Shown here: positions 1-64,000 of the stretch, piece by piece
Layout: every line of letters starts with the position of its first letter
Numbering within the stretch: position 1 is the stretch's first letter
NCBI GenBank assembly: GCA_963752345.1
Contig: CAVVYA010000002.1
Span: forward strand, 62,046-126,045
DNA from: an uncultured Alphaproteobacteria bacterium
GTDB lineage: Bacteria; Pseudomonadota; Alphaproteobacteria; SMXQ01
Length of the DNA stretch: 64,000 nt
Direction: 5' to 3'
Program-made: the position numbers and the translations under genes
The notes under the pieces: generated by a model
What the model was told of the DNA's origin: nothing
Databases searched by the model: none
What the model saw: only the letters and a program-made list of their open reading frames with translations

Positions 1-2
1 CC

Positions 3-647
3 ATTCTCGCGGAACCCAACCTCACGACGTCATCTGGTGAGACCGCCAGCTTCCTCGCCGGCGGCGAATTTCCGATCCCGGTTCCACAAGACGGCAACAC
101 AATCACCATAGAGTTCAAGAAATTCGGCGTGGGCCTGGCTTTCACGCCAACGATCTTGAACGATGGCCGGATCAATCTTCGGGTGCGCCCCGAGGTCAGC
201 CAGTTGTCGAGCAACGGCGAAGTCCGCATCAACGGGTTTGCGGTTCCGGCACTGACGGTGCGGCGGGCGGAGACTACCATCGAGGTGGGTTCCGGTCAGA
301 GCTTCGCAATCGCCGGCTTGATTCAGAACAATATCGCTCACGATGTGCGCCGCTTTCCCGGCTTGGGCGATCTGCCGATCCTCGGTGCCCTGTTTCGCTC
401 CGATGGCTTCCGGCGCAACGAGACGGAACTCGTGATCGTGGCTACGCCCTATATCGTCAAACCGGTCAGCGACAGCCGCATGGTGGCGCTCCCGACCGAC
501 GGCCTGATGGCGCCGACCGATCTCGAACGACTCTGGGCGGGATCCGCTCGTTCGTCAGCAGCAGCCAATCGGGCAGCCGACCCCCGTGATGAGCTCGGGC
601 CGCCGGCTGGTGGGCACCGTCGGCTTTACCTTGGACTAGTCACATGA
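3..647 (+). CDS. cpaC: Flp/Tad pilus secretin CpaC/RcpA, C-terminal part (5' end lies outside the window)
   Basis: The frame is open from the window edge. The translation ILAEPNLTTSSGETASFLAGGEFPIPV...QSFAIAGLIQNN...VIVATPYIVKPV matches the secretin C-domain of the type II/III secretion-system secretin family. The TGA at 645-647 overlaps the next ATG (ATGA). Confidence 0.8.
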   Translation: MLAEPNLTTSSGETASFLAGGEFPIPVPQDGNTITIEFKKFGVGLAFTPTILNDGRINLRVRPEVSQLSSNGEVRINGFAVPALTVRRAETTIEVGSGQSFAIAGLIQNNIAHDVRRFPGLGDLPILGALFRSDGFRRNETELVIVATPYIVKPVSDSRMVALPTDGLMAPTDLERLWAGSARSSAAANRAADPRDELGPPAGGHRRLYLGLVT

Positions 648-1192
648 AGCATCATTCCATCAGAGCCTACACCTTGGCCGCCGTCGTGCTATTGGCGCTC
701 GGAGCTTGCGCGCAGTCGGCCAACTGGTCGGAGGTGCAGTCACCCAAGCGCAATCAGGTGGAACCCGTGCGCCTGGTGCACGACGTCAAGTTCACCAACG
801 GAACACGGCTCTCGCCTGTGGAGATGGCGCAACTCGACGGTTTCATCGCTCGCCATGACGTCGGCTACGGCGATCGGGTTTATGTGCTCACCGAATTGGT
901 TGGCGCCACGTCGCAGCGCAGCAACGTCGTGCTGAATTATATGAAGGCCCACGGCATCGCAGCCGCCGCGCTGCCATCGCCGGAAGCGCAGCCAGGCCTG
1001 GTGCGTATTGTGCTGAACCGCTATGTCGTCGTGCCGCCAAATTGCCCGGATTGGAGCAAGCCGATGACGCCGGATTACGCGAACACGCCGATGAGCAATC
1101 TCGGCTGCGCCACCACGGCGAACTTCGGCACGATGGTGGCGGATCCGTCGGAGTTGATTTCAGGGCCGCCAGCCTGGCCCCGCCGACGCTGA
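644..1192 (+). CDS. cpaD: Pilus assembly lipoprotein CpaD
   Basis: ATG 644 overlaps the upstream stop. The N-terminus has a lipobox (LLALGAC). Its position between the secretin and CpaE matches cpa/tad loci. Confidence 0.7.
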   Translation: MKHHSIRAYTLAAVVLLALGACAQSANWSEVQSPKRNQVEPVRLVHDVKFTNGTRLSPVEMAQLDGFIARHDVGYGDRVYVLTELVGATSQRSNVVLNYMKAHGIAAAALPSPEAQPGLVRIVLNRYVVVPPNCPDWSKPMTPDYANTPMSNLGCATTANFGTMVADPSELISGPPAWPRRR

Positions 1193-1267
1193 AGGGTCGA
1201 CCGGCGCCATCCAGCGCTACCGTACCGGTAAAATTACGCCACTCGAGAAACTTGTCACGGGTGGCAA

Positions 1268-2494
1268 ATGAGCACGGCGGCGATCAGACTGTCCGGCGAA
1301 AGCCGCTCCGAGCCACAGCATGACCTGTCGGTCATGGCTTTCGTCGCCGATGATGTGACGCGGCAGACGCTGATCCGTGTCGCAGCGGAGCAGAAGTGGC
1401 ACGATCCCATCATCCAGACGGGTGGCATAGCGGCGGCGCGGCGCGAGCTGGGCGAGTCCGCGTCGCCCACGCTGCTCATTGTCGATTTGTCCGAATCATC
1501 TGAGCCCTTGGCCGAAATCAACAGCCTTGCCGAGGTCTGCGAGCCGGGAACCCGCGTCATTGCGCTGGGAACGACAAACGATGTGCGCCTCTACCGGAGC
1601 CTCACGGACGCTGGCGTGACGGACTACATGGTCAAGCCAGTCGCGGCGGCCGATCTTGTGCGGGCTGTCGCATATGCGAATTCCGGCGGCAAACAGGATA
1701 GCGCGGAAGGCAAGCGAAGCCGCATTCATTCGATCGTCGGCGCGCGCGGCGGCGTCGGTGCCTCGACGGTCGCGCTCAATCTCGCATGGATCTTGTCTCA
1801 GGAGCAGAAGCAACGGGTCGTCCTGATCGATCTGGACCTGCATTTCGGCACCGTCGCTTTGTCGCTCGATATCGATCCCGGCAATGGCTTCCGGGACGTC
1901 CTGCACAATCCCGGCCGCATCGATCCGCTGTTTCTCGAACGCGCTGTGATCCGAGTGAACGACACTCTGGCGATCCTGAGCACCGAGGAACCGCTGTCCG
2001 CAGCCGGTCAGTGGAGCCCGGAAGCCTTTGTTCCGATGCTCGCGGAACTCGGAAAACTATTCGATCACATCGTCCTTGATCTGCCACGCACCTTCGCCGT
2101 CCAGCATCCCGAGCTGATTTCGGCGGCCACCACCACCGTTCTGGTCACCGATCTTTCACTGTCCGCCATGCGCGATGCCTTGCGGATCAAGACATTGGTC
2201 CGCGAAGCGGCGCCGCAGACCCACCTCAAGATCATGCTCAATCAGTACCGGCCGTTGGGAAAATCGGACATGCCAGCGGCCGAGTTCGAGCGCAGCATCG
2301 ATGACAAGATTTCCTGTCATATTCCGTTCGACCCGAAATCCGTGGCGCAGGCGGCCCATGCCGGCAAGCCGATAGCGGCCGTGGCGAAGAAGAGCAGTGG
2401 CAGCCAAGCCTTACGCAAATTCAGCGAAGGACTGGTTGTGGCGAAGGCCCGAAAGAAACGCAGCTCCGTTCTCGCCCGACTGTTCAAATCATGA
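1268..2494 (+). CDS. cpaE: Pilus assembly protein CpaE/TadZ (receiver-like N-domain plus MinD/ParA-type ATPase)
   Basis: Deviant Walker A (IVGARGGVGAST). Long ORF with high GC3. The stop overlaps the cpaF ATG (ATGA at 2491-2494). Confidence 0.8.
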   Translation: MSTAAIRLSGESRSEPQHDLSVMAFVADDVTRQTLIRVAAEQKWHDPIIQTGGIAAARRELGESASPTLLIVDLSESSEPLAEINSLAEVCEPGTRVIALGTTNDVRLYRSLTDAGVTDYMVKPVAAADLVRAVAYANSGGKQDSAEGKRSRIHSIVGARGGVGASTVALNLAWILSQEQKQRVVLIDLDLHFGTVALSLDIDPGNGFRDVLHNPGRIDPLFLERAVIRVNDTLAILSTEEPLSAAGQWSPEAFVPMLAELGKLFDHIVLDLPRTFAVQHPELISAATTTVLVTDLSLSAMRDALRIKTLVREAAPQTHLKIMLNQYRPLGKSDMPAAEFERSIDDKISCHIPFDPKSVAQAAHAGKPIAAVAKKSSGSQALRKFSEGLVVAKARKKRSSVLARLFKS

Positions 2495-4242
2495 AGCCTC
2501 CCGTCTTCGGCCGGCGCAGCGCGAAGCGCGAGGGCGAGGGCGAAGTAACTCCCTTTCCCGGCAATCCACGCACCGACCCTGCACTCGGGTCGGCGACGAC
2601 CGCTTCTGCCACGCCGGTGCCGGGGGCAGCGGGCGATACCGGCCCTGCCGAGCCGCTCGACGTCACACGTCTGAAGGTCCAGTCGATCTTTCTTCAGCAG
2701 GTCGACATTTCGATACTGGCGCGCCTTCCACGCGCCGAAATCGCCAACCAGGTCGGCCAACTCGTCGATGAGATACTCGCCGAACGCAAAATCGTGCTTG
2801 GCGAGGTGGAACGGCGCAACCTGATTACCCACCTGGTCAACAGCATCTTGAATCCCGGCGGCCCGCAAGCGGTTCCGCCACCGCAACAGGCCAAACCCGC
2901 CGTCCAGCAGGACGAAAAACTGGTCGTCCCCACGCCGACCATCGTCCGCGCGTCGGCGGCTACCAACGCGCACCGGGCGGCGCTCGAGGATGCCCGGTCG
3001 CGCATTCAGACCATCCTGCTCGAACGGCTCGACGTCACGGCCGCGTCGCGCCTGCCGCGCAAGGAACTGGCGCGCCAGATCAGCAACGTCGTGGTCGAGA
3101 TCCTGGGCGAGTTGAAGCTGCAGCTCAACCTGCTGGAGCAGCGCGACCTGGTGACCATGCTGCTCAACGACATGTTGGGCCTGGGGCCGCTGGAGCCGCT
3201 ACTCGCCGACGAGGCGGTCACCGATATCATGGTCAACGGCGCCAAGCAGGTCTATGTCGAGCGCAAGGGTAAGCTCGAACTGACCGGGGTAACCTTCCGC
3301 GACGACGCGCACGTCATGAATATCGCAACTCGCATCGTCACCCGGATCGGGCGCCGCATCGACGAAACCACGCCGCTGGTGGATGCCCGCCTCGACGACG
3401 GCAGCCGTGTCAATATCATCGCGCCGCCGCTGGCGATCGACGGACCCTCGATCTCGATTCGTAAATTCTCCCAGAAGAAAATTACCCTCGACGTCATGTC
3501 CAACCAGCGCAACGTCTCGCCGGAGATGTCGCGCGTTCTCAAGATCGCCGCGCGCAGCCGACTTAATATCCTGATTTCCGGCGGCACGGGCTCCGGCAAG
3601 ACCACCCTTTTAAACGCCATGTCGCAGCTCATCGATCATGGCGAGCGCATCGTAACCATCGAAGACGCCGCCGAGTTGCAACTGCAGCAGCCGCATGTCG
3701 TGCGTTTGGAGACGCGGCCCGCCAACCTGGAGGGCGACGGCGAAATCACCATGCGTGATCTCGTCAAGAACGCCCTGCGTATGCGCCCCGACCGCATCAT
3801 CCTGGGCGAGGTGCGCGACGCCGCCGCGCTGGATATGCTGCAGGCCATGAACACCGGTCACGACGGGTCGATGTCGACGGTCCACGCCAACAACCCGCGC
3901 GAGGCGCTGACCCGTCTCGAGAACATGGTGGCGATGGCCGGTGTCAATCTGCCGAGCCTGGCGGTGCGTACGCAAATCTCCTCGGCCGTTCACCTGATCG
4001 TTCAGGTGAGCCGCATGCGTGACGGTATCCGGCGTATCACCCATATTACCGAAGTCATCGGCATGGAAGGCGACGTGATCACGACGCAAACCCTGTTCCA
4101 GTTCGAGTTTCAGGGTGAGAACAACGATGGGCTACTCAAGGGCGCCTTCAAATCGACCGGACTGCGTCCGCACTTCCTGCCGCGCGCGGAATATTTCGGT
4201 CTGGGCCGGTCGCTCCTGGAAGCGGTCACGGGGGCAGCATGA
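2491..4242 (+). CDS. cpaF: Flp pilus assembly ATPase CpaF/TadA (secretion NTPase family)
   Basis: Walker A (GGTGSGKTT), Walker B and His box are present. The 583-aa protein has a Pro/Ala-rich N-terminal extension of about 110 aa. Confidence 0.9.
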
Positions 4243-5217
4243 CTCCGGTTGATATGATCACCGCGGCGATATTCTTAGGCGCCCTCGCAACCGTCGCGTC
4301 CGTGGGACTGGTCCTGGGTGGCGGCGCGGGCCGCAAGCAGAAAAAGCGCGTCGATACCGGTACGGCGCCGCTGGTCGGGCTTCTCGCCGGTGGATACAGC
4401 GGGAGCGAGCGTTCTGCGCGGCGAGGACACCAGCCGCCTCGGCAGCATGGCGCTGCGCCTCATGCCGCGCCGCCATATGCTTCGGCACCGGCTCATGAAG
4501 GCGGGACTCAATCTTTCGCCCGGTCAATACGCGCTCGTTAGCGTCGCTCTCGGCGCGACTTGCTGCATCGTTGCGAAGTTCGTCTTCGGCGTTCCCCTCA
4601 TGCTTGCCGGTTTGGGCGCCATCGTCATCGGCATCGGGCTGCCGCATATGGTGGTATCGAACATGATCGGACGCCGCCTGCGTAAGTTCACGAAATTGTT
4701 TCCCGAGGCGATCGATCTCATGGTCCGCGGCATCAAGTCGGGCTTGCCGATCAGCGAAACGATAGGCGCGATCGGGCAGGAGATGATCGATCCCGTCGGC
4801 ATCGAGTTCCGGCGCATCACCGATTCGGTCAAGCTCGGACAGACCCTGGAAGAAGCGCTTTGGGATGCGGCGCAACGTCTGGACACGGCGGAATTCAAGT
4901 TCTTCGTCATCAGCCTGTCGGTGCAGCGCGAAACGGGCGGCAATCTCGCCGAAACGCTCGACAATCTCGGCGATATTCTGCGCCGGCGTCAGCAGATGCA
5001 GCTCAAGATCAAGGCCATGTCATCCGAGGCGAGGGCGAGCGCCTATATCATCGGATCTCTGCCCTTTGTCATGTTCGGCATTCTCATGCTGATGAGTCCG
5101 GATTACGTCATGATTTTATTCACGGACTACCGCGGCATGATCATTACGGGTATCGGCTTGGCAACCATGCTCATGGGCGTGTTTGTCATGGCCAAAATGG
5201 TGAAGTTCGACATATGA
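4239..5217 (+). CDS. tadB: Tad pilus inner-membrane platform protein TadB (GspF-like); apparent +1 frameshift near 4385-4400 in this sequence
   Basis: ATG 4239 overlaps the cpaF stop (ATGA). The N-terminal TM helix is in that frame. The GspF-like remainder (RLMPRRHML...KLFPEAIDLMVRGIKSGLPISETI...) continues in the +1 frame (ORF 4318..5217). The span length is 3n+1. Confidence 0.6.
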
Positions 5218-6191
5218 GCGATCTCGCCAAATACCTGCCGGCAGGCATGAAACCGGAAGACGCTCTCGCTGTCTTGTTCGGGTTGGTGGCCTTTTTCGTC
5301 GTCATCGCCCTTTGGCAGGCGCTCCTGGTGCGCGACCCGATCGTCGTGCGCGCCAAGTCCCTGCTGGCGCGTCGGGCGGAACTCATGGCTCAGTACCTCG
5401 GACACACGCGCCCGCGACAGCGCCCCGCCGCGCGCGGTTTCATGGCCAACATCGTGCTGCGCCTCCGTCTGCTGCAAGGCGAAAAGGCCGGCAGCATGCG
5501 CGAGCGCCTTGCTCAGGCCGGCATTCGTTCGCGCGAGGCATTGATCGCCTATCTCTTTTTTAAGCTCTGCCTTCCCTTGGCGTTCGGCGTGGTGGCGTTA
5601 ATTCTGTTCGAGGGCATGAACGCTTACAATCTGACGTCCTCCAATAAAATTATCGTCTGTATCGGTAGCGTTCTATTTGGCGCGCTCGCGCCGGCGGTCT
5701 GGATCAAGAACAAGATCTCGAAACGTCAGGATGCCATTCGCAAGAGCGTGCCCGACGCGCTCGATTTGCTGGTGATCTGCGTCGAGGCGGGCCTGAGCCT
5801 TGACGCCGCCTTGACGCGTGTCTCTCGCGAGCTCGGGCGCGGCGCCCCTGAACTCGCCGACGAATTCCAATTGACCGCGCTGGAACTGGGGTTCCTCCCG
5901 GAGCGGCGTCAGGCTCTCGACAACCTGAGCAAGCGGGTGACCTTGCCGTCCATTCGCGCGGTGGTCGGTTCGCTGCTGCAGACGGAAAAATACGGCACGC
6001 CGCTGGCGCAATCCTTGCGGGTTCTGGCGGCCGAGTTCCGCAATGAGCGGATGATGCGGGCGGAAGAGAAGGCGGCGCGTCTGCCGGCGATCCTGACCGT
6101 GCCGATGGTGGTGTTTATCCTGCCGACCCTGTTCATCGTGCTGATCGGGCCCGCGATCATCAAGACGATCGACGCGCTTACAAAAATGTAA
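5214..6191 (+). CDS. tadC: Tad pilus inner-membrane platform protein TadC (GspF-like)
   Basis: ATG 5214 overlaps the tadB stop. MSDLAKYLP... has TM helices and the GspF-like motif PDALDLLVICVEAGLSLDAAL. The earlier in-frame start at 4860 would overlap tadB and is rejected. Confidence 0.75.
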   Translation: MSDLAKYLPAGMKPEDALAVLFGLVAFFVVIALWQALLVRDPIVVRAKSLLARRAELMAQYLGHTRPRQRPAARGFMANIVLRLRLLQGEKAGSMRERLAQAGIRSREALIAYLFFKLCLPLAFGVVALILFEGMNAYNLTSSNKIIVCIGSVLFGALAPAVWIKNKISKRQDAIRKSVPDALDLLVICVEAGLSLDAALTRVSRELGRGAPELADEFQLTALELGFLPERRQALDNLSKRVTLPSIRAVVGSLLQTEKYGTPLAQSLRVLAAEFRNERMMRAEEKAARLPAILTVPMVVFILPTLFIVLIGPAIIKTIDALTKM

Positions 6192-6335
6192 GCGGCCTGG
6201 CCGCCCGATCCGAGCGGCAGTCACCCGGCTTCTTCTTCAGAATTTTTGGATGCCGGCCGATCTTGCAGGATTTCCGAACGCCCGCTCGGCGACGGGCGCA
6301 TCCGAATGCCTGCCGGCGCGGCTGGCGGCCGACGG

Positions 6336-7280
6336 TCAATTGGATCCCGAGGCGACCGTGGCCGCCGGTGCGGCCTGGGCCGGCTGCTGGGGCGCGGGCT
6401 CGGAGCTCGGCGTCACGGTGATGCCGAACACCGCCGCGGCGCGCTGCTGCTGCGACATGGCCCGCAGGGTCTCATAATAGGCCAGATTGTTCTGCACCGT
6501 CGGTTCGTCGAAATCGAGCCGGGCGACGCCCGCGGCCTCGGCGAACTTGCCGGAAAGACCATAGACCAGAGCCAGATTCTGGCGATGCCGCGTGGTGCCG
6601 CGGCGTTCGTTCGCAAGCCGGCTGAGGATCTGGATGGCGTCGTCGTACTTGCCGCTGATCGCCAGCGACAGCGCCAGATTGTTGCGGAGATTGGCGTCAT
6701 TGGGCGCGATATCCAGACCGCGGCGATAACTGTCCTGCGCGCTTTGGTAATTCCCGTTCATATCCTGCACGACACCCATGCCGTTATACAGCCGGGGGTC
6801 GTTCTGCAGGGCCAGACCTGCGACAAACTGCTCGAGCGCCAGCTCGGGTTGATTCATAGCCAGGAGAGCATTGCCCAGCCCACGCAACCCATCGACGTTC
6901 TTGGCGTCGAGCTTGAGAGCCTCGCGATAGACCTCCGCCGCTTCGTTGTGAGCGCCCAAGGCGCTCAGCACCTGGCCGAGTTCGACGAGAATATCCGCAC
7001 GGAACGGCGACAGCTCATGCACGCGTTTGTAGACGGTGACGGCGGAGGCGAAATCGCCATTGTCGCGCGTGCTGCGCGCGACGCGCAGCAGGGTGGAGGC
7101 GGGGGAGCCGGGCGCTTCGCCGGTGGCCTCAGCGCTCGCTCTTGCGGCGGCGCTGGCGCTTGGCTCGAGATGGGAATCGGAGGCGCAGGCGGCCAGCCCG
7201 AAGGCCACCGTTGCGAGCAGCGCGGCGCGCAAGGCGCGGCGCGAGACGATAGAGCGGTTCAGCATGATCATCGGCAGCAT
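6336..7280 (-). CDS. TPR-repeat lipoprotein, TadD-like (Flp pilus assembly)
   Basis: ATG at 7280 with AGGAA upstream. Signal peptide and lipobox (LAACASDS). Multiple TPR-like repeats. It lies convergent to the tad operon. Confidence 0.6.
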   Translation of the reverse strand: MLPMIMLNRSIVSRRALRAALLATVAFGLAACASDSHLEPSASAAARASAEATGEAPGSPASTLLRVARSTRDNGDFASAVTVYKRVHELSPFRADILVELGQVLSALGAHNEAAEVYREALKLDAKNVDGLRGLGNALLAMNQPELALEQFVAGLALQNDPRLYNGMGVVQDMNGNYQSAQDSYRRGLDIAPNDANLRNNLALSLAISGKYDDAIQILSRLANERRGTTRHRQNLALVYGLSGKFAEAAGVARLDFDEPTVQNNLAYYETLRAMSQQQRAAAVFGITVTPSSEPAPQQPAQAAPAATVASGSN

Positions 7281-7428
7281 GGGACATTCCTGTGAAAGGA
7301 TTGTCCCAAGGATACGCCGATGCGTCTTACCGTAAGGTAAAGAAACCCTAAAATTTGCTGCGCATTCGGCGCGAAGACGAAGCGTCGGAAGGAGCCGGAG
7401 CCCCTTCCGCAGCGCGTTTTTTCCGCTA

Positions 7429-8292
7429 TCAGTCCTTGGCCGAGATCGGCTTGCCCGCGTACATCTTGCCGAGATAGGGCGCGGCCTTCTCATAGAGCAG
7501 CGCCGCGACGTCGTCGGCCTGGTAGTTCTTGATGAGCTGGTCGACCTGGCCGAAGAACGGCAGCGGCAGCTTGCGCTTCTGGGCGAGGTCGAGCGCGATA
7601 TCCATGTCCTTTTCCTGCCAGGTGAAGCGCGTGCCGTCCCAGCGCTCGAGCGTGCCGTTGGTGCCCGGGCACTGCAGCAGGGTCTCGCGCATCTTCTGGC
7701 CGTCGATGCCGTAGACCTTGGCGAGCAGGATCGCCTCGTAGTTGGCGATGCAATGGGCCCAGTGCAGCATGTTGTTGATGGTCTTGCCGATCTCGCCGGC
7801 GCCGAGCTCGCCCAGATGATGCACGGCGCGGCTGTAGGCTTCGAGCACGGGTCGGGCCTTCTCCACGTCCTTCTTCGCGCCGCCGACGGTCGAGGCGAGC
7901 GTGCCGTTCTTGGCGCCGTCGAGGCCGAAGCAGACCGGCGCGTCGATCACGCCGATGCCGGCCTTCTTGGCGATGGCGGCGCATTCGCGCACCATGTCGG
8001 GATGGCTGGTGGCGGTGATCACCAGTACCTGGCCTTTCTTGCCGCCGGCGGCGGCGATGTCGGTGACCACCTGCTTCACCTGATGGTCGAATCCGACCAT
8101 GATGATCACCACGTCGCAAGTGGTGGCGAGCTGCGCGAGCGATTTGGCGACCTTGGCGCCCTGCTTGGCGATGCCCTTGGTCGCCGCCTTGTTGATGTCG
8201 TAGACCCAGACTTCGTCGAATTTCTTGCTCTTGAGCACATGGCCCGCCATCGGTTCGCCCATGGCGCCGACGCCGACAAAACCCACTTTCAT
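7429..8292 (-). CDS. NAD(P)-dependent 3-hydroxyacid dehydrogenase family oxidoreductase (HIBADH / 6PGDH NAD-binding type)
   Basis: Start MKVGFVGVGAMG carries a Rossmann GxGxxG motif. RBS GGGAGAAG. 287 aa, typical for the family. Confidence 0.75.
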   Translation of the reverse strand: MKVGFVGVGAMGEPMAGHVLKSKKFDEVWVYDINKAATKGIAKQGAKVAKSLAQLATTCDVVIIMVGFDHQVKQVVTDIAAAGGKKGQVLVITATSHPDMVRECAAIAKKAGIGVIDAPVCFGLDGAKNGTLASTVGGAKKDVEKARPVLEAYSRAVHHLGELGAGEIGKTINNMLHWAHCIANYEAILLAKVYGIDGQKMRETLLQCPGTNGTLERWDGTRFTWQEKDMDIALDLAQKRKLPLPFFGQVDQLIKNYQADDVAALLYEKAAPYLGKMYAGKPISAKD

Positions 8293-8494
8293 CGCTGACT
8301 TCTCCCTTTTTTCGGTCGACCGCATAGACGCGGGAACCCGCTCGACGGCTGCGCTGCCGCTCGACGTTCGAGGGAATTTACTACACGACGCCTTCCGGCC
8401 CCGCTAGTCCCCTCTGTCTGCCCCGTTGGCGCCTTTGCATTCGGGCGCGGCGCTGGAGTATTCTCAGCCATCTCATTTCACTGGAGGTTTTAGG

Positions 8495-9196
8495 ATGGCG
8501 CGCGATTTCGAAGACCATTGTTGGAAAGACATCGTCGACGACGAGATCCTCGAGATCTATGAGGCCTATCACCGCAAGACCTACGTCGGGAAGAATCCGG
8601 CGGTGCTGGCGATCGATCTCTACAACAAGGCATATGAAGGCGGTAACAAGCCGGTGCGCGAGGTCAACCGGCAGTATTCCGGCTCGTGCGGTGAAAACGC
8701 CTGGAAGGCGATCGAGCCGACCCAGAAGCTGTTCGCCGCCGCCCGCAAGGCCGGTGTGCCGGTGATCTACAGCACGCGCCACGTCGACACCCGCGGCGTC
8801 CATTCGACCAACCGCAATATGGGCCGCGAAACGCCCAAGTCCGATATGTACGACATCAAGGCCGAACTGGCGCCGCAGCCGGGCGAGCTGGTGATCTACA
8901 AAGAGCGCGCGTCCGCCTTCTTCGGCACGCCGCTGGTCGCCCACCTGCGCCAGATGGGCGTCGACAGCCTGATCATCTGCGGCGAAAGCACGTCGGGTTG
9001 TGTGCGCGCCAGCACCGTGGACGGGTATTCCTACGGCTTCCACAATACGCTGGTCGAGGAGTGCACCTACGACCGCTCGATGCTGAGCCACAAGGTCAAC
9101 CTGTTCGACCTGCACCACAAATATGCCGACGTGATGCATGTGGACGAGGTCATCGCCCATCTCGAAGGCCTGGCGCAGCAGCGCAAAGTGGCGTGA
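8495..9196 (+). CDS. Isochorismatase-family cysteine hydrolase
   Basis: GGAGG RBS followed by ATG 8495. Family hallmarks VLAIDLYN and LIICGESTSGCVRAS (catalytic Cys) are present. Confidence 0.75.
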   Translation: MARDFEDHCWKDIVDDEILEIYEAYHRKTYVGKNPAVLAIDLYNKAYEGGNKPVREVNRQYSGSCGENAWKAIEPTQKLFAAARKAGVPVIYSTRHVDTRGVHSTNRNMGRETPKSDMYDIKAELAPQPGELVIYKERASAFFGTPLVAHLRQMGVDSLIICGESTSGCVRASTVDGYSYGFHNTLVEECTYDRSMLSHKVNLFDLHHKYADVMHVDEVIAHLEGLAQQRKVA

Positions 9197-9220
9197 GTCA
9201 ACGGCGAGAATTCGGATGAG

Positions 9221-9250
9221 AAAAAGGGCTGTCCTCGGGCGGCCCTTTTT
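9221..9250. terminator. Candidate bidirectional rho-independent terminator (A-tract, GC hairpin, T-tract)
   Basis: aaaaagggctgtcctcgggcggcccttttt lies between two convergent genes. Confidence 0.4.
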
Positions 9251-9456
9251 CATTTCTTTTTTCAGGACTGATAGGCATGAGCTCCGCGCTTGCCGGGACC
9301 GCCCGGATCGAAGCGGCTGCCGGCGAGACGCGCGACGCCGATGCGCGCTCCCCGTTTTAAAGCCGCGCGCCGCCAGTTGCTCGGCCAGCTTCTCGGCGCG
9401 GCCCTGGTGATCTCCAGCCTATCGGTATGCGACAGCGAGTCAGGATCTTTTGGCCG

Positions 9457-11109
9457 TCACTTTGTCCCGTAATCCCGGCTCACGGCTTCGGGCGTGGCGG
9501 CGCCCTCGGCCTGGTCGCGGGCCAGCGCCGCGCGGTCGCGCTCGCGCGGCTCGCCATAGCCGCCGCCGCCCGCGCTTTCGAGCAGGAAGCGCTCGCCGGC
9601 CTTCATCTCGAACCGGCCGGAGGCGGGGGTGAGCGTTTCGTCGGGCTGGCCCAGGCGGATGACGAAGCGGCTGGCGCGCCCCGGCTTGCCGCCGGCCAGG
9701 CCATTGGGCGGGAACCTGGCGCGGTCGTAGCGCCGGATCACGGTGGCATCTTCGAGCAACTCGTATTCGCGGCGGAAGCTCAGGCCGCCGCGCCACCGGC
9801 CGGCGCCGCCGAAATCGGCGATCATTTCGAAGCGGGTGACGCGGCACGGGTATTCCAATTCGAGGATCTCGATCGGCGTGACGTGCAGGTTGCTCAAGTG
9901 AGTCGCCGTTGCCGAGGCGCCGTCGTGGCCCTGGCCGCCGCCGTAGGCCGAGCCGAGGATTTCGTATTGCATGTTCGACTGGCCGGCGCGGCCCTTGCTC
10001 CAGGCGATGCTGAGAGCGCCCGACGAGCCGGCGTTGGCGGCGGCGCGCGCCGGGTGGAAATGGGCCAGCGCCTCGAGGATCACGTCGACCAGCTTGAGAT
10101 TGACCATTTGGTAGCTGGAAACCGGCGCGGGCGCCTCGGCATTGGTGATGGTGCGCGGCGCATAGGTGAAGCGCACCACGTCGCGCATGCCGTCGTTGGA
10201 CTGCAGATCGGGCCCGAGCGCGCCGATCAGCGAATAGAACACGCAGGCCTCGACCATGGAAGGCCGCAGATTGATCGGTCCCTTGGCCTGCGGGTCGCTC
10301 TGGGTGAAATCGAACGCGGCGATGCCGTCCTTGATGGTCACCGTACAGGCGAGCTTGACCGGCTTGTCGAGCACGATGCCGTCGGTATCGACGAAGCCTT
10401 CGGCGGACGCGCTGCCTTCCGGCAGTTTGGCGATGGCGGTGCGCAGTTCGTCCGCCGCACCTTGAAGAATGGCGGCGAATGAGTCGGTGACGGTCTTGGC
10501 GCCGAAGCGCTGGCACAGTTCGCCAACGCGCGTCGCCCCGATGCGGGTCACGGCGATCTGGGCGCGCACGTCGCCGCGCACCAATTCGGGCTGCCGGCTG
10601 TTGGCGAGGATCAGCCGTTCGATGTCGGGCAGTTCGCGGCCGGCGTCCCAGATCTTGATCGGCGGCACGAGCAGCCCTTCATGGAAAATTTCCGTGGCGC
10701 TCGCCGATGTCGAGCCCGGCATCGTGCCGCCGATATCGGCTTTGTGGGCGATCGAGCCCGAGAAGGCGACGAGCTCGCCATTGGCGAATACCGGCGCCAC
10801 GAAGGCCATGTCGGAAACGTGGGGCAGCCCGCCCTCGTAAGGGTGGTTACAGACGAACACGTCGCCGTCTTTCAGATTGCCGTCGCCGTACAGCTCGAGA
10901 ATTCTTCCGACCAGGTGGCGATAGACCGGCGCGTGGAAGAACATCGGCGGGGCGACGATCAGCCGGCCGTCGCGGTCGAGGATGACGCAACTGAAATCGC
11001 GCAATTCGCGGATGATGGTGGAATAGCCCGAGCGATAGAAATGATAGTGCATCTCGTCGACCAGGCTGGCGATCTTGTTGCGCAGGATCTGGATGGTGAC
11101 GGCGTCCAT
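9457..11109 (-). CDS. hyuB: Hydantoinase B / oxoprolinase family protein (HyuB-like)
   Basis: Start MDAVTIQILRN at ATG 11107-11109 with RBS GAGGGGTGA. Hydantoinase_B-family sequence throughout. The 1043-aa six-frame ORF is rejected because its N-terminus is Arg/Gly junk. Confidence 0.85.
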   Translation of the reverse strand: MDAVTIQILRNKIASLVDEMHYHFYRSGYSTIIRELRDFSCVILDRDGRLIVAPPMFFHAPVYRHLVGRILELYGDGNLKDGDVFVCNHPYEGGLPHVSDMAFVAPVFANGELVAFSGSIAHKADIGGTMPGSTSASATEIFHEGLLVPPIKIWDAGRELPDIERLILANSRQPELVRGDVRAQIAVTRIGATRVGELCQRFGAKTVTDSFAAILQGAADELRTAIAKLPEGSASAEGFVDTDGIVLDKPVKLACTVTIKDGIAAFDFTQSDPQAKGPINLRPSMVEACVFYSLIGALGPDLQSNDGMRDVVRFTYAPRTITNAEAPAPVSSYQMVNLKLVDVILEALAHFHPARAAANAGSSGALSIAWSKGRAGQSNMQYEILGSAYGGGQGHDGASATATHLSNLHVTPIEILELEYPCRVTRFEMIADFGGAGRWRGGLSFRREYELLEDATVIRRYDRARFPPNGLAGGKPGRASRFVIRLGQPDETLTPASGRFEMKAGERFLLESAGGGGYGEPRERDRAALARDQAEGAATPEAVSRDYGTK

Positions 11110-11111
11110 GC

Positions 11112-13205
11112 TCACCCCTCCCGTTCCAGGATCAGGTTGCGGTAGGCATCCACCCGCGCGCTCCAATGGGCCGGAATGACCGTCGTCGCATCGAACTGCT
11201 CGACGATGGCCGGACCATAAATCTCGGTCCCGATGTGCAGCTTGTCGCGCTCGTAGAGCTTGGCCGGCGTGGCGGTCTGGCCCTCGAAATAGACGTTGCG
11301 CGTGCCCTTCGCCGCATCCTGGGCATTGCGGATGGTGCCGGGCGGTTCGGCGATGGGCTGGTATTTCGGCACGGCGACGCGCACGCGCAACCGGTAGCTC
11401 ACCAGTTCCACCGGTTTCTCCTGCGCGGCATGGCCATGGATCTGGGCGTGGCGCTCGTCGAAGCGGGCGCGTGCATCGACCAGCGACCGGGCCTCCAGCC
11501 GACCCTCGTAGAGCCCGTCGAGCGGCGTGCGCAGCTCGTAGCCCTGGCCGGTGTAGCGCAGGTCGAGCTCGCGCAGGAACTGCGCGTGTCCGTCGCTCAT
11601 GCCTTCGGAGGCGAGAGCCTCGCGCGCCTTGGCCTCCAGTTCGCGGAAGATCGCCTCCGCGTGCTCCGGCGTCAGCGCGGCGAGCGGCTGCAGTTCCGAG
11701 CGGATGTAGTCGTGCACCACGTCGGTGCAGAGCAGGCCGAGCGCGGAGAAGGCACCGGGGCGCGCCGGCACCAGGATGCGGCGCATGCCGAGCTCCTCTG
11801 CCACCGCCGCCGCATGGACCGCGCCGGCGCCGCCGAATGGCAGCAGGGTGAAGGCCGACAGATCGACGCCGCGCTTGGCGGCGAACACGCGCACCTCGTC
11901 GGCCATGCGCATGTCGACGATGCGGCGGATGCCGGCTGCGGCCTGCAGCACGCTCAGGTTCAGCGGCTTGGCGATATGGCGTTCGAGCGCGGCATGGGAC
12001 GCCTGGGCATCCAGCGTCTGCGTGCCGCCGAGAAAATACGCGGGATTGAGGAAGCCGCAAACCACGTCGGCGTCGGTCACGGCCGGCTGGCTGCCGCCGC
12101 GGCCGTAGCAGGCGGGGCCGGGGTCGGCGCCGGCGCTCTGCGGCCCGACAGTGAGGAAGCCGCCGTTGTCGATCGCGGCGATCGAACCGCCGCCGGCCGA
12201 GATGGTGGTCATGTCGAGCGCCGGCACATCGAGCTGGCGCCGCGCGATGGTGCCTTCGGTCACCTCCAGCGGCACGCCGCCTTCGATGAAGGCGATGTCG
12301 CAGCTCGTGCCGCCCATGTCGAGGGTGACCAGCCCGCTCATCGCCTCGTCCTTGGCGAGATAGGCGCTCGCCTGGGCGCCGGCCGCCGGTCCGGAGAACA
12401 GGGTATGCACGGTCTTGCCGCCGGCGATTGCGGCGGCGAAGGGCATGACGCCGCCGTTCGACTGCATGAGGAAGCGCTGGTGGGTATGGATGTCGGCCGC
12501 GTCGAGCCCCTTGCTCAGATGGTCGATGTAGCGCACCAGCACCGGCTCGAGATAGGCGTTGAGCAGGGTGGTCGACAGACGCGGCCATTCGCGGATGCGC
12601 GGCAGCACCTCGCTCGAGATCGAGACGGAGACGCCGGGGAATTCCGCCAGGATGATGCGGCGCGTCTCCTCCTCATGGGCCGGGTTCATGAAGGAGAACA
12701 GGTAGCAGACGGCGATGGATTGCACGCCCGCATCCTTCAGCGCGCGCGCCGCCTGCCGCACCGCGTCGCGGTCGAGCGGCAATAACACTTTGCCCGAGAA
12801 ATCCGAACGCTCTGGAATTTCCTTGGTCAGGCTCTGCGGCGCGATGGGCCTCGGCTTCTCGTAGAAATAGTCGAACGGGTTGCCGTCGCGTGCCTGGTTC
12901 TGGGTCTCCTGCACCGCGCGGTAGCCCTTGGTGATGAGCAGGCCGACCTTGGCGCCGCGCATTTCCAGGAGTGCGTTGGTGGTGATGGTGGTGCCGTGGG
13001 CGAAGAAACCGATCTCGTCGGGGTTTACGCCGCGGGCGATGAACTTCGCGACACCGTCGAGCACGCCGAGCGCCGGATTCTTCGGCGTGCTCGCCACCTT
13101 CTCGACCATGAGCGTGCCGCTCTCCGCGTCGAGCAGCACCAGGTCGGTGTGGGTGCCGCCCACGTCGACGCCGAGCCGGTAACGCGGACCACCGAGGATC
13201 GCCAT
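11112..13205 (-). CDS. hyuA: Hydantoinase A / oxoprolinase family protein (HyuA-like)
   Basis: MAILGGPRYRLGVDVGGTHTD has the actin-like ATPase N-motif. 697 aa. The stop lies 2 bp before the hyuB ATG. Confidence 0.85.
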   Translation of the reverse strand: MAILGGPRYRLGVDVGGTHTDLVLLDAESGTLMVEKVASTPKNPALGVLDGVAKFIARGVNPDEIGFFAHGTTITTNALLEMRGAKVGLLITKGYRAVQETQNQARDGNPFDYFYEKPRPIAPQSLTKEIPERSDFSGKVLLPLDRDAVRQAARALKDAGVQSIAVCYLFSFMNPAHEEETRRIILAEFPGVSVSISSEVLPRIREWPRLSTTLLNAYLEPVLVRYIDHLSKGLDAADIHTHQRFLMQSNGGVMPFAAAIAGGKTVHTLFSGPAAGAQASAYLAKDEAMSGLVTLDMGGTSCDIAFIEGGVPLEVTEGTIARRQLDVPALDMTTISAGGGSIAAIDNGGFLTVGPQSAGADPGPACYGRGGSQPAVTDADVVCGFLNPAYFLGGTQTLDAQASHAALERHIAKPLNLSVLQAAAGIRRIVDMRMADEVRVFAAKRGVDLSAFTLLPFGGAGAVHAAAVAEELGMRRILVPARPGAFSALGLLCTDVVHDYIRSELQPLAALTPEHAEAIFRELEAKAREALASEGMSDGHAQFLRELDLRYTGQGYELRTPLDGLYEGRLEARSLVDARARFDERHAQIHGHAAQEKPVELVSYRLRVRVAVPKYQPIAEPPGTIRNAQDAAKGTRNVYFEGQTATPAKLYERDKLHIGTEIYGPAIVEQFDATTVIPAHWSARVDAYRNLILEREG

Positions 13206-13206
13206 C

Positions 13207-15412
13207 CTATTGCTTGTCTCCTCCCCGCAGAATCACCAGCGCATCGAGCGCGATGCCGCCCTTGCCCTTGGGCAGGGCGACGAACGGGTTGACGTCGATC
13301 GATTCGATGACGTCGCCGAGGTCGAGCGCAATGCGCGACAGCGCCACCAGCGCCTTGACCACGGCCTTGCGGTCATAGGGGCCGGCGCCGCGGTAACCGT
13401 CGAGCAGCTTGGCCGCCTTGGTGCGGCCGATCAGCGCGTCGGCCGCCGCCGCGTCGGTCACCGGCCTGGAGAAGGCGACGTCCTTGTAGAGCTCGAGATT
13501 GACGCCGCCGCTGCCGACCATGACCACCGGGCCGACCTCCGGATCGCGCGTCATGCCGAGCACCAGCTCGATGCCGCCGGTCACCTGCTGGGCGATCAGC
13601 ATGCCCTCGACCGTGGCGCTGCGTTTGTAGCGTCGCACGTTCTTGAGGATCGTGTCGTAGCCCTTGCGCACGGCGGCCGGTGAATCGAGGCCGAGCAGCA
13701 CGGCGCCAGCGTCGGACTTATGGGTGATCTCTTCCGAAATCGCTTTCAATACCACCGGAAAGCCGATGGCCTTGGCCTCGCGCGCCGCGGCGGCCGGGCT
13801 TTCCGCCACCGCTTCCTTCGGCGGCTTGATGCCATAGGCCTTGAGCAGCGCCTTCGACTCGACCTCGGTCAGCGCGCGGGCCGCGCCCGACTGACCGGCG
13901 ATCTTGCGGATGCGCTGGGCGATGGCGGGCGGCTTGCCAGCCGTCGTGCGTGGCGCTTTCGTGGCAGCCGCCTTGCGCGCCGCATAGTCGGTCACATTGC
14001 GAATGGTGCGCAGGGTCTTGTCCGGTTCCTGCAGGAAGGGCAGGTGGGGCAGTTCGGCGTGTAGTTGGCGGCTGTGATCGGACAGGCCGTAGGAGATCAT
14101 GCTGACATAGGAAATCGGCTTGCCGCCCTCGGCGTTCTCCCGCGCCGCGATCTTCTCCACCTCGCGCAGGTTGCTGGTCTTGCGCTCGGCGCCTTCGGGC
14201 GCGCGCGGCAGCTCTTCCTGCAGCAGCACGATATCGATGCCCGGGTCGGCCAGCATGGCCTCGACGCAATCGAGGTAGGCCTGCTGGCTCGACAGCGCCG
14301 CGAAGCCGGAATCGAGCGGGTTGCCGACGATGCTGCCGACGCCGAGGATCCTGGACAGCTTGTCGCGCGTCTGCGGCGCGAGCTCGGCGAACTTGAGGCC
14401 GTTGTTGGACGCCGCGTCGAGCAACAGGCCGCGCAATCCGCCCGAGAAGGTCACCGCGCCGAGCCCGGCGCCCTTGGGCAGCCGCGCATAGACGAAATAC
14501 TCGACCAGTTCGACCACCTCGTCCATGTTGCGCGCGCGCACCACGCCGGCGGCGCCCGCCACCGCGTCGAATGCCTCCATGGCGCCGGCCAAGGCACCCG
14601 TATGGGCCATGGCGGCCGCGCGGCCCTCCGCCGAAGCGCCGAGCTTCATCACCACGACCGGTTTGCCGGCCTCGCGCGCGTCGCGGCACGCGGAAAGGAA
14701 CGCGTCCGCGTCATGGATCGATTCGAGATAGGAGACGATGACCTTGGTCTGCGGGTCGGCGGCGAAATAGCGGATGTAATCGGCATTGGTCAGGCCGGTC
14801 TCGTTGCCGCTGGTGATGATATAGCCGACATCGCAGCCGCGCTCTTCCAGCGTGCGCTTGATCGCCATCAGCAGGCCGCCAGACTGGCCGATGATCGCCA
14901 CGCCGCCCGCGGTCACGCGCTGCGGCCGGTCGTCCGGCATGGTGACCAAGTGGGCGGCGGCCGAGATATTGCCGAGGCAGTTGGGGCCCGACACGGCGAT
15001 GCCGGTTTCCTCGATCACCCGGCGCAGCTCGGCGGCGACCGCCTTGCCTGCGCCGCCCTCGGCCTCCTCGAAGCCCGAGCTGATGATGGTGGCGCTGCGC
15101 GCGCCGGCCTGGGCGGCCTCGCGCAGGCTCGCCGGCACGGCGGCCGCGGGCACCAGCACGACGATGTGGTCGGGCTTCTCCGGCAGGTCGCCATAAGCGC
15201 GATAGCATTTCACGTCCCACACCGTGTCGCGGCCCGGGATTCATCGGGAAGATCTTTCCCGGAAAGCTGTAGCGCTGCAGGTTGCGGAACACCCGCGTGG
15301 TCCACGAGCCCGGCTTGTCGGTGGCGCCGAGGATCACGACGTTGCGCGGGTTGAGCAGCGCCGCGACCTTGTCGTTGTTGTTCTTGGTTGCCGGCTTGTT
15401 GGTTCCCCACAT
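13207..15412 (-). CDS. ADP-forming acyl-CoA synthetase (acetate--CoA ligase [ADP-forming] family); frameshifted by a 1-bp insertion in CCCGGG at 15233-15238 in this sequence
   Basis: The CoA-binding N-terminus (MWGTNKPATKNN...NVVILGATDKPGSWTTRVFRNLQRYSFPGKIFPMNPG) is in one frame (ORF 14711..15571). The rest (DTVWDVKCYRAYGDLP..., succinyl-CoA-ligase-like and ATP-grasp domains) is in ORF 13207..15222. The span length is 3n+1. Confidence 0.7.
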
Positions 15413-15444
15413 GGGTGCGCTTCCTCCAGAATGTTCTGCTCTTG

Positions 15445-17177
15445 TCATTGACTGTAGGCGTCCGACGCGCTGCGCCGCGACAGGACGTAGAAGATAAAGG
15501 CGATGACGGTCATCAGGGCGGTCCACGACAGGCCGAGCGCCGCGAGCTCGGTGCCCTGGCCGTTGCTCCACATGTCGAACATGGCGACCGCCATGGTCTG
15601 CGAATTGGGTCCGGCGAGCAGGATCGGCAGCGACAGCACGCGCGCGGCGAGCAGGAAGATGAACAGCCAGCCGGCGAAGATGGCGGGCGCCAGCAGCGGC
15701 GCGATGACGCGGCGCAGCGTCGTCAGGGGCGTGGCGCCGGCGACGCTGGCGGCTTCCTCGAGCTCGTTATGGATCTGCAGCACGCCGGTGTAGCTGTAGC
15801 GCATGCCGTAGGGCAGGTAGCGCACGACGAAGGCGATGATCAGAATCCACACCGTGCCGTAAATCTTGAACGGCAGCGCCAGGGCGACCTGCATGATGGC
15901 GACGCCGAGCACGATGCCCGGGAAGATCAGCGGCGCGCTGGCGAGCTGGTCGAGCACGGCGCCGCCGGGCCGCCGCCGCGCGGCGATCCAGCCGGCAAGC
16001 AGGGTGAGCGCCATGGTGATGGTGGCGGCCGCCGCGGCGACGAACACCGTGTTCCACGCCAGGCCGAAATAGAGGCCGGAGGCGAACACGGCGCGATAGT
16101 TCTCGAACGAGAGCAGCGACAGGGCCTTGACCGAGAAGGTCTGATAGAACGGCAGCAGCGAGGCCCAGACCAGCACCAGGGTCGGCAGGCCGAGCACCAG
16201 CAGGAAATTCACCAGGATGATGGCGCCCGCGAGGAGGCGGCCCTTGCCGAGGTCGAAGGCGCGCGGGCGGAAGCCCTTGCCGGTCACCGTATGGTAGCGC
16301 TCGGCGTGTTTCGAGATGCGGCCGTAGAAATAGAGCAGCACGCCGACGACGACGAGCAGCACGCTGGCGAAGGCGCTGGCATAGCCGAGGTCGGGCGGCA
16401 CGCGGCCGCGGATCTCGAGGAAGATGTCGGTGGTCAGCACATGCACGCGGCCCGGAATGCCGACCAGGGCGGGCACCTCGAACGCCTCGATGGCGCGGAT
16501 GAACACCAGCATGGCGAGCGCCAGCAGGGCCGGCATCGCCATCTTGAAGGTGACGCGGCGGAAGGTCTGCCAGACGCCGGCGCCCGACATGCGCGCGGCT
16601 TCCTCGAGCTCCGGGTTGGCCGCGCGGAAGGTCGCCGAAAGCAGCAGGAAGACGAGGGGCGACCACAGGAAGCCCTCGATCATGATCATGCCGCCCAGGG
16701 AATAGACGTTGAACAGCAGGTCCGTGCTGCCGGTCAGATTGCGGTAGGTGGCATTGAGCGGCCCGGCCCGGCCGAGCAGGAACAGCCAGGCGCTGACATA
16801 GAGCACGTAGGGCGTGCCGAGCGAGATGATGGTGGTGAGATAGGCGAGCGGCTTGAACGGTGCGTTGGTGCGCTCGACCAGCCAGGCGAGCAGCCCGCCG
16901 AACAGCAGCGCCACGACCGCGCTGCCGATGGCGAACAGGACAGGAGTTGATGGCGCTGCTGATCAGCCGCGCGTCTTCCGCCAAGCGCGCGTAGTAGCGT
17001 CCGGTGAAGGGGCCGAGCGAGCCGTCGAGCCTGTTGACGAAGAAGCTGCCCTGGACCAGGAACCACAGCGGCGGGATCACCAGCAATCCGATGGCCAGGA
17101 TGAGCAGCAGCGTGCCGGAGCGCCGGCAGCGGCAGGCGGGCGAGCAGGCCCGGCCGCCGGGTCTGCTCGGCCGCCAT
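15445..17177 (-). CDS. ABC transporter permease, fused double permease domain (FbpB/ThiP-type); two apparent frameshifts (~16921-16936 and ~17110-17125)
   Basis: The body of the protein (about 489 aa) reads continuously in ORF 15445..16914 and shows many TM helices. The segment RLISSAINS is in the neighbouring frame (ORF 15767..17086). The probable ATG at 17175-17177 (MAAEQTRRPGLLARL) is in a third frame. The span length is 3n+2. Confidence 0.55.
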
Positions 17178-17203
17178 GCCGGCGGCGGAGGGAAGCGCTT
17201 GGG

Positions 17204-18278
17204 TCACGCGGGGTTACGCAACGCCGGGCAGGGGATCAGCGGAACAGCTTGGTCGGAGATCTTCTTCCATTCCGGCAGTTTCTCGCCGAGCGTTTCCGGC
17301 GTGAAGACATTGACCTTGAACTTGCCGCCTTCGGGCGTCAGCTCCGGCTCGCGCGGCTTCACATTGGGATGCACCGGCAGATAGTCGGCGGCCTCGAACA
17401 GCTTCTGGCCTTCCTCGGAGACCATGTAGTCGATCAGCAGCTTGCCGGCGTTCGGATGCTGAGCGTCCTTGGTGAGGGAGACGACGCTGAGCGTCGCCGT
17501 CACCGGCTCCATGGCGATCCAGGTCACAGGCGCGCCTTTCTTGGCGCTGATCACCGCGTGATGGTTGAAGATCTGCAGGGCGATGGGGAATTCGCCGGCG
17601 ATCGCCTGGTCGAGCAACTGGCGCGCGCTGACGTCCATGTTGACGATCTTCTGGCCGGCGAGCTTCTTCAGGTAGTCCATGCCCTTCTGCTCGCCCATGG
17701 TGGTCAGCACATTGCCGACGAAGCCCGGGCGCGCCCGAGCTCGACATCGACGAATTCCACGCCAGCTTGCCGCGCCATTTCGGGTCGAGCAGATCCTCGA
17801 AGCTCTTCGGCGCGTCCTTGAGCGGCACCAGGTCCGTGTTGATGCCGGGCGTCATGTAATAGGCGTGGGTCGCGACCCACTGCTGGTCCTTGTCGACGAA
17901 CTGCGGCCCCAGCGCCTTGGCGCCGTCGGGCACGTATTTGGCGACCAGGCCGGCTTCCTTGAGCGGCGGCGTCGCGCTGGTGCCGTCGAACAGGTCGGCC
18001 TGCACCTTGCCGGCGCGCGCCTCGTTGATGATCTTGAGCGCCGTATCGGAGGCATTGGCGCGCACATACTGCACCTTGATGCCGTATTTCTTCTCGAAGT
18101 TGTCGGCGAGCGGGCGGACGAGCTGATTGACGATGACCGTGGTGTACCAGACGACCTCGCCCTCCTTCTTGGCGGCGTCGATCAGCGCCTGGTCGGCCGC
18201 GCCGGCGGGCAGGCTGAAGGCGAGGAGGGTGCCGAAGGCGAGGGCGGATGCGGCAAGCCGCGGGCGTGTGCAAGGCAT
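17204..18278 (-). CDS. ABC transporter periplasmic substrate-binding protein, Fe3+-type (AfuA/FbpA-like); frameshift by a 1-bp insertion at CCCGGG 17724-17729
   Basis: Signal peptide MPCTRPRLAASALAFGTLLAFSLPAGAADQ. EVVWYTT...FEKKYGIKVQYVRANASD is typical of the family. After the frameshift the C-terminal part continues as GFVGNVLTTMGEQKGMDYL... in ORF 17204..17710. Confidence 0.7.
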
Positions 18279-18483
18279 GGCGGGACTCCCTGAGGCTCTT
18301 CTGTGGCTTGCCGGTTCCGGCTTTGCCCATTGTTCGTTTCCGTGAGTTTCGCCCGCCCGGGCGGCCCAGTCAACGCGCCCCGGGAAAATCGCGAAAAGCG
18401 GTGCTCCATCGGGCTTGACCGCCGCCGTGGAATGGCGAAATCTGACCTGAGACACCATTGCCGTATCGCCCAGGAGTTTCGCC

Positions 18484-18687
18484 ATGCCCATCCCGACGCA
18501 GACCGTGCAGGTCCAGTTGCGCGACTATCAGCTCTCGTTCCTCGAGGAGATGATGGCGAAATACAAGATCCCGGACCAGGGCAAGGCGCTCCGCGTGCTG
18601 CTCGACTACGCGGTGCAGGACGCCGACCTCGACCTGGTGTTCGACAAGAAAAACATGCGCTGCATCGCCTGCGGCGGCGCGGTCTAG
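18484..18687 (+). CDS. Small hypothetical protein, possible ribbon-helix-helix (CopG/antitoxin-like) fold
   Basis: AGGAG RBS, high GC3. The pattern is a beta-strand (TVQVQLRDY) followed by two helices (LSFLEEMMAKYKI, DQGKALRVLLDYA). Confidence 0.5.
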   Translation: MPIPTQTVQVQLRDYQLSFLEEMMAKYKIPDQGKALRVLLDYAVQDADLDLVFDKKNMRCIACGGAV

Positions 18688-18739
18688 GTCGTCACTCGCA
18701 CATGACGGACTGATGCGGGCATCCTCCCCCTCACCCCGA

Positions 18740-18761
18740 CCCTCTCCCGCAAGGGAGAGGG
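18740..18761. repeat. C-rich/G-rich hairpin repeat (CCCTCTCCC-GCAA-GGGAGAGGG), member of a recurring family
   Basis: Perfect 9-bp inverted repeat. It is preceded by tcaccccgaccc, as in the copies at 18993, 23902 and 24021. Confidence 0.6.
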
Positions 18762-18858
18762 TGGCAATTGGACGTGCGGGGCGCAGATCTTGGAAAGCGC
18801 GTCAAAATCGCCGAACATCCGTGGCTCGAACGAGCGACCCCAAGCGCACTATTTTCAC

Positions 18859-18952
18859 CCGTCATGGCCCGATTTGGTCGGGCCATCCACGTTCTTCTTC
18901 TCTCATCCAACAGGAAAGTCGTGGATGGCCCGACCAAATCGGGCCATGACGG
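18859..18952. repeat. Compound REP-like palindromic element: perfect 33-bp inverted repeats separated by 28 bp
   Basis: ccgtcatggcccgatttggtcgggccatccacg ... cgtggatggcccgaccaaatcgggccatgacgg. Each arm also contains its own internal hairpin. Confidence 0.75.
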
Positions 18953-18992
18953 TGAGAGGGGCCAGCGTTCAGCCTTTCACAACCTGAGAACC

Positions 18993-19015
18993 CCCTCCCC
19001 CTCGATGGGGGAGGG
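18993..19015. repeat. C-rich/G-rich hairpin repeat (CCCTCCCCC-TCGA-GGGGGAGGG)
   Basis: Perfect 9-bp inverted repeat of the same family as 18740, 23902 and 24021. Confidence 0.6.
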
Positions 19016-19026
19016 CTGGGGTGGGG

Positions 19027-20107
19027 GTGCTCAGCGGTTCGTCGCAGCATCGCTGCGCTCTTGCTCGCTCTTCATCCGCACAGCGCTTTCGCCGCCGATT
19101 TGCAGCCGCCGTTCGACATGGCCGCGCGGCGCGAGTTGCGCGGCGGTCCGCTCGGCGTCTTCAGTTGCGGCGCGCCGCCCAAGCCGGTGCGCGACCTGCG
19201 GTTCGACGGTTATTACGCGGACCGCGGTTCCGGCTCCAGCGTGGTCGATCAGCAGGCGGAGAAGGCCTATCGCGAGGCGACCCAGGCCATCGCCCAATAC
19301 GAGGCCGCGCTGACGAAAATGTCCGACCGCTACGTGGCGAGCAAGCCGGCGGACGCGCAGCCCGCCGCCTGCGTGCTCGACTGGCTCGCCGAATGGGCGG
19401 CCGCCGGCGCGATGCTGGGCGAGGCGAGCCAGCAGGGCGGCTTCGTGCGCAAATGGGGCTTGGCGCCGGTCTCGGCTTCCTATCTCAAGATCCGCGACGA
19501 ACCCGGCCTCGATGGGGCGAAGAAGCGGGCCGTCGAGCAATGGATCGGGCGCTGGGCGCGCGTCGTGCGCGACGACTACAACCCGACGAAATTGGAAAGC
19601 CGGCGCAACAATCACGTCTATTGGGCGGCCTGGTCGGTCGGGCTCGCCGCCGTCGTGCTCGATGACAGATCGCTGTTCGACTGGTCGATGGAAAAGGCGC
19701 GTATCGGGTTGAAACAGGTCACGCCCGAAGGCACGCTGCCGCTCGAAATGGCGCGCAAGGCGCGTGCCTACCATTACCATGCGTTTTCCGCCGCTCCCTT
19801 GGTGCTGACCGCCGAACTCGCGGCGCGCAACGGCGTCGATCTCTATGCCGACAATGGCGGCGCGCTGCGGCGGCTGGTGACGCGGACGATCGCCGGTTTC
19901 ACCGACGATTCGTATTTCGCCCAGGCGGCCAACGTGAAGCAGGACCGCAGCGGGTCGAGCAAGGGTCCGCACGTCGCGTGGCTCGAAGCGTATTATGCGC
20001 GCACCGGCGATGGCGCGGCCGCGCCGATCATCCGCCAGTTCCGTCCCATGAGCGAGCGTCGGCTCGGCGGCGACATGACGCTGCTCTACGGCGCCGACCT
20101 CCCGTAA
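19027..20107 (+). CDS. Alginate-lyase-family protein (PL5/AlgL-like, NNHxYW motif), secreted; probable 1-bp insertion near 19033-19038 disrupts the signal-peptide region
   Basis: NNHVYWAAWSV hallmark motif. The uninterrupted frame carries a signal peptide (RRSIAALLLALHPHSAFA-AD) but has no in-frame ATG or GTG. A GTG at 19027 with a GGAGG upstream joins that frame after a 1-bp correction. Confidence 0.6.
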
Positions 20108-20195
20108 GACCATGATTGCGCGCGTCCGCCGATCCGGCCGGAACCGTTGATACCGCACATCGTTGATAGGCAGAGGCTGAACGCAGGAGGATTCC

Positions 20196-20348
20196 ATGCG
20201 CCTGTTTTTGCTCGCCCTTGCCACCGCCGCGTCGCTCGCGCTCACCGCGTGCGGCAGCGATGACAAGACCGTGGTGGTGCCGCCCGGCGGAACCGCGGTG
20301 ATCGAAGACGGCAACGCCAAGGTTTGCCCCGCCGGCCAGACCTGCTGA
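20196..20348 (+). CDS. Small lipoprotein (50 aa)
   Basis: AGGAGG RBS 5 nt before the ATG. MRLFLLALATAASLALTACGSDD has a lipobox. High GC3. Two C-terminal Cys residues. Below the ORF-track size cutoff. Confidence 0.55.
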   Translation: MRLFLLALATAASLALTACGSDDKTVVVPPGGTAVIEDGNAKVCPAGQTC

Positions 20349-20374
20349 CGCAACCCATTTATTCAGGAGACGAT

Positions 20375-20836
20375 ATGCCCCTGCCGCCCCGCACGCGCGC
20401 CTACGATGTTCCCGCCGTCCTCGATGTGCTGAACGAGATCCTCAAGATGGAACTCGCGACCGTGGTCTATTACACCCACTATTCCTTCATGGTGTATGGC
20501 CATGCGCGCATTCCGGTGATCGATTGGATGCGTGGGCAGGCGACCGAATCGCTGACCCACGCGCAAGGCGCCGGCGACATGATCCTGCGGCTCGAGGGGC
20601 GGCCCGACATGGGCATCGCGCCGCTGCCGTCGACCCATCACAACACGATCGACGAGATCCTGCAGGAAGCGGTGGTGCGCGAGAACGAGGGCGTCGAGCT
20701 CTATCGCAAGCTGCACGCGCTGATCAAGGACAAGTCGATCGTGCTGGAGGAATACGCCAGCCGCATGGTCGCCGCCGAATCGATGCATGTCAGCGAGATG
20801 CGCATGATGCTGCGCCGCTCGGCGCCGCAGAACTGA
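20375..20836 (+). CDS. Ferritin-like diiron protein (bacterioferritin family, without the heme-ligating Met)
   Basis: AGGAG RBS. Glu/His ligand pattern (ELATVVYY, ESLTHA, ENEGVELY, AESMHVSEM) aligns with Bfr ferroxidase-centre residues. Confidence 0.65.
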   Translation: MPLPPRTRAYDVPAVLDVLNEILKMELATVVYYTHYSFMVYGHARIPVIDWMRGQATESLTHAQGAGDMILRLEGRPDMGIAPLPSTHHNTIDEILQEAVVRENEGVELYRKLHALIKDKSIVLEEYASRMVAAESMHVSEMRMMLRRSAPQN

Positions 20837-20923
20837 CGGCCTTCCGTCATCGCCCGGCTCGTGCGTCAGCACGCATGCGCATGACGCCGGGCCGTCTTTC
20901 ACAGAGCAACGCACCGATCACCA

Positions 20924-21011
20924 TCGTCATGCCCCGGCTTGTCCGGGGCATCCACGACTTTGTCGGAGGCGAAAAGAACGTGGATGGCCCGACCAGGTCG
21001 GGCCATGACGA
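20924..21011. repeat. Second copy of the compound REP-like palindromic element (tcgtcatg-hairpin-catccacg ... cgtggatg-hairpin-catgacga)
   Basis: Outer 8-mers are complementary to each other. Inner hairpins are gccccggcttgtccggggc and ggcccgaccaggtcgggcc. Same family as 18859-18952. Confidence 0.7.
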
Positions 21012-21049
21012 TTAGAAACACACCGCCCGAGGGTATTCGGGTGCGTCGC

Positions 21050-22510
21050 TCACACGAACTCCGGCGTTTCCTGGATGTAATGCTTGGCGAGTTCGGCGCG
21101 CCATTTTTCCATGGTGGCGCGGTTGAGCTCGACCGGCGGCTTCTGGTGCGGCGGCAGCAGCGGCTTGTATTGCGTATCGGCGATCTCTTCCTGGAACACG
21201 CGCTTGGCTTCGGCGACCACCGCCGGGTTCTTCAGGCATTCGACGACCGAGCCCGCGAGCACCTTGGCGCCGGCCACGGCGCCCTTGTGGGCGATCGAGG
21301 TGGCGAGCGCCACGCCGGCCGCCCAGTGATGGGCGTTCACGTTCGGGATGTTGGCCGGATAGTAGAACTTCACCATCGGCACCTTCCATGAGACATCGCC
21401 GGAGTCGTTGGCGGACGGCTTCTGGTCGCCGCCCTTGACCGGCGGAATCGCCGTGCGCAGGCCCTCGACCTTCACCTTGGCCTTGGCCTGCAGCGTGCGC
21501 GCGAGATCGTTCTCTTGCGGGCTCCATTCGGGCGAGCCGACCAGCTCGATGTTGCGCTGGACCAGCTCGGCCAGCGTGCGGTTGCCGCGCACCGGCCAGA
21601 CCGCGCTCATCACGTCGACCTCGACACTGGTGTTGGTCATCATCGCCGCGCCCTCGGCGATCTTCTTCGCCTGGTCGAACAGCTTGCCGGCGAGCTCGGC
21701 GCTCGAGGCGCGGAAATACCACCACACGGACGCGCGGCGCGGGATGACGTTCGGCTGGTCGCCGCCATGGGTGATGACGCGCTGCGCCAGCATGGTCGGC
21801 ATGAAATGCTCGCGGTACTGCGCCATGCCCATGTCCATCAGCACCACGCCGTCGAGCGCGTCGCGGCCTTTCCACGGCGCGACGCCGGCATGCGCCAACT
21901 CGCCATGAAAGGTGAAGGTGGCGGAGATCAGCGCCGACTGGGTCAGGCCGTAGCCGACCTTGAACTCGGCGGCGATGTGATCGTGGAAGGCGATGTCGAC
22001 GTCGTCGAAATAGCCGTCGCGCACGAAATAGGGCCGGCTGATCACCTGCTCCTCGGCCGGCGCGCCGAATACCTTCAGCGTGCCCTGGAAGCCGAACTTG
22101 TCCATCGCGGCTTTGGCGGCGAGCGCGCCGCCGACCAGCACGGCGGCATTGACGTTATGGCCCTCGCAATGGCCCGGCGCGCCGTCGACGATGTGTTTTT
22201 GTTCCGCGACCCCGGCGGCCTGGGAATTGTCCGGGTTGGCGTCGAATTCGGTGTGCAGCGCGATCACCGGCGAGCCCGACCCGTAGGTCGCGCAGAAGCC
22301 GGTCGGAAAGCCGGCGATGCCGCGCTCGACGGAGAAGCCGGCCTTCTCCAGGATGCCCGTCAGCAGCTTGGCGGTCTCGAACTCCTGCATGCCGAGCTCG
22401 GCGAAATGGAAGATGCTGTCGCCGACCAGGCCGATGGCCTTGCCGTTGCGCGCCACATGATCGAAAACGAACTGCTTCTCGGGAGCGAGATTGCCGGTGG
22501 TGTTGTTCAT
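21050..22510 (-). CDS. M20D-family amidohydrolase (AbgB / aminobenzoyl-glutamate utilisation protein B-like)
   Basis: Start MNNTTGNLAPEKQ at 22508-22510. Family-wide similarity (FHFAELGMQE...GHCEGHNVN...). The upstream in-frame extension is R/P/S-rich and rejected. Confidence 0.75.
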   Translation of the reverse strand: MNNTTGNLAPEKQFVFDHVARNGKAIGLVGDSIFHFAELGMQEFETAKLLTGILEKAGFSVERGIAGFPTGFCATYGSGSPVIALHTEFDANPDNSQAAGVAEQKHIVDGAPGHCEGHNVNAAVLVGGALAAKAAMDKFGFQGTLKVFGAPAEEQVISRPYFVRDGYFDDVDIAFHDHIAAEFKVGYGLTQSALISATFTFHGELAHAGVAPWKGRDALDGVVLMDMGMAQYREHFMPTMLAQRVITHGGDQPNVIPRRASVWWYFRASSAELAGKLFDQAKKIAEGAAMMTNTSVEVDVMSAVWPVRGNRTLAELVQRNIELVGSPEWSPQENDLARTLQAKAKVKVEGLRTAIPPVKGGDQKPSANDSGDVSWKVPMVKFYYPANIPNVNAHHWAAGVALATSIAHKGAVAGAKVLAGSVVECLKNPAVVAEAKRVFQEEIADTQYKPLLPPHQKPPVELNRATMEKWRAELAKHYIQETPEFV

Positions 22511-22529
22511 CAGGCTTTGACCTTGTTCA

Positions 22530-23771
22530 TCAGACTTTGATTTTGGTTTTTTCGGCGATGCGGTTGGCCTGAGTGGCGGCGCCGACCGGGCGCACCAGGC
22601 TTGCCGCGCGCTTGGCGTTGGCGCGCGCGGTTCCCGTGTCGGCGGCGCGCGCGAGGGCCACGCCCATGCGGCGCTTGCGGAAGCTCTCCGGCTTGCCGAA
22701 CAGCCGCACGTCGGAATTCGGCACGGCGAGCGCCTCGGCGAGACCCTCGAACACGATGGCCTTCTCGTCGAGTCCGCCATAGATCACGGCACTGGCCGCC
22801 GGCGTGGCGAGCTCGGTCGAGACGGGAAGGCCGAGGATGGCGCGCGCATGCAGCTCGAATTCATTCTGCGTCTGGCTCGCCATCGTCACCATGCCGGTGT
22901 CGTGGGGCCGCGGGCTGACCTCGCTGAACCACACCTCGTCGCCCTTGACGAACAGCTCGACGCCGAAGATGCCGCGGCCGCCGAGCGCCGTGGTGACCTT
23001 CTCGGCGATCTCCTTGGCCTTGGCGAGCGCTCCCTGGGTCATCGGCTGGGGCTGCCAGGATTCGACATAGTCGCCATCGACCTGGACATGGCCGATCGGT
23101 GCGCAGAACGATGTGACGATCTCGCCTTCGGCATTGCGCGAGCGCACGGTGAGCAGCGTGATCTCGAAATCGAAATCGATGAAGCCCTCGACGATGACGC
23201 GCGGCTGGGCGACGCGGCCGCCCTTCAGGGCATAGGTCCAGGCATCGTCGATGGCGCTTTCCGTTTTCACCGTGCTCTGGCCCTTGCCGGATGACGACAT
23301 CACCGGCTTGATCAGACAGGGCAGGCCGATCTTGCGGATGGCCGCCTTCACTTCATCCGCCGATCCGGCGAAGGCATAGGGCGAGGTCTTGAGGCCGAGC
23401 TCCTCGGCGGCGAGCCGGCGGATGCCCTCGCGGTTCATGGTGAGCTGGGCGGCGCGCGCGGTCGGGATAACCTCGGCCAGCCCTTCGCGCTCGATGGCGG
23501 CCAGCGCGTCGGTGGCGATGGCCTCGATCTCCGGCACCACGAGCTGCGGCCTTTCCCGCTCGATCAGCGCGCGCAGCGCCTTGCCGTCGGTCATGTCGAT
23601 GACGTGGGCGCGATGCGCCACCTGATGGCCCGGCGCATCGGCATAGCGGTCGACGGCGATGACCTCGACGCCGTAGCGCTGCAAGGCGATGATGACTTCC
23701 TTGCCGAGCTCGCCCGATCCCAGCAGCATGACGCGGGTGGCGAGGGGGCTGAGCGGCGTGCCGATACGCAT
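22530..23771 (-). CDS. purT: Formate-dependent phosphoribosylglycinamide formyltransferase (PurT)
   Basis: [16 protein letters not shown]...[10 protein letters not shown] closely matches PurT. 413 aa with an ATP-grasp fold. Confidence 0.9.
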
Positions 23772-23886
23772 GGGAAACGATCTTTCTACCTGGTGGGACG
23801 GTCGCCGCCCTAGAATTGCCCGGCGCGCCGCCCGAACTCAACACGAAAGCGAGCGGCCGATGATATGCCACGTGCTAAGTCGCGTC

Positions 23887-23924
23887 TCACCCCCACCCCG
23901 ACCCTCCCCCGTCGAGGGGGAGGG
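23887..23924. repeat. tcacccccaccccgac + CCCTCCCCC-GTCGA-GGGGGAGGG hairpin repeat
   Basis: 9-bp perfect inverted repeat with the conserved C-rich leader. Family member. Confidence 0.6.
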
Positions 23925-24006
23925 ACTAATGACCGCCGGGCGAACCTTGCCTCCGTTTGACGCGAGAGAAATGCATCGCAGCTTGCGGCGAAGGCGGTGT
24001 GCGGTT

Positions 24007-24042
24007 CACCCCCACCCCGACCCTCCCCATCGAGGGGGAGGG
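24007..24042. repeat. tcacccccaccccgac + CCCTCCCC-ATCGA-GGGGGAGGG hairpin repeat
   Basis: Near-identical to the element at 23887-23924. Confidence 0.6.
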
Positions 24043-24120
24043 AGTGACTGGGGGAGGGAGGGAGTGGCTGTGGAGGGGATCGAGTAACGGTGGAGGGGAG
24101 GGAGTGACTGCGGAGGGGGA
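24032..24120. repeat. G-rich imperfect tandem repeats (unit ~GGAGGGGAGGGAGTGACTG), potential G-quadruplex on the + strand
   Basis: At least seven GGG(G) runs. The unit recurs at 24032-24050 and 24092-24110, with degenerate copies between them. Confidence 0.5.
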
Positions 24121-24150
24121 AGGAAGTAGCGCGGAATCAAATTTACTGTT

Positions 24151-24171
24151 CCTCCCCCCTTGTGGGGGAGG
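24151..24171. repeat. Hairpin repeat CCTCCCCC-CTTGT-GGGGGAGG
   Basis: 8-bp perfect inverted repeat of the same family. Confidence 0.55.
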
Positions 24172-24265
24172 TTAGGTGGGGGGTGCTGTTAGGCCTCCTG
24201 TGGGAGAGTTGCGGCAAGACGAATCGATGCCGGCGCTGGCCGGTGCGGAAAGACGCGAAGGGACA

Positions 24266-25335
24266 ATGACGGCAAGCGATATTCTCACCACCGATCGGCT
24301 GCTCGACCATATTTCCACCGCGCCCGCCATCGCCGGGCAGCCCGTCAAGCTCTTCGTGCGCGAAAAAGTCCGCGCCGATATCCGGGAGGCGGGCGATCGG
24401 ATCGTGCTCATGGTGCATGGCGGCTTCTGGCCATCCGACCTGGCGTTCGATTTTCCCCACGAGGATTACAGTTGGATGGACGCCCTGGCGCGGCAGGGCT
24501 GGGATGTGTTTGCCATGGACATGACCGGCTACGGCCGGTCGAGCCGTCCGCTGATGGACGACCCGCGCAATCTCGACCCGGCCCAGCAGCCGTTGCTGGT
24601 GCCACACGTGCTCGCCGCGCCGGCCGCGCCGCGCAATCCGGTCCAACTCGTGACCAGCGACAGCGAATCCGACGACATCGACCGCGTCGTGGATTTCATC
24701 CGGCGTTTACGCGGCGTCGATCGAATTTGCCTGCTCGGCTGGTCGGGCGGCGGCTGCCGCGTCGGCAGCTACACGGCGCGCCATCCGGAGAAGGTGGCGA
24801 AGCTCGTCATCTATGCCTCGTCCAATTATGCGCGCGACGGCGAGAGCAAGCCGCCCCGCCGGCTTCCCGCGCCTGGCTTTCCGATGATCCTGCAAACCAA
24901 GCGCGGCATGGACGAAGAGCGCTGGGGCCCGGCGATCACCTGCGAGCGCCAAGTGGCGCCGGGCATTCAGGATCTGCTTGGCGGCTTTGCATGGCGTCCG
25001 ATCCGGTCAGCGCCGTCTGGGGCGGCTTGCGCGGACCGACGCGCAGCTATTGGGGCTGGAACGGGGCGACCGCCGGCGCCCTGAAGCCAGCCGGCGCTGG
25101 TTCTGATCGGCGCCAACGACGGCTGCTGCCGGCGAACCGCGACCTGTTCGACGACCTCGGGTCCGATCGCAAGGCGCTGGTCGAAATCGCCTGCGCCTCG
25201 CATTTTGCTCAATGGGAAATGCAGCGCAGCCTGCTGCACCGGCTGTCGTTCGATTGGTTGGAGCAAGGCACCGTCAATGGAGAGACCAGCGGCCGGTTTA
25301 ATGCCGACCCGTCGGGATTGCTCAGCCGCCGCTGA
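24266..25335 (+). CDS. Alpha/beta-hydrolase fold protein (esterase/lipase-like, GWSGGG nucleophile elbow); C-terminal third disrupted by at least 2-3 frameshifts in this sequence
   Basis: AAGGGA RBS, then MTASDILTT. VLMVHGG and LLGWSGGG motifs in the first frame (to ~24990). The catalytic His region LVEIACASHFAQWE and the C-terminus are in ORF 24472..25335. A PALVLIGANDG strand appears in a third frame around 25091-25123. Confidence 0.55.
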
Positions 25336-25519
25336 GCTGGGCTGCGGTGCTGCTCATCAATTTCACACGGCCGAGAATGGCGTAACGTGTTGATAATTAT
25401 TGAGATGTTCATTACGGCGAGGCGGCGTCAGGGTAACGGCGGCGAAATTTACGGTATATAGTGAGCAACTACGAGGCTTGAACGTTAGATTCTGACGTCA
25501 GCACAGGGGATTCTCTGGA

Positions 25520-26944
25520 ATGTCGAGCAACGTCATACCGTTAAGCCCACTTGGGTACTTCGACGATCCTTCCCGGATTCTGGAAGCACCGCCGCGCCTG
25601 ATCGAGATGCTACCCCTGGCGATCTACGCCTGTGGCGTGGACGGCCGTATCCGTTGGTTCAATACGCGCGCCACCGACCTGTGGGGCCGCACGCCCCGTC
25701 TTGAAGACGGCGAGATGTTTTGCGGCGCGGACAAAATAATCGACACCAATGGACGGCATGTCCGGCACGACCAACTTCCGATCGTGCAGGTGCTGAAAAC
25801 CGGCAACCGAGTGGATGGCAGCAAAGCCGTCATCGAGCGGCCGGACGGATCGCGCGTCACCGTGATGGTCCACATCGACGCGATCCGGGATGCCGACGGC
25901 CAGATTATCGGCGCGATCAACTGCTTTCATGACGTGACCGAGCTGAAACGCGCCGAGCAAGCCTTGCAGGAGCGCGAACGGTGGTTTCACGATCTGCTCG
26001 AGGCGTTGCCGGCGGCCATTTACACGACCGATGCGGACGGGCGCATCACATTTTACAATCAGGCCGCCATCGACCTGTCGGGCCGCCGTCCGGAGCTTGG
26101 CAGCGACGAGTGGTGCGTGACCTGGAAACTTTACCGGCCGGACGGCACGCCGCTGCCCCACGATCAATGTCCGATGGCGGTGGCCTTGAAGGAAGACCGC
26201 GTAATCCGTGGTCCGGAAGCGATCGCGGAACGGCCGGACGGCACGCGCCTGTCGTTCGCGCCCTACCCGACGCCGCTGCATGACGGCAGCGGGAAGCTGG
26301 TGGGCGCGGTTAACATGCTGGTGGACATCACGGCGCGGAAACAGGCCGAACAGCGTATGGAGCTGCTGGCGCGTGAGGTCGACCACCGCTCCAAGAACAT
26401 GCTGGCGGTGATCCAGGCCATGGTGCGCTTCACCCAGGCCGATACCCCGAAGGATTTCGCCGCCACCATACTCGGACGTATCTCCGCGTTGGCCAATGCG
26501 CACACGCTGCTGTCCGAGAGCCGCTGGGAAGGCGCCGACCTGAAGCGCTTGGCGGAAGAAGAGGTGGCTGCCTATCGCACCGATAGCGAGACGCGCGTGC
26601 GGATCGACGGCCCTACGGTCGCCCTCGTGCCGAACGTCGCCCAATCCCTCGCGATCGTGCTGCACGAGCTGACGACCAATGCCGTCAAGCACGGCGCTCT
26701 CGCTCACCCTGATGGCCAGGTTTCCGTCACCTGGTCGCAGGTTGAGAATGGCGCTCTCCGCTTGTGCTGGACCGAGACGGGCCCCGCCCGCCTCCGACAG
26801 ACCCCGCGCCGGGATGGATTCGGCATGAGCGTCATCAAACGGACAATCGAGGATCAACTCGACGGCGCTGTGGCATTGGACTGGGCCGATAGCGGCCTCG
26901 TCTGCAATATCCAGATTCCCGCGGCGACCATGGCCCGCGGGTAA
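25520..26944 (+). CDS. Cytoplasmic sensor histidine kinase, two PAS domains plus HWE-family kinase core
   Basis: Two PAS-like segments. H-box (VDHRSKNMLAVIQAM), N-box (HELTTNAVKHGA) and the HWE-type W..E motif (CWTETGPA). No TM helices. Confidence 0.85.
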   Translation: MSSNVIPLSPLGYFDDPSRILEAPPRLIEMLPLAIYACGVDGRIRWFNTRATDLWGRTPRLEDGEMFCGADKIIDTNGRHVRHDQLPIVQVLKTGNRVDGSKAVIERPDGSRVTVMVHIDAIRDADGQIIGAINCFHDVTELKRAEQALQERERWFHDLLEALPAAIYTTDADGRITFYNQAAIDLSGRRPELGSDEWCVTWKLYRPDGTPLPHDQCPMAVALKEDRVIRGPEAIAERPDGTRLSFAPYPTPLHDGSGKLVGAVNMLVDITARKQAEQRMELLAREVDHRSKNMLAVIQAMVRFTQADTPKDFAATILGRISALANAHTLLSESRWEGADLKRLAEEEVAAYRTDSETRVRIDGPTVALVPNVAQSLAIVLHELTTNAVKHGALAHPDGQVSVTWSQVENGALRLCWTETGPARLRQTPRRDGFGMSVIKRTIEDQLDGAVALDWADSGLVCNIQIPAATMARG

Positions 26945-26987
26945 GCGCGTCCCGCGCCTTACACGCCGTATTCTGTCGGAGTCGAGA

Positions 26988-27305
26988 CTAACCTCTGGCG
27001 CGTTCGCCGTTACGCAACGGTACGATGTTGCCGACTTCTCCTTTGATGATCTCGGCAATCGATTCGTCGCGGGCGATATTTTCGGGCGGGCAGTCGTCGA
27101 TGACGAAATCGGCGAGCGACGGCCGCGATTGACCCGACTCGCGCAGCCAGGCTTCGAACGGCGGCTTGCCCATCAGATCCTCGATGGCCTCTTGGTAGTT
27201 GCCGCCCCGGCCGACGGGACTCGCGGCATAACTGACAAAGGTGGGACCCGTCGCGACCCACTGATCGCCGTCGCGAGACAAGCGGTAACAGCCCGGGTTT
27301 TCCAT
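26988..27305 (-). CDS. Hypothetical protein (105 aa), convergent with the HWE kinase
   Basis: GGAGGT RBS 7 nt before the ATG at 27303-27305 (MENPGCYRLSRDGDQWVATG...). High GC3. No family recognised. Confidence 0.5.
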   Translation of the reverse strand: MENPGCYRLSRDGDQWVATGPTFVSYAASPVGRGGNYQEAIEDLMGKPPFEAWLRESGQSRPSLADFVIDDCPPENIARDESIAEIIKGEVGNIVPLRNGERARG

Positions 27306-27448
27306 CTGCATACCTCCACGGATGGCGGGCGGCGCAAATCCGAGATCGCGCATCCCGCGCGCGCAATTCATGTCTGCCGTCTGTTAAACGCTCGATCCGT
27401 CCGGGAGGTTGCACAACCGGATCGCTATCCGCGAGGACCGACGCTGGC

Positions 27449-27486
27449 AAAAAAAGCAAACACCGGGCGACGCGAATCGCCCGGTG
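27449..27486 (-). terminator. Rho-independent terminator (minus strand) downstream of 27536..27901
   Basis: 10-bp perfect stem (caccgggcga / tcgcccggtg) with a 6-nt loop. It is followed on the minus strand by TTTGCTTTTTTT. Confidence 0.7.
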
Positions 27487-27535
27487 CGCTGAGCGGAAGA
27501 CCCGACGATTGGTTGGGCTTCCTTACGCGTGAGTG

Positions 27536-27901
27536 TTAGTCGTTTTGGCCGCGCGGCACGTCCCCGCCACCGCCAGGGCTCTGCCCCGGAATTGTCTGGG
27601 ACTTGCGGCTCGAAGGATCGGAGGGCACCGTGCCGCTGCCGGCTGTGCCCGGCGCGGTGCGGACGGTGCTGCCCGAATCCGGAACGGCACCTTGCTGCAT
27701 ATGACGGTCATACTCCGCCTGAATGCGGGCGCGTTCTTCCGGTGTCTTCGCCGCCCGCAGGCGATTCTGATAATCCTGATCGAGCTGGCTGCGGTTTTGC
27801 ATTTGGGCCTGCGCCAGTTGCTGCGGGCTATCGGCGATCGCCGCGCTCGACACGCCGAGGAAAAGTGAACCGGCGATGAGGGCTGTTGCCTTTAACATCA
27901 A
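27536..27901 (-). CDS. Secreted small protein, Gln-rich helical region and Gly/Pro/Ser-rich tail
   Basis: Signal peptide MMLKATALIAGSLFLGVSSAAIA-DS, then a Q-rich region (QQLAQAQMQNRSQLDQDYQNRL...). A terminator lies downstream. Confidence 0.6.
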   Translation of the reverse strand: MMLKATALIAGSLFLGVSSAAIADSPQQLAQAQMQNRSQLDQDYQNRLRAAKTPEERARIQAEYDRHMQQGAVPDSGSTVRTAPGTAGSGTVPSDPSSRKSQTIPGQSPGGGGDVPRGQND

Positions 27902-28184
27902 TCAATCTCCTTCTGTGGGTGTGCTTTCCGTCAGCACTCACCCAATCCAATGGTTGCCCGCTCCAATTGTTCCTGGAACAACGCCGCGTTTCTCGGGAAC
28001 CCGCGGAAATGTCTAGGGAACGGGTGAAAAAAAATTGCGTCGCTCGCGATGGCTGCGCGGTGAATCTTGGCAAAAATGCGGCGGCGGGATTGATTATCAT
28101 TGCGTGGCGACTAAGACGGACGTCCCGCGCAATAGGTGGATGCAACGACGCGGCGAACGTCAGCAGTGGCCGGCGGCGCGTGCA

Positions 28185-28592
28185 TCACGGATAGAGTTCG
28201 AGCGCTCCCGCAGACCGATCCAAAGGCTGACCGGCGATCAGGGCTCGCGCGGTGGCAATCGCCTGGACCAGCTCGGCATCGTTGAACGGCTTGCTGAGGC
28301 AGCCGAGGGCACCGGCCTGCAGACCGACTCGCCGGCAATCGGTCGGGTTGCCCGACACGAAGATGACTGGCACCCCGTACATCTCCAACAAGTGACGCGC
28401 GGCGATCGCGCCGGAGGCCGTATTGGCGAGGTTGAGATCGACCAGCGCGAGGTCCGGCCGCTGGGCGGCGGCAATGGCGAGAGCGGTCGCCACGTCACGC
28501 GCGATCCCCACCACGCTGTGGCCGGTGTCGGTCAGAATGGCATCGATTTCCAAAGCGATGATCGCTTCGTCTTCGACGATCAGAATACGCAT
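28185..28592 (-). CDS. Single-domain response regulator (receiver only)
   Basis: MRILIVEDE...DLALVDLNL...SKPF receiver motifs, with phospho-Asp in LVDLNL. The GTG at 28607 is also possible as the start. Confidence 0.75.
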   Translation of the reverse strand: MRILIVEDEAIIALEIDAILTDTGHSVVGIARDVATALAIAAAQRPDLALVDLNLANTASGAIAARHLLEMYGVPVIFVSGNPTDCRRVGLQAGALGCLSKPFNDAELVQAIATARALIAGQPLDRSAGALELYP

Positions 28593-29283
28593 TTTACAGT
28601 GTCCCACGATTGCGAGCAGGGCTGCCCCATCCGCCGCCTAGTAAATGGTGGCCGGCCAACTTGGTTCCATTTGGCCGCTCCGTGCGGATACGAGCGTGGC
28701 GCTTCCCGCGCGGCAAAGATGCGACAGCGCAAGGGCTTAGGTAGGATCGCCCGAAACGCGCCTCGTGCGGCAGCGTGTCCACGCTTCGGACGAGAATCAC
28801 GATTCGGGATCGCTGGCGGGGCGGGCGCTCCGCCACGTTGCCGGCCAGTCCGCCGTTGCTGGTATTCCAGCGCAGGCGCGCGACATGGCGAGGGCCGTTG
28901 AAATCGGTTCTGTCCCAGGACGGGAAGCCGGTTCCAAGCATGCCACTGGCAAAGACCGCTCGGGCGCTCTGCGAAGAGTTCGAAAATCCTCTCCGCGCGC
29001 GCAGTCATCACGCGCCAGGTTCGGGTAGGAAGCCGCGCACTGGCGTCCGCCGACTTTCTTTTGCCCGAGCCGTGAGGAGCTGTTGAGTGGGCCCAGTGGA
29101 CAGTCTCGTCTGCGCTGGGCGCGTGTCCACGCCCTGCGGCGGCGCGCGCCGGTGCCCGCTCTGACGATGACGATATTTCGCTTTGCGGGCCGGGTGCCCG
29201 CGTGCTGCAATGCGCGTCAATAACGCGGCCGCACCCGCTCGGGAGGCGGTGATCGAGCCGCGGGGCAAATGGGGGAGACGAAC

Positions 29284-30345
29284 ATGCATTTCGCTTTGCG
29301 TGCACTTCTGACCTGCTCTGTCGCCGTGCTGACGATCCTGGCGTCGGCCACTGCCGGCGCTCAATCCACGACGCAATCGACAGCCGGCCAATCGCCCGCC
29401 GACTTCTACAAGGGCAAGACCATCGACCTCATCGTCGGTTACGCGCCTGGCGCGGGCTACGACGCCTATGCCCAGCTGTTGCGCAGCGCCTTCAGCAAAA
29501 ACATGCCGGGTAATCCCAATGTCTTGATCAAGCATATGCCGGGCGCCGGCAGCCTGATCGCGGTCAATCATCTCTATAACCGCGCGCCGCGCGACGGCAC
29601 GGTGATCGGCCTGTTCAACCGCGCGGCACCCATGGAGCCGATGCTCGCCAACGAGAATGCTCAATTCGATCCGGCGCGGCTTAAATGGATCGGCAGCCTG
29701 AACAACGAGGTCAGCATCTGCGCCGCATGGCATACTGCGCCGGTGCGTACCTGGGACGACGCGACCAAGCACGAACTGATGATGATCGTCGGCAACATCA
29801 CCGACGATACCGGCATCTTCCCGACCATCCTGATGAACATGTTCGACGCCAAGTTCCGGCTGATCACCGGCTTCGGCGACGGCACCAAGATGGACCTCGC
29901 CTTCGAGCAAGGCGAGGGCAACGCGCGCTGCGGCTGGTCGTGGGGCACCGCGAAGCAGCGCCGCGGCGAATGGTTCACCTCGGGCCAGGCGATTCCTTTC
30001 GTGCAGTTCGGCCTGCGCAAGCATCCCGATTTGCCGAACGTGCCGCTGGTGCTCGATCTGGCGCGCAACGACGACGAGCGCGAGGTGCTCAAGCTGCTGT
30101 TCGCGCGCCAAGTGATGGGCCGTCCCGTCGCCGGACCGCCCGACATCCCCGCCGACCGCTTCGCCGTCCTGCGTCAGGCCTTCGCCGATACCATGAAGGA
30201 TCCGGAGTTCATCGCCACCGCCGAGAAGATGAATTTCGAATACGAATTCGTCAGCGGCGAGGAGGTCGAGAAGATCGTTGCCGACATGTCGCGCGCCTCG
30301 CCGGCGGTGGTGAAAATGGCGATCGCGGCGACGAAGCGGCGGTGA
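29284..30345 (+). CDS. TctC/Bug-family periplasmic solute-binding protein (orphan tripartite tricarboxylate transporter receptor)
   Basis: GGGGGAG RBS. Signal peptide. IDLIVGYAPGAGYDAYAQLL...HMPGAGSLIAVNHL...PRDGTVIGL matches the TctC family signature. No tctA or tctB is adjacent. Confidence 0.75.
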   Translation: MHFALRALLTCSVAVLTILASATAGAQSTTQSTAGQSPADFYKGKTIDLIVGYAPGAGYDAYAQLLRSAFSKNMPGNPNVLIKHMPGAGSLIAVNHLYNRAPRDGTVIGLFNRAAPMEPMLANENAQFDPARLKWIGSLNNEVSICAAWHTAPVRTWDDATKHELMMIVGNITDDTGIFPTILMNMFDAKFRLITGFGDGTKMDLAFEQGEGNARCGWSWGTAKQRRGEWFTSGQAIPFVQFGLRKHPDLPNVPLVLDLARNDDEREVLKLLFARQVMGRPVAGPPDIPADRFAVLRQAFADTMKDPEFIATAEKMNFEYEFVSGEEVEKIVADMSRASPAVVKMAIAATKRR

Positions 30346-30366
30346 TCAGGCTCCTCCGAGCACGCG

Positions 30367-31152
30367 TCAGCGAACCGACGCGGCGCTCGCCGCCAGGTTG
30401 TTCGGGTCGAGGCCGAGCGCCGAAATCGTCGTCGGCGTGAGTTGGCCGGTAGCGTCGATCCCGCGGCTCCGTTGGAAGCGGCTCAAGGCCGCCTCGGTCC
30501 GTGGTCCCCACACGCCGTCGATCGCGCCCGAATAGAATCCATTCTGGCGCAGCTTCAGCTGGATGCCGCGAACGACGCCCCGGTCGAGCGTGCTGCCGGC
30601 GAAAGTTGCGCCAGCCGGCGCGCTCTGGTTGGCACCCGCGGTCCGCGTGGGAAATGTGGATACGTCGAGTCCCATGGCGGCAACGCTCGCGCGGGTCACT
30701 TGGCCGACCTGCAGGCCCCGGGCGCGCTGAAAGTTCTCGAGCGCGACCTGGGTTCCCGTACCCGAGACGCCGTCTGCGGGGCCGTTATAGAAATTGAGCT
30801 GGCGCAACCGGTTCTGAATCGTGCGCACGTCGGTCCGATCGGTGATCGAGATCGGCGCCGCATCCGCGTCGCGTAGCGCGCTGACCGTCGCACCATCGAG
30901 CCGCGCCGAGATCGGTATCCCCTGGCTGCGCTGGAAGCGCTCCACCGAGGCCTGAGTTTCCGGACCCCAAAGGCCGTCCGCCGCGCCGTCATAGAGGCCG
31001 AGCGTGCGAAGGCGGTTCTGGGCGTCGCGCACCTCCGCTGATGGCTGAGGCGCCTCGGCGCGCACCGTGCGCGAAGCCGTCGACGACGGGGTCTGGGTGT
31101 TGGCACAGGCGGCGACAAGGAGCGTGGTGGCGAGCAGGGCGATGAGCTTCAT
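30367..31152 (-). CDS. Lipoprotein with four tandem peptidoglycan-binding (PG_binding_1-like) repeats
   Basis: Lipobox LLVAACANTQ. A roughly 60-aa unit (IQ.RLR.LGFY.G..DG..GP.T..A...FQR..GL) occurs four times. Confidence 0.75.
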   Translation of the reverse strand: MKLIALLATTLLVAACANTQTPSSTASRTVRAEAPQPSAEVRDAQNRLRTLGLYDGAADGLWGPETQASVERFQRSQGIPISARLDGATVSALRDADAAPISITDRTDVRTIQNRLRQLNFYNGPADGVSGTGTQVALENFQRARGLQVGQVTRASVAAMGLDVSTFPTRTAGANQSAPAGATFAGSTLDRGVVRGIQLKLRQNGFYSGAIDGVWGPRTEAALSRFQRSRGIDATGQLTPTTISALGLDPNNLAASAASVR

Positions 31153-31349
31153 CCCGGTCTCCTACGGCGAATGCCCATAGGGTCGATGGGCGCGACCAGC
31201 CTCTCTTCGGAGATAACGTCCGAGATACCGCGACGCTCCGTGGCGTCGAAGAATGTCCTGATGGTTATCGTGGGCCCTCCGGTGACTTCCGGCGTCTCAT
31301 TCAGCGGCCCCTTCCGGTTCGCCGCAGCGTCGAGACGCGACTTGGCCAT
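31149..31349 (-). CDS. Possible small protein (66 aa) whose stop overlaps the start of the PG-binding lipoprotein gene (ATGA)
   Basis: GAAGG about 8 nt upstream of the ATG at 31349. Moderately high GC3. No homology recognised. Low confidence. Confidence 0.3.
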   Translation of the reverse strand: MAKSRLDAAANRKGPLNETPEVTGGPTITIRTFFDATERRGISDVISEERLVAPIDPMGIRRRRPG

Positions 31350-31424
31350 CGTCGGCCTTCAATTAGTCCATCCCGGCGCGGAGGTCGTGATGGGCTTGCG
31401 GGACAGCACCGGAGCGGCTGCCGC

Positions 31425-31841
31425 CTAACAAGGAACTCCACTCAGTGGTGTGATATCCTCGGCGGGCCACCTGGCCCGATTTACAAATCGCTCGACCGTT
31501 TCCAAGAAGTCGACGATCGCGATCGGCTTGGACATATAGCCGTCGCATCCCTCTCCCAAAATGCGATCTTTGTCGCCTTGCATGGCAAATCCCGTCACCG
31601 CGACCACGGGAATGTGCCGCAGCGACGGATCCCGTTTGATGCAACGGGTCACTTCCAGCCCCGATACATCGGGCAGCTGAATATCCATGAGGACGAGGTC
31701 TGGACGATGTTCGCGCGTCAGACTTAACGCGGTCGCGCCATTCATCGCGCTGAGCGTTCGAAAACCGTCGTTCTCCAGAACGTCGCACAGCAACCGCATG
31801 TTCAATCCATTATCCTCGACAATCAAGATCGTCTTCGACAT
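31425..31841 (-). CDS. DivK-like single-domain response regulator
   Basis: MSKTILIVEDNGLNMRLL...DLVLMDIQLPDVSGLEV...IPVVAVTGFAMQGDKDRI...GYMSKPI closely resembles the DivK family. Confidence 0.8.
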   Translation of the reverse strand: MSKTILIVEDNGLNMRLLCDVLENDGFRTLSAMNGATALSLTREHRPDLVLMDIQLPDVSGLEVTRCIKRDPSLRHIPVVAVTGFAMQGDKDRILGEGCDGYMSKPIAIVDFLETVERFVNRARWPAEDITPLSGVPC

Positions 31842-32216
31842 CTCACATCCTGTATTTGACTCGATGTTCGTCGAACGCAAATCACGGGTCGCGGTTCACG
31901 CCAGCCGAATCCGTACGCGGTCGCGCCTCGCCAGAGCCGTCTGTCGTCAGATCGTGGTGGTGTGAATTATTCAGGAGATTGTCGCTGTGGGTAACTGCCA
32001 AGCGCACTTGACAGTTTTGTGGCATGTCGGCGCTAAAACTGACGTTTTTCGTCATGGGGTAAGAAGAAGCCAGCCACGTGGGCCTTCCCTCGGACGGCAC
32101 AGGTGGCACGAGATTGCTGTATCTTTCCGTAAACTATTGATCGTGACCGTGTCGACCGACCGCGTGTGAACGGCTAATAGTCCACACAGCGCGCACCATT
32201 GGGGTTATGGTGTGAC

Positions 32217-32402
32217 ATGCGAGAAATAGCGTCGTTGTCCCCTTATGCTTCACAGTCACTGCGAGATGAGTTAGATCAGCTATTACACGGCTTAGAGGTG
32301 GCCTGCGGAGTGTTGGGGGACGACCCGCAGGAAGCCCTGCGCGTTATCCAGTCCATCAAGGACCGTCTCGCATACGTCCGCGCGAGCACTAGGTTCATCT
32401 AA
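32217..32402 (+). CDS. Possible small protein (61 aa) with atypical, AT-richer codon usage between the two DivK-like genes
   Basis: The ATG at 32217 lies in an open frame (MREIASLSPYASQSLRDELDQLLHGLEVACGVLGDDPQEALRVIQSIKDRLAYVRASTRFI). The local GC is lower than surrounding genes. No clear RBS. Low confidence. Confidence 0.3.
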   Translation: MREIASLSPYASQSLRDELDQLLHGLEVACGVLGDDPQEALRVIQSIKDRLAYVRASTRFI

Positions 32403-32519
32403 TTCACGGACTTCGATAGTCAGCATCCGGTGCCGCGATCGCCCGTCACCCAAGCTTTCGTCAAAGCGGTAGATGTGGCTCATCGGTGACGCAGCAGCTG
32501 AGCCCGATTGTCAACCACA

Positions 32520-32951
32520 TCAACGGCGTTTGGCCGCATCTCCATCAGTGTCCGACAGGTCGGGACGCTCGGATGGGTTCTCACTGTCGGCCAGCAACTT
32601 TTCGACCAGTTCACTGAACTCCGTTATTCTGACGGGCTTTGCCATATAGGCGTCGCATCCGGCGGCTCGAAACTTTTCTTCATCGCCCTTCATGGCAAAG
32701 GCCGTGACGGCGAGAATAGGGCCAGGCTTAAGAAATGGATGGTCCTTGATCGAGCGGGCCACCTCCAGTCCTGACATATCCGGAAGCTGGATGTCCAAAA
32801 TGATCAGGTCCCAATCGTGGGCTCGCGCCAGTTGGAGCGCGGCCATCCCGCTATAGGCACGCGTTGTGTCATAGCCTCGGCTCTCTAGAACATCGCTGAA
32901 GAGCTTCATATTCATCTCGTTGTCTTCAACCACGAGAATTTTTTTCGCCAT
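32520..32951 (-). CDS. DivK-like single-domain response regulator (second paralogue)
   Basis: MAKKILVVEDNEMNMKLF...DLIILDIQLPDMSGLEV...AVTAFAMKGDEEKF...AYMAKPV, very DivK-like. Confidence 0.8.
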   Translation of the reverse strand: MAKKILVVEDNEMNMKLFSDVLESRGYDTTRAYSGMAALQLARAHDWDLIILDIQLPDMSGLEVARSIKDHPFLKPGPILAVTAFAMKGDEEKFRAAGCDAYMAKPVRITEFSELVEKLLADSENPSERPDLSDTDGDAAKRR

Positions 32952-33136
32952 TGTCCCCCCTACTCAACGCCGTACCATTAGCAACGCTTTGCTTGGGTCA
33001 ATAGACAGCGCTGCAATAGGTTAATTTGATGCTCATTTCGAAATGTGCCTGTGTATTAGCAAAAACATTAGCAAAATGACGATCGGCAGCGCGTCGTAAT
33101 GCGCCGTGCGGCCTACTTAAATCCTTGACTTCATTG

Positions 33137-33212
<76 letters not shown>

Positions 33213-33413
33213 GCCGTGACGGGCAGGGATGCAAGGTCCCGCGGCGGCGTTTTTAAACCTCGCGGACTCGCGCGTCCAGTGTGCCTGGAGAATCTGGCCG
33301 TCGCGTTACCATTCGCCGTCCGCGGTTTCGCGGCCTCGCTGCCGCGCGCCACTCTGCGCCTCGCCTTCGGCCCACGCGCCGATGCGCATTCACGCCGTGC
33401 CGGCCGATCGGCG

Positions 33414-34698
33414 TCACGCCTTGCGCGCCAATTCATAGAGCGCGACCGCGGCGGCGGCGGAAACGTTCAGGCTCTCCATGCGCTCCGAGATCGGCAGGCG
33501 CACGAGAATGTCGCAATGGTCGCGCGTCAGCCGGCGCAGGCCTTCGCCCTCCGCGCCGAGCACCAGCGCCACTTTGCCGGTCATGTCGGCGGCGGCCAGC
33601 GTCTGGGGCGCCTGGCCGTCGAGCCCGGCGATCCAGAAGCCCGCCTTCTTCAGCTCCTCGAGCGCGCGGGCGAGATTGATCACACGCACCAGCGGCACGA
33701 TTTCCACCGCGCCCGATGCCGCCTTGACCAGGGCGCCGGTTTCCGGCGGGGCATGGCGGTCGGGCACCAGCACCGCGTCGGCGCCGAAGGCGGCGGCCGA
33801 GCGCAGGATGGCGCCGACATTCTGCGGATCGGTCACCTGGTCGAGCACCAGGACGACGGATTTTTCCGCCTCGGCGGCACGGTCGAGCACATCCTCCAGG
33901 GCGACGTCGGTCAGCGGCTCGGAGAGCAGGGCGGCGCCCTGATGGACGGCACCGGGCGGCAGCACGCCGGCCGATCCCGTCGCGGTTCGACGCCTCCACG
34001 GCGAGCTCGCCCAGAATATTGGCAACACTGGCGTCACCGCGCAGCGTCTCGGCCGCTTCGTCGCTCAGCAGCAGCCGATGATGGCGCCGGCGCGGATTGG
34101 CCAGGGCGGCTTTCACCGCATGCAGGCCATAGAGCCAGACCTGATTGCGCCCCGGCCGGCCCGGGCGGGAGGCCGGCGTGGCACGGGGCGCGGCTGTGGC
34201 GTCCGAGGCGGCGGAACGGCGGTCGGAACCATGGTCAGGCCGCGCTTTGCGCGAAACCGGGGCGGAACGGGCATCCTGACTGAGGGAATTGAAGCGCGGG
34301 GCGGCCTCGCCGTGGCTGGCGTGATCCCTTGCGGCCGGCCTTTTCAAGCGTGGCGCGGCCTCGCCATGGGCCGCACCCGTCCGTGCGGCGGGCTTCGTGA
34401 AGCGGGAGCCGGCTTCCCCGTGGGCCGGATTTCCGCTGTGCCCGTGACGGAACGGTGCCTTGCCGGGCCGCTTGCCGAAGGCCGGCCGGTCGTCGCGCGC
34501 GCCGCCGCCTTCGCCACGGCCGAAGGCCGGCCGGCCGGCGGGTTTGCCGTGGGCGCCTTTGGCCATACGCGGTTTGGGACCGCCCTTGCCATAATACGAA
34601 GGACGGTCGGAGAAAGAGCCGGAGGTTGAAGGGCCCGAACGGTCGGAACGGGAGGACGGGCGGCCGGAAGGGCCGCCGGGGTGCTTGCGCTTGGCCAT
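33414..34698 (-). CDS. rlmB: TrmH-family 23S rRNA (guanosine-2'-O-)-methyltransferase RlmB with ~185-aa Arg/Gly/Lys-rich N-terminal extension; 1-bp frameshift near 33960-33980 in this sequence
   Basis: AAGGA RBS before the ATG at 34698. The SpoU substrate-binding N-domain (VWLYGLHAVKAAL) is in ORF 33433..34698. The catalytic SpoU methylase domain (GAVHQGAALL...VLDQVTDPQNVGAILRSAAAFGA...LNVSAAAAVALYE) is in ORF 33414..34037. The span length is 3n+1. Confidence 0.7.
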
Positions 34699-34797
34699 GA
34701 TCGTCCTTATATTCCGTTCCTCAAAACAAGTTGCAAGCTCTCTTCTCGCCGCTCCGAACGGACGGGCGCGCAGGGGCGCTATGCACTTGATTTGCGG

Positions 34798-34833
34798 TTG
34801 ACATTAAAAGGTAAATCCTCATAGTGCGCACTC
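34798..34833 (+). promoter_or_regulatory. Candidate sigma70-type promoter of the tRNA-Tyr / tRNA-Gly / tuf operon
   Basis: TTGACA at 34798-34803, then 16-17 bp spacer, then CATAGT/ATAGTG. About 30 bp upstream of tRNA-Tyr. Confidence 0.45.
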
Positions 34834-34860
34834 CGTTCCGCCGGCTTGTCACGTCGCAGC

Positions 34861-34946
<86 letters not shown>

Positions 34947-35033
34947 CGCGGCCGTCGCACCGGCGGGCGTATCGGAGGCGGCGGGATCGGTTGGGCGCAA
35001 GGAACGGAAGGATTAACGAATAGGCCGGATCAG

Positions 35034-35107
<74 letters not shown>

Positions 35108-35228
35108 ATCCCACGCCGGGTCCGCCTGGTGTGAAACGAGCGGAGTCCGATGCCGGATCCATAGCCGACTGATCGATGCGTTTCACCGAGACCACTTCCT
35201 CTAACGACTTAATCCTCAGGACTGACAA

Positions 35229-36419
<1,191 letters not shown>

Positions 36420-36467
36420 AGCAGGCAGGTTAGGTCAGGCGCAACGACAAGGAGCGCACCGCACGGG

Positions 36468-36486
36468 ACGGATGTCCCACATCCGT
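36468..36486 (+). terminator. Hairpin downstream of tuf (8-bp perfect stem acggatgt / acatccgt, 3-nt loop), weak T-tract
   Basis: It lies 50 bp after the tuf stop. Possible attenuator or terminator. Confidence 0.35.
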
Positions 36487-36589
36487 TCGCTCGACGCCCG
36501 GTTGGCCGCAAGGCCTCGCCGGGCGCCGGCATCTCATCGGCGAGACCATTTGGGGCGAGACCATTTGGTTTCAAGTGGGCCGGCGACAT

Positions 36590-36665
36590 AGGAGTGTAGC
36601 TCAACTGGTAGAGCACCGGTCTCCAAAACCGGGGGTTGGGGGTTCGATCCCCTCCACTCCTGCCA
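36590..36665 (+). tRNA. tRNA-Trp (anticodon CCA)
   Basis: Acceptor aggagtg/cactcct, anticodon stem ccggt/accgg with loop ctccaaa, TTCGATC T-loop, CCA. Confidence 0.85.
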
Positions 36666-36787
36666 TCGCCCCGTCACTCGACTGGCAGGCGAGGCGGGGG
36701 CGCATGAGACGGCGATCGCATGAGACTGTGTTGATGAGTGGGCGGTAGTTACGGACGATGAGCGGCGCAGGAAAGCAAAGTTAGAGC

Positions 36788-36985
36788 ATGGCGAAGACGT
36801 CACCCTTTGAGTTCATCCACCAGGTTCGCCAGGAAGTCGCGAAAGTGACCTGGCCGAGTTGCAAGGAAACCCTCATCAGCACCGGCATGGTGTTCGTGAT
36901 GGTGTTTCTTGCCGCCGTGTTTTTCTTTGTGCTCGATCAAGTGCTGCACTATATCGTGCGTCTGATCATGGGCCTTGGAGCTTAA
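36788..36985 (+). CDS. secE: Preprotein translocase subunit SecE
   Basis: 65 aa with a single TM helix. Its position before nusG is conserved. Confidence 0.85.
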
Positions 36986-36989
36986 TCCC

Positions 36990-37520
36990 ATGACCAAGCA
37001 TTGGTACGTCATCCACGTCTACTCCGGCTTCGAGAAGAAGGTCGCCGAATTGATTCGCGAGCAGGCAGGCCAAAAGGGCATGGCCGACAAGTTCGACGAG
37101 GTTCTCGTGCCCGTCGAGGAAGTGGTGGAAGTGCGGCGCGGCGCCAAGGTCTCGGCCGAGCGCAAGTTCTTCCCGGGCTACGTGCTGGCCAAGATGGAAA
37201 TGACCGACGAGAGCTGGCACCTGGTCAAGAACACGCCGAAGGTCACCGGGTTTCTCGGCGGCCGCGGCAAGCCGTCGCCGGTCACCGAGGCGGAAGTGCA
37301 GCGCATCCTGCGCCAGGTCCAGGAAGGCATCGAGCGGCCGAAGCCGTCGATCACCTTCGAGATCGGCGAGCAGGTGCGGGTCAGCGACGGGCCGTTCCAG
37401 TCGTTCAATGGCTACGTGGAGGAAGTGGACGAAGAGCGGGCGCGCCTGAAAGTGGCAGTGTCGATCTTTGGCCGCTCGACTCCGGTGGAGCTCGAGTATT
37501 CCCAGGTGGAAAAGCTTTAA
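36990..37520 (+). CDS. nusG: Transcription termination/antitermination factor NusG
   Basis: [20 protein letters not shown]... with KOW motif. The ATG lies 5 nt after the secE stop. Confidence 0.9.
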
Positions 37521-37680
37521 GCCTCGGCATCGGCCGGGCTTCGTGGATTTCGTTCAATCTGACCGTCGCGTTTCGTTTCGCGTCGCATGACGCGTTTTCG
37601 GGGCCGTTGCCCCACCCGTGCGGGAGGCCTTCTCCTTAAGACCATGGGGAGCCGCACCGCGCAACTCGTTGAGGAGTGTT

Positions 37681-38109
37681 ATGGCGAAGAAAGTCACTGG
37701 CTACATCAAGCTGCAGGTGCCGGCAGGCAAGGCGAATCCGTCGCCGCCGATCGGTCCCGCCCTGGGCCAGCAGGGCGTCAACATCATGGAGTTCTGCAAG
37801 GCCTTCAATGCTCAGACGCAGAGCCTGGAGCCGGGCATGCCGCTTCCGGTGGTGATCACGGTCTACCAGGACCGCAGCTTTACGTTCATCACCAAGACGC
37901 CGCCCGCTTCCTACTTCCTGAAGCAGGCCGCGAAGCTGACCTCGGCCTCGAAGAATCCCGGTAAGGACTTCGTCGGCAAGGTGACCATGTCGCAGGTGCG
38001 TGAGATCGCCAAGAAGAAGATGGTCGATCTCAATGCCAACGACGAGGACGCCGCGATGAAGATGATTGTCGGATCCGCCCGGTCCATGGGCATCGAGGTT
38101 ACGGAGTAA
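37681..38109 (+). CDS. rplK: 50S ribosomal protein L11
   Basis: [39 protein letters not shown]. Confidence 0.95.
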
Positions 38110-38114
38110 GCGTC

Positions 38115-38810
38115 ATGGCAAAAGCAGGAAAGCGCCTTCGTAAAGGCTACGAGAACATCGACCGTGACGCCTTCTATCCGCTCACCGCTGCGGTGAAGAT
38201 GGTCAAGGGCGCGCCCAAGGCGAAGTTCGACGAGACGATCGAGATTGCCATCAACCTCGACGTCGATCCGCGTCACGCGGACCAGATGGTGCGCGGCGTG
38301 GTCAGCCTGCCCAACGGCACCGGCAAGACCGTCCGCGTCGCCGTGTTCGCCAAGGGCGACAAGGCCGAGGAAGCCAAGAAGGCCGGTGCCGACGTCGTCG
38401 GCGCCGAAGATCTGGCCGAGAAGGTCACCAAGGGCGAGATCGAATTCGATCGCGTCATCGCGACGCCCGACATGATGGGCGTGGTCGGCCGCCTCGGTAA
38501 GGTGCTCGGCCCGCGCGGCCTGATGCCCAACCCGAAGCTCGGCACCGTCACGGCGGACGTCGCCAAGGCGGTGAAAGAGGTGAAGGGCGGCCAGGTCGAA
38601 TTCCGCGCCGAGAAAACCGGCATCGTGCATGCCGGCGTCGGCAAGGCGAGTTTCTCGGAGGATCAGATCGCCGAGAACGTGCGCGCCTTCTTCGACGCCA
38701 TCATCAAGGCCAAGCCCGCCGGTGCGAAGGGCACCTTCGTGAAGAAGGTGAGCATCAGCTCGACCATGGGGCCGGGCGTGAAGTTGGAAGTTTCGAGCCT
38801 GGCGCATTGA
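38115..38810 (+). CDS. rplA: 50S ribosomal protein L1
   Basis: [18 protein letters not shown]..., 231 aa. Confidence 0.95.
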
Positions 38811-39129
38811 GCGCCGGGTCGCAATGGTTCCGCTCAAGCGTGGTTCGCCAGGTTTGAGCGGTCAGTAGGATGGTCGCGCAAGCGGCCGTCCGCCTGTCCA
38901 AGACCGTGGGTGTGCGGTCCGGTTCGCCGGCCGCACTTAAGGGGGTAACCCGCCTGCGCAGACAGATCGAACCCATTCTCGGCGGGCATCCGCCGGTCGT
39001 GGGCTTGAACTTCTGGGACAGGGGAATGGACCCGCGGGGTCTTGTCCCGGGTCCTGTGCAACGGTGCTCCGCGCATCCGTCACCCAATTCGGGCGGCGGC
39101 GGTTCGGGGCCCAAGCATCGGAGACGATA
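38811..39129 (+). promoter_or_regulatory. Long rplJ 5' leader region (site of L10/L12 autoregulation in bacteria)
   Basis: 320-bp non-coding gap between rplA and rplJ, conserved in position. The call is by context only. Confidence 0.4.
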
Positions 39130-39648
39130 GTGGACCGATCGCAAAAGAGCGCGCAGGTCTCCTCCCTTCACGAACGCTTCGCCGGGGCCACCCTCGTGGT
39201 GGTCACCCGTCAAAGCGGTCTTACCGTCGCGGAATTGACAGATCTGCGCCGCAAGATGTTGAAGGCCGGAGCCGGCTACAAAGTGACGAAGAATTGGCTC
39301 GCCTGTCTCGCCCTTGAAGGTACGAAGTTTGCGGAACTGAAGCCGCTGTTCAAAGGCCCGACCGCCATCGCGCTGTCGACGGATCCTGTGGCAGCGGCGA
39401 AGGTGGCCGTCGAGTTCGCCAAGACCAACGAAAAGCTCGAGATCGTTGGCGGCGCGCTCAACGGACAGATGCTCGATGCCGCCGGCATCAAGTCTCTGGC
39501 CACCTTGCCCTCGCTGGATCAGCTCAGGGCAAAGTTTCTCGGCATGCTGCAGACGCCCGCGACTCGCATCGCTGGTGTGTTGCAGGCGCCGGCAGGCCAG
39601 TTGGCCCGCGTTCTTCGCGCCAAAGCAGACAAGGGTGAGGCAGCCTGA
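39130..39648 (+). CDS. rplJ: 50S ribosomal protein L10
   Basis: GTG start (VDRSQKSAQVSSLHERF) with GGAGA RBS. The upstream in-frame extension is rejected. Confidence 0.85.
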   Translation: MDRSQKSAQVSSLHERFAGATLVVVTRQSGLTVAELTDLRRKMLKAGAGYKVTKNWLACLALEGTKFAELKPLFKGPTAIALSTDPVAAAKVAVEFAKTNEKLEIVGGALNGQMLDAAGIKSLATLPSLDQLRAKFLGMLQTPATRIAGVLQAPAGQLARVLRAKADKGEAA

Positions 39649-39693
39649 GTGGGCTGTCCCGAAAATCGAAGTTCAAGCCTTTAGGAGATAGAA

Positions 39694-40068
39694 ATGGCTG
39701 ATTTACAGCGTCTTGTTGATGATCTTTCGAAACTGACCGTCATTGAGGCGGCGGAACTGTCCAAGCTTCTCGAAGAGAAGTGGGGCGTGTCCGCTGCCGC
39801 GCCGGTCGCGGTCGCCGCCGCCGGTGGGGGCGCCGCTGCTCCCGCCGCCGAGGAGCAGACCGAGTTCAACGTGATCCTCGCCGCCGCCGGCGACAAGAAG
39901 ATCAACGTGATCAAGGAAGTGCGTGCCATCACCGGTCTCGGCCTCAAGGAAGCCAAGGACCTGGTCGAGGGCGCGCCGAAGCCGGTCAAGGAAGGCGTCA
40001 ACAAGGACGAAGCCGAGAAGATCAAAAAGGTGCTGGAGGAAGCCGGCGCCAAAGTCGAGATCAAGTAA
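39694..40068 (+). CDS. rplL: 50S ribosomal protein L7/L12
   Basis: [22 protein letters not shown]...KVEIK. Confidence 0.95.
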
Positions 40069-40357
40069 CACGGCTGCCGTTCGGCGGCGGGATGGCGGCA
40101 TCGGCCGTCATCCCGCCCGCCTCTTCGAGCTTACGTCCGAGCCGGTCCCGGGCGGAATTCCGAAAGCGGAATTCGACATGGACGGACAATTTTTCGGCTT
40201 CGGTTTTCTCCGAGGCCAGTGCATGAGCCGCGGACATCCGCGGTGGCGGGCCAGCCCGCCCGGATTTGCGGAACGTGTCGTTCCGCAGGCCGGCGCGAAA
40301 GCGCATTGAGACGAATTGCCATGGGGGCCGTGTCCCCCGAGCGCATGAGGAGCAGTA

Positions 40358-44530
<4,173 letters not shown>

Positions 44531-44589
44531 GGATCGGAACGCGGCGGAAGATACTTCCGCCGCGTCTCGCCCGGTTGGCGCCGGGCTGA

Positions 44590-48837
<4,248 letters not shown>

Positions 48838-48853
48838 GCGGCGATTCGTTCAG

Positions 48854-48885
48854 CGCCGGCCCGGTCGTTCTGCGCCGGGCCGGCG
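48854..48885 (+). terminator. GC-rich hairpin after rpoC (11-bp perfect stem cgccggcccgg / ccgggccggcg, 10-nt loop), no U-tract
   Basis: It lies 17 bp after the rpoC stop. Likely a terminator or processing hairpin. Confidence 0.45.
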
Positions 48886-48944
48886 TGTCGCCCTCCAGCC
48901 CATCGGAAATCGCCATAAACCCGCGATTTGGCATGGCTTTCCGC

Positions 48945-48973
48945 TTGACGGGGTAGGGTCGCGTTAATAGTAT
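48945..48973 (+). promoter_or_regulatory. Candidate sigma70 promoter of the str operon (rpsL-rpsG-fusA-tuf)
   Basis: TTGACG at 48945-48950, 17-bp spacer, TAGTAT at 48968-48973. About 200-nt leader before rpsL. Confidence 0.5.
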
Positions 48974-49177
48974 GCGGCCCTCTTTCGGGCCTGGTGGTAG
49001 GCGAACAGCCTAGACGCAGGCCCACGAAAACCTAAGCGAAAGCTTACAGAAGCCCACCCCGGCATGGTCCGGGTAGGCTGACCGAAATGCTCGCAGGCGA
49101 GGGGCCTTGGCCCGCTCGCCACTGTTGCTTTATGCACGAGCCATCGATCAGCGGGCATGGAAGATGAAGGACGTTTG

Positions 49178-49549
49178 ATGCCGACGATCAATCAGCTGAT
49201 CCGCAAGCCGCGGGCGAAAGTGGGTAGCCGCAACAAGGTGCCGGCCCTGCAGGCCTGCCCGCAGAAGCGCGGCGTTTGCACGCGCGTCTACACGACGACG
49301 CCGAAGAAGCCGAACTCGGCGCTCCGCAAGGTCGCCCGCGTGCGTCTTACCAACGGCTTCGAAGTGACGAGCTACATCCCGGGCGAAGGCCATAACCTGC
49401 AAGAACACTCGGTGGTCATGATCCGCGGCGGTCGCGTGAAGGACTTGCCCGGCGTGCGCTATCACATCATCCGCGGCACGCTGGATACCCAGGGCATCGC
49501 CGCTCGCCGCCAGCGCCGTTCGAAATACGGCGCCAAGCGTCCGAAGTAA
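49178..49549 (+). CDS. rpsL: 30S ribosomal protein S12
   Basis: [20 protein letters not shown]... Confidence 0.95.
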
Positions 49550-50032
<483 letters not shown>

Positions 50033-50050
50033 AGACAAGGTCCCGACGTT

Positions 50051-52126
<2,076 letters not shown>

Positions 52127-52158
52127 GCCCGTAGCGTCTAAGGATAAGAGGAAAGAAA

Positions 52159-53352
<1,194 letters not shown>

Positions 53353-53374
53353 TTGGAAAAGAGTCGATTGGCCC

Positions 53375-53392
53375 CGCTTCGGCGGGGTCAAT
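53375..53392 (+). promoter_or_regulatory. Hairpin with UUCG tetraloop between tuf and rpsJ (ccccgc-ttcg-gcgggg)
   Basis: 6-bp GC stem. Possible partial terminator or processing site at the str/S10 junction. Confidence 0.3.
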
Positions 53393-53407
53393 AGCGGAGA
53401 TCGGGAT

Positions 53408-53716
<309 letters not shown>

Positions 53717-53750
53717 TCGGTTTGGACGAGACCGCAGTTAGGAACGTGCC

Positions 53751-54509
53751 ATGAGAACCGGAGTGATTGCGCAGAAAGTGGGAATGATGCGCGTCTTCGC
53801 TGAAGACGGCGCCGACATCCCCGTGACTGTGCTGAAGATGGACAATTGCCAGGTCGTCGGCGTCAAAACCGCCGAGAAGGACGGCTATACCGCGCTGCAG
53901 CTCGGCGTCGGCAAGGCGAAGGTGAAGAACGTCACCAAGGGCGTGCGCGGCCACTACGCCAAGGCCAAGATCGAGCCGAAGGCCAAGTTGGTCGAGTTCC
54001 GCGTCAGCGACGACGCCGTGCTCGATGTCGGCGCCGAGATCGTCGCCAGCCACTTCGTGGCCGGGCAGAAGGTCGACGTGATCGGCACCAGCAAGGGCAA
54101 GGGTTTTGCCGGCGTCATGAAGCGCCACAATTTCCGCGGCCTGGAAGCCACCCACGGCGTGTCGGTCTCGCACCGCAGCCACGGTTCGACCGGTCAGCGC
54201 CAGGATCCCGGCAAAGTGTTCAAGGGCAAGAAGATGGCCGGCCATCTCGGCCAGGACCGCGTCACCACCCAGAACGTCCAGATCGTGTCGACCGACATCG
54301 AGCGCGGGCTGATTTTCATCCGCGGCGCGGTGCCGGGCGCCAATGGCTCTTACGTGCTCGTCTCGGACGCCGTGAAGAAAGCGGCGCCGAAGGATCTGCC
54401 GTTCCCGGCCGCGCTGCGCAGCGCCGCCGTGGCAGCCGAACCCGCCCCAGAAGCTCCAGTTGGCGACGCGCCCGCTGGCGAACAGCCAGCCGGCGAGCAG
54501 AAGGAGTAA
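53751..54509 (+). CDS. rplC: 50S ribosomal protein L3 (with alphaproteobacterial C-terminal extension)
   Basis: [16 protein letters not shown]..., 252 aa. Confidence 0.93.
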
Positions 54510-54515
54510 GCGGCG

Positions 54516-55137
54516 ATGAAGCTCAACGTCGTCAATTTCAAGAACGAGAACGTCGGCTCGATCGACGTCGCCGACGCTGTGTTCGGCGCGCCGCAGCGCA
54601 AGGACATCCTGGCTCGCGTGGTTCACTGGCAGTTGGCCAAGCGCCGCGCCGGCACCCACAAGACCAAGGGTATCAGCGATATTCAGGGCACGACCAAGAA
54701 GCCGTTCCCGCAGAAGGGCGGCGGCCGCGCCCGCCAGGGCTCGCTGCGCTCGCCGCAGTTCCGCGGCGGCGCCGTGATTTTCGGCCCGGTCGTGCGCGAC
54801 CACGGCTATTCGCTGCCCAAGAAGGTGCGCCGCCTGGCGCTGCGCACCGCGCTGTCGGCCAAGCAGGCCGAAGGCAAGCTGATCATCGTCGACGACACGA
54901 AGAGCGCCGGCGCCAAGACATCGGCCTTCGCTCGTGAACCTGCGCGACAACGGCTGGTCGTCGGTCCTCATCGTCGACGGCGCCGAGCCGAACGGCGATC
55001 TCATCCGCGTCGCGGCGAACATCCCGCATGTGGATGTGCTGCCGAGCCAGGGCGCCAATGTTTACGACATTCTCCGCCGCGACGTTCTGGTCCTGACCAA
55101 GAGCGCGGTCGAGCAGCTGGAGGCCCGCCTGAAATGA
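54516..55137 (+). CDS. rplD: 50S ribosomal protein L4; 1-bp indel near 54926-54936 in this sequence
   Basis: The N-terminal 135 aa is in frame 0. The C-terminus ([37 protein letters not shown]...EQLEARLK) is in ORF 54934..55137. The stop overlaps the rplW ATG (ATGA). The six-frame L4-L23 fusion ORF is an artefact. Confidence 0.85.
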
Positions 55138-55457
55138 GCCGTCTGAGCGCAAAGCAAGTGAAGGTCGGCGAGGGCCGCAAATTCGATCTCGTGCTCACCC
55201 CGGTGATCACCGAGAAGGCGACCCAGGGTTCCGAGCATAACCAGGTCACGTTCCGCGTGCCGCTCCAGGCTTCCAAGCCGGAGATCAAGGCCGCGGTCGA
55301 GAGCCTGTTCAAGGTCAAGGTGACGGCGGTCAACACCCTGCGTCAGCAGGGCAAGGTGAAGCTGTTCCGCGGCCGTCCCGGCAAGCGGTCCGACACCAAG
55401 AAAGCCATCGTCACCCTGGCGGACGGCAACACCATCGACGTGACGTCGAAAGTCTGA
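55134..55457 (+). CDS. rplW: 50S ribosomal protein L23
   Basis: [30 protein letters not shown]..., 107 aa. Confidence 0.9.
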
Positions 55458-55474
55458 GCGGAAGAACAACGGTC

Positions 55475-56302
55475 ATGGCTCTGAAAACATACAAACCGTC
55501 CACGCCGTCCCAGCGCGAACTCGTGCTGGTGGATCGCTCGGCGCTCTGGAAAGGCAAGCCCGTCAAGGCGCTGACCGAGGGCGTGCGCTCCAAGGGCGGC
55601 CGCAACAACACCGGCCGCATCACCGTGCGCCATCAGGGCGGCGGTCATAAGCGGCGCTATCGCATGATCGACTTCAAGCGTCGCAAGTTCGACGTGACGG
55701 CCACCGTGGAGCGTCTGGAATACGATCCCAACCGCACCGCGTTCATCGCCCTCGTGCGCTACGAGGACGGCGAGCAGGCCTACATCCTGGCACCGCAGCG
55801 CCTGAGCGCCGGCGCCAAGGTGGTTTCCGGCGAGAAGGTCGATATCCAGCCGGGCAATGCAATGCCGCTCAAGTCGATCCCGGTCGGCACCATCGTGCAC
55901 AACGTGGAGATGAAGGTCGGCAAGGGTGGCCAGTTGGCCCGTTCCGCCGGCACCTATGCCCAGCTCATCGGCCGCGACACCGGCAACGCGCAGCTCCGCC
56001 TGTCGTCCGGCGAGGTCCGCCTGGTCTCCGAGCTGTGCATGGCGACCATCGGCGCGGTGTCCAACCCGGATCAGCAGAACATCAACATCGGCAAGGCCGG
56101 CCGCAAGCGCTGGATGGGCGTCCGCCCGAGCGTGCGCGGCGTCGCCATGAACCCCGTCGATCACCCGCATGGTGGTGGCGAAGGCCGGACGTCCGGCGGC
56201 CGCCATCCGGTCACCCCTTGGGGCAAGCCCACCAAGGGCGCGCGCACCCGTAAAAAGAAGCCGTCGGATGCGATGATCATCCGCCGCCGCTATCAGAAGT
56301 AG
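55475..56302 (+). CDS. rplB: 50S ribosomal protein L2
   Basis: [17 protein letters not shown]..., 275 aa. Confidence 0.95.
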
Positions 56303-56314
56303 AGGAGAACGGTC

Positions 56315-56593
56315 TTGGCACGTTCCGTATGGAAGGGACCATTTATTGACGGTTACCTCCTCAAAAAGGCGGAAGATACCCGCGCTTCGGGCCGCAATCA
56401 GGTCATCCGCACCTGGTCGCGTCGCTCGACGGTTCTCCCGCAGTTTGTTGGACTGACCTTCGGCATCCACAACGGGCACAAGTTCCTGCCGGTGCTGGTC
56501 ACGGAAAACATGGTTGGGCACAAGTTCGGCGAGTTCGCGCCGACCCGCACCTTCCATGGCCATTCCGCCGACAAGAAGGCGAAGAAGGCTTAA
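56315..56593 (+). CDS. rpsS: 30S ribosomal protein S19
   Basis: [18 protein letters not shown]... Confidence 0.95.
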
Positions 56594-56598
56594 AGACG

Positions 56599-56979
56599 AT
56601 GAGCAAAAAAGCAAAACCCCGCCGCGTGGCGGACAACGAAGCGATGGCCAAGGCGGCCACCATCCGCGTCAGTCCGCGCAAGCTCGGCGTCGTCGCCGGC
56701 CTGATCCGCGGCAAGAACGCGGGCGCGGCTCTGGCCGAGCTGACCTTTTCCCACCGCCGCGTCGCGCGCGACGTGAAAAAGGTGCTGCAGTCGGCGATCG
56801 CCAACGCCGAGAACAACCATCAGCTCGACGTCGACAAGCTCTATGTCGCCGAGGTGAGCGTCGGCAAGGCGCTGGTCATGAAGCGGTTCCACGCCCGTGC
56901 GCGCGGCCGCGGCGCCCGGATCGTCAAGCCGTTCAGCAATCTGACATTGATCGTGCGCGAGCGCGAGGAGACAGCCTAA
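56599..56979 (+). CDS. rplV: 50S ribosomal protein L22
   Basis: [28 protein letters not shown]... Confidence 0.93.
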
Positions 56980-57656
56980 TGGGTCAGAAGGTCAATCCGA
57001 TCGGGCTTCGGCTCGGCATCAATCGCACCTGGGATTCGCGCTGGTACGCGAAGGGCGACTATGCCGACCTGCTGCACCAGGACATCAAGATTCGCGACGT
57101 GCTGCGCAAGCGCCTGGCCCAGGCCGGCGTGTCGCGCATCGTCATCGAGCGGCCGGCGAAGAAGGCCCGCATCACCATCCACACCGCCCGTCCGGGCGTG
57201 GTCATCGGCAAGAAGGGCGCGGATATCGAAAAGCTGCGCGCCGAGCTCGCCGCCATGACCAAGGGTGAGGTGCACCTGAACATCGTCGAAATCCGCAAGC
57301 CGGAGATCGACGCCCAGCTCATCGCCGAGAACATCGCGCAGCAGCTCGAGCGCCGCGTCGCGTTCCGCCGCGCCATGAAGCGCGCGGTGCAGTCGGCCAT
57401 GCGCCTCGGCGCCCAGGGCATCCGGATCAACTGCTCGGGCCGCCTCGGCGGTTCGGAAATCGCCCGCGTGGAATGGTATCGCGAAGGTCGCGTGCCGCTG
57501 CACACGCTGCGCGCCGAAGTCGATTACGGCCGCGGCACGGCGTTCACCACCTACGGCACCTGCGGCGTCAAGGTTTGGGTCTTCAAGGGCGAAGTGCTCG
57601 CCCACGATCCGATGGCCCAGGACAAACGGGTCATGGAGCAGCAGGTCGCGCGCTGA
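56979..57656 (+). CDS. rpsC: 30S ribosomal protein S3
   Basis: The ATG at 56979 overlaps the rplV stop (TAATG). [24 protein letters not shown]... The longer six-frame ORF from 56514 is rejected. Confidence 0.93.
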
Positions 57657-57693
57657 TCGGCGCGTCCCGCGATCGAACGAGAAAGTCTGAGAT

Positions 57694-58113
57694 ATGCTGA
57701 GTCCAAAGCGCACGAAATTCCGCAAGGCCCACAAGGGCCGCATTCACGGTCTGGCCAAGGGTGGCACGAGGCTCAACTTCGGCGCCCATGGACTGAAGGC
57801 CATGGAGCCGATGCGAATCACCGCCCGTCAGATCGAGGCGGCGCGCCGCGCCATCACCCGCCACATGAAGCGCGTGGGTCGCGTGTGGGTGCTGGTGTTC
57901 CCGGATGTGCCGGTTTCGAGCAAGCCCGCCGAAGTCCGCATGGGCAGCGGCAAGGGCGCGCCCGAATTTTGGGTATGCCGCGTGAAGCCGGGCCGCATCA
58001 TGTTCGAGATCGACGGCGTGCCGGCGGCGGTGGCCAAGGAAGCCTTCGACCTCGCCGCGGCCAAGCTGCCGATCAAGACGAAGTTTATTACGCGCCAGGC
58101 GGTGGAGGCCTGA
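57694..58113 (+). CDS. rplP: 50S ribosomal protein L16
   Basis: [19 protein letters not shown]... Confidence 0.95.
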
Positions 58114-58114
58114 G

Positions 58115-58309
58115 ATGAAAGCGACAGATCTCAAGACCAAGACGCCTGACGAGCTCAAGACCGAGTTGGTCGCCCTCAAGCGCGAGGTGTTCAACCTGCG
58201 CTTCCAGAAGGCCAGCGGCCAGCTCGAGAACACCGCCCGCGTGCGCGCCGTGCGCCGCGACATCGCCCGCATCCAGACGGTGCTCGGCGATAAGTCCGCA
58301 CGGGCCTAA
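58115..58309 (+). CDS. rpmC: 50S ribosomal protein L29
   Basis: [31 protein letters not shown]... Confidence 0.93.
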
Positions 58310-58321
58310 GGAGAGAGCAAG

Positions 58322-58561
58322 ATGCCGAAGCGTATTCTGCAGGGAACCGTCGTCAGCGACGCCATGGACAAGACCGTCGTGGTTCAGGTCGAGCGGCGCA
58401 TCATGCATCCCGTCTACAAGAAATTCATCCGGCGCTCCAAGAAGTACGCCGCGCATGACGAGGCCAATGCCTGCAAGGTTGGCCAGACCGTGCGCATCCA
58501 GGAGTGCCGCCCGATCTCGAAGAGGAAGCGCTTCGAAGTCATTGCCGGCGAAGCCGAGTAG
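58322..58561 (+). CDS. rpsQ: 30S ribosomal protein S17
   Basis: [26 protein letters not shown]... Confidence 0.95.
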
Positions 58562-58596
58562 TCGCTGGAACGCTTAAGTAAGAAAGGCAACATGCC

Positions 58597-58965
58597 ATGA
58601 TTCAGATGCAGACGAACCTCGAAGTCGCCGACAATTCCGGCGCCCGTCGGGTGCAGTGCATCAAGGTGCTGGGCGGCTCCCACCGTCAGACCGCGGATGT
58701 CGGCGACGTCATCGTGGTCAGCGTGAAGGATGCCATTCCGCGCGGCCGCGTGAAGAAGGGCGAGGTGCAGCGCGCCGTGATCGTGCGCACCGCGAAGGAA
58801 ATCCGCCGGGCCGACGGCAGCGCCATCCGTTTCGACCGCAATGCCGCGGTGCTGATCGACAAGCAGGGCGAGCCGATCGGCACCCGTATCTTCGGCCCGG
58901 TCACCCGCGAGCTGCGCGGCAAGGGCTATATGAAAATCATCTCTCTTGCGCCTGAAGTGCTGTAG
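58597..58965 (+). CDS. rplN: 50S ribosomal protein L14
   Basis: [28 protein letters not shown]... Confidence 0.95.
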
Positions 58966-58977
58966 GCCGAGGACGAC

Positions 58978-59301
58978 ATGGCTAGCAAATTGAAGATCAA
59001 AAAGGGCGACAACGTCGTCGTCATCACCGGCCGCGACAAGGGCAAGTCCGGCACCGTACTGCGCGTCAATCCGAAGGAAAGCCGCGTGCTGGTGCAGGGC
59101 ATCAATGTGGTGAAGCGCCACAGCCGCCCGAGCGCGGGCCAAAGCGGCGGCATTATCGAGAAAGAGCTGTCGATTCACGTCTCAAACGTCGCGCTCGTCG
59201 ACCCCAAGACCAGCAAGCCGACTCGCGTCGGGTTCAAGGTCATGGAAGCTGGTCGCAAAGTACGCGTCGCTCGCCGGTCCGGCGAGGTTATCGACATCTA
59301 A
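58978..59301 (+). CDS. rplX: 50S ribosomal protein L24
   Basis: [30 protein letters not shown]... Confidence 0.95.
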
Positions 59302-59312
59302 GGAAGCGGGTC

Positions 59313-59957
59313 ATGGCCAAGAGCACCGAAAAGAAATCCAAAGGCGCCGAGACTGGCGCGGCGCCCAAGGCGCCGAAGAGCAACGCCAAGCCCACGGGCA
59401 GCAACGGCGAGAAGTATGTGCCGCGCCTGCGGCAGCACTACGACACCGTCGTCAAGGCGGCGCTGATGACGCAGTTCGCCTACACGAACGCCATGCAGGT
59501 GCCGAAGATCGAGAAGATCGTCATCAACATGGGCGTCGGCGAATCGACGGCCGACGGCAAGAAGATCGACGCGGCGGTCAGCGACCTGGCCGCGATCTCG
59601 GGCCAGAAGCCGGTCGTGACCCATGCGCGCAAGGCGATCGCGAACTTCAAGGTGCGCGAGAACATGCGCCTCGGCTGCAAGGTCACCCTGCGCCGCGAGC
59701 ATATGTATGAATTCCTCGACCGGCTGATCAATATCGCCCTGCCGCGCGTGCGCGACTTCCGCGGCGTGCCGGGCAACAGCTTCGACGGCCGCGGCAACTA
59801 TTCGATGGGCCTCAAGGAACAGCTCGTGTTCCCGGAGATCGATTACGACAAGATCGATCAGGTCCGCGGCATGGACATCACAATCGTGACGACGGCGGAA
59901 ACCGATGAGGAAGCCAAGGCGCTCCTCAAAGGCTTCGACATGCCGTTCGTCAATTGA
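59313..59957 (+). CDS. rplE: 50S ribosomal protein L5 (with ~30-aa Lys/Ala-rich N-terminal extension)
   Basis: GGAAG RBS before ATG 59313. The homologous core starts at ...[43 protein letters not shown]. Confidence 0.9.
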
Positions 59958-59979
59958 ATTTGGAAACGGAGGTCTCGTA

Positions 59980-60285
59980 ATGGCGAAAACCAGTGCCATC
60001 GAGAAGAACAAGCGTCGGATTCGTCTCGCCAAGAAGTTCGCCGGCCGTCGTGGGCGTTTGAAGGCCATCGCGCTCGACAAGACGGTGACGCCAGAGGAAC
60101 GGTTTGCCGCCCAGCTCAAGCTGGCGCAGTTGCCGCGTAATTCATCGCCCGTCCGCATCCGCTCGCGGTGCGATATGACCGGCCGCTCGCGCGCAGTGTA
60201 TCGGAAGTTCCGGCTGTCGCGTATGGCCCTGCGGGATCTCGCCTCCAACGGGCAGATTCCCGGCATGGTCAAGTCGAGCTGGTAA
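59980..60285 (+). CDS. rpsN: 30S ribosomal protein S14
   Basis: [32 protein letters not shown]..., 101 aa. Confidence 0.93.
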
Positions 60286-60298
60286 AGGAGAATAGGGA

Positions 60299-60697
60299 AT
60301 GTCCGCGACCGATCCGCTCGGCGATTTGTTGACCCGTATCCGGAATGGCCAGCATCGCCGGCTGCCCAAGGTGAGCAGCCCGTCGTCGAGCCTGCGCGCC
60401 AACGTGCTCGAGGTGCTGAAGAAGGAAGGCTATATCCGTGATTTTTCGACGACCGAGATCGAGCCCGGTATCTCGGGTCTCGAGATCGAGCTGAAATATC
60501 ATGAAGGCGAGCCGGTGATCCGCGAGATCCGTCGGGTGTCGAAGCCCGGCCGGCGCGTCTATTCGAAGATCAAGGACCTGCACAGGCCCTACAACGGGCT
60601 CGGCATCGCCGTGCTGTCCACGCCGCGTGGCGTGATGTCGGACAGCGAGGCGCGCGCCGCCAATGTCGGCGGCGAAGTTCTGTGCCAGGTGTTCTAA
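60299..60697 (+). CDS. rpsH: 30S ribosomal protein S8
   Basis: [18 protein letters not shown]... Confidence 0.95.
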
Positions 60698-60744
60698 CGG
60701 AACGAGGAGCGAGGGCCGCGTGAGCGGCCCGCGAGGAGAAAGTC

Positions 60745-61278
60745 ATGTCGCGTGTCGGTAAAAACCCGGTCAATGTGCCCAGCGGCGTCACCGTCAATGT
60801 CTCCGGACAGCAGGTGTCGGCGAAGGGCAAGCTCGGCCAACTCAGCATGGTGTTCGCGCCGGACGTCGCTTTGTCGCTCGAGGGCGACAAGGTGTGGGTC
60901 AAGCCGCGTGACGAATCGAAGCGCTCGCGCATGATGTGGGGCATGGCGCGCAACCAGATCAATAACATGGTCAAGGGCGTCGCGACGGGCTACACCGTCA
61001 ACCTCGAGATCAACGGCGTCGGTTATCGCGCGGCCGTGCAGGGCAAGAAGCTGAACATGCAGCTCGGCTATTCGCACGAGATCGTCTATCCGATTCCCGA
61101 CGGCATCACGATCAAGTGCGACAAGCCGACGGCTATCTCCATATCCGGCGCCGACCGCCAGAAGGTGGGACAGGTCGCGGCGGAAATCCGCGGCTACCGC
61201 AAGCCCGAGCCCTACAAGGGCAAAGGCATCAAATATGAAAACGAAACCATCCTCCGCAAGGAAGGCAAGAAGAAGTAG
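60745..61278 (+). CDS. rplF: 50S ribosomal protein L6
   Basis: [31 protein letters not shown]... Confidence 0.95.
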
Positions 61279-61287
61279 GACCGAGCC

Positions 61288-61650
61288 ATGTTCAACGCGA
61301 AGGATCTTTTCACTCGTCGCCAGACTCGCGTCCGGCATCAGATTCGGCAGAACGCCGGCGGCCGGCCGCGGCTGACCGTGTTCCGTTCGGGTCGGCACAT
61401 CTACGCCCAGGTCATCGACGACTCCCAGGGCAAGACGCTGGCGGCTGCCTCGACCATCGACAAGGACCTCAAGTCGCGTCTGAAGTCGGGCACCGACAAG
61501 GCCGCTGCCGCCGAAGTCGGCAAGCTCCTCGCCGAGCGCGCGGGCAAGGCCGGCATCACGGACGTGGTCTTTGATCGCGGCGGATATCTGTTTCATGGCC
61601 GCGTGAAAGCGCTGGCCGATGCGGCCCGCGAAGCGGGCCTGAAGTTTTAG
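61288..61650 (+). CDS. rplR: 50S ribosomal protein L18
   Basis: ...[20 protein letters not shown]... Confidence 0.93.
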
Positions 61651-61661
61651 AGGGCTGACGA

Positions 61662-62222
61662 ATGGCACGTAGACCAGAACGAGGCGGCCGCGGCCGCGAA
61701 GACCGCGAAAACAGCGATATCGTCGATAAGCTCGTCTCGATCAATCGCGTGGCGAAGGTCGTGAAGGGCGGTCGGCGGTTCGGCTTCGCCGCGCTCGTCG
61801 TCGTCGGCGACACCAAAGGCCGCGTCGGCTACGGTTCTGGCAAGGCCCGCGAGGTTCCGGAAGCGATCCGCAAGGCGACCGAGCATGCCAAGCGCAACAT
61901 GATCCGCATCCAGATCCGCGACGGCCGCACGCTCCATCACGACGTGAAGGGCCGTTTCGGCGCCGGCCGCGTCGTGCTGCGCGCGGCGCCCGCCGGCACC
62001 GGCATCATCGCCGGCGGTCCGATGCGCGCCGTGTTCGAAACCTGCGGCATCCAGGACATCGTCACCAAGTCGGTCGGCACGTCGAACCCGCACAATATGG
62101 TGAAGGCCACGTTCGCCGCGCTCAAGAGCCTGCGCTCGCCGCGCATGGTCGCCGCGTCCCGTGGCAAGAAGGTCGGCGAGATTCTCGGCCGCCCGGCAAC
62201 CGATGCCGCGGTCCAGGAATAG
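61662..62222 (+). CDS. rpsE: 30S ribosomal protein S5
   Basis: ...[28 protein letters not shown]... Confidence 0.95.
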
Positions 62223-62245
62223 GCCAGGAATAAGGAACGCGTACC

Positions 62246-62434
62246 ATGGCAGAGAAGACCATAAAGGTGACGCAGATCGGCAGTCCGATCGGTCGCAAGC
62301 ATGATCAGCGCGAGACCTTGATCGGCCTCGGTCTGAACAAGCTCAATCGCTCCCGCGAACTGCCGGACACTCCGGCGATCCGCGGCATGATCGACAAGGT
62401 TGCGCATCTCCTCCGCGTTGACACGCAAGGTTAA
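62246..62434 (+). CDS. rpmD: 50S ribosomal protein L30
   Basis: [25 protein letters not shown]... Confidence 0.93.
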
Positions 62435-62488
62435 GCGCACTGGCGCCGGCCGGCTTCGGTCGTGGCTCGCAACAAGGACTGTAAGACC

Positions 62489-63058
62489 ATGTTTTTGAAC
62501 GAAATTACCGATAACAAGGGCGCCCGTAAGTCGCGCCGCCGCATCGGTCGCGGCATCGGGTCCGGCCGTGGCAAGACGTCGGGTAAGGGCGTCAAGGGCC
62601 AGAAGGCGCGCACCGGCGTGGCCATCAAGGGCTTCGAAGGCGGCCAGATGCCGATCCATCGCCGCATGCCGAAGCGCGGCTTCAACAATGTTTCGGCCAA
62701 GAACTACGCCGAGATCAGCCTCGACCGGCTGCAGAAGGCGGTCGACGCCGGCACACTCGATACGGCGAAGCCGGTGACCATCGAGACGCTGAAGGCCGCG
62801 GGCCTGGTGCGCCACACGCGCGACGGCGTGCGCCTGCTTGCAAACGGTAGCCTGAAGGCCAAATTGACTCTTGAGGTGACCGGCGCGTCCGCCGCCGCCA
62901 AGGCGGCGGTCGAGGCTGCCGGCGGCTCGCTCAAGGTCGCGGTCCTGCCCAAGGCCGAGCGCCCCGTGATCGAGACCAAGGGCATGAAAAAGAAGGCCGC
63001 CAAGGCGGCAGCCAAGTCGAATAAGAAGCCTGCCGCCGAGGCAGACGCGGCCGGCTAA
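62489..63058 (+). CDS. rplO: 50S ribosomal protein L15
   Basis: The ATG at 62489 ([34 protein letters not shown]...) is preferred over the upstream ATG at 62462. Lys/Ala-rich C-terminal tail. Confidence 0.9.
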
Positions 63059-63102
63059 GGCGTCCCAACACACGGCATCCATTGCCGTAAGGAGTCGACG
63101 TT

Positions 63103-64000
63103 ATGGCTTCAGCTGCCGAGCAGCTTGCCGCGAACATCAATTTTGGCGCGTTTTCGAAAGCCACGGAGCTCAAGAAGCGCCTGTGGTTTACGCTCGCGGT
63201 GCTGGTCGTTTACCGGATCGGCAGCTACATCCCGATTCCGGGCATCGACCCCGCCGTCCTGGCCGACATCTTCCGCCAGCAGCAGGGCGGCATCCTGGGC
63301 ATGGTCGACATGTTCGCCGGCGGCGCGCTCGGCCGCATGACTGTCTTCGCTCTCAACATCATGCCGTACATCTCGGCGGCGATTATCATGCAGCTCCTGA
63401 CGAGCGTCTCTCCAAGGCTTGAAGCCTTGAAGAAGGAAGGCCCGTCCGGCATGCGCAAGATCAATCAATACACGCGCTACGGCACTGTGGTGCTGGCGAC
63501 GGTGCAGGCCTACGGCATCGCGGTCGGACTCGAGAGCATGACCTCGAGCCAAGGTGCCGCGGTGCACGATCCGGGCATGTACTTCCGCGCCGTGACCGTG
63601 ATTACCCTGGTCGGCGGCACCATGTTTCTGATGTGGCTCGGCGAGCAGATCACAGCGCGCGGCGTCGGCAACGGCATTTCACTGATCATCTTCGCCGGCA
63701 TCGTGGCGAACCTGCCGTCGGCCATGGTGCAGACCCTCGAGCTCGGCCGCACCGGCGCGCTCTCGGCGGTGCTGATCGTCATCATCATCATCATGGTGAT
63801 CGGAGTCATCGGCTTCATCGTGTTCATGGAGCGCGCCCAGCGCCGGATCATCGTGCAATATCCGAAGCGCCAGGTCGGCAACAAGATGTACGGCGGGGAA
63901 AACTCCCATCTGCCGCTCAAGATCAACACCTCCGGCGTCATCCCGCCGATCTTTGCTTCGTCGCTGCTGCTGATGCCGACGACCGTCGCCGCCTTCGGCG
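63103..64000 (+). CDS. secY: Preprotein translocase subunit SecY, 5' part (runs off the window end)
   Basis: The manual translation from the ATG at 63103 is MASAAEQLAANINFGAFSKATELKKRLWFTLAVLVVYRIGSYIPIPGIDP...LLTSVSPRLEALKKEG. The frame is open to the window end, so it is absent from the ORF track. Confidence 0.9.
   Translation, partial: MASAAEQLAANINFGAFSKATELKKRLWFTLAVLVVYRIGSYIPIPGIDPAVLADIFRQQQGGILGMVDMFAGGALGRMTVFALNIMPYISAAIIMQLLTSVSPRLEALKKEGPSGMRKINQYTRYGTVVLATVQAYGIAVGLESMTSSQGAAVHDPGMYFRAVTVITLVGGTMFLMWLGEQITARGVGNGISLIIFAGIVANLPSAMVQTLELGRTGALSAVLIVIIIIMVIGVIGFIVFMERAQRRIIVQYPKRQVGNKMYGGENSHLPLKINTSGVIPPIFASSLLLMPTTVAAFG

Follow-up and report, generated by a model that had tools for sequence, protein, structure and literature searches.

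The reading frames of eight protein genes in the window (the whole analysed stretch of 64,000 nucleotides from an uncultured alphaproteobacterium) are disturbed by single-base indels. As judged from sequence, with a probability of roughly 0.93, these frame breaks are not biology but base-calling or consensus errors that became fixed in one public assembly. The organism itself almost certainly has intact genes for TadB, an acyl-CoA synthetase, an ABC permease, an ABC binding protein, an alpha/beta hydrolase, RlmB, the second EF-Tu copy (tuf2) and ribosomal protein L4 (rplD). A sequence-only reading of this DNA had already favoured consensus error over pseudogenes, and this view is upheld by indels private to the window, by one-base repairs, by a hit in rplD, by clustering and by aberrant products that occur on one contig. 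Eight of the nine genes it had listed proved to be affected, no more than about 30 nt away from the place it gave, but its total of at least ten genes was too high. Alignment of the split proteins to orthologues (tblastn), which it had proposed as a check, shows the frame breaks of the acyl-CoA synthetase and ABC genes.

Inventory and sequence context of the indels

When the DNA was aligned with that of relatives (82-97.5% identical) or with the paralogue tuf1, 15 single-base indels could be placed, 14 of them within the eight protein genes and one in a 5' UTR. The genes tadB, ACS, rlmB and rplD carry one each, the ABC permease and the binding protein two each, and the alpha/beta hydrolase and tuf2 three each. 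Insertions outnumber deletions by 13:2. The indels are significantly clustered, with 8 of the 14 gaps between them shorter than 600 nt (p<5e-5): six lie in 15.2-18.3 kb, three in 146 nt of the hydrolase gene and four in 52.7-54.9 kb. The coding share (14/15) is close to the window's coding fraction, and coding DNA shows no depletion; the intergenic share (1/15) is roughly that expected from a non-coding fraction that we estimate at about 10-15%, so that nothing points to selection against indels in genes.

Several sites had been described as homopolymer or CCCGGG runs, but the homopolymer argument is weak. The longest run at any of the 15 sites is 3, and the bases at 15239, 17119, 24975, 25120, 52724/27, 52736 and 54935 are no run extensions; several inserted bases are unlike either neighbour. 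Homopolymers are not the cause, and the long-homopolymer errors that are classic for nanopore or 454 data are not the pattern seen here. The motif CCCGGG adjoins only 2 of the 15 sites, which is more than chance, though in a post hoc test. Strain-variable positions coincide with an error at only 3-4 of 14 sites.

Acyl-CoA synthetase and ABC transporter genes

The largest group of errors covers three neighbouring genes and one leader:

13207..15412, minus strand: ADP-forming acyl-CoA synthetase (ACS), split by an extra base at 15239
15445..17207, minus strand: ABC transporter permease with two BPD_transp_1 domains, two 1-nt insertions
17236..18278, minus strand: ABC solute-binding protein, two 1-nt insertions
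18282, no strand assigned: non-coding 1-nt insertion (GG to GGG) in the 5' UTR of the binding-protein gene

In the ACS gene the error had been assigned to the CCCGGG at 15233-15238; the extra base adjoins it, directly 5' on the coding strand, and is absent from L081-L083 when their DNA is aligned with the window (GAA[T]CCCGGG). Residues 1-60 of the orthologue map to frame -1 and residues 59-729 to frame -2 (tblastn), and the Pfam CoA_binding_2 match begins at profile position 35. The corrected protein has 734 aa vs 730 aa in relatives.

Two sites had likewise been predicted in the permease gene, and DNA alignments (L081-L083 and L122) place insertions at ~16936-16940 and 17119-17121. The protein is spread over three frames (residues 1-27, 29-87 and 88-584 in tblastn) and has 586 aa vs 584 aa after correction. 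For the binding protein the predicted error at the CCCGGG at 17724-17729 was recovered as an insertion at 17724-17731, but a further one at 17251, four codons ahead of the stop, had been overlooked; both are seen in DNA alignments to L081, L082, L122 and L124. Pfam SBP profiles are divided between two frames, as are residues 1-188 and 187-346 in tblastn. The relatives' protein ends DQLFR*, and the corrected one has 349 aa, as in relatives. Also missed before was the insertion at 18282, 4-6 nt upstream of the start codon of the binding protein, where five related contigs (L120-L123, L126) all differ from the window in the same way.

Tad pilus gene, rlmB and hydrolase

Three further genes are affected outside these clusters or by a cluster of their own:

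4239..5217, plus strand: tadB (Tad pilus inner-membrane protein), split by an extra G at 4359/4360
24266..25335, plus strand: alpha/beta hydrolase, three 1-nt indels within 146 nt
33414..34698, minus strand: rlmB (23S rRNA Gm2251 methyltransferase), split by an extra C at 33966, CGG[C]GTG

In tadB, where an error had been expected near 4390, the window reads ACC[G]GTA vs ACC-GTG in L086, and this extra G is the sole gap across 2005 nt of 97.5% identity. It is the downstream frame that encodes the T2SSF domain; removal of the one base gives a 325-aa ORF whose ATG overlaps the cpaF stop.

The hydrolase gene, for which at least two sites had been proposed, contains three: C deleted at 24975, A inserted at 25084 and A deleted at 25120. 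All are visible in the alignment to L084 and L085, two independent Logan assemblies with a 95% identical hydrolase protein. After correction the protein has 356 aa vs 354 aa, with 322 identical residues.

The rlmB break, predicted at about 33970, separates TIGR00186 (positions 61-239 in one frame) from SpoU_sub_bind (positions 1-27 in another). Across it orthologues read RDAISRMLPAGAVHQG and the window RDGIGR/VLPPGAVHQG; the insertion is also seen in DNA alignment to L137. Corrected RlmB has 427 aa vs 414 aa and is 87% identical in the methylase domain; overall identity is about 60% because of a variable N-terminal extension.

Translation genes

Hits are also found in genes for EF-Tu and a ribosomal protein:

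35229..36419, plus strand: tuf1, intact EF-Tu paralogue of 396 aa, used as internal reference
52159..53352, plus strand: tuf2, three 1-nt insertions within 52707-52737
54516..55137, plus strand: rplD (ribosomal protein L4), one extra base at 54931-54936

Outside the garbled patch, tuf1 and tuf2 share 99% DNA identity. The tuf2 ORF is still open (397 aa) with an 11-residue segment garbled. When the three-base deletions that give back an EF-Tu-like peptide were enumerated, removal of the three extra bases gave GDTGEIGEQAILKL. All 30 of 30 EF-Tu orthologues have the length of tuf1, and the S10-linked tuf of relatives (L131, L134) is without the insertions. The three insertions described earlier for tuf2 were real features of the deposited sequence, but the segment GEIGEQAIL, which was said to be universally conserved, is not: the equivalent is SDIGRGAIL in tuf1 and SDMGKGAIL in the S10-linked tuf of relatives, and this stretch is variable.

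In rplD, an essential gene that is single-copy within its operon, the window reads GC[T]CGTGAAC and relatives GC-CAAGAAC, in accord with the error suspected near 54930. As deposited, the gene runs into rplW as a 313-aa ORF (54516-55457) composed of L4 residues 1-139, garbage and L23. Five relatives at 94-97% identity agree against the window on the extra base, and an intact 206-aa L4 is encoded in L127-L130 and L132. The frame switch is seen with 66 ORFs from 80 fetched S10-operon loci, and TIGR03953 positions 1-124 and 127-187 match different frames. Corrected L4 has 206 aa, 200 of them identical to L127, a 97%-identical MAG.

Comparison with relatives and public proteins

Relatives were compared locus by locus: L086 for tadB, L081-L083 for the ACS and ABC genes, L120-L126 for the ABC and alginate-lyase region, L084/L085 for the hydrolase, L137 for rlmB and L127-L136 for the S10-operon region, including the NCBI MAG GCA_964577835.1, in which the rplD base is the sole gap across 5.4 kb of 97% identity. 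The 12 indels outside tuf2 were checked against relatives at 82-97.5% nucleotide identity and the tuf2 triplet against tuf1, two related contigs and 30 orthologues. All 15 are private to the window, and intact genes are present per locus in 5 or more independent related assemblies. Over about 20 kb aligned in all, the 1-nt gaps are without exception window-specific. Natural coding gaps are multiples of three (3, 6 and 12 nt in the L081 alignment), with gaps of 9 and 15 nt in other alignments not all placed relative to gene boundaries.

A one-base edit per site restores a single full-length ORF, free of internal stops and with a length as in relatives; RlmB excepted, the corrected ORFs are 88-97% identical to them. 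Among about 15 billion public proteins, the 397-aa tuf2 product, the 313-aa L4-L23 fusion and a 671-aa ACS occur on one 1.22-Mb NCBI/ENA contig only. This contig is evidently the source of the window, and its size (1,223,142 nt) suggests a long-read genome or MAG.

Alginate-lyase 5' end

18921..20107, plus strand: alginate lyase (AlgL/PL5-like), body intact from 19049, 5' end altered

This gene had been counted among those with a 1-bp error, which may be present but is not demonstrated. From the start codon that is called in five relatives to the body of the gene, the window is longer by a net 68 nt (GTG-to-anchor distance 128 nt vs 60 nt in L120-L123 and L125); as a result, neither GTG 18921 nor ATG 19005 is in frame with the body. 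The body itself has no indels vs L120, L121 and L123, and NCBIfam NF001469 and NF001467 are matched from profile position ~10-15 to the end. A 37-nt repeat within the extra sequence recurs in the window at 23888-23924 and 24007-24042, and the flanks of the insert contain a REP-like palindrome that is also present at 20974-21010. The difference is a separate matter from the 1-nt errors, a 68-nt repeat-containing insertion that is perhaps real.

Whether it reflects real 5' remodelling by a small intergenic repeat, with another start or a lost signal peptide and no sequencing error, is evenly balanced. The exact position of the additional sequence, the recurring core with its REP-like flanks and the intact body all speak for it. 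On the other hand, the first in-frame ATG, GTG or TTG past the insertion is TTG 19061, and a start there would cut the signal peptide; a 1-nt error in the G/C-rich repeat explains the frame offset equally (128 nt = 2 mod 3); and the start in the relatives is a gene-caller's call inside a repeat.

Origin of the frame breaks

Genuine pseudogenes, i.e. real frameshift mutations in a lineage with ongoing gene inactivation, are a very unlikely source of the breaks. An ABC uptake system, a hydrolase and a Tad pilus component are non-essential and can be lost, and since the closest relatives, at 97-97.5% identity, are other strains, very recent real mutations in such genes would be formally possible. 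But inactivation would also have struck the essential rplD and fused L4 to L23; other lesion types (in-frame stops after correction, large deletions, IS elements) are absent, the downstream parts still retain their 88-97% identity, and about 13% of the genes are hit beside perfect rpoB, rpoC, fusA, hydA and hydB. Three indels in 146 nt of the hydrolase gene and three frame-restoring ones in 30 nt of tuf2 do not fit independent mutations, and no indel is shared with a relative, as an inherited lesion would be. Mira, Ochman and Moran are said to have described in 2001 that natural bacterial mutation is deletion-biased; the 13:2 excess of insertions is opposite to this bias and was counted for error.

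Programmed recoding, in which ribosome or RNA polymerase shifts frame and the genes work as written, is extremely improbable. Programmed frameshifts (prfB +1, dnaX -1, IS3 transposases) do occur in bacteria, as does transcriptional slippage in homopolymers, but inspection of the contexts of all 15 sites revealed neither a slippery heptamer nor a CUU-UGA-type context, and no homopolymer reaches 4 bases. The protein is read in a single frame in every relative, and both +1 and -1 events would be required, with three of these inside a 146-nt part of the hydrolase gene. We attach just as little probability to the idea that the deposited bases are right and functional L4, EF-Tu and the others arise by an undescribed non-slippery recoding or by RNA-level indel editing.

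Within the favoured reading of consensus or assembly error, the clusters would mark stretches with low or mixed read support. Each of the three extra bases in tuf2 is the base carried by tuf1 where the copies differ, and the tuf2 consensus may merge reads of this 99%-identical paralogue or of a co-occurring strain. More speculatively, the two errors adjoining CCCGGG could stem from a motif-specific, possibly methylation-related base-calling problem.

Practical meaning

The biology is unaffected, as the cell almost certainly carries intact copies of these genes. What matters is that a public contig of 1.22 Mb has in places about one indel error per 4 kb and that its L4-L23 "fusion", garbled EF-Tu and truncated enzymes are already singleton clusters in large protein collections. 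Pseudogene counts or metabolic inferences will be wrong here unless the genome is polished or annotated with frameshift-aware tools. The case also serves as a reminder that consensus errors of long-read data can lie outside homopolymers (they are clustered and insertion-biased here, with a tuf paralogue-merge signature). Its value lies in curation and its biological interest is low.

Comparison with known systems

The reductive-evolution pseudogenes of Mycobacterium leprae, Sodalis and recent host-restricted pathogens resemble the window in the many frameshifted genes. In those genomes, however, essential translation genes are spared and lesions are mixed (stops, deletions, IS insertions), with deletion bias and sequence decay, whereas in the window an essential ribosomal protein gene is hit, only 1-nt indels occur and the flanks are fully conserved. 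Programmed ribosomal frameshifting, as in prfB, dnaX and IS3-family transposases, is similar in so far as the full product needs a frame change; the window differs in having neither slippery site nor stimulatory context, in shift sites that are unconserved in relatives and in the need for several shifts of both signs within single genes.

The closest likeness is to the consensus-indel "pseudogenes" of long-read or low-coverage assemblies, as they are detected by IDEEL-type truncation tests. Spurious frameshift pseudogenes are driven by platform, assembler and coverage (Cooley & Wright 2024, PMC11017572), and gene calls are broken up by consensus indels of long-read data, above all in MAGs of low coverage (Sereika et al. 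2022, PMC9262707). As in those artefacts, single-base indels fragment conserved genes, are absent from related assemblies, are mended by one-base edits and lie on one very long contig, from which the aberrant proteins were propagated into public protein sets. Unlike them, the sites are not long homopolymers, insertions dominate, the errors form tight clusters instead of an even spread, and one cluster resembles a merge of two paralogous tuf alleles.

Window content and mapping of the frame breaks

The sequence-only reading had ascribed frame breaks in at least ten genes to consensus errors and not to pseudogenes. The count falls to eight genes with 14 coding indels, to which one non-coding indel is added, and the diagnosis itself holds, the indels being private, reversible by one base, clustered and present in an essential gene, rplD. 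The window is an alphaproteobacterial segment (GC 64%) with the following content.

Features within the window
Tad pilus cluster
Minus strand: hydantoinase / acyl-CoA synthetase / ABC uptake operon
AlgL-type lyase, bacterioferritin and purT
Alpha/beta hydrolase and HWE kinase
Several single-domain response regulators and rlmB
25520-26944; 28188-28637; 31428-31895; 32523-32963: a PAS histidine kinase of the HWE type with three response regulators that consist of a receiver domain alone, within 8 kb of one another and all intact
Ribosomal super-operon tuf1-secE-nusG-rplKAJL-rpoBC-rpsLG-fusA-tuf2-S10-spc

The claimed places were examined by a codon-position GC plot and a stop-to-stop ORF map, and in both the reading frame changes on the same strand without an intergenic gap. 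At the broken genes the Pfam and NCBIfam profiles are likewise divided between frames.

Profile matches at broken genes
SBP_bac_6: positions 16-99 and 108-231 in different frames
CoA_binding_2: match begins at profile position 35
rlmB profiles: SpoU_sub_bind 1-27 and TIGR00186 61-239 in different frames
TIGR03953 (L4): 1-124 and 127-187 in different frames

The exact indels were pinned, as had been proposed, by tblastn and DNA alignment to relatives, which were obtained for each disputed locus at 82-97.5% nucleotide identity (one NCBI MAG, otherwise short contigs from metagenomes). The top L3 identity to a genome locus was 75% among the matches listed (80 genome loci). An orthologue ORF scan for further frameshifts in 43.7-64 kb gave rplD alone. 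Ten other ORFs, located in 0-9.2 kb and 21-23.8 kb, were scanned with Pfam and had no split domains; the one exception is a putative M20 peptidase at 21053-22780, whose sole Pfam match is the M20_dimer domain. The stretches ~28-33 kb and 36.4-43.7 kb were assessed by ORF integrity and codon-position GC alone. The S12 ORF (49157-49549) has 130 aa from the first ATG, against 123 aa as annotated in many relatives, a difference that is probably one of start-site choice and not an error.

Indels in the individual genes

Searched by tblastn with the proteins of three related contigs (L081-L083), the operon shows HydA and HydB each in a single frame, whereas the synthetase and the binding protein are spread over two frames apiece and the permease over three. 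DNA alignments show that all these junctions are 1-nt insertions in the window (15239, ~16940, ~17121 and ~17724-31). The binding-protein gene carries an additional 1-nt insertion at 17251 with a stop four codons later, the C-terminus of the relatives being DQLFR*. More closely related contigs (L120-L126, 93-97% identity) show the same insertions and reveal another one at 18282 in the 5' UTR. The operon sites listed previously were correct, and those at 17251 and 18282 had been missed.

The break predicted in rplD is real: 66 ORFs derived from orthologues (fetched loci) change frame at 54900-54960, where the window has 31 nt and the orthologues have 30. Five relatives (94-97% identity) define one extra base at 54931-36, and the 5.4-kb alignment with the NCBI MAG GCA_964577835.1 is gapped at this base alone. 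As deposited, rplD continues into rplW and gives a 313-aa product of L4, garbage and L23. The gene is essential.

The three 1-nt insertions that had been claimed for tuf2, the S10-linked copy, are also present, and against its intact paralogue tuf1 they lie inside 30 nt. They leave the ORF open and alter an 11-residue segment; the length of tuf1 is kept in 30/30 orthologues and in the S10-linked tuf genes of relatives. Removal of the three bases gives GDTGEIGEQAILKL, which matches the family pattern xEIGExxI. GEIGEQAIL is not universally conserved as had been stated, since tuf1 has SDIGRGAIL and the closest relatives SDMGKGAIL. Every extra base is the one that tuf1 has at a site of divergence between the two alleles, and the tuf2 consensus may have been made from mixed tuf1-type and tuf2-type reads, which would have introduced the extra bases. 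Leaving aside a 40-nt patch and a few isolated changes elsewhere, tuf1 (35229-36419) and tuf2 (52159-53352) are 99% identical. In two related contigs (L131, L134) the S10-linked tuf bears a tuf1-like patch (SDMGKGAIL), and the putative GEIGEQAIL allele of tuf2 was found in no relative examined.

The remaining breaks were confirmed as well. In tadB an extra G at 4359/60 is the sole gap against the related contig L086 (97.5% identity, 2005 nt). The alpha/beta hydrolase has a C deleted at 24975, an A inserted at 25084 and an A deleted at 25120, as seen against two Logan assemblies that are independent of each other and whose protein is 95% identical; these two 1-nt deletions rule out that all errors are insertions. 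In rlmB the DNA of the related contig L137 gives CGG[C]GTG at 33966, and orthologues have RDAISRMLPAGAVHQG where the window reads RDGIGR, a frame change and VLPPGAVHQG. RlmB (33966-34698, minus strand) has a basic, Pro/Gly/Ala-rich N-terminal extension of ~180-230 aa that also occurs, with varying length, in relatives (P0247 with 414 aa, P0248 with 394 aa).

Alginate lyase and intergenic repeats

The alginate lyase had been listed as needing a 1-bp correction, but its body shows no break and the difference is of another kind, a net 68-nt insertion at the 5' end in comparison with five relatives. The extra sequence contains a 37-nt repeat with two further copies within the window. The spacing measures 128 nt here and 60 nt in relatives, which leaves the upstream GTG and ATG out of frame with the lyase body. 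This may be a genuine repeat insertion, or a 1-nt error may be hidden within the G/C-rich repeat.

Small intergenic repeat families occur at 18700-19048, 20974-21010 and 23848-24277, and the ~390 nt at the last of these places are absent from the Logan assemblies L084 and L085.

Repeat elements
Arms 18859-18891 and 18920-18952, further copy 20974-21010: palindromic REP-like element
18993-19029, 23888-23924, 24007-24042: G/C-rich 37-nt unit CCCCCTCCCCCTCGATGGGGGAGGG...

Between the divergently transcribed binding-protein and lyase genes lies a gene for a 67-aa protein of unknown function (18484-18687, plus strand; C-terminal CIACGGAV), found with identical sequence on at least eight Logan metagenome contigs whose DNA is 4-7% off the window.

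Sequence context of the errors

Homopolymer slips were rejected as the cause, and the argument made from them earlier is weak, as the longest run is 3. Nor do the errors generally fall at strain-polymorphic positions: of 14 sites only 3-4 have an increased local mismatch density and six have no local mismatches, and local polymorphism accounts for a few error sites only. Two of the 15 sites lie at most 6 nt from one of just 21 CCCGGG sites (p=0.0035, for a motif picked post hoc), and a motif-linked base-calling problem is possible but unproven. CCCGGG itself is rarer than expected, with 21 sites (e.g. 15233, 17724, 35474, 52404) versus 35 +/- 6 in dinucleotide-preserving shuffles, 100/100 of which had at least 21; such scarcity could be a faint sign that the lineage has a restriction-modification system of the SmaI/XmaI type.

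Artefact or biology

Judged from sequence comparison, the frame breaks are very probably (probability about 0.93) an assembly artefact and no biological feature, because the indels are private, reversible, clustered and insertion-rich, do not spare coding DNA and break the essential rplD, and because the aberrant products are found on one contig only. All 15 indels are private to the window sequence, the independent related assemblies being intact throughout. One-base edits restore single ORFs as long as those of relatives, most of them 88-97% identical; corrected L4 matches in 200/206 residues, and in corrected RlmB the variable N-terminal extension lowers the overall identity to ~60%. Natural gaps in coding DNA among the relatives are multiples of three. 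Six indels fall in 15.2-18.3 kb and none in the adjoining 5.8 kb, three in a 146-nt stretch of the hydrolase gene, and four in 52.7-54.9 kb beside 8.4 kb of flawless rpoBC (clustering p<5e-5 by simulation). Natural bacterial indel mutation is biased to deletion, and the ratio of 13 insertions to 2 deletions is the reverse.

Real pseudogenisation of the affected genes is highly improbable: neither this lesion spectrum nor the clustering fits it, no lesion recurs in any relative, and an essential gene would be broken. Programmed frameshifting at the break sites, by which the genes would still be read through, is more improbable still, as slippery sites are absent, the break positions are not conserved and one gene would require both +1 and -1 shifts.

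Among ~15 billion proteins, a single contig (1,223,142 nt, NCBI/ENA) is the sole source of the garbled tuf2 product, of the fused L4-L23 and of the synthetase of 671 aa, and the normal proteins of the window also fall on it; the errors would therefore be confined to the deposited assembly. L3, tuf1, tuf2 and L2 are present in the protein collection, all on this 1.22-Mb contig. It lies outside the gene-position index, so that the lack of a match in exact searches of this index with L3, tuf1, tuf2, L2 and L23 (107 aa) is silent on independent support. Singleton public proteins derive from the broken genes at 54516-55457 (313 aa), 52159-53352 (397 aa) and 13207-15222 (671 aa), and the 313-aa fusion has been placed within an L23 cluster.

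An artefact of this kind is of slight scientific interest and of use in curation. Platform, assembler and coverage give rise to such pseudogenes (PMC11017572), and polishing is needed for low-coverage long-read MAGs (PMC9262707).

Follow-up and report, generated by a model that had tools for sequence, protein, structure and literature searches.

Do the genes at positions 7429–18278 of the window (the whole stretch of 64,000 nucleotides analysed here) form a functional unit, is this unit intact, and which compound does it process? On the minus strand, the cluster consists of five genes, encoding in order a periplasmic solute-binding protein of the FbpA/AfuA/PhnS group (17236–18278; SBP_bac_1/6/8/11 on both pieces), a fused two-domain ABC permease (15445–17177, alternative GTG start at 17206; two BPD_transp_1 stretches), an ADP(NDP)-forming acyl-CoA synthetase (ACS) of the fused alpha-beta type (13207–15412; CoA_binding_2, Succ_CoA_lig and ATP-grasp_5), the ATP-binding (ASKHA) subunit HyuA (11112–13205, 697 aa; Hydant_A_N, Hydantoinase_A and Hydant_A_C), and the metal-binding catalytic subunit HyuB (9457–11109, 550 aa; Hydantoinase_B positions 1–519 of 519). 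Pfam matched each family at the place, and in the order, given in the preliminary description, and the tight spacing noted there was confirmed: 32 nt separate the permease stop from the ATG of the ACS gene, whose stop (TAG) lies 1 nt before the ATG of hyuA, and the stop of hyuA lies 2 nt before the ATG of hyuB. Next to hyuB are found genes for an isochorismatase-family cysteine hydrolase (8495–9196, plus strand, 233 aa; Pfam Isochorismatase) and a HIBADH-family reductase (7429–8292, minus strand, Pfam span 7429–8292/8325, 287 aa; NAD_binding_2 and NAD_binding_11). The hydrolase gene, previously called divergent, is divergent with respect to the reductase gene but converges on hyuB, and the gap between the two holds a strong hairpin (9220–9251; a stem of 14 bp flanked by runs of A and T), likely a terminator closing the operon transcript.

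Orthologues of the proposed operon are syntenic elsewhere, with the same gene order in six other assemblies. Two of these operons (L029 and L081) are about 90% identical to the window; in the other four (L082, L086, L087 and L090) ACS is 62–64% and HyuA/B 75–77% identical. The flanks of L082 and L087 contain an alginate lyase gene upstream and a Tad pilus locus downstream, both as in the window; L086 shares the Tad side, and L090 shares a 67-aa ORF and differs further upstream. This recurrence of gene order, which goes beyond chance, argues for a real, evolutionarily conserved, uncharacterised bacterial operon. HyuAB orthologues in general are found in widely differing neighbourhoods (TctABC, acyl-CoA dehydrogenase, VOC, Amdase, Mo-hydroxylase, Rieske, TauD, UbiD), and one shared substrate is therefore not assured.

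All gene families of the operon were found as described, but three of the five genes, namely those for the binding protein, the permease and ACS, are not intact ORFs as sequenced, whereas hyuA and hyuB are. Relative to L029 and L081 (protein about 90% identical; 91% nucleotide identity for L029), the window contains five isolated extra bases: at about 17731 and 17252 in the binding-protein gene, at about 17119 and 16939 in the permease gene, and at about 15235 in the ACS gene. Removing them restores ORFs of 346, 576 and 734 aa, respectively. An ABC importer that lacks its ATPase and carries five frameshifts can be read as part of a dying operon, in which the genes for uptake and CoA ligation have truly become pseudogenes, leaving only HyuAB, hydrolase and reductase functional. 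Such decay would account for frameshifts that occur solely in the three genes preceding hyuA and for the absence from the window of the ATPase encoded in the operons of L082, L086, L087 and L090; HyuAB, hydrolase and reductase also occur without ABC and ACS genes in two further loci (L061 and L068). We nonetheless regard decay as markedly improbable, since all five changes are +1 insertions, unaccompanied by stops or deletions, since the dN/dS of the repaired genes (0.08–0.14) is on par with that of intact HyuA (0.11), and since L029 and L081, which likewise have no ATPase gene, keep intact genes under purifying selection. The frameshifts appear to be consensus errors of the deposited assembly, because the essential rplD gene of the window is also frameshifted (and fused to rplW), because an alpha/beta-hydrolase gene of the window shows three frame switches compared to a 95% identical intact homologue, because L029 and L081 lack the insertions, and because it is the broken fragments (e.g. 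489-aa permease and 671-aa ACS pieces), not the repaired proteins, that are on record from the public 1,223,142-bp NCBI/ENA contig. All five insertions fall within 2.5 kb, whereas the 8 kb of rpoB and rpoC are free of such errors; a locally poor consensus is the sole explanation we offer. With the frameshifts read as consensus errors, the organism itself most likely has an intact operon.

The ABC importer is incomplete in a different respect. As the preliminary description had observed, the operon contains no ABC ATPase gene, and the ATPase signature LSGGQ is absent from the whole 64-kb window. In the four orthologous operons L082, L086, L087 and L090, a gene for a TOBE-domain ABC ATPase is located between the ACS gene and hyuA, which suggests that the ancestral operon had its own ATPase at this position and that the gene was deleted in the window lineage (lineage-specific loss). 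Among three ATPase-less relatives the permease has a dN/dS of 0.12–0.15 at dS up to 0.43, indicating purifying selection; because this selection persists where the ATPase gene is missing, we propose that the importer of the window lineage must borrow an ATPase encoded elsewhere.

The description of the uptake system as Fe3+-type holds as a family label only. The best relatives of the binding protein in the PDB are P5PA, AfuA and HitA, and FbpA was also matched. The family names and the matches to HitA and FbpA would fit a transporter for Fe3+ that has no functional link to the metabolic genes beside it. That is extremely improbable: the Tyr-Tyr pair of HitA and the Vibrio ferric binding proteins aligns with His-His in the window protein, the top matches bind organic phosphates (P5PA binds pyridoxal phosphate, and AfuA binds sugar phosphates), and in the four orthologous operons the permease gene and the ATPase gene are separated by that for ACS. 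The binding-protein family and the fused double permease are shared with the AfuABC, P5PA and FbpABC importers, as is the TOBE-domain ATPase of the orthologous operons; the system differs from these importers in the His-His pair, the interposed ACS gene and the ATPase gene missing from the window.

The ACS aligns over its full length (query residues 18–725) with Nmar_0206 (8wzu), and both catalytic phosphohistidines are kept; its best NCBIfam score, 391, is below the cut-off of 1300. It is ADP-forming, unlike IaaB, the AMP-forming ligase of the iaa cluster discussed below. The ADP-forming 4-hydroxybutyrate-/3-hydroxypropionate-CoA ligases of Nitrosopumilus maritimus to which it is related (8wzu, 9y43) function in an archaeal carbon-fixation cycle (PMC11494057); the window ACS, in contrast, is encoded inside a bacterial ABC-transporter gene block. 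Of the 80 species-representative loci, 16 have an NDP-forming ACS gene no more than 10 kb from HyuA; all 16 belong to the HyuA sub-clade of the window, and the presence of three independent HyuAB-ACS gene arrangements in this one sub-clade lends support to the link between HyuAB and a CoA ligase drawn in the preliminary description. With the exception of L029, the ACS genes near HyuA in this set are only 33–35% identical to that of the window and may therefore act on other acids. ACS homologues with 61% identity also occur beside the same transporter type without HyuAB.

HyuA matches best, among PDB entries, N-methylhydantoinase (7hk5, 3.6e-131) and caprolactamase (6yra, 2.4e-115), and has the motifs DVGGTHTD, DMGGT and GADPGP. 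HyuB aligns full length with 7hk5 and CapB, and the residues at CapB Asp41, His99, Asp102 and His124 are conserved. The scores of HyuA/HyuB are 442/215 bits against N-methylhydantoinase, 390/174 bits against caprolactamase and 250/36 bits against acetone carboxylase. By these comparisons, the resemblance of HyuAB is to ATP-dependent hydantoinases and lactamases and not to carboxylases; of the enzymes that had been considered for the pair, 5-oxoprolinase and the carboxylases do not group with it, and N-methylhydantoinase and caprolactamase are the nearest solved relatives. With the single-chain N-methylhydantoin amidohydrolase 7hk5 (1288 aa) it shares the two-module layout, the ATP motifs and the metal tetrad, yet the window encodes separate subunits, at an identity of only some 30–40% (estimated from alignments). 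Caprolactamase CapAB of Pseudomonas jessenii (6yra; PMC8453981) and a related P. putida lactamase are likewise two-subunit and ATP-dependent, with the same motifs and metal ligands, but differ in gene context, and the NCBIfam score for caprolactamase, the best match (531/217 bits), is far below the equivalog cut-off of 1000. None of the operon proteins reaches an NCBIfam equivalog cut-off, and HyuAB is only about 30–45% identical to any characterised or plasmid-borne relative (about 40% for HyuA and its Agrobacterium plasmid homologues). Since acetone and acetophenone carboxylases belong to the same superfamily, HyuAB might instead carboxylate a ketone to a beta-keto acid, to be reduced to a 3-hydroxyacid or thioesterified by ACS, a chemistry that would suit a 3-hydroxyacid dehydrogenase and a CoA ligase. 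We consider this very improbable in view of the 36 bits of HyuB against acetone carboxylase alpha, the absence of a gamma or epsilon subunit gene from the cluster, and the binding-protein importer, which would be unexpected for a diffusible ketone.

The two genes next to hyuB differ in their conservation. The reductase is 75–76% identical to the product of the gene directly after hyuB in L082 and L087, and in 26 of 60 loci the gene immediately after hyuB encodes a member of its family; the HIBADH-family reductase, an NAD(P)-dependent 3-hydroxyacid/semialdehyde oxidoreductase, recurs as a partner of this HyuAB clade. Its PDB relatives include 2-(hydroxymethyl)glutarate dehydrogenase and 3-hydroxyisobutyrate dehydrogenases, and its NCBIfam scores are all below the cut-offs. 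The hydrolase gene occurs in 5 of the 80 HyuA loci; it is found after hyuB in L081, L061, L068 and L073 but L082, L086 and L087 lack it (the sequence of L090 stops in hyuB). Because it is missing from orthologous operons, we regard the hydrolase as accessory, not as a core member. Its family branch is that of N-carbamoylsarcosine amidase and maleamate amidohydrolase; the PDB matches are 26st (CSHase, 2e-31, about 45% identical by estimate over some 155 residues), NicF (3ot4/3uao, 1e-29) and 1nba (4e-22). The alignments show conservation of the catalytic Cys (TSGCVRAS) and Lys (YKERASAF); the position of the Asp was assigned from the sequence.

These matches bear on two more specific routes. 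N-methylhydantoinase and N-carbamoylsarcosine amidase, the nearest solved relatives of HyuA and HyuB and of the hydrolase (26st, 1nba), respectively, are consecutive enzymes of the creatinine pathway. In a hydantoin- or creatinine-type pathway, an N-methylhydantoinase-like HyuAB would yield an N-carbamoyl amino acid that is decarbamoylated by the isochorismatase-family enzyme. We hold this to be unlikely: the hydrolase is nearly equally close to the maleamate amidohydrolase NicF and is not conserved, the annotated genes near the operon include no creatinine deaminase or sarcosine oxidase, and ACS and reductase would be left without a role, these two and the ABC importer having no counterpart in the creatinine pathway. 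The similarity to NicF, and one source that gives cluster members the name maleamate amidohydrolase, would rather suit a cyclic-imide- or pyridine-type pathway, in which HyuAB opens maleimide, succinimide or glutarimide, a NicF-like hydrolase converts the half-amide to the dicarboxylate, and the succinyl-CoA-synthetase-like ACS activates the latter. The N-methylhydantoinase of P. putida 77 also hydrolyses cyclic imides, and genes for Amdase or Asp_Glu_race (maleate-isomerase superfamily), MmgE/PrpD and Mo-hydroxylase adjoin HyuAB or ACS homologues in related loci. This route, for which all arguments come from context, is distinctly unlikely as well, as the hydrolase is not conserved in the operon and the cluster of the window has no ring-cleavage or hydroxylase genes.

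From the protein families, catalytic residues, gene order, linkages and purifying selection observed, we infer the following chemistry and class of substrate, with ring opening and CoA activation possible in either order: the operon probably serves to take up a small ring-shaped amide, open its ring with ATP and attach coenzyme A. The pathway suggested in the preliminary description is a plausible one. The binding-protein-dependent ABC importer would take in a small polar organic solute; the two-subunit HyuAB would spend ATP to open a stable cyclic amide, such as a hydantoin, lactam or cyclic imide ring; and ACS, encoded inside the transporter gene block, would form a CoA thioester from a carboxylate, either on the substrate itself or on its ring-opened form. 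An N-heterocyclic acid is a further candidate for the substrate. The reductase would handle a 3-hydroxyacid or semialdehyde intermediate, and the cysteine hydrolase of the window lineage could strip the opened product of a carbamoyl or amide group. Taken as a whole, a catabolic operon with importer, HyuAB ring opening, ACS activation and reductase, vertically inherited in a group of Alphaproteobacteria (mostly labelled Hyphomicrobiales-type in the records) and with artefactual frameshifts, is the best explanation and one that we judge slightly more probable than not.

Two known clusters resemble this scheme. In the iaa (indoleacetate) cluster of Aromatoleum aromaticum, genes for an uptake binding protein and a CoA ligase occur together with those for the hydantoinase-like hydrolase IaaCE (PMC8360864; PMC8453981, Table 1), and the cluster is a precedent for joining this family to CoA-thioester chemistry. 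Nothing in the window corresponds to its mutase, CoA transferase or benzylmalonyl-CoA dehydrogenase, and the iaa pathway is drawn in the reverse order, with CoA activation before ring opening (PMC8360864). In opine-lactam regions of Ti plasmids, ABC import genes are paired with genes for hydantoinase/oxoprolinase A and B, the HyuAB-like putative lactam openers (PMC6733357); these regions differ in being plasmid-borne, in having no ADP-forming ACS and in using another transporter family, and function is inferred there also.

Divergent from the operon, a small conserved ORF of 67 aa is located at 18484–18687 on the plus strand. It has no Pfam match, and its AlphaFold model is of low confidence (pLDDT 61.5). 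L029, L082, L087 and L090 all have this ORF upstream of their operons, and in L061 it is the immediate upstream neighbour of hyuA (67–97% identity). Its 36 homologues have a mean column identity of 80% and an invariant C-terminal MRCIxCGG, and the product is a possible candidate for a regulator.

The ORF listing and Pfam scans place five co-oriented genes on the minus strand, encoding a periplasmic binding protein (17236-18278), a fused two-domain permease (15445-17177), an ADP/NDP-forming acyl-CoA synthetase (ACS, 13207-15412) and the two subunits of a hydantoinase/oxoprolinase-family enzyme, HyuA (11112-13205) and HyuB (9457-11109). They are adjoined by genes for an isochorismatase-family hydrolase (8495-9196, plus strand) and a HIBADH-family reductase (7429-8292, minus strand). 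The gene content and order, as well as the tight junctions of the preliminary description, are borne out: a single nucleotide lies between the ACS stop and the hyuA ATG, 2 nt lie between the hyuA stop and the hyuB ATG, and 32 nt separate the permease stop from the ACS ATG. The hydrolase gene, there called divergent, is so relative to the reductase gene only and converges on hyuB, from which it is separated by a hairpin with a 14-bp stem and flanking A and T runs (9220-9251). The earlier observation as a whole is real but incomplete, as it overlooked this orientation together with five frameshifts. In the surroundings (1-7500, 19100-23771 and 33140-64000), the operon is followed downstream by a Tad/Flp pilus locus, which includes genes for a CpaF-type ATPase, TadB/TadC-like proteins and a TPR protein; its upstream neighbours encode an alginate lyase, a ferritin-like protein, an M20 peptidase and PurT. 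At greater distance the window contains rpoB, rpoC and fusA, two copies of tuf, four tRNA genes and a cluster of ribosomal-protein genes.

In the deposited sequence none of the genes for binding protein, permease and ACS stays in a single reading frame. A blastn comparison with two relatives about 90% identical in protein, L029 (a GTDB representative MAG, 91% nucleotide identity) and L081 (a Logan assembly), both of which have the three ORFs intact, locates five isolated extra bases in the window at about 17731, 17252, 17119, 16939 and 15235. Deletion of these bases results in ORFs of 346 aa (binding protein), 576 aa (permease) and 734 aa (ACS). All five frameshifts are +1 insertions, and dN/dS relative to L029 is 0.08-0.14 for the repaired genes, the same level as for the intact HyuA (0.11). 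A codon-position GC scan of the whole window flagged two further suspect places. The first is the essential gene rplD (54516-55457, plus strand), whose frame changes near 54.9 kb, with Pfam Ribosomal_L4 matching at 1-122 and 131-190 in different frames; the shifted ORF reads on in frame into rplW (L23) and forms a 313-aa L4-L23 fusion ORF. Because an essential gene cannot be so broken, the assembly must contain an indel error here. At the second place, about 24278-25317 on the plus strand, lies an alpha/beta-hydrolase gene, whose homologues are named pimeloyl-ACP methyl ester carboxylesterase in their sources. It has three frame switches within about 140 nt relative to an intact homologue (P0218, 95% identical) and is a second cluster of indel errors. 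By exact look-up, the broken products (a 671-aa ACS piece, a 489-aa permease piece and the 313-aa fusion) are on record from one NCBI/ENA contig of 1,223,142 bp, and the repaired proteins are not.

At the level of sequence comparison, the exclusive occurrence of +1 insertions together with low dN/dS, the two further broken genes and the public broken fragments show the five operon frameshifts to be errors of the deposited assembly, not biology. Taken at face value, the split frames would describe a decaying operon whose uptake and CoA-ligase genes are true pseudogenes; the same evidence makes this improbable. Programmed frameshifting is ruled out by the five sites in three genes, which lack a common motif, and by the unshifted close relatives. 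As rpoB, rpoC, fusA and tuf are unbroken in the window, the errors are clustered. The sole explanation we offer is that the consensus may be locally poor; a methylation-motif signature was looked for by eye at the insertion sites, with no consistent pattern. As a caution, what looks like a pseudogene in a long MAG contig can be the product of an erroneous consensus.

Few enzymes are known that can open lactam and hydantoin rings of 5 to 7 members, which are chemically stable; HyuAB-type enzymes belong to these few, and substrates are established for only a handful of them. Interest in them comes from the biocatalysis of nylon monomers, lactams and amino acids (PMC8453981, PMC11033972). HyuA has the three-domain architecture of PF05378, PF01968 and PF19278, and its ASKHA nucleotide motifs (DxGGTxTD, DxGGT and GxxPGP) are present as DVGGTHTD, DMGGT and GADPGP. 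HyuB is matched over its full length by PF02538 (positions 1-519 of 519) and keeps Asp-His-Asp-His at the aligned CapB residues 41, 99, 102 and 124; the motif definitions and the caprolactamase metal tetrad are those of PMC8453981. The best solved relative is the N-methylhydantoinase 7hk5 (HyuA 442, HyuB 215 bits); the caprolactamase 6yra gives 390 and 174 bits, respectively. With the caprolactamase CapAB models (NF050156/NF050157) the window proteins score 530.6 (CapA) and 217.2 bits (CapB), below the 1000-bit equivalog cut-off. That HyuAB is a ketone carboxylase is very improbable: scores for acetone and acetophenone carboxylases are much lower (HyuB 36 bits against AcxA; Apc models 125-325 bits with cut-offs of 1250-1500), and no further ORF for a carboxylase gamma or small subunit is found between or beside hyuA and hyuB. 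Judged by these profiles and alignments, HyuAB is an uncharacterised clade in the hydrolase branch of the hydantoinase/oxoprolinase family. A search of plasmids, those of Agrobacterium included, returned paralogues of at most 46% identity only.

A HyuA scan with one genome per species resulted in 80 loci (HyuA 66-93% identical); by record title, all are from alphaproteobacterial MAGs, with a few odd labels. Among these, only L029 has the full upstream module at high identity. The contexts of ACS homologues gave four more distant copies of the operon, namely L082 (GCA_035493495.1), L086, L087 (GCA_050260515.1) and L090. HyuA and HyuB of these copies are 75-77% identical to those of the window; the permease follows with 67-69%, the ACS with 62-64% and the binding protein with 59-62%, and for the reductases of L082 and L087 the value is 75-76%. 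Both flanks, the alginate lyase gene and a small ORF of 67 aa upstream, the TPR protein and Tad pilus genes downstream, are common to the window, L082 and L087. The TPR and Tad side is present in L086; in L090, whose contig ends in hyuB, the small ORF is present and the genes further upstream are other ones. The operon therefore recurs elsewhere in syntenic form, and the earlier interpretation as uptake and breakdown of a lactam or cyclic amide survives on this point. The operon defines a widespread, conserved alphaproteobacterial HyuAB sub-clade.

The importer genes of the window constitute an FbpABC/AfuABC-type set without its cognate ATPase: binding protein and fused permease are present, and no ABC ATPase signature occurs anywhere in the 64 kb. 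The four distant copies do carry an ATPase gene (ABC_tran and TOBE_2 domains) between the ACS gene and hyuA (L082:7993-9108, L086:6182-7297, L087:10031-11149 and L090:12165-13283). From the window, L029 and L081 the gene is cleanly absent, and in all three 1 nt separates the ACS stop and the hyuA start. The operon thus lacks an ATPase as noted before, but the absence is a loss in the window lineage, and a 'missing' ABC ATPase can accordingly be a lineage-specific loss and not a feature of a system. Among the three relatives without the gene, permease dN/dS is 0.12-0.15 at dS up to 0.43, therefore the importer is still under selection; presumably it uses an ATPase encoded elsewhere.

The binding protein belongs to the FbpA/AfuA group, and its best solved relatives are P5PA, a pyridoxal-phosphate binder, and AfuA, which we take to be a sugar-phosphate binder. 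The label 'Fe3+-type' uptake given to the operon earlier is a family name only: NNYYW of the ferric binding proteins HitA and 7w3w, whose Tyr-Tyr pair presumably provides the Fe3+ ligands, aligns with IFNHHAV in the window protein. On this evidence it is most improbable, family label notwithstanding, that the transporter is a mere Fe3+ importer that happens to lie beside metabolic genes.

The ACS combines CoA-binding, CoA-ligase and ATP-grasp domains in one chain (Pfam). Its residues 18-725 are alignable with the Nitrosopumilus 4-hydroxybutyrate-CoA ligase, and both phosphohistidines are kept, in AMAHTGA (H256 of Nmar_0206) and THKSDAGAV (H535). The full-length alignment and the two phosphohistidines argue that the ACS should be a working ligase. 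Its score with the model for 4-hydroxybutyrate-CoA ligase (ADP-forming) (NF045493) is 391.5 bits at a cut-off of 1300, and it stays well under every NCBIfam equivalog cut-off. The homology-supported ORFs of the 80 loci were clustered and the cluster representatives annotated with Pfam. In 16 of the 80 loci HyuA has an NDP-forming ACS gene within 10 kb, and a neighbour-joining HyuA tree places every one of the ACS-linked loci in the sub-clade of the window. Three arrangements are found: ACS directly upstream of hyuA and inside the ABC operon; a row of TctA, ACS, acyl-CoA dehydrogenase, VOC protein, HyuA, HyuB and an Amdase-like protein; and HyuA, HyuB and a cupin-like protein (no Pfam match), followed by ACS on the opposite strand. 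The restriction to one sub-clade and the three arrangements support a functional link of this HyuAB sub-clade to CoA-thioester chemistry, with the caveat that the ACS genes of the HyuA-linked loci, L029 excepted, are 33-35% identical to that of the window. ACS homologues that are 58-61% identical occur without HyuAB next to Asp_Glu_race genes (L083-L085, L089 and L091), in L083-L085 also with MmgE/PrpD, a Mo-hydroxylase and a FAD-binding protein. In L091 they are accompanied by MmgE/PrpD, an enoyl-CoA hydratase and an ABC importer of the type found in the window, hence the pairing of transporter and ACS recurs independently of HyuAB. It would seem that the ACS family serves as a module for CoA activation that is reused in different contexts.

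The hydrolase (PF00857) keeps Cys (TSGCVRAS) and Lys (YKERASAF) in alignments to 26st, 3ot4 and 1nba; the Asp in LAIDLYN, which we assume to be that of the catalytic triad, is within the 1nba alignment only. N-carbamoylsarcosine amidases and the maleamate amidohydrolase NicF resemble it to about the same degree. A hydantoin or creatinine-type route would agree with N-methylhydantoinase and N-carbamoylsarcosine amidase as best PDB matches (about 30-45% identity by estimate), yet it is unlikely in view of the equal NicF score, the absence of the hydrolase gene from L082, L086 and L087 (the L090 contig ends before that position), the occurrence of the family in only 5 of the 80 HyuA loci, and the lack of creatinine deaminase or sarcosine-oxidising genes among the annotated genes around the operon. 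A cyclic-imide or maleamate route, to which the likeness to NicF would point, is decidedly doubtful. The reductase (NAD_binding_2 and NAD_binding_11), with equivalog scores of 98-134 bits at cut-offs of 292-397, is by its profile matches a generic HIBADH-family member; a gene of this family directly follows hyuB in 26 of the 60 loci with a called gene at that place.

The hydrolase gene is present after hyuB in L081, L061, L068 and L073. L061 and L068 contain the 67-aa ORF, HyuA, HyuB, hydrolase and reductase, and their ABC and ACS genes are absent; the downstream Tad genes are also found in L061, and the L068 contig ends before them. It follows from this distribution that the stable core consists of the 67-aa ORF, HyuA, HyuB and usually the reductase, around which transporter, ACS and hydrolase are modules that come and go. 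That HyuAB is repeatedly linked to a HIBADH-type reductase and an ADP-forming CoA ligase offers a concrete, testable way to approach a new substrate and pathway.

The gene families, catalytic residues, synteny, linkage and selection observed here are best read as a catabolic operon for a cyclic amide, for which we infer the chemistry, the order of steps and the substrate. A small polar solute would be imported, HyuAB would open a stable cyclic amide at the cost of ATP, the ACS would make a CoA thioester of the substrate or the product, and the reductase may act on a 3-hydroxyacid or semialdehyde intermediate; in the window lineage the extra amidase could strip a carbamoyl or amide group. The earlier pathway interpretation is in this respect reasonable and outlives its own refutation tests, still as a hypothetical pathway. 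Two precedents, by analogy, suggest a similar operon logic: Ti-plasmid opine regions, in which ABC import is paired with HyuAB-like putative lactam openers (PMC6733357), and the iaa cluster, whose binding protein and hydantoinase-like hydrolase occur with a CoA ligase that acts first (PMC8360864; PMC8453981, Table 1). Since the ACS gene lies between the permease and ATPase genes in the ancestral operon, the ACS might conceivably be an integral partner of the importer that traps the incoming acid as CoA thioester, with HyuAB acting on the CoA-bound cyclic amide and not on the free acid. We consider this rather unlikely; if true, it would amount to transport-coupled thioesterification and ATP-dependent ring opening of a natural heterocycle, with a borrowed ATPase in the window lineage. 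A literature search found no paper on this type of operon. We rate the operon as an uncharacterised representative of a known kind of system, the HyuAB-based cyclic-amide catabolic cluster with a dedicated importer; one trait of its architecture is unusual, in that the gene for an ADP-forming CoA ligase lies among the transporter genes.

Upstream of the operon, no riboswitch is found by Rfam, whose matches in the window are the four tRNAs elsewhere. A sigma-70 promoter scan gave no more matches than shuffled sequence, and a cross-locus alignment of the intergenic regions between the small ORF and the operon contains no clear operator. The small ORF itself (18484-18687, plus strand, 67 aa) is divergent to the operon and 67-97% identical in L029, L082, L087, L090 and L061, in the last of which it lies directly upstream of hyuA. 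Its product matches no Pfam family and has an invariant C-terminal MRCIxCGG. Visual inspection suggests a ribbon-helix-helix-like pattern, but confidence in the structure model is low (pLDDT 61.5); the protein could be the regulator of the operon. In three of the loci (L032, L076 and L078) a second HyuA-HyuB pair lies no more than 10 kb from the first, which points to a paralogous expansion of the enzyme within one catabolic island.

Follow-up and report, generated by a model that had tools for sequence, protein, structure and literature searches.

Two palindromic elements in an uncultured alphaproteobacterium: very probable HH dimers of CGTC-tagged REPs, likely reshaped by template switching

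In this report, we found that two compound palindromes in a 64-kb stretch of DNA from an uncultured alphaproteobacterium (the whole of which is referred to as the window) are very probably HH dimers (tags outside) of CGTC-tagged REPs, with CGTC-3 as their closest match. The CGTC-tagged REP superfamily, CGTC-3 and HH dimers included, was described by Di Nocera, De Gregorio & Rocco in 2013 (BMC Genomics 14:522, PMC3733652); the present elements add one more genome to this already catalogued family. The best overall explanation, and one that we regard as likely, is that these CGTC-REP HH dimers have no associated RAYT or other transposase and were reshaped by template switching. The two elements and the genes around them are as follows; bit scores are those of covariance model R1, and L126 is the closest relative.

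18484..18687, + strand: 67-aa gene, context outside the repeat, upstream of element 1
18860..18891, + strand: element 1, left CGTC-REP unit, detected as inverted repeat (R1 52.7 bits, E 9e-14)
18860-18863, + strand: CGTC tag of that unit
18864-18872 with 18878-18886, + strand: its 9-bp stem
18873-18877, + strand: its loop, TTTGG
18887-18889, + strand: its CCA tail
18892..18919, no strand: 28-nt spacer of element 1, aligning colinearly with its counterpart in the orthologous L126 dimer (~68% identity, same orientation)
18920..18951, - strand: right CGTC-REP unit of element 1, reverse-complementary to the left one at every position (R1 56.8 bits)
19061-20107, + strand: alginate lyase, between the two elements (PF05426 and PF00210 found for the alginate-lyase/ferritin-like pair)
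20196-20348, + strand: lipoprotein, 50 aa, between the two elements
20377-20836, + strand: ferritin-like protein, between the two elements (Pfam; same block as above)
20845..20896, + strand: probable degenerate CGTC unit with an insertion of ~24 nt after the loop (low confidence; sequence and comparison with L126)
20925..20956, + strand: element 2, left CGTC-REP unit, stem ATGCCCCGG/CCGGGGCAT, loop CTTGT (R1 58.7 bits)
20957..20978, no strand: element 2 spacer, 22 nt
20979..21010, - strand: element 2, right CGTC-REP unit, stem ATGGCCCGA/TCGGGCCAT, own-strand loop CCTGG (R1 51.7 bits)

An inverted-repeat search of the window found positions 18859-18891 and 18920-18952 to be 100% complementary (33/33 nt) and 28 nt apart, exactly as an earlier note on this DNA had claimed. 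That note also described each arm as a hairpin, which it is, but wrote it as ggcccga-ttt-ggtcgggcc; the actual local hairpin is ATGGCCCGA/TTTGG/TCGGGCCAT, a 9-bp stem closed by a 5-nt loop. At up to 3 mismatches, the 32-mer arm has three matches in the 64-kb window against 0 expected. Element 1 lies between the alginate lyase and the 67-aa gene, whose stop is at 18687. A tRNA fragment or attachment-site scar upstream of it, at 18790-18850, was considered and dropped, since ARAGORN and a blastn comparison with the window’s tRNAs gave nothing there.

The second copy claimed by the earlier note, with its outer complementary blocks retained, was located at 20923-21012, where the same search gave arms of 43 nt that are 77% complementary. 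Element 2 is a heterodimer, its left and right units being of different types. It keeps the outer CGTCATG/CATGACG and the inner CATCCACG/CGTGGATG blocks, and its left-unit stem reads GCCCCGG/CCGGGGC as against GGCCCGA/TCGGGCC, so that the proposed compensatory changes in the inner hairpins are indeed present, on both sides of the stem, at positions 4 and 9. The element sits between two stops, that of the ferritin-like gene at 20836 and that of an abgB-like amidohydrolase, encoded convergently, at 21050; both elements of the window are intergenic. Both also fold far better than shuffled sequence, at -80.7 kcal/mol (z -13.6) for element 1 and -59.3 kcal/mol (z -7.4) for element 2.

Members of the superfamily are defined by an unpaired terminal CGTC (TGTC or CCTC being tolerated), a stem of 8-9 bp with complementary A/T at its first two positions, a loop of 4-5 nt and an unpaired 3-nt tail with the consensus CCA (PMC3733652). 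All four window units begin with CGTC, possess a 9-bp stem (e.g., ATGGCCCGA/TCGGGCCAT) that opens with A-T followed by T-A, carry a 5-nt loop (TTTGG, CTTGT or CCTGG) and have CCA after the stem. In both dimers, the tags point outward across spacers of 28 and 22 nt; in the 2013 survey, HH dimers predominate, with spacers of 20-100 nt, and heterodimers are common in CGTC-3 (PMC3733652). The same authors report that CGTC-3 units of R. palustris translate to VIAGLDPAIH...DARVKPAHD (PMC3733652). Translated in the same frames in this analysis, the window units give VMARFGRAIH...VDGPTKSGHD, and the choice of CGTC-3 over CGTC-4 derives from this likeness. For annotators, short ORFs over these repeats (e.g., VMARFGRAIH and VDGPTKSGHD) are spurious. 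The resemblance to CGTC-3 covers the tag, stem, loop, tail, tags-outward dimers, spacers and a predominance of heterodimers, as well as intergenic placement between tandem or convergent genes, alphaproteobacterial hosts and the lack of an associated transposase (PMC3733652). Nothing essential differs; the particulars here are a host known as an undescribed metagenome-assembled genome, a density of two dimers in 64 kb and the atypical perfect homodimer of element 1. Neisseria dRS3 and Rickettsia RPE-4/RPE-6 (CGTC-1/CGTC-4 in PMC3733652) share the superfamily’s layout of tag, stem, loop and tail, but their stems are shorter or AT-rich, they are often clustered or inside genes, and their hosts are different. 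A literature search with the sequence string of the repeat returned only unrelated primer matches.

With its filters off, R1 found only four units in the window (51.7-58.7 bits), the next independent match scoring 13 bits; a degenerate pattern of the unit likewise had four matches against 0 expected. Relatives, too, have the units at low density. The stretch at 20845..20896 is, with low confidence, a probable degenerate unit: R1 did not detect it in the window, and its L126 ortholog, which scores 17 bits with R1, has the same insert enclosed by a 9-bp stem without mismatches.

That the elements belong to a dispersed REP-like family, as had been proposed, was borne out in other genomes. At least 120 stretches with a CGTC unit occur in other alphaproteobacterial genomes, mostly of Parvibaculum, Xanthobacter and Rhodospirillales; this count and those that follow are not unbiased, because the loci were chosen by the motif itself, and related sequences in them are not independent observations. 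Parvibaculum lavamentivorans and Xanthobacter autotrophicus are on the 2013 list of CGTC genomes, where copies are many, dispersed and mostly intergenic (PMC3733652). Anchoring on tag and tail alone yielded 229 units among the loci listed, against 0.5 expected. In 96 distinct units from these loci, 97% of stem cells pair and all seven of the free stem pairs covary, changing on both sides; no shuffle of 500 reached the observed pairing and covariation, and slid controls stayed at or below 50%. The earlier contention that structure is kept over sequence is therefore upheld for the family. Among the 171 strict units of the loci listed, 159 have a C in front of GTCATG, 151 have a 5-nt loop and 19 a 4-nt loop, and the tail consensus extends to CCACGTCTT. 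A loose scan of the same listed loci recovered 110 HH pairs versus 24 pairs whose tags face inward and 38 tandem ones, with HH spacers mostly of 20-35 nt; units were also found singly. Taking differing stem-closing pairs in the two units as a proxy for a heterodimer, we counted 36 such dimers where 26 were expected (p = 0.008, loci listed). Perfect arms, in contrast, are not the family trait that they had seemed: among 64 comparable dimers (130 loci listed plus the window), element 1 alone has them, and mean arm identity is 0.83. Separately, a BLAST search of plasmids with element 2 gave one weak match, in Terrarubrum; either this subfamily is confined essentially to chromosomes, or so short a query lacks sensitivity.

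The elements could be REPINs in the strict sense, i.e., doublets copied by a RAYT (a Y1 HUH transposase) whose single-copy gene lies elsewhere in the genome. REPINs (PMC3116915, PMC3337134) have the same architecture, a doublet of hairpins each with a conserved unpaired tetranucleotide. The REPIN-RAYT system of Pseudomonas and Enterobacteria (Bertels & Rainey 2011, PMC3116915) is also alike in that REP hairpins in inverted pairs build a larger hairpin and in that the copies are intergenic, numerous and variably present among relatives; element 1 itself is present in some lineages and missing from another. That system has a REP-flanked RAYT gene and a GTAG tag at the hairpin foot, where RAYT binds specifically and cuts, whereas here the tag is CGTC and no such gene was found: a tblastn search with E. 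coli RayT over the window and 853 kb of CGTC-bearing loci, a weak test, gave no match better than E = 0.15. Further, in none of the CGTC-positive species did Di Nocera et al. encounter a tyrosine transposase with CGTC units on its flanks (PMC3733652), and Alphaproteobacteria have few or no Y1 transposase homologues (PMC6006769). At one locus (L065), the space between dimers ~545 nt apart holds a GNAT-like gene and a gene for a small secreted protein, with no transposase. We consider the strict REPIN reading very unlikely.

Still less probable, in our judgment to the point of being negligible, is that the elements are classical MITEs, that is, deletion derivatives of insertion sequences with terminal inverted repeats and target-site duplications. 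A length of ~90 nt, inverted-repeat ends, many copies and intergenic location would all suit the MITE-like mobile repeat that the earlier note entertained. But in 74 tag-anchored dimers of the loci listed, direct repeats outside the tags are no longer than those of shuffled flank pairs, so the predicted target-site duplications failed to appear, and the palindrome extends beyond the tags only at chance level. Moreover, no insertion sequence with matching ends was seen in the loci, and units occur singly too.

The position of the two elements raised the idea that they are recombination or attachment sites bounding a mobile islet of the alginate lyase, lipoprotein and ferritin-like genes. The only two dimers in 64 kb do flank these three genes, and they share a stretch of 37-38 nt at 89-95% identity in both direct and inverted register. 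Yet the same three genes occur in the same order in L122, L126 and L127, and the L127-L130 loci hold them in the same place with only a 6-nt intergenic gap in lieu of element 1, the stop of the 67-aa gene lying 6 nt from the start of the alginate lyase. A scan of metagenomes with the alginate-lyase query gave a single relative, the distant contig L125, in which the alginate lyase is adjacent to abgB and purT and directly convergent on abgB, with zero REPs; the alginate lyase is thus syntenic rather than delivered by the repeats. No integrase or transposase is encoded nearby, and by a rough estimate, two dimers would fall within three genes of each other among ~55 intergenic regions by chance about 10% of the time. 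A bracketed islet is therefore not supported, and we deem this reading scarcely credible. More distant abgB homologues (P0006 and P0016) were observed in non-syntenic contexts. The related suggestion of a recombination site holds in one restricted sense, in that the two arms of an element seem to serve each other as template or recombination partner, as set out below, but not in any wider one.

Comparison of orthologous sites points to template switching as the process that has reshaped the resident dimers. Both the window and L126 carry element 1. Its flanks, left arm (2/33 differences) and spacer are colinear with those of L126, whereas the right arm differs at 8/33 positions, the L126 arm being of a different unit type; the window’s right arm complements its left arm perfectly, down to a loop base peculiar to the window. 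Because the L126 ortholog is a heterodimer, the arms of element 1 were presumably homogenised recently, a polarity that is set by heterodimers being the usual form and by one close relative. Element 2 occupies the same position in all three lineages (window, L126 and L127). Compared with the window, L126 has the two unit types and the spacer ends of this element exchanged, and the outgroup L127 is oriented like the window; element 2 thus appears to have been inverted in place in L126.

Template switching between imperfect inverted repeats is known to homogenise arms and invert spacers (PMC8604942, PMC8794818). Quasipalindrome correction, or short-range template switching, homogenises the arms, inverts the intervening segment and leaves clustered simultaneous changes; element 1 (window versus L126) and element 2 (L126 versus window and L127) match this pattern. 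On the sequence comparisons available, then, we somewhat favor the view that element 1 descends from a heterodimer and gained its perfect 33-bp arms by replication template switching. The homogeneity of these arms could instead stem from ectopic gene conversion, or from a newly inserted copy that replaced the old one. Template switching is a mutational process, not an element family, and it explains the reshaping of resident copies, not their spread. We infer that these dimers, as small non-coding repeats, settle and turn over in permissive intergenic DNA. Single-stranded hairpins would then dominate the evolution of resident dimers, with stems staying paired, and copying of arms from one another by template switching would yield both the perfect arms of element 1 and the inverted element 2 of L126.

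Another possibility is that the elements exist mainly for an RNA-level host function, as 3'-UTR hairpins that shield the upstream mRNA from exonucleases or attenuate read-through from one convergent or tandem gene into the next. Since the tags face outward, a transcript arriving from either flank would first read a tagged-sense hairpin and then CCACGUCUU (family consensus). Stem mismatches on the tagged strand are G:T in 15 cases and A:C in three (binomial p = 0.004, loci listed). Because of these two features, a secondary role as a 3'-end RNA hairpin protecting or attenuating flanking mRNAs is plausible, although we would put it below an even chance. The settings of the two elements, convergent genes around element 2 and tandem genes around element 1, are also those preferred in the literature (PMC3733652), and element 2 has been kept at its orthologous site, stems still paired, across ~20% nucleotide divergence. 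Against this, the units are unlike canonical terminators: a terminator scan flagged no REP unit, its sole match being a separate small terminator-like hairpin at 21026-21041 that belongs to abgB, and the T-rich stretch starts 5 nt beyond the stem rather than directly behind it. The L127 lineage does without element 1, genomes differ greatly in copy number, a variation that the 2013 authors took to argue against a general function (PMC3733652), and the G:T/A:C asymmetry fits single-stranded DNA equally well. No Rfam model exceeded its gathering threshold; the best were miRNA-precursor models (41.8 bits versus 86 and 36.7 versus 60), and these are generic long-hairpin matches. We doubt that an RNA function is the main reason for the elements’ existence. 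Nor are the compensatory stem changes proof of function, because template switching could produce them; these apparent compensations may have come from that process rather than from selection.

An unlikely extension of the template-switching account is that the dimers persist, and perhaps multiply, with no dedicated transposase, as self-correcting quasi-palindromes that template switching maintains. If so, the homodimerisation of element 1 and the inversion of element 2 in L126 would be events caught recently, and the question posed in 2013, why CGTC REPs have no associated enzyme, would have its answer. The element alone matters little. The comparison of orthologous sites has a modest value in that it reveals how dimers change, by gain or loss of an entire repeat-laden spacer, by conversion of one arm by the other and by inversion in place, and it bears on the upkeep of CGTC REPs in genomes without a RAYT. 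It also counsels caution: where the stems of such palindromes show “compensatory” changes, selection on a function need not be the cause.

The two compound palindromes of the window are real and were correctly described in the earlier note, and they are ordinary members of a repeat family published in 2013. The first, element 1, consists of an exact 33-nt inverted repeat (18859-18891 and 18920-18952, separated by a 28-nt spacer), and the claimed complementarity is indeed perfect. The second compound copy, element 2, was also borne out; its arms are 43 nt long and 77% complementary. As single strands, element 1 folds at -80.7 kcal/mol (z -13.6) and element 2 at -59.3 kcal/mol (z -7.4). The unit of both is a hairpin with an unpaired CGTC tag, a 9-bp stem whose first pairs are A-T and T-A, a 5-nt loop and a CCA tail, and in both elements two units are inverted with their tags outward (an HH dimer):

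18859-18952: element 1, a homodimer with identical arms; each arm reads CGTC, ATGGCCCGA, TTTGG, TCGGGCCAT, CCA, then CG
20923-21012: element 2, a heterodimer with a 22-nt spacer
element 2, left unit: stem GCCCCGG/CCGGGGC, loop CTTGT
element 2, right unit: stem GGCCCGA/TCGGGCC, loop CCTGG

The compensatory changes that had been noted are present: at stem positions 4 and 9, both sides of the left unit of element 2 depart from the element 1 units. In the window, the 32-mer arm is matched three times at up to 3 mismatches and a degenerate unit pattern four times, compared with no matches to either in shuffled sequence. With filters off and the entire window searched, a family covariance model found exactly these four units (51.7-58.7 bits), and its next independent match scored 13 bits. 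Thus, the 64-kb window has two compound elements, and the model sees no degenerate copies hidden elsewhere in it. A search of the elements against Rfam returned no family at its threshold.

Di Nocera, De Gregorio and Rocco (2013) split prokaryotic REPs into GTAG-tagged and CGTC-tagged super-families (PMC3733652). The CGTC REPs are described as having a stem of 8-9 bp with complementary A/T at positions one and two “almost invariably”, a loop of 4-5 nt and a CCA tail. They occur mainly in alphaproteobacterial hosts, mostly as HH dimers (tags outside) with spacers of 20-100 nt, preferentially between tandem and convergent genes and without an associated transposase; heterodimers prevail in CGTC-2 and CGTC-3 (PMC3733652). 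Both window elements display every testable feature of this description. Further, the listed CGTC genomes include Parvibaculum lavamentivorans DS-1 and Xanthobacter autotrophicus Py2, and the CGTC-3 units of R. palustris translate to VIAGLDPAIH...DARVKPAHD (PMC3733652), resembling the VMARFGRAIH...VDGPTKSGHD obtained from the window units in the same frames. Given these features, host genera and translations, we assign both elements, on their sequence, to this already published family as CGTC-REP HH dimers. The nearest sub-family is probably CGTC-3, judging by the likeness of translated units, a call less certain than that of the super-family.

The same hairpin recurs in other alphaproteobacteria. 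A scan of species-representative genomes with the pattern GTCATGSCCCG-N5-9-CGGGSCATCCAC yielded at least 120 stretches, most of those listed coming from Parvibaculum MAGs, P. sedimenti, Tepidicaulis, several Xanthobacter species, Rhodospirillales, Dongia, Ferrovibrio, Devosia and Rhodobiaceae. Among the matches listed, the two stem positions left free by the pattern were complementary in 170 of 171 and 168 of 171 strict units, with several pair types, and the 3' flank consensus was CCAC-GTCTT. When only GTCAT and ATCCAC were anchored and all seven inner pairs were unconstrained, 229 units were observed against 0.5 expected by chance, with 80 distinct cores among the matches listed. Watson-Crick pairing in these cores was 94% in register, compared with 54% and 37% when the partner was shifted by 1 or 2 positions. 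When 96 distinct units were aligned with MAFFT, pairing held in 97% of stem cells, and all 7 free stem pairs had changed on both sides (133 cells); none of 500 shuffles attained the observed values, and slid controls reached at most 50%. The hairpin itself is conserved.

Tags-outward dimers are the usual arrangement. Among the matches listed in the loose scan, 110 pairs had their tags outward, 24 had them inward and 38 were tandem pairs; dimer spacers peaked at 20-35 nt, and Xanthobacter showed a further peak at 43-50 nt. Dimers with differing stem-closing pairs were in excess among the listed matches (36 observed vs 26 expected, p = 0.008). Stem mismatches on the tagged strand were G:T in 15 cases vs A:C in 3 (p = 0.004, matches listed), which indicates that the hairpin matters on one particular strand, either as RNA or as single-stranded DNA. 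No target-site duplication was found in 74 HH dimers. In the same dimers (loci L001-L127), the 6-nt flanks outside the tags show a strong lack of G on the left and of C on the right, and A, then C or T, is favoured just ahead of CGTC; insertion preference or selection on context could produce this bias. One Parvibaculum MAG locus (OZ223205.1, 120001-128000) carries four HH dimers in 8 kb, as two pairs, each ~545 nt apart; the genes between them are small and ordinary (one GNAT-like, one for a secreted protein). CGTC density there is far above that of the window's lineage.

Both elements lie outside genes. A 67-aa gene (18484-18687) stops 172 nt ahead of element 1, and the alginate-lyase start follows the element at a distance of at least 70 nt. 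Element 2 lies 88 nt after the stop codon of the ferritin-like gene (20836); its distance from the stop (21050) of a convergent abgB-like amidohydrolase is 39 nt. The canonical terminator rule fits no REP unit of the window. A small terminator-like hairpin (CCCGAATACCCTCGGG with a T-rich tail) lies at 21026-21041 (-), directly after the abgB stop and before element 2.

The earlier note took the two copies to bound an islet of alginate-lyase, lipoprotein and ferritin-like genes, a reading contradicted by relatives' contigs reached via homologues of the abgB-like protein. The closest relative, L126 (~88-93% nucleotide identity), has the window's gene order and both elements. Contigs L127-L130 and L122 (~78-83% identity) have the same genes and element 2. 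A gap of just 6 nt separates the stop of their 67-aa gene from the start of alginate lyase; element 1 is therefore missing there, as are the other repeats of the ~340-nt spacer. In a distant metagenomic contig, L125, the alginate lyase (64% amino-acid identity) is directly convergent on abgB and purT, with no lipoprotein gene, ferritin gene or REPs. Therefore, the islet was neither delivered nor bounded by the repeats. We estimate the chance of two dimers lying within three genes of each other, given ~55 intergenic regions, at roughly 10%. The ferritin-abgB spacer of L126 (2150-2585) is 435 nt long vs 213 nt in the window; along with the inverted dimer, a further intact unit and two or more degenerate CGTC units lie in it, suggesting rapid local turnover.

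Dimers are gained or lost and also rearranged at orthologous sites. In its flanks, left arm (2 of 33 positions differ) and spacer (~68% identity, same orientation), the window's element 1 is colinear with that of L126; 8 of 33 positions differ in the right arm. The L126 right arm is of the other unit type, making a heterodimer, as are element 2 and dimers elsewhere; the window's complements the left arm at every position, window-specific loop base included. Only element 1 has perfect arms among 64 comparable dimers in the sample. On the simplest reading, element 1 would be a recently homogenised heterodimer; its perfect 33-bp arms are a recent local peculiarity and no property of the family. 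Relative to the window, element 2 of L126 has its two unit types exchanged, together with the spacer ends specific to each unit (CCACGACTTTGT, CCACGTTCTTTT); the outgroup L127 is oriented like the window, which argues for an in-place inversion of this dimer in the L126 lineage.

Polymerase template switching at imperfect inverted repeats has two documented outcomes, homogenised arms and an inverted spacer, and hairpins can arise and persist by this route without selection (PMC8604942, PMC8794818). Some “compensatory” changes, for example the three double changes by which the left unit of element 2 differs between the window and L127, may thus have a mutational origin and not reflect selection. 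Some CGTC units have 24-29 nt inserted in their loop or behind it: units in L126 (2506-2553) and L122 (7225-7276), and a possible degenerate unit in the window (20845-20896). The insert itself reads CGTC...CATGAC, and the 9-bp stem around it is perfect in L126. Expanded or structured loops are seen in several more loci (L018, L039/L068, L083, L090, L120).

A second palindromic repeat family, unrelated to the CGTC units, has the form CACCCCCACCCCGACCCTCCCCC-loop-GGGGGAGGG:

18724-18765 (+): copy of the second palindrome family
18990-19033 (-): copy of the same family
23888-23925: copy of the same family
24007-24045: copy of the same family
24150-24185: copy of the same family

Two inverted copies flank element 1, within the spacer missing from L127-L130, and copies like them are present in Asaia, Xanthobacter and Rhodospirillales loci (L101, L023, L039). 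After the palindromes, a short tandem array of GGGAGGGAGTGRCTG-like units (24040-24120) sits in a repeat-laden intergenic region (23772-24267) upstream of purT. The window, part of a 1.22-Mb contig of an uncultured alphaproteobacterium, also contains rpoB, rpoC, rpsL, rpsG, fusA and tuf; the nearest named relatives of its EF-Tu are “Alphaproteobacteria bacterium” (92%) and “Rhodospirillales bacterium” (89%). The window seems to have two tuf genes, at 35226-36416, embedded among tRNA-Tyr, tRNA-Gly and tRNA-Trp, and at 52159-53352. A second EF-Tu (P0130; 96% identity, same source contig) fits this reading, and identical covariance-model noise matches at both sites are consistent with it.

No RayT homologue was found in ~0.9 Mb of sampled sequence, and Y1 transposase homologues are few or absent in alphaproteobacteria (Quentin et al. 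2018, PMC6006769). The literature after 2013 has added nothing on the mechanism of CGTC REPs. We propose that CGTC units would be non-autonomous or relic repeats, and that template switching would reshape resident dimers. A transcript from either side would meet the tagged-sense hairpin first, then CCACGUCUU; this order and the G:T excess on that strand make a secondary role as a predicted 3'-end RNA hairpin plausible. The remaining value of the two elements is the orthologous-site evidence they provide on the evolution of CGTC dimers without a known transposase.

Follow-up and report, generated by a model that had tools for sequence, protein, structure and literature searches.

A probable three-layer mosaic around an HWE kinase, receiver-only proteins and a tRNA-Thr slot

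The region 25520-32951 of the window (the whole stretch of DNA analysed, 64 kb) is probably a mosaic of three layers with differing histories and not a single co-evolved circuit. Layer 1 (25.5-28.6 kb) would be a module conserved across the lineage. Layer 2 would consist of exported genes, encoding a TctC-like protein and a peptidoglycan-binding lipoprotein, that have been won and lost among close relatives. Layer 3, from the lipoprotein to tRNA-Thr(UGU), would be a hot spot of recombination and insertion whose cargo is nearly all single-domain receivers. Seven related contigs (labelled within L082-L090) were compared. The gene calls for the region hold up with small corrections only (Table 1). 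The first-pass annotation had regarded the cluster as one neighbourhood that could couple envelope status to a DivK-type switch; its parts travel separately in relatives, the core being kept while the TctC-like gene, the lipoprotein, DivKa and DivKb vary.

Table 1 Features of the region and its tRNA boundary (positions in the window).
Feature	Position	Strand	Properties and basis
PAS-PAS-HWE histidine kinase	25520..26944	+	Conserved core; cytoplasmic, 474 aa; Pfam, NCBIfam, hydropathy
hyp105	26988..27305	-	Conserved core; orphan 105-aa protein, convergent with kinase; missed by first-pass annotation
Gln-rich small protein	27536..27901	-	Conserved core; exported, ~120 aa; N-terminal signal sequence
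REC140	28185..28607	-	Single-domain receiver of PhyR-receiver/PRK13435 type; Pfam Response_reg 68 bits
TctC-like protein	29269..30345	+	Variable; exported, distant Bug/TctC solute-binding relative; signal peptide, weak Pfam TctC
Lipoprotein	30367..31152	-	Three PG_binding_1 repeats; Pfam PG_binding_1 150 bits, 3 stretches; lipobox LVAAC
REC137 relic	31312..31404	+	Relic of REC140-type receiver gene; tblastn, blastn; missed by first-pass annotation
DivKb	31425..31841 (ORF to 31880)	-	Divergent DivK-family single-domain receiver, 138 aa; Pfam Response_reg 89 bits
639-bp spacer	31881..32519	.	Unique to genome, 56.5% GC; no recognisable gene
DivKa	32520..32951	-	Divergent DivK-family single-domain receiver, 143 aa, acidic C-terminal tail; match to 1M5T
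AT-rich spacer	32952..33136	.	Between tRNA-Thr and DivKa, 47% GC; composition, homology
tRNA-Thr(UGU)	33137..33212	-	Fixed boundary of slot, adjoins DivK-like pair; ARAGORN and Rfam; missed by first-pass annotation

The kinase matches Pfam HWE_HK with 88 bits (cut-off 22.8) and PAS_4 and PAS_9 with two stretches each, and its core aligns to positions 104-333 of the 334 in the NCBIfam LOV-HK model. It has no hydrophobic or transmembrane segment (Kyte-Doolittle 19-residue window, maximum 1.32) and is thus cytoplasmic, so that the initial description of a cytoplasmic dual-PAS HWE kinase stands. Orthologues with 81-97% identity and unchanged neighbours occur in L082, L083, L086 and L088, and all four contigs conserve the core set of kinase, hyp105, Gln-rich protein and REC140. 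The Gln-rich protein, correctly recognised earlier as secreted, has 14% Gln in its mature part and no match in a Pfam family search; it is kept in the same four relatives with dN/dS of 0.06-0.17.

REC140 probably starts at 28592, giving 135 aa. Its best NCBIfam matches are PRK13435 and the PhyR receiver, and the solved structures closest to it are those of PhyR receiver domains together with two small receivers, 2N9U and 2LPM, which we take to be SdrG and Sma0114. The PFxFATG[G/Y] motif carried by SdrG and MrrA is absent from REC140, whose sequence reads KPFNDAEL. REC140 stays near the kinase in every relative seen, and in L087, where the kinase is only 65% identical, it is the sole neighbour retained. 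From this sequence evidence REC140 is likely to be the cognate partner of the HWE kinase. Most likely, the PAS domains would let the kinase detect a signal in the cytoplasm, and the kinase would phosphorylate REC140; the phosphorylated receiver may then act through contacts with other proteins, shuttle phosphate or serve as a phosphate sink, in the manner of LovR, SdrG and MrrA. HWE/HisKA_2 kinases are known to phosphorylate single-domain receivers that serve as hubs, shuttles or sinks (PMC5964349).

A soluble PAS HWE kinase adjoining a receiver-only protein resembles LovK-LovR and the MrrA hub of Caulobacter, Pak-SdrG of Sphingomonas melonis and Sma0113-Sma0114 of Sinorhizobium meliloti (PMC5964349). 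Unlike these systems, the module here adds the lineage-specific hyp105 and Gln-rich protein, which have no described counterpart; nor are there phyR, nepR or ecfG in the 64-kb window or an EcfG-type promoter motif inside the cluster. As first reported, the three receivers, all on the minus strand, are receiver-only, and the region contains no output-domain regulator, sigma/anti-sigma pair or pleD. The window as a whole has no GGDEF motif in any frame, no additional receiver and no additional kinase.

Beyond the core, conservation changes. The TctC-like gene is found only in the window and L082; L083 and L086 do not carry it in the interval from the receiver to the lipoprotein. Its signal peptide agrees with the earlier reading; the TctC assignment is weak, with 19.3 bits against a Pfam cut-off of 27 and a match to the best solved Bug-family protein (E=1.8e-4) that covers just the N-terminal third. 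The lipoprotein has the lipobox expected of it and three PG_binding_1 repeats, not the four first counted. It is missing in L088, where an MFS transporter takes its place. Identity between the window and L082 is 95-99% up to 30280 and 78-88% from 30281 onward. By sequence comparison, the lipoprotein marks the start of the recombinant zone.

These observations bear on the proposal that the Gln-rich protein, the TctC-like protein and the lipoprotein report envelope status to the kinase and, through both paralogues, to a DivK-type switch. In its favour, these genes do lie intermixed in this genome, and the Gln-rich exported protein is genuinely co-conserved with the kinase. The proposal is nonetheless very unlikely: (i) the kinase lacks any membrane or periplasmic part and so has no direct contact with exported proteins; (ii) the TctC-like gene, the lipoprotein, DivKa and DivKb are each dispensable in close relatives; (iii) both strands are used, gaps between genes measure 160-660 bp, and the genes form no operon; (iv) the breaks in composition and divergence oppose co-evolution.

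The third layer is bounded by tRNA-Thr(UGU), which delimits the variable zone in L082, L083, L084, L085, L086 and L090. In these relatives the slot holds from 0 to ~6 single-domain receivers in differing combinations, some of them products of local duplication. In L083 the kinase, small proteins, receiver and lipoprotein are all in place, whereas the TctC-like gene, DivKa and DivKb are missing. DivKb is present and DivKa absent in L082 and L090; the third DivKb orthologue is in L086, whose slot of up to ~4.4 kb contains about six receivers. In L084 and L085 DivKa is immediately adjacent to tRNA-Thr, and in L085 it is flanked on one side by the tRNA and on the other by a partial copy of the tRNA 3' half.

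An intact REC137 gene occupies the same position, convergent with DivKb, in L082, L086 and L090. The relic in the window matches the intact REC137 of L082 and L086 at 59-61% identity over 32-33 aa (tblastn, E=1e-7) and L082 8066-8161 by blastn (E=4e-8), and has Gly in place of the acceptor Asp. The spacer between DivKb and DivKa has no match in any relative beyond the flanking genes; its small ORFs have no Pfam match, no Rfam family was found in it, and it has no promoter-like site and one weak terminator-like site. The spacer between DivKa and the tRNA is homologous to its equivalents in L084 (83% identity) and L085 (76%). It contains the DivKa ribosome-binding site (GGGGGGA, 5 nt 5' of the ATG) and presumably houses the DivKa promoter.

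GC3 is 0.63 in DivKa and 0.67 in DivKb, both genes having 55-56% GC, compared with 0.72-0.93 in neighbouring genes. The low-GC3 patch measures 1.9 kb and abuts the tRNA 3' end. The first-pass annotation had placed lower-GC DNA between the paralogues; such a segment exists, but it is not confined to the gap and extends over both DivK-like genes and on through the 47%-GC spacer as far as the tRNA. Like tRNA-linked islands and islets, the patch adjoins a tRNA 3' end, is atypical in composition and varies among close relatives, and the cargo gene between tRNA and partial 3'-half copy in L085 adds to the likeness. It differs from them in its size (~2 kb, at most ~4.4 kb in L086), in having neither an integrase or other mobility gene nor a flanking direct repeat in the window, and in a cargo almost wholly of single-domain receivers. 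In this genome the slot comprises a REC140-type relic and two divergent DivK-family genes. DivKb is probably part of an older arrangement common to L082, L086 and L090, and DivKa with ~600 bp of unique DNA lies directly against the tRNA, as DivKa does in two other relatives.

DivKa and DivKb were compared with 80 canonical DivKs, which are mutually 65-100% identical. DivKa is 54-60% and DivKb 53-62% identical to this set, and DivKa matches Caulobacter DivK (PDB 1M5T) with E=1.3e-39, which bears out the original family assignment. In a neighbour-joining tree of 123 columns the canonical DivKs group apart from DivKa, DivKb and the outgroups, at a moderate bootstrap of 78%. Among 66 near-invariant canonical columns (at least 95% conserved) DivKa deviates at 15 and DivKb at 17; the DivKb changes in alpha4 are K88Q, E91K, E92D and R95L. 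By identity and tree, both proteins are DivK-family members placed outside the canonical clade. In at least 53 of 75 genomes examined, the gene immediately 3' of canonical divK is a pleD-type GGDEF gene, in agreement with the pairing noted at first pass; no such gene follows DivKa or DivKb, and neither is thus the syntenic divK.

With Caulobacter crescentus DivK and its orthologues (1M5T) the two proteins share the receiver-only form, ~55-60% identity, the acidic pocket, the acceptor Asp53, Thr83, Lys105, Asp90 and a nearly canonical alpha1 helix (NEMNMKLFSDVLE and NGLNMRLLCDVLE in DivKa and DivKb, NELNMKLFxDLLE in canonical DivK). They differ in their C-terminal tails of 15-20 residues, besides the deviating columns, the missing pleD and the location in a strain-variable low-GC3 patch beside a tRNA. 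The DivKb ATG that gives 138 aa is preceded by an AGGA motif. Both genes are intact and, with dN/dS of 0.13-0.17 for DivKa and 0.16-0.37 for DivKb, under purifying selection. The families are rare, a set of 5.8 billion proteins yielding only 2-4 relatives with more than 70% identity; close relatives were found only at 91%, 85% and 77% identity for DivKa and at 87% and 71% for DivKb.

Could one of them be the host's true and only DivK, divergent because the lineage branches deeply, with pleD lost or moved? The lineage has been sampled sparsely (its EF-Tu forms a 90%-identity cluster of one), and all phosphorylation residues and Asp90 are kept in both proteins. Yet canonical DivKs of Rhodospirillales, Caulobacterales, Hyphomicrobiales and Sphingomonadales are still at least 65% identical, so the depth of the class does not account for 53-62%; one or both genes are missing at the locus in close relatives, and the GC3 of both is atypical for the genome. 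We consider this origin highly improbable and assume that a canonical divK-pleD pair lies elsewhere in the genome.

A distance of 639 bp separates DivKa and DivKb, close to the 640 bp first given; they had been called tandem paralogues, which wrongly implies local duplication. They occur separately in relatives, and their mutual identity (51% over 128 aa) is no higher than that of either to canonical DivKs. An assembly artefact (a collapsed or duplicated repeat, or a chimeric join) has a negligible probability. Apparent frameshifts in an alpha/beta-hydrolase gene and rlmB, in the window outside the cluster genes, suggest imperfect consensus quality, and indel errors in the sequence are therefore possible. 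However, proteins only 51% identical are no assembly duplicate, the longest DNA stretch the genes have in common is 37 nt at 78% identity, and orthologues of each turn up independently on contigs of other samples, where the flanks match on one side. The most likely reading is that DivKa and DivKb are accessory receivers of the DivK family and that each reached the slot on its own.

Whether all receivers serve the adjacent HWE kinase, with DivKa, DivKb and the REC140-type paralogues as alternative acceptors or sinks of a branched pathway whose sink number is tuned by strain, is a further consideration. One kinase accompanies 1 to ~7 single-domain receivers in every relative seen, and the repeated clustering of both receiver types beside it in several relatives makes a functional tie possible; DivKb is always tail-to-tail with a REC140-type paralogue in L082, L086 and L090. 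Promiscuity is known for HWE/HisKA_2 networks, and MrrA, an HWE-type receiver, is also a substrate of a HisKA kinase (PMC5964349). Against a shared kinase, L083 has the kinase without any extra receiver. The DivK-like genes are also unlike the kinase in composition and history, dS between the window and L082 being 0.25 for DivKb and 0.05 for the kinase, a roughly fivefold difference. The alpha1 helix, according to Skerker and Laub, is reportedly the chief determinant of partner choice, and in DivKa and DivKb it is almost that of canonical DivK and unrelated to that of REC140. Service of all receivers to this one kinase is accordingly unlikely.

Brilli et al. 2010 (PMC2877005) drew attention to phylogenetically anomalous divK-like genes in Sphingomonadales. 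These are likewise of the DivK family, off the species tree and outside the canonical DivJ-PleC-DivK set; here, by contrast, two stand side by side next to an HWE module, and their turnover is traceable between close relatives. As accessory receivers, DivKa and DivKb would be phosphorylatable, and their partners, drawn on or competed for, would more probably be those of the true DivK, of the DivJ/PleC/DivL type, than the adjacent HWE kinase.

The signalling genes lie between purT and a block of tRNA-Thr, rlmB, tRNA-Tyr, tRNA-Gly and tuf. No further receivers or kinases were found elsewhere in the 64-kb window; its upstream remainder consists of Tad pilus and metabolic genes, and the ORF layout suggests rpoBC and ribosomal-protein operons downstream. 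The first-pass annotation, which proposed that envelope status feeds a DivK-type switch here, described the genes largely correctly; it left out the orphan protein hyp105, the receiver relic and the tRNA. All three exported proteins carry N-terminal signal sequences. The lipoprotein belongs to the PG_binding_1 family (150 bits), with three repeats where four had been counted. The protein called TctC-type is indeed exported and weakly similar to that family, at a sub-threshold score (19.3 bits with Pfam TctC, whose cut-off is 27; 77 of 274 profile positions covered); its match to solved Bug proteins (E=1.8e-4) is confined to the N-terminal part.

Features of the region and of the rest of the window
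Feature	Position	Strand	Remarks
Tad/Cpa-type pilus set	1268-7493		CpaE-like ParA ATPase, CpaF-type T2SSE ATPase, TadB-type T2SSF protein, TPR protein
EcfG-type motif, GGAAC-N16-CGTT	20140-20164	+	sole exact match in window; 160 bp upstream of Dps/ferritin-like gene
Dps/ferritin-like gene	20324-20836	+	
Indel segment (~1.7 kb)	20846-22585		with ORF 21050-22780; missing from L083 and L086, flanks contiguous there
purT	22530-23771		
Alpha/beta-hydrolase	24176-25335	+	three frame switches within ~200 bp relative to intact 354-aa L082 protein
PAS-PAS-HWE histidine kinase	25520-26944	+	474 aa
hyp105	26988-27305	-	orphan protein, 105 aa
Gln-rich exported protein	27536-27901	-	
REC140	28185-28607	-	receiver-only, 135-140 aa
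TctC-like exported protein	29269-30345	+	weak TctC/Bug similarity
Lipoprotein	30367-31152	-	three PG_binding_1 repeats
REC137 relic	31312-31404	+	33 codons
DivKb	31425-31841	-	receiver-only
Spacer	between DivKb and DivKa		639 bp
ORF in spacer	32199-32402	+	67 codons, opposite strand, helical-looking product
DivKa	32520-32951	-	receiver-only
tRNA-Thr(UGU)	33137-33212	-	
rlmB	~34040	-	substrate-binding part out of frame with methylase part
EF-Tu	35229-36419		

The region was compared with contigs from other samples on which the kinase, the lipoprotein or the DivK-like proteins have close counterparts. From these arrangements it follows that the conserved unit is the kinase, hyp105, the Gln-rich protein and REC140, and that the locus is variable from the TctC-like gene onward. 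The neighbourhood claimed in the first pass is therefore conserved in its left-hand part only, and a link from envelope to DivK loses its footing, as the parts concerned do not travel together in relatives. The segment at 20846-22585 is another indel of the region.

Related loci on contigs from other samples (>< marks convergent genes)
Locus	Kinase identity	Arrangement
L082	97%	hydrolase - kinase - hyp105 - Gln-rich - receiver - TctC-like - lipoprotein - DUF3606 - hyp92 - REC137 >< DivKb - tRNA-Thr; DivKa absent
L083	88%	purT - kinase - hyp105 - Gln-rich - receiver - lipoprotein - DUF3606 - tRNA-Thr; TctC-like and DivK-like genes absent
L086	82%	plan of L083; slot holds DUF3606, hyp92, REC137, DivKb (66% identical), small ORF, three more REC140-type paralogues, tRNA
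L088	83%	MFS transporter in place of lipoprotein
L087	65%	kinase and convergent receiver only retained
L090	contig without kinase	tRNA-Thr - second DUF3606 - two small ORFs - DivKb >< REC137
L084, L085	contigs without kinase	tRNA-Thr, then DivKa directly

Beside the tRNA lies a hot spot that carries single-domain receivers almost exclusively. In L085 (1-669), tRNA-Thr stands on one side of the DivKa-like gene; on the other is a duplicate of about 45 nt from the tRNA's 3' half, which runs into the coding sequence at its end and provides the stop codon. This arrangement is the signature of insertion at a tRNA. In L086 (8100-12457), the slot between lipoprotein and tRNA holds four or more paralogues of REC140 type (40-55% identity to REC140), and repeats at 11340-11750 suggest one more, uncalled receiver. 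Integron-like repeats flanking the L086 receiver genes were not found; repeats occur only within the paralogous coding regions.

Membership of the kinase in the HWE family is clear from its HWE-type dimerisation/phosphoacceptor domain (HWE_HK, 88.2 bits against a Pfam cut-off of 22.8), followed by a divergent ATPase domain which scores 22 bits with generic HATPase_c, under the cut-off of 26.4. Residues 238-467 align with the NCBIfam LOV histidine kinase model over its entire kinase core (216 bits), and the kinase has no hydrophobic segment. The best family and structure matches of REC140 are PRK13435-type receivers, the receiver domain of PhyR and the small solved receivers 2N9U and 2LPM, which we take to be SdrG and the HWE-kinase-associated Sma0114. 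It aligns to the PhyR model at positions 137-251 of 258 only, that is, to the receiver part; the N-terminal sigma-factor-like domain of the anti-anti-sigma factor PhyR is not present in REC140. Since the PFxFATG[G/Y] motif is also missing after the conserved Lys, where REC140 reads LSKPFNDAELVQ, the protein is judged to be no SdrG/MrrA orthologue and no FATGUY member; it is related to PhyR-type receivers, outside that group. The REC140-type paralogues (window 28185-28230, L082 and L086) all share a terminal tail, P-x-x-[LM]-[EQ]-L-Y (for example GALELYP, PNMELYYVI and GLQLYSYVV), that lies outside the standard receiver fold.

HWE/HisKA_2 kinases phosphorylate REC140-like receivers, which then serve as hubs, shuttles or sinks (PMC5964349). 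The kinase and REC140 are likely to form a cognate pair, because their adjacency persists even at 65% kinase identity and because of the receiver type. There is no EcfG-type promoter motif inside the cluster. One match per window is expected by chance, and the sole exact one precedes the Dps/ferritin-like gene, a typical general-stress-response target. CtrA boxes (TTAA-N7-TTAA) number zero in the window.

Five independent signs indicate that the right-hand part of the region has a history of its own. The first four are as follows: (i) GC3 is 0.63 in DivKa and 0.67 in DivKb, against 0.72-0.93 in each neighbouring gene, such that the low-GC segment seen in the first pass is present and takes in both DivK-like genes, not the gap alone; (ii) identity between the window and L082 is 95-99% over 24281-30280 and then 78-88%, with a sharp recombination breakpoint at 30281-30400, the boundary of the TctC-like and lipoprotein genes; (iii) in the same comparison, dS reaches 0.25 in DivKb against 0.05 in the kinase; (iv) the relic, FRFAAASRRDLAIVGLQLVH..PGAEVVMGLRD, in which the acceptor Asp has become Gly, is homologous to the intact REC137, a REC140-type gene convergent with DivKb in L082, L086 and L090. 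Because of this relic, the order in the window is taken to derive from an L082/L086-like one through loss of DUF3606, hyp92 and most of REC137. As a fifth sign, L082 lacks any counterpart of the DivKa segment and the following 600 bp; there, the gap between DivKb and the tRNA is 240 bp.

The slot has the character of a tRNA-linked island: the 3' end of the tRNA is adjacent, composition is atypical and content varies between strains. No integrase-like ORF was found in 31.1-33.1 kb, and no att-like or tRNA-Thr-3'-derived repeat in the window rises above shuffled background, the partial repeat occurring only in L085; for these two reasons the mechanism of insertion is not visible in the window. 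The 639-bp spacer contains no Rfam family, promoter-like site or similarity to relatives, and its small ORFs have no Pfam match. Its 67-codon ORF, with no homologue in relatives and no family, is probably no gene.

Errors in the consensus of the window are possible because of apparent frameshifts in two other genes, the hydrolase and rlmB, which are either pseudogenes or the site of assembly indel errors. EF-Tu, EF-G, L1, S7, L2 and PurT are sole or nearly sole members of their 90%-identity clusters (15 billion proteins). Clusters of ten housekeeping proteins hold almost no named relatives, and the sole organism name in them is a 'Vicinamibacterales' RpoB fragment, probably mis-binned. The host lineage is poorly sampled.

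Response_reg is the sole domain of both DivKa and DivKb, and both retain the acidic pair, Asp53, Thr83, Lys105 and Asp90, an intact receiver pocket. DivKa matches Caulobacter DivK (1M5T) with E=1.3e-39, well before every other solved receiver. At 143 and 138 aa the two proteins are longer than canonical DivK (121-125 aa), the excess forming C-terminal tails. An assembly duplication, considered in the first pass, does not explain the pair, since the proteins are 51% identical over 128 residues and the sole stretch of DNA in common is 37 nt at 78% identity.

As reference we used 80 divK loci from a scan across Alphaproteobacteria, with one genome per species. That scan gave no syntenic counterpart; all matches were canonical divK loci, at 49-61% identity. 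Canonical DivKs are mutually 65-100% identical (median 76%, n=80), whereas their identity to DivKa is 54-60% and to DivKb 53-62%. In a distance-based neighbour-joining tree of 123 columns, the canonical DivKs split from DivKa, DivKb, PleD receiver 1 and REC140 with 78% bootstrap, and DivKa and DivKb do not pair with each other; the phylogeny and the identities thus place both paralogues outside the canonical clade and its identity range. Canonical DivK has 66 columns with conservation of 95% or more; DivKa departs from it in 15 of these and DivKb in 17. Four derived states, L21V, E58D, E100D and V109I, are common to DivKa and DivKb. The alpha1 helix is almost unchanged and DivK-type in both, unrelated to that of REC140; alpha4 is altered in DivKb.

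The classical pair is divK followed by pleD. A GGDEF ORF of about 455 aa lies at most 62 bp downstream of divK in at least 53 of the 75 canonical loci with enough downstream sequence. Neither DivKa nor DivKb has this synteny, and no GGDEF motif occurs in any frame of the whole 64-kb window, bearing out the first-pass view of the paralogues as non-syntenic and without pleD. A reading of DivKb as a truncated pleD was rejected: DivKb is 53-62% identical to DivK against 37-42% to PleD receiver 1, and the tree places it outside the PleD receiver-1 sequences.

DivKa and DivKb each represent a very rare family. In a set of 5.8 billion proteins, the relatives of DivKa stand at 91, 85 and 77% identity and those of DivKb at 87 and 71%; next in each case come just ordinary DivKs at about 60-67%. 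Both are under purifying selection comparable with that on core genes (dN/dS 0.13-0.17 for DivKa and 0.16-0.37 for DivKb; core genes 0.06-0.25).

DivKa and DivKb are intact and selected and, to judge from sequence, phosphorylatable. Which kinase a receiver pairs with depends mainly on its alpha1 helix, and the conservation of this helix is what hints at phosphorylation by DivJ, dephosphorylation by PleC and binding to DivL. The most economical reading is that both are accessory receivers. A canonical DivK would be encoded elsewhere, and they would interact with its DivJ/PleC/DivL partners, perhaps as competitors, as buffers or as additional allosteric effectors. Alternatively, they could be additional acceptors for the neighbouring HWE kinase: receivers repeatedly gather around it, and promiscuity is known in networks of this type.

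We tentatively propose, as a possibility we consider rather unlikely, that the slot between the lipoprotein and tRNA-Thr is a 'receiver nursery'. Receivers of two unrelated types, PhyR-receiver-like and DivK-like, would be inserted, duplicated, exchanged and deleted there among very close relatives, without a mobility gene, so that each strain would have its own set of phosphate acceptors rewiring the HWE stress-type and DivK/CtrA cell-cycle networks. All components are of known kinds: an HWE kinase with a PhyR-receiver-like partner, PG_binding_1 and Bug-like exported proteins, DivK-family receivers and a tRNA-linked islet. Likewise, divK-like genes of anomalous phylogeny are already on record (PMC2877005). 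Less usual are the slot free of mobility genes, a cargo that is nearly all receivers of two types, and turnover between relatives 95-99% identical in the flanks.

Of the parts of alphaproteobacterial phosphorelays, single-domain receivers are the least understood, and DivK usually counts as a gene that is single, essential and highly conserved. The DivK-family receivers described here behave like exchangeable, accessory genes, yet are kept by purifying selection, and they adjoin an HWE-kinase module whose own receiver family expands in the same slot. Should accessory DivKs be rivals for DivJ, PleC or DivL, buffering of the cell-cycle switch would differ among strains of one lineage; should DivKa and DivKb be sinks of the HWE kinase, wiring across families would be clearly exemplified here. 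Either way, adjacency of genes at this locus is no sign of a common pathway.
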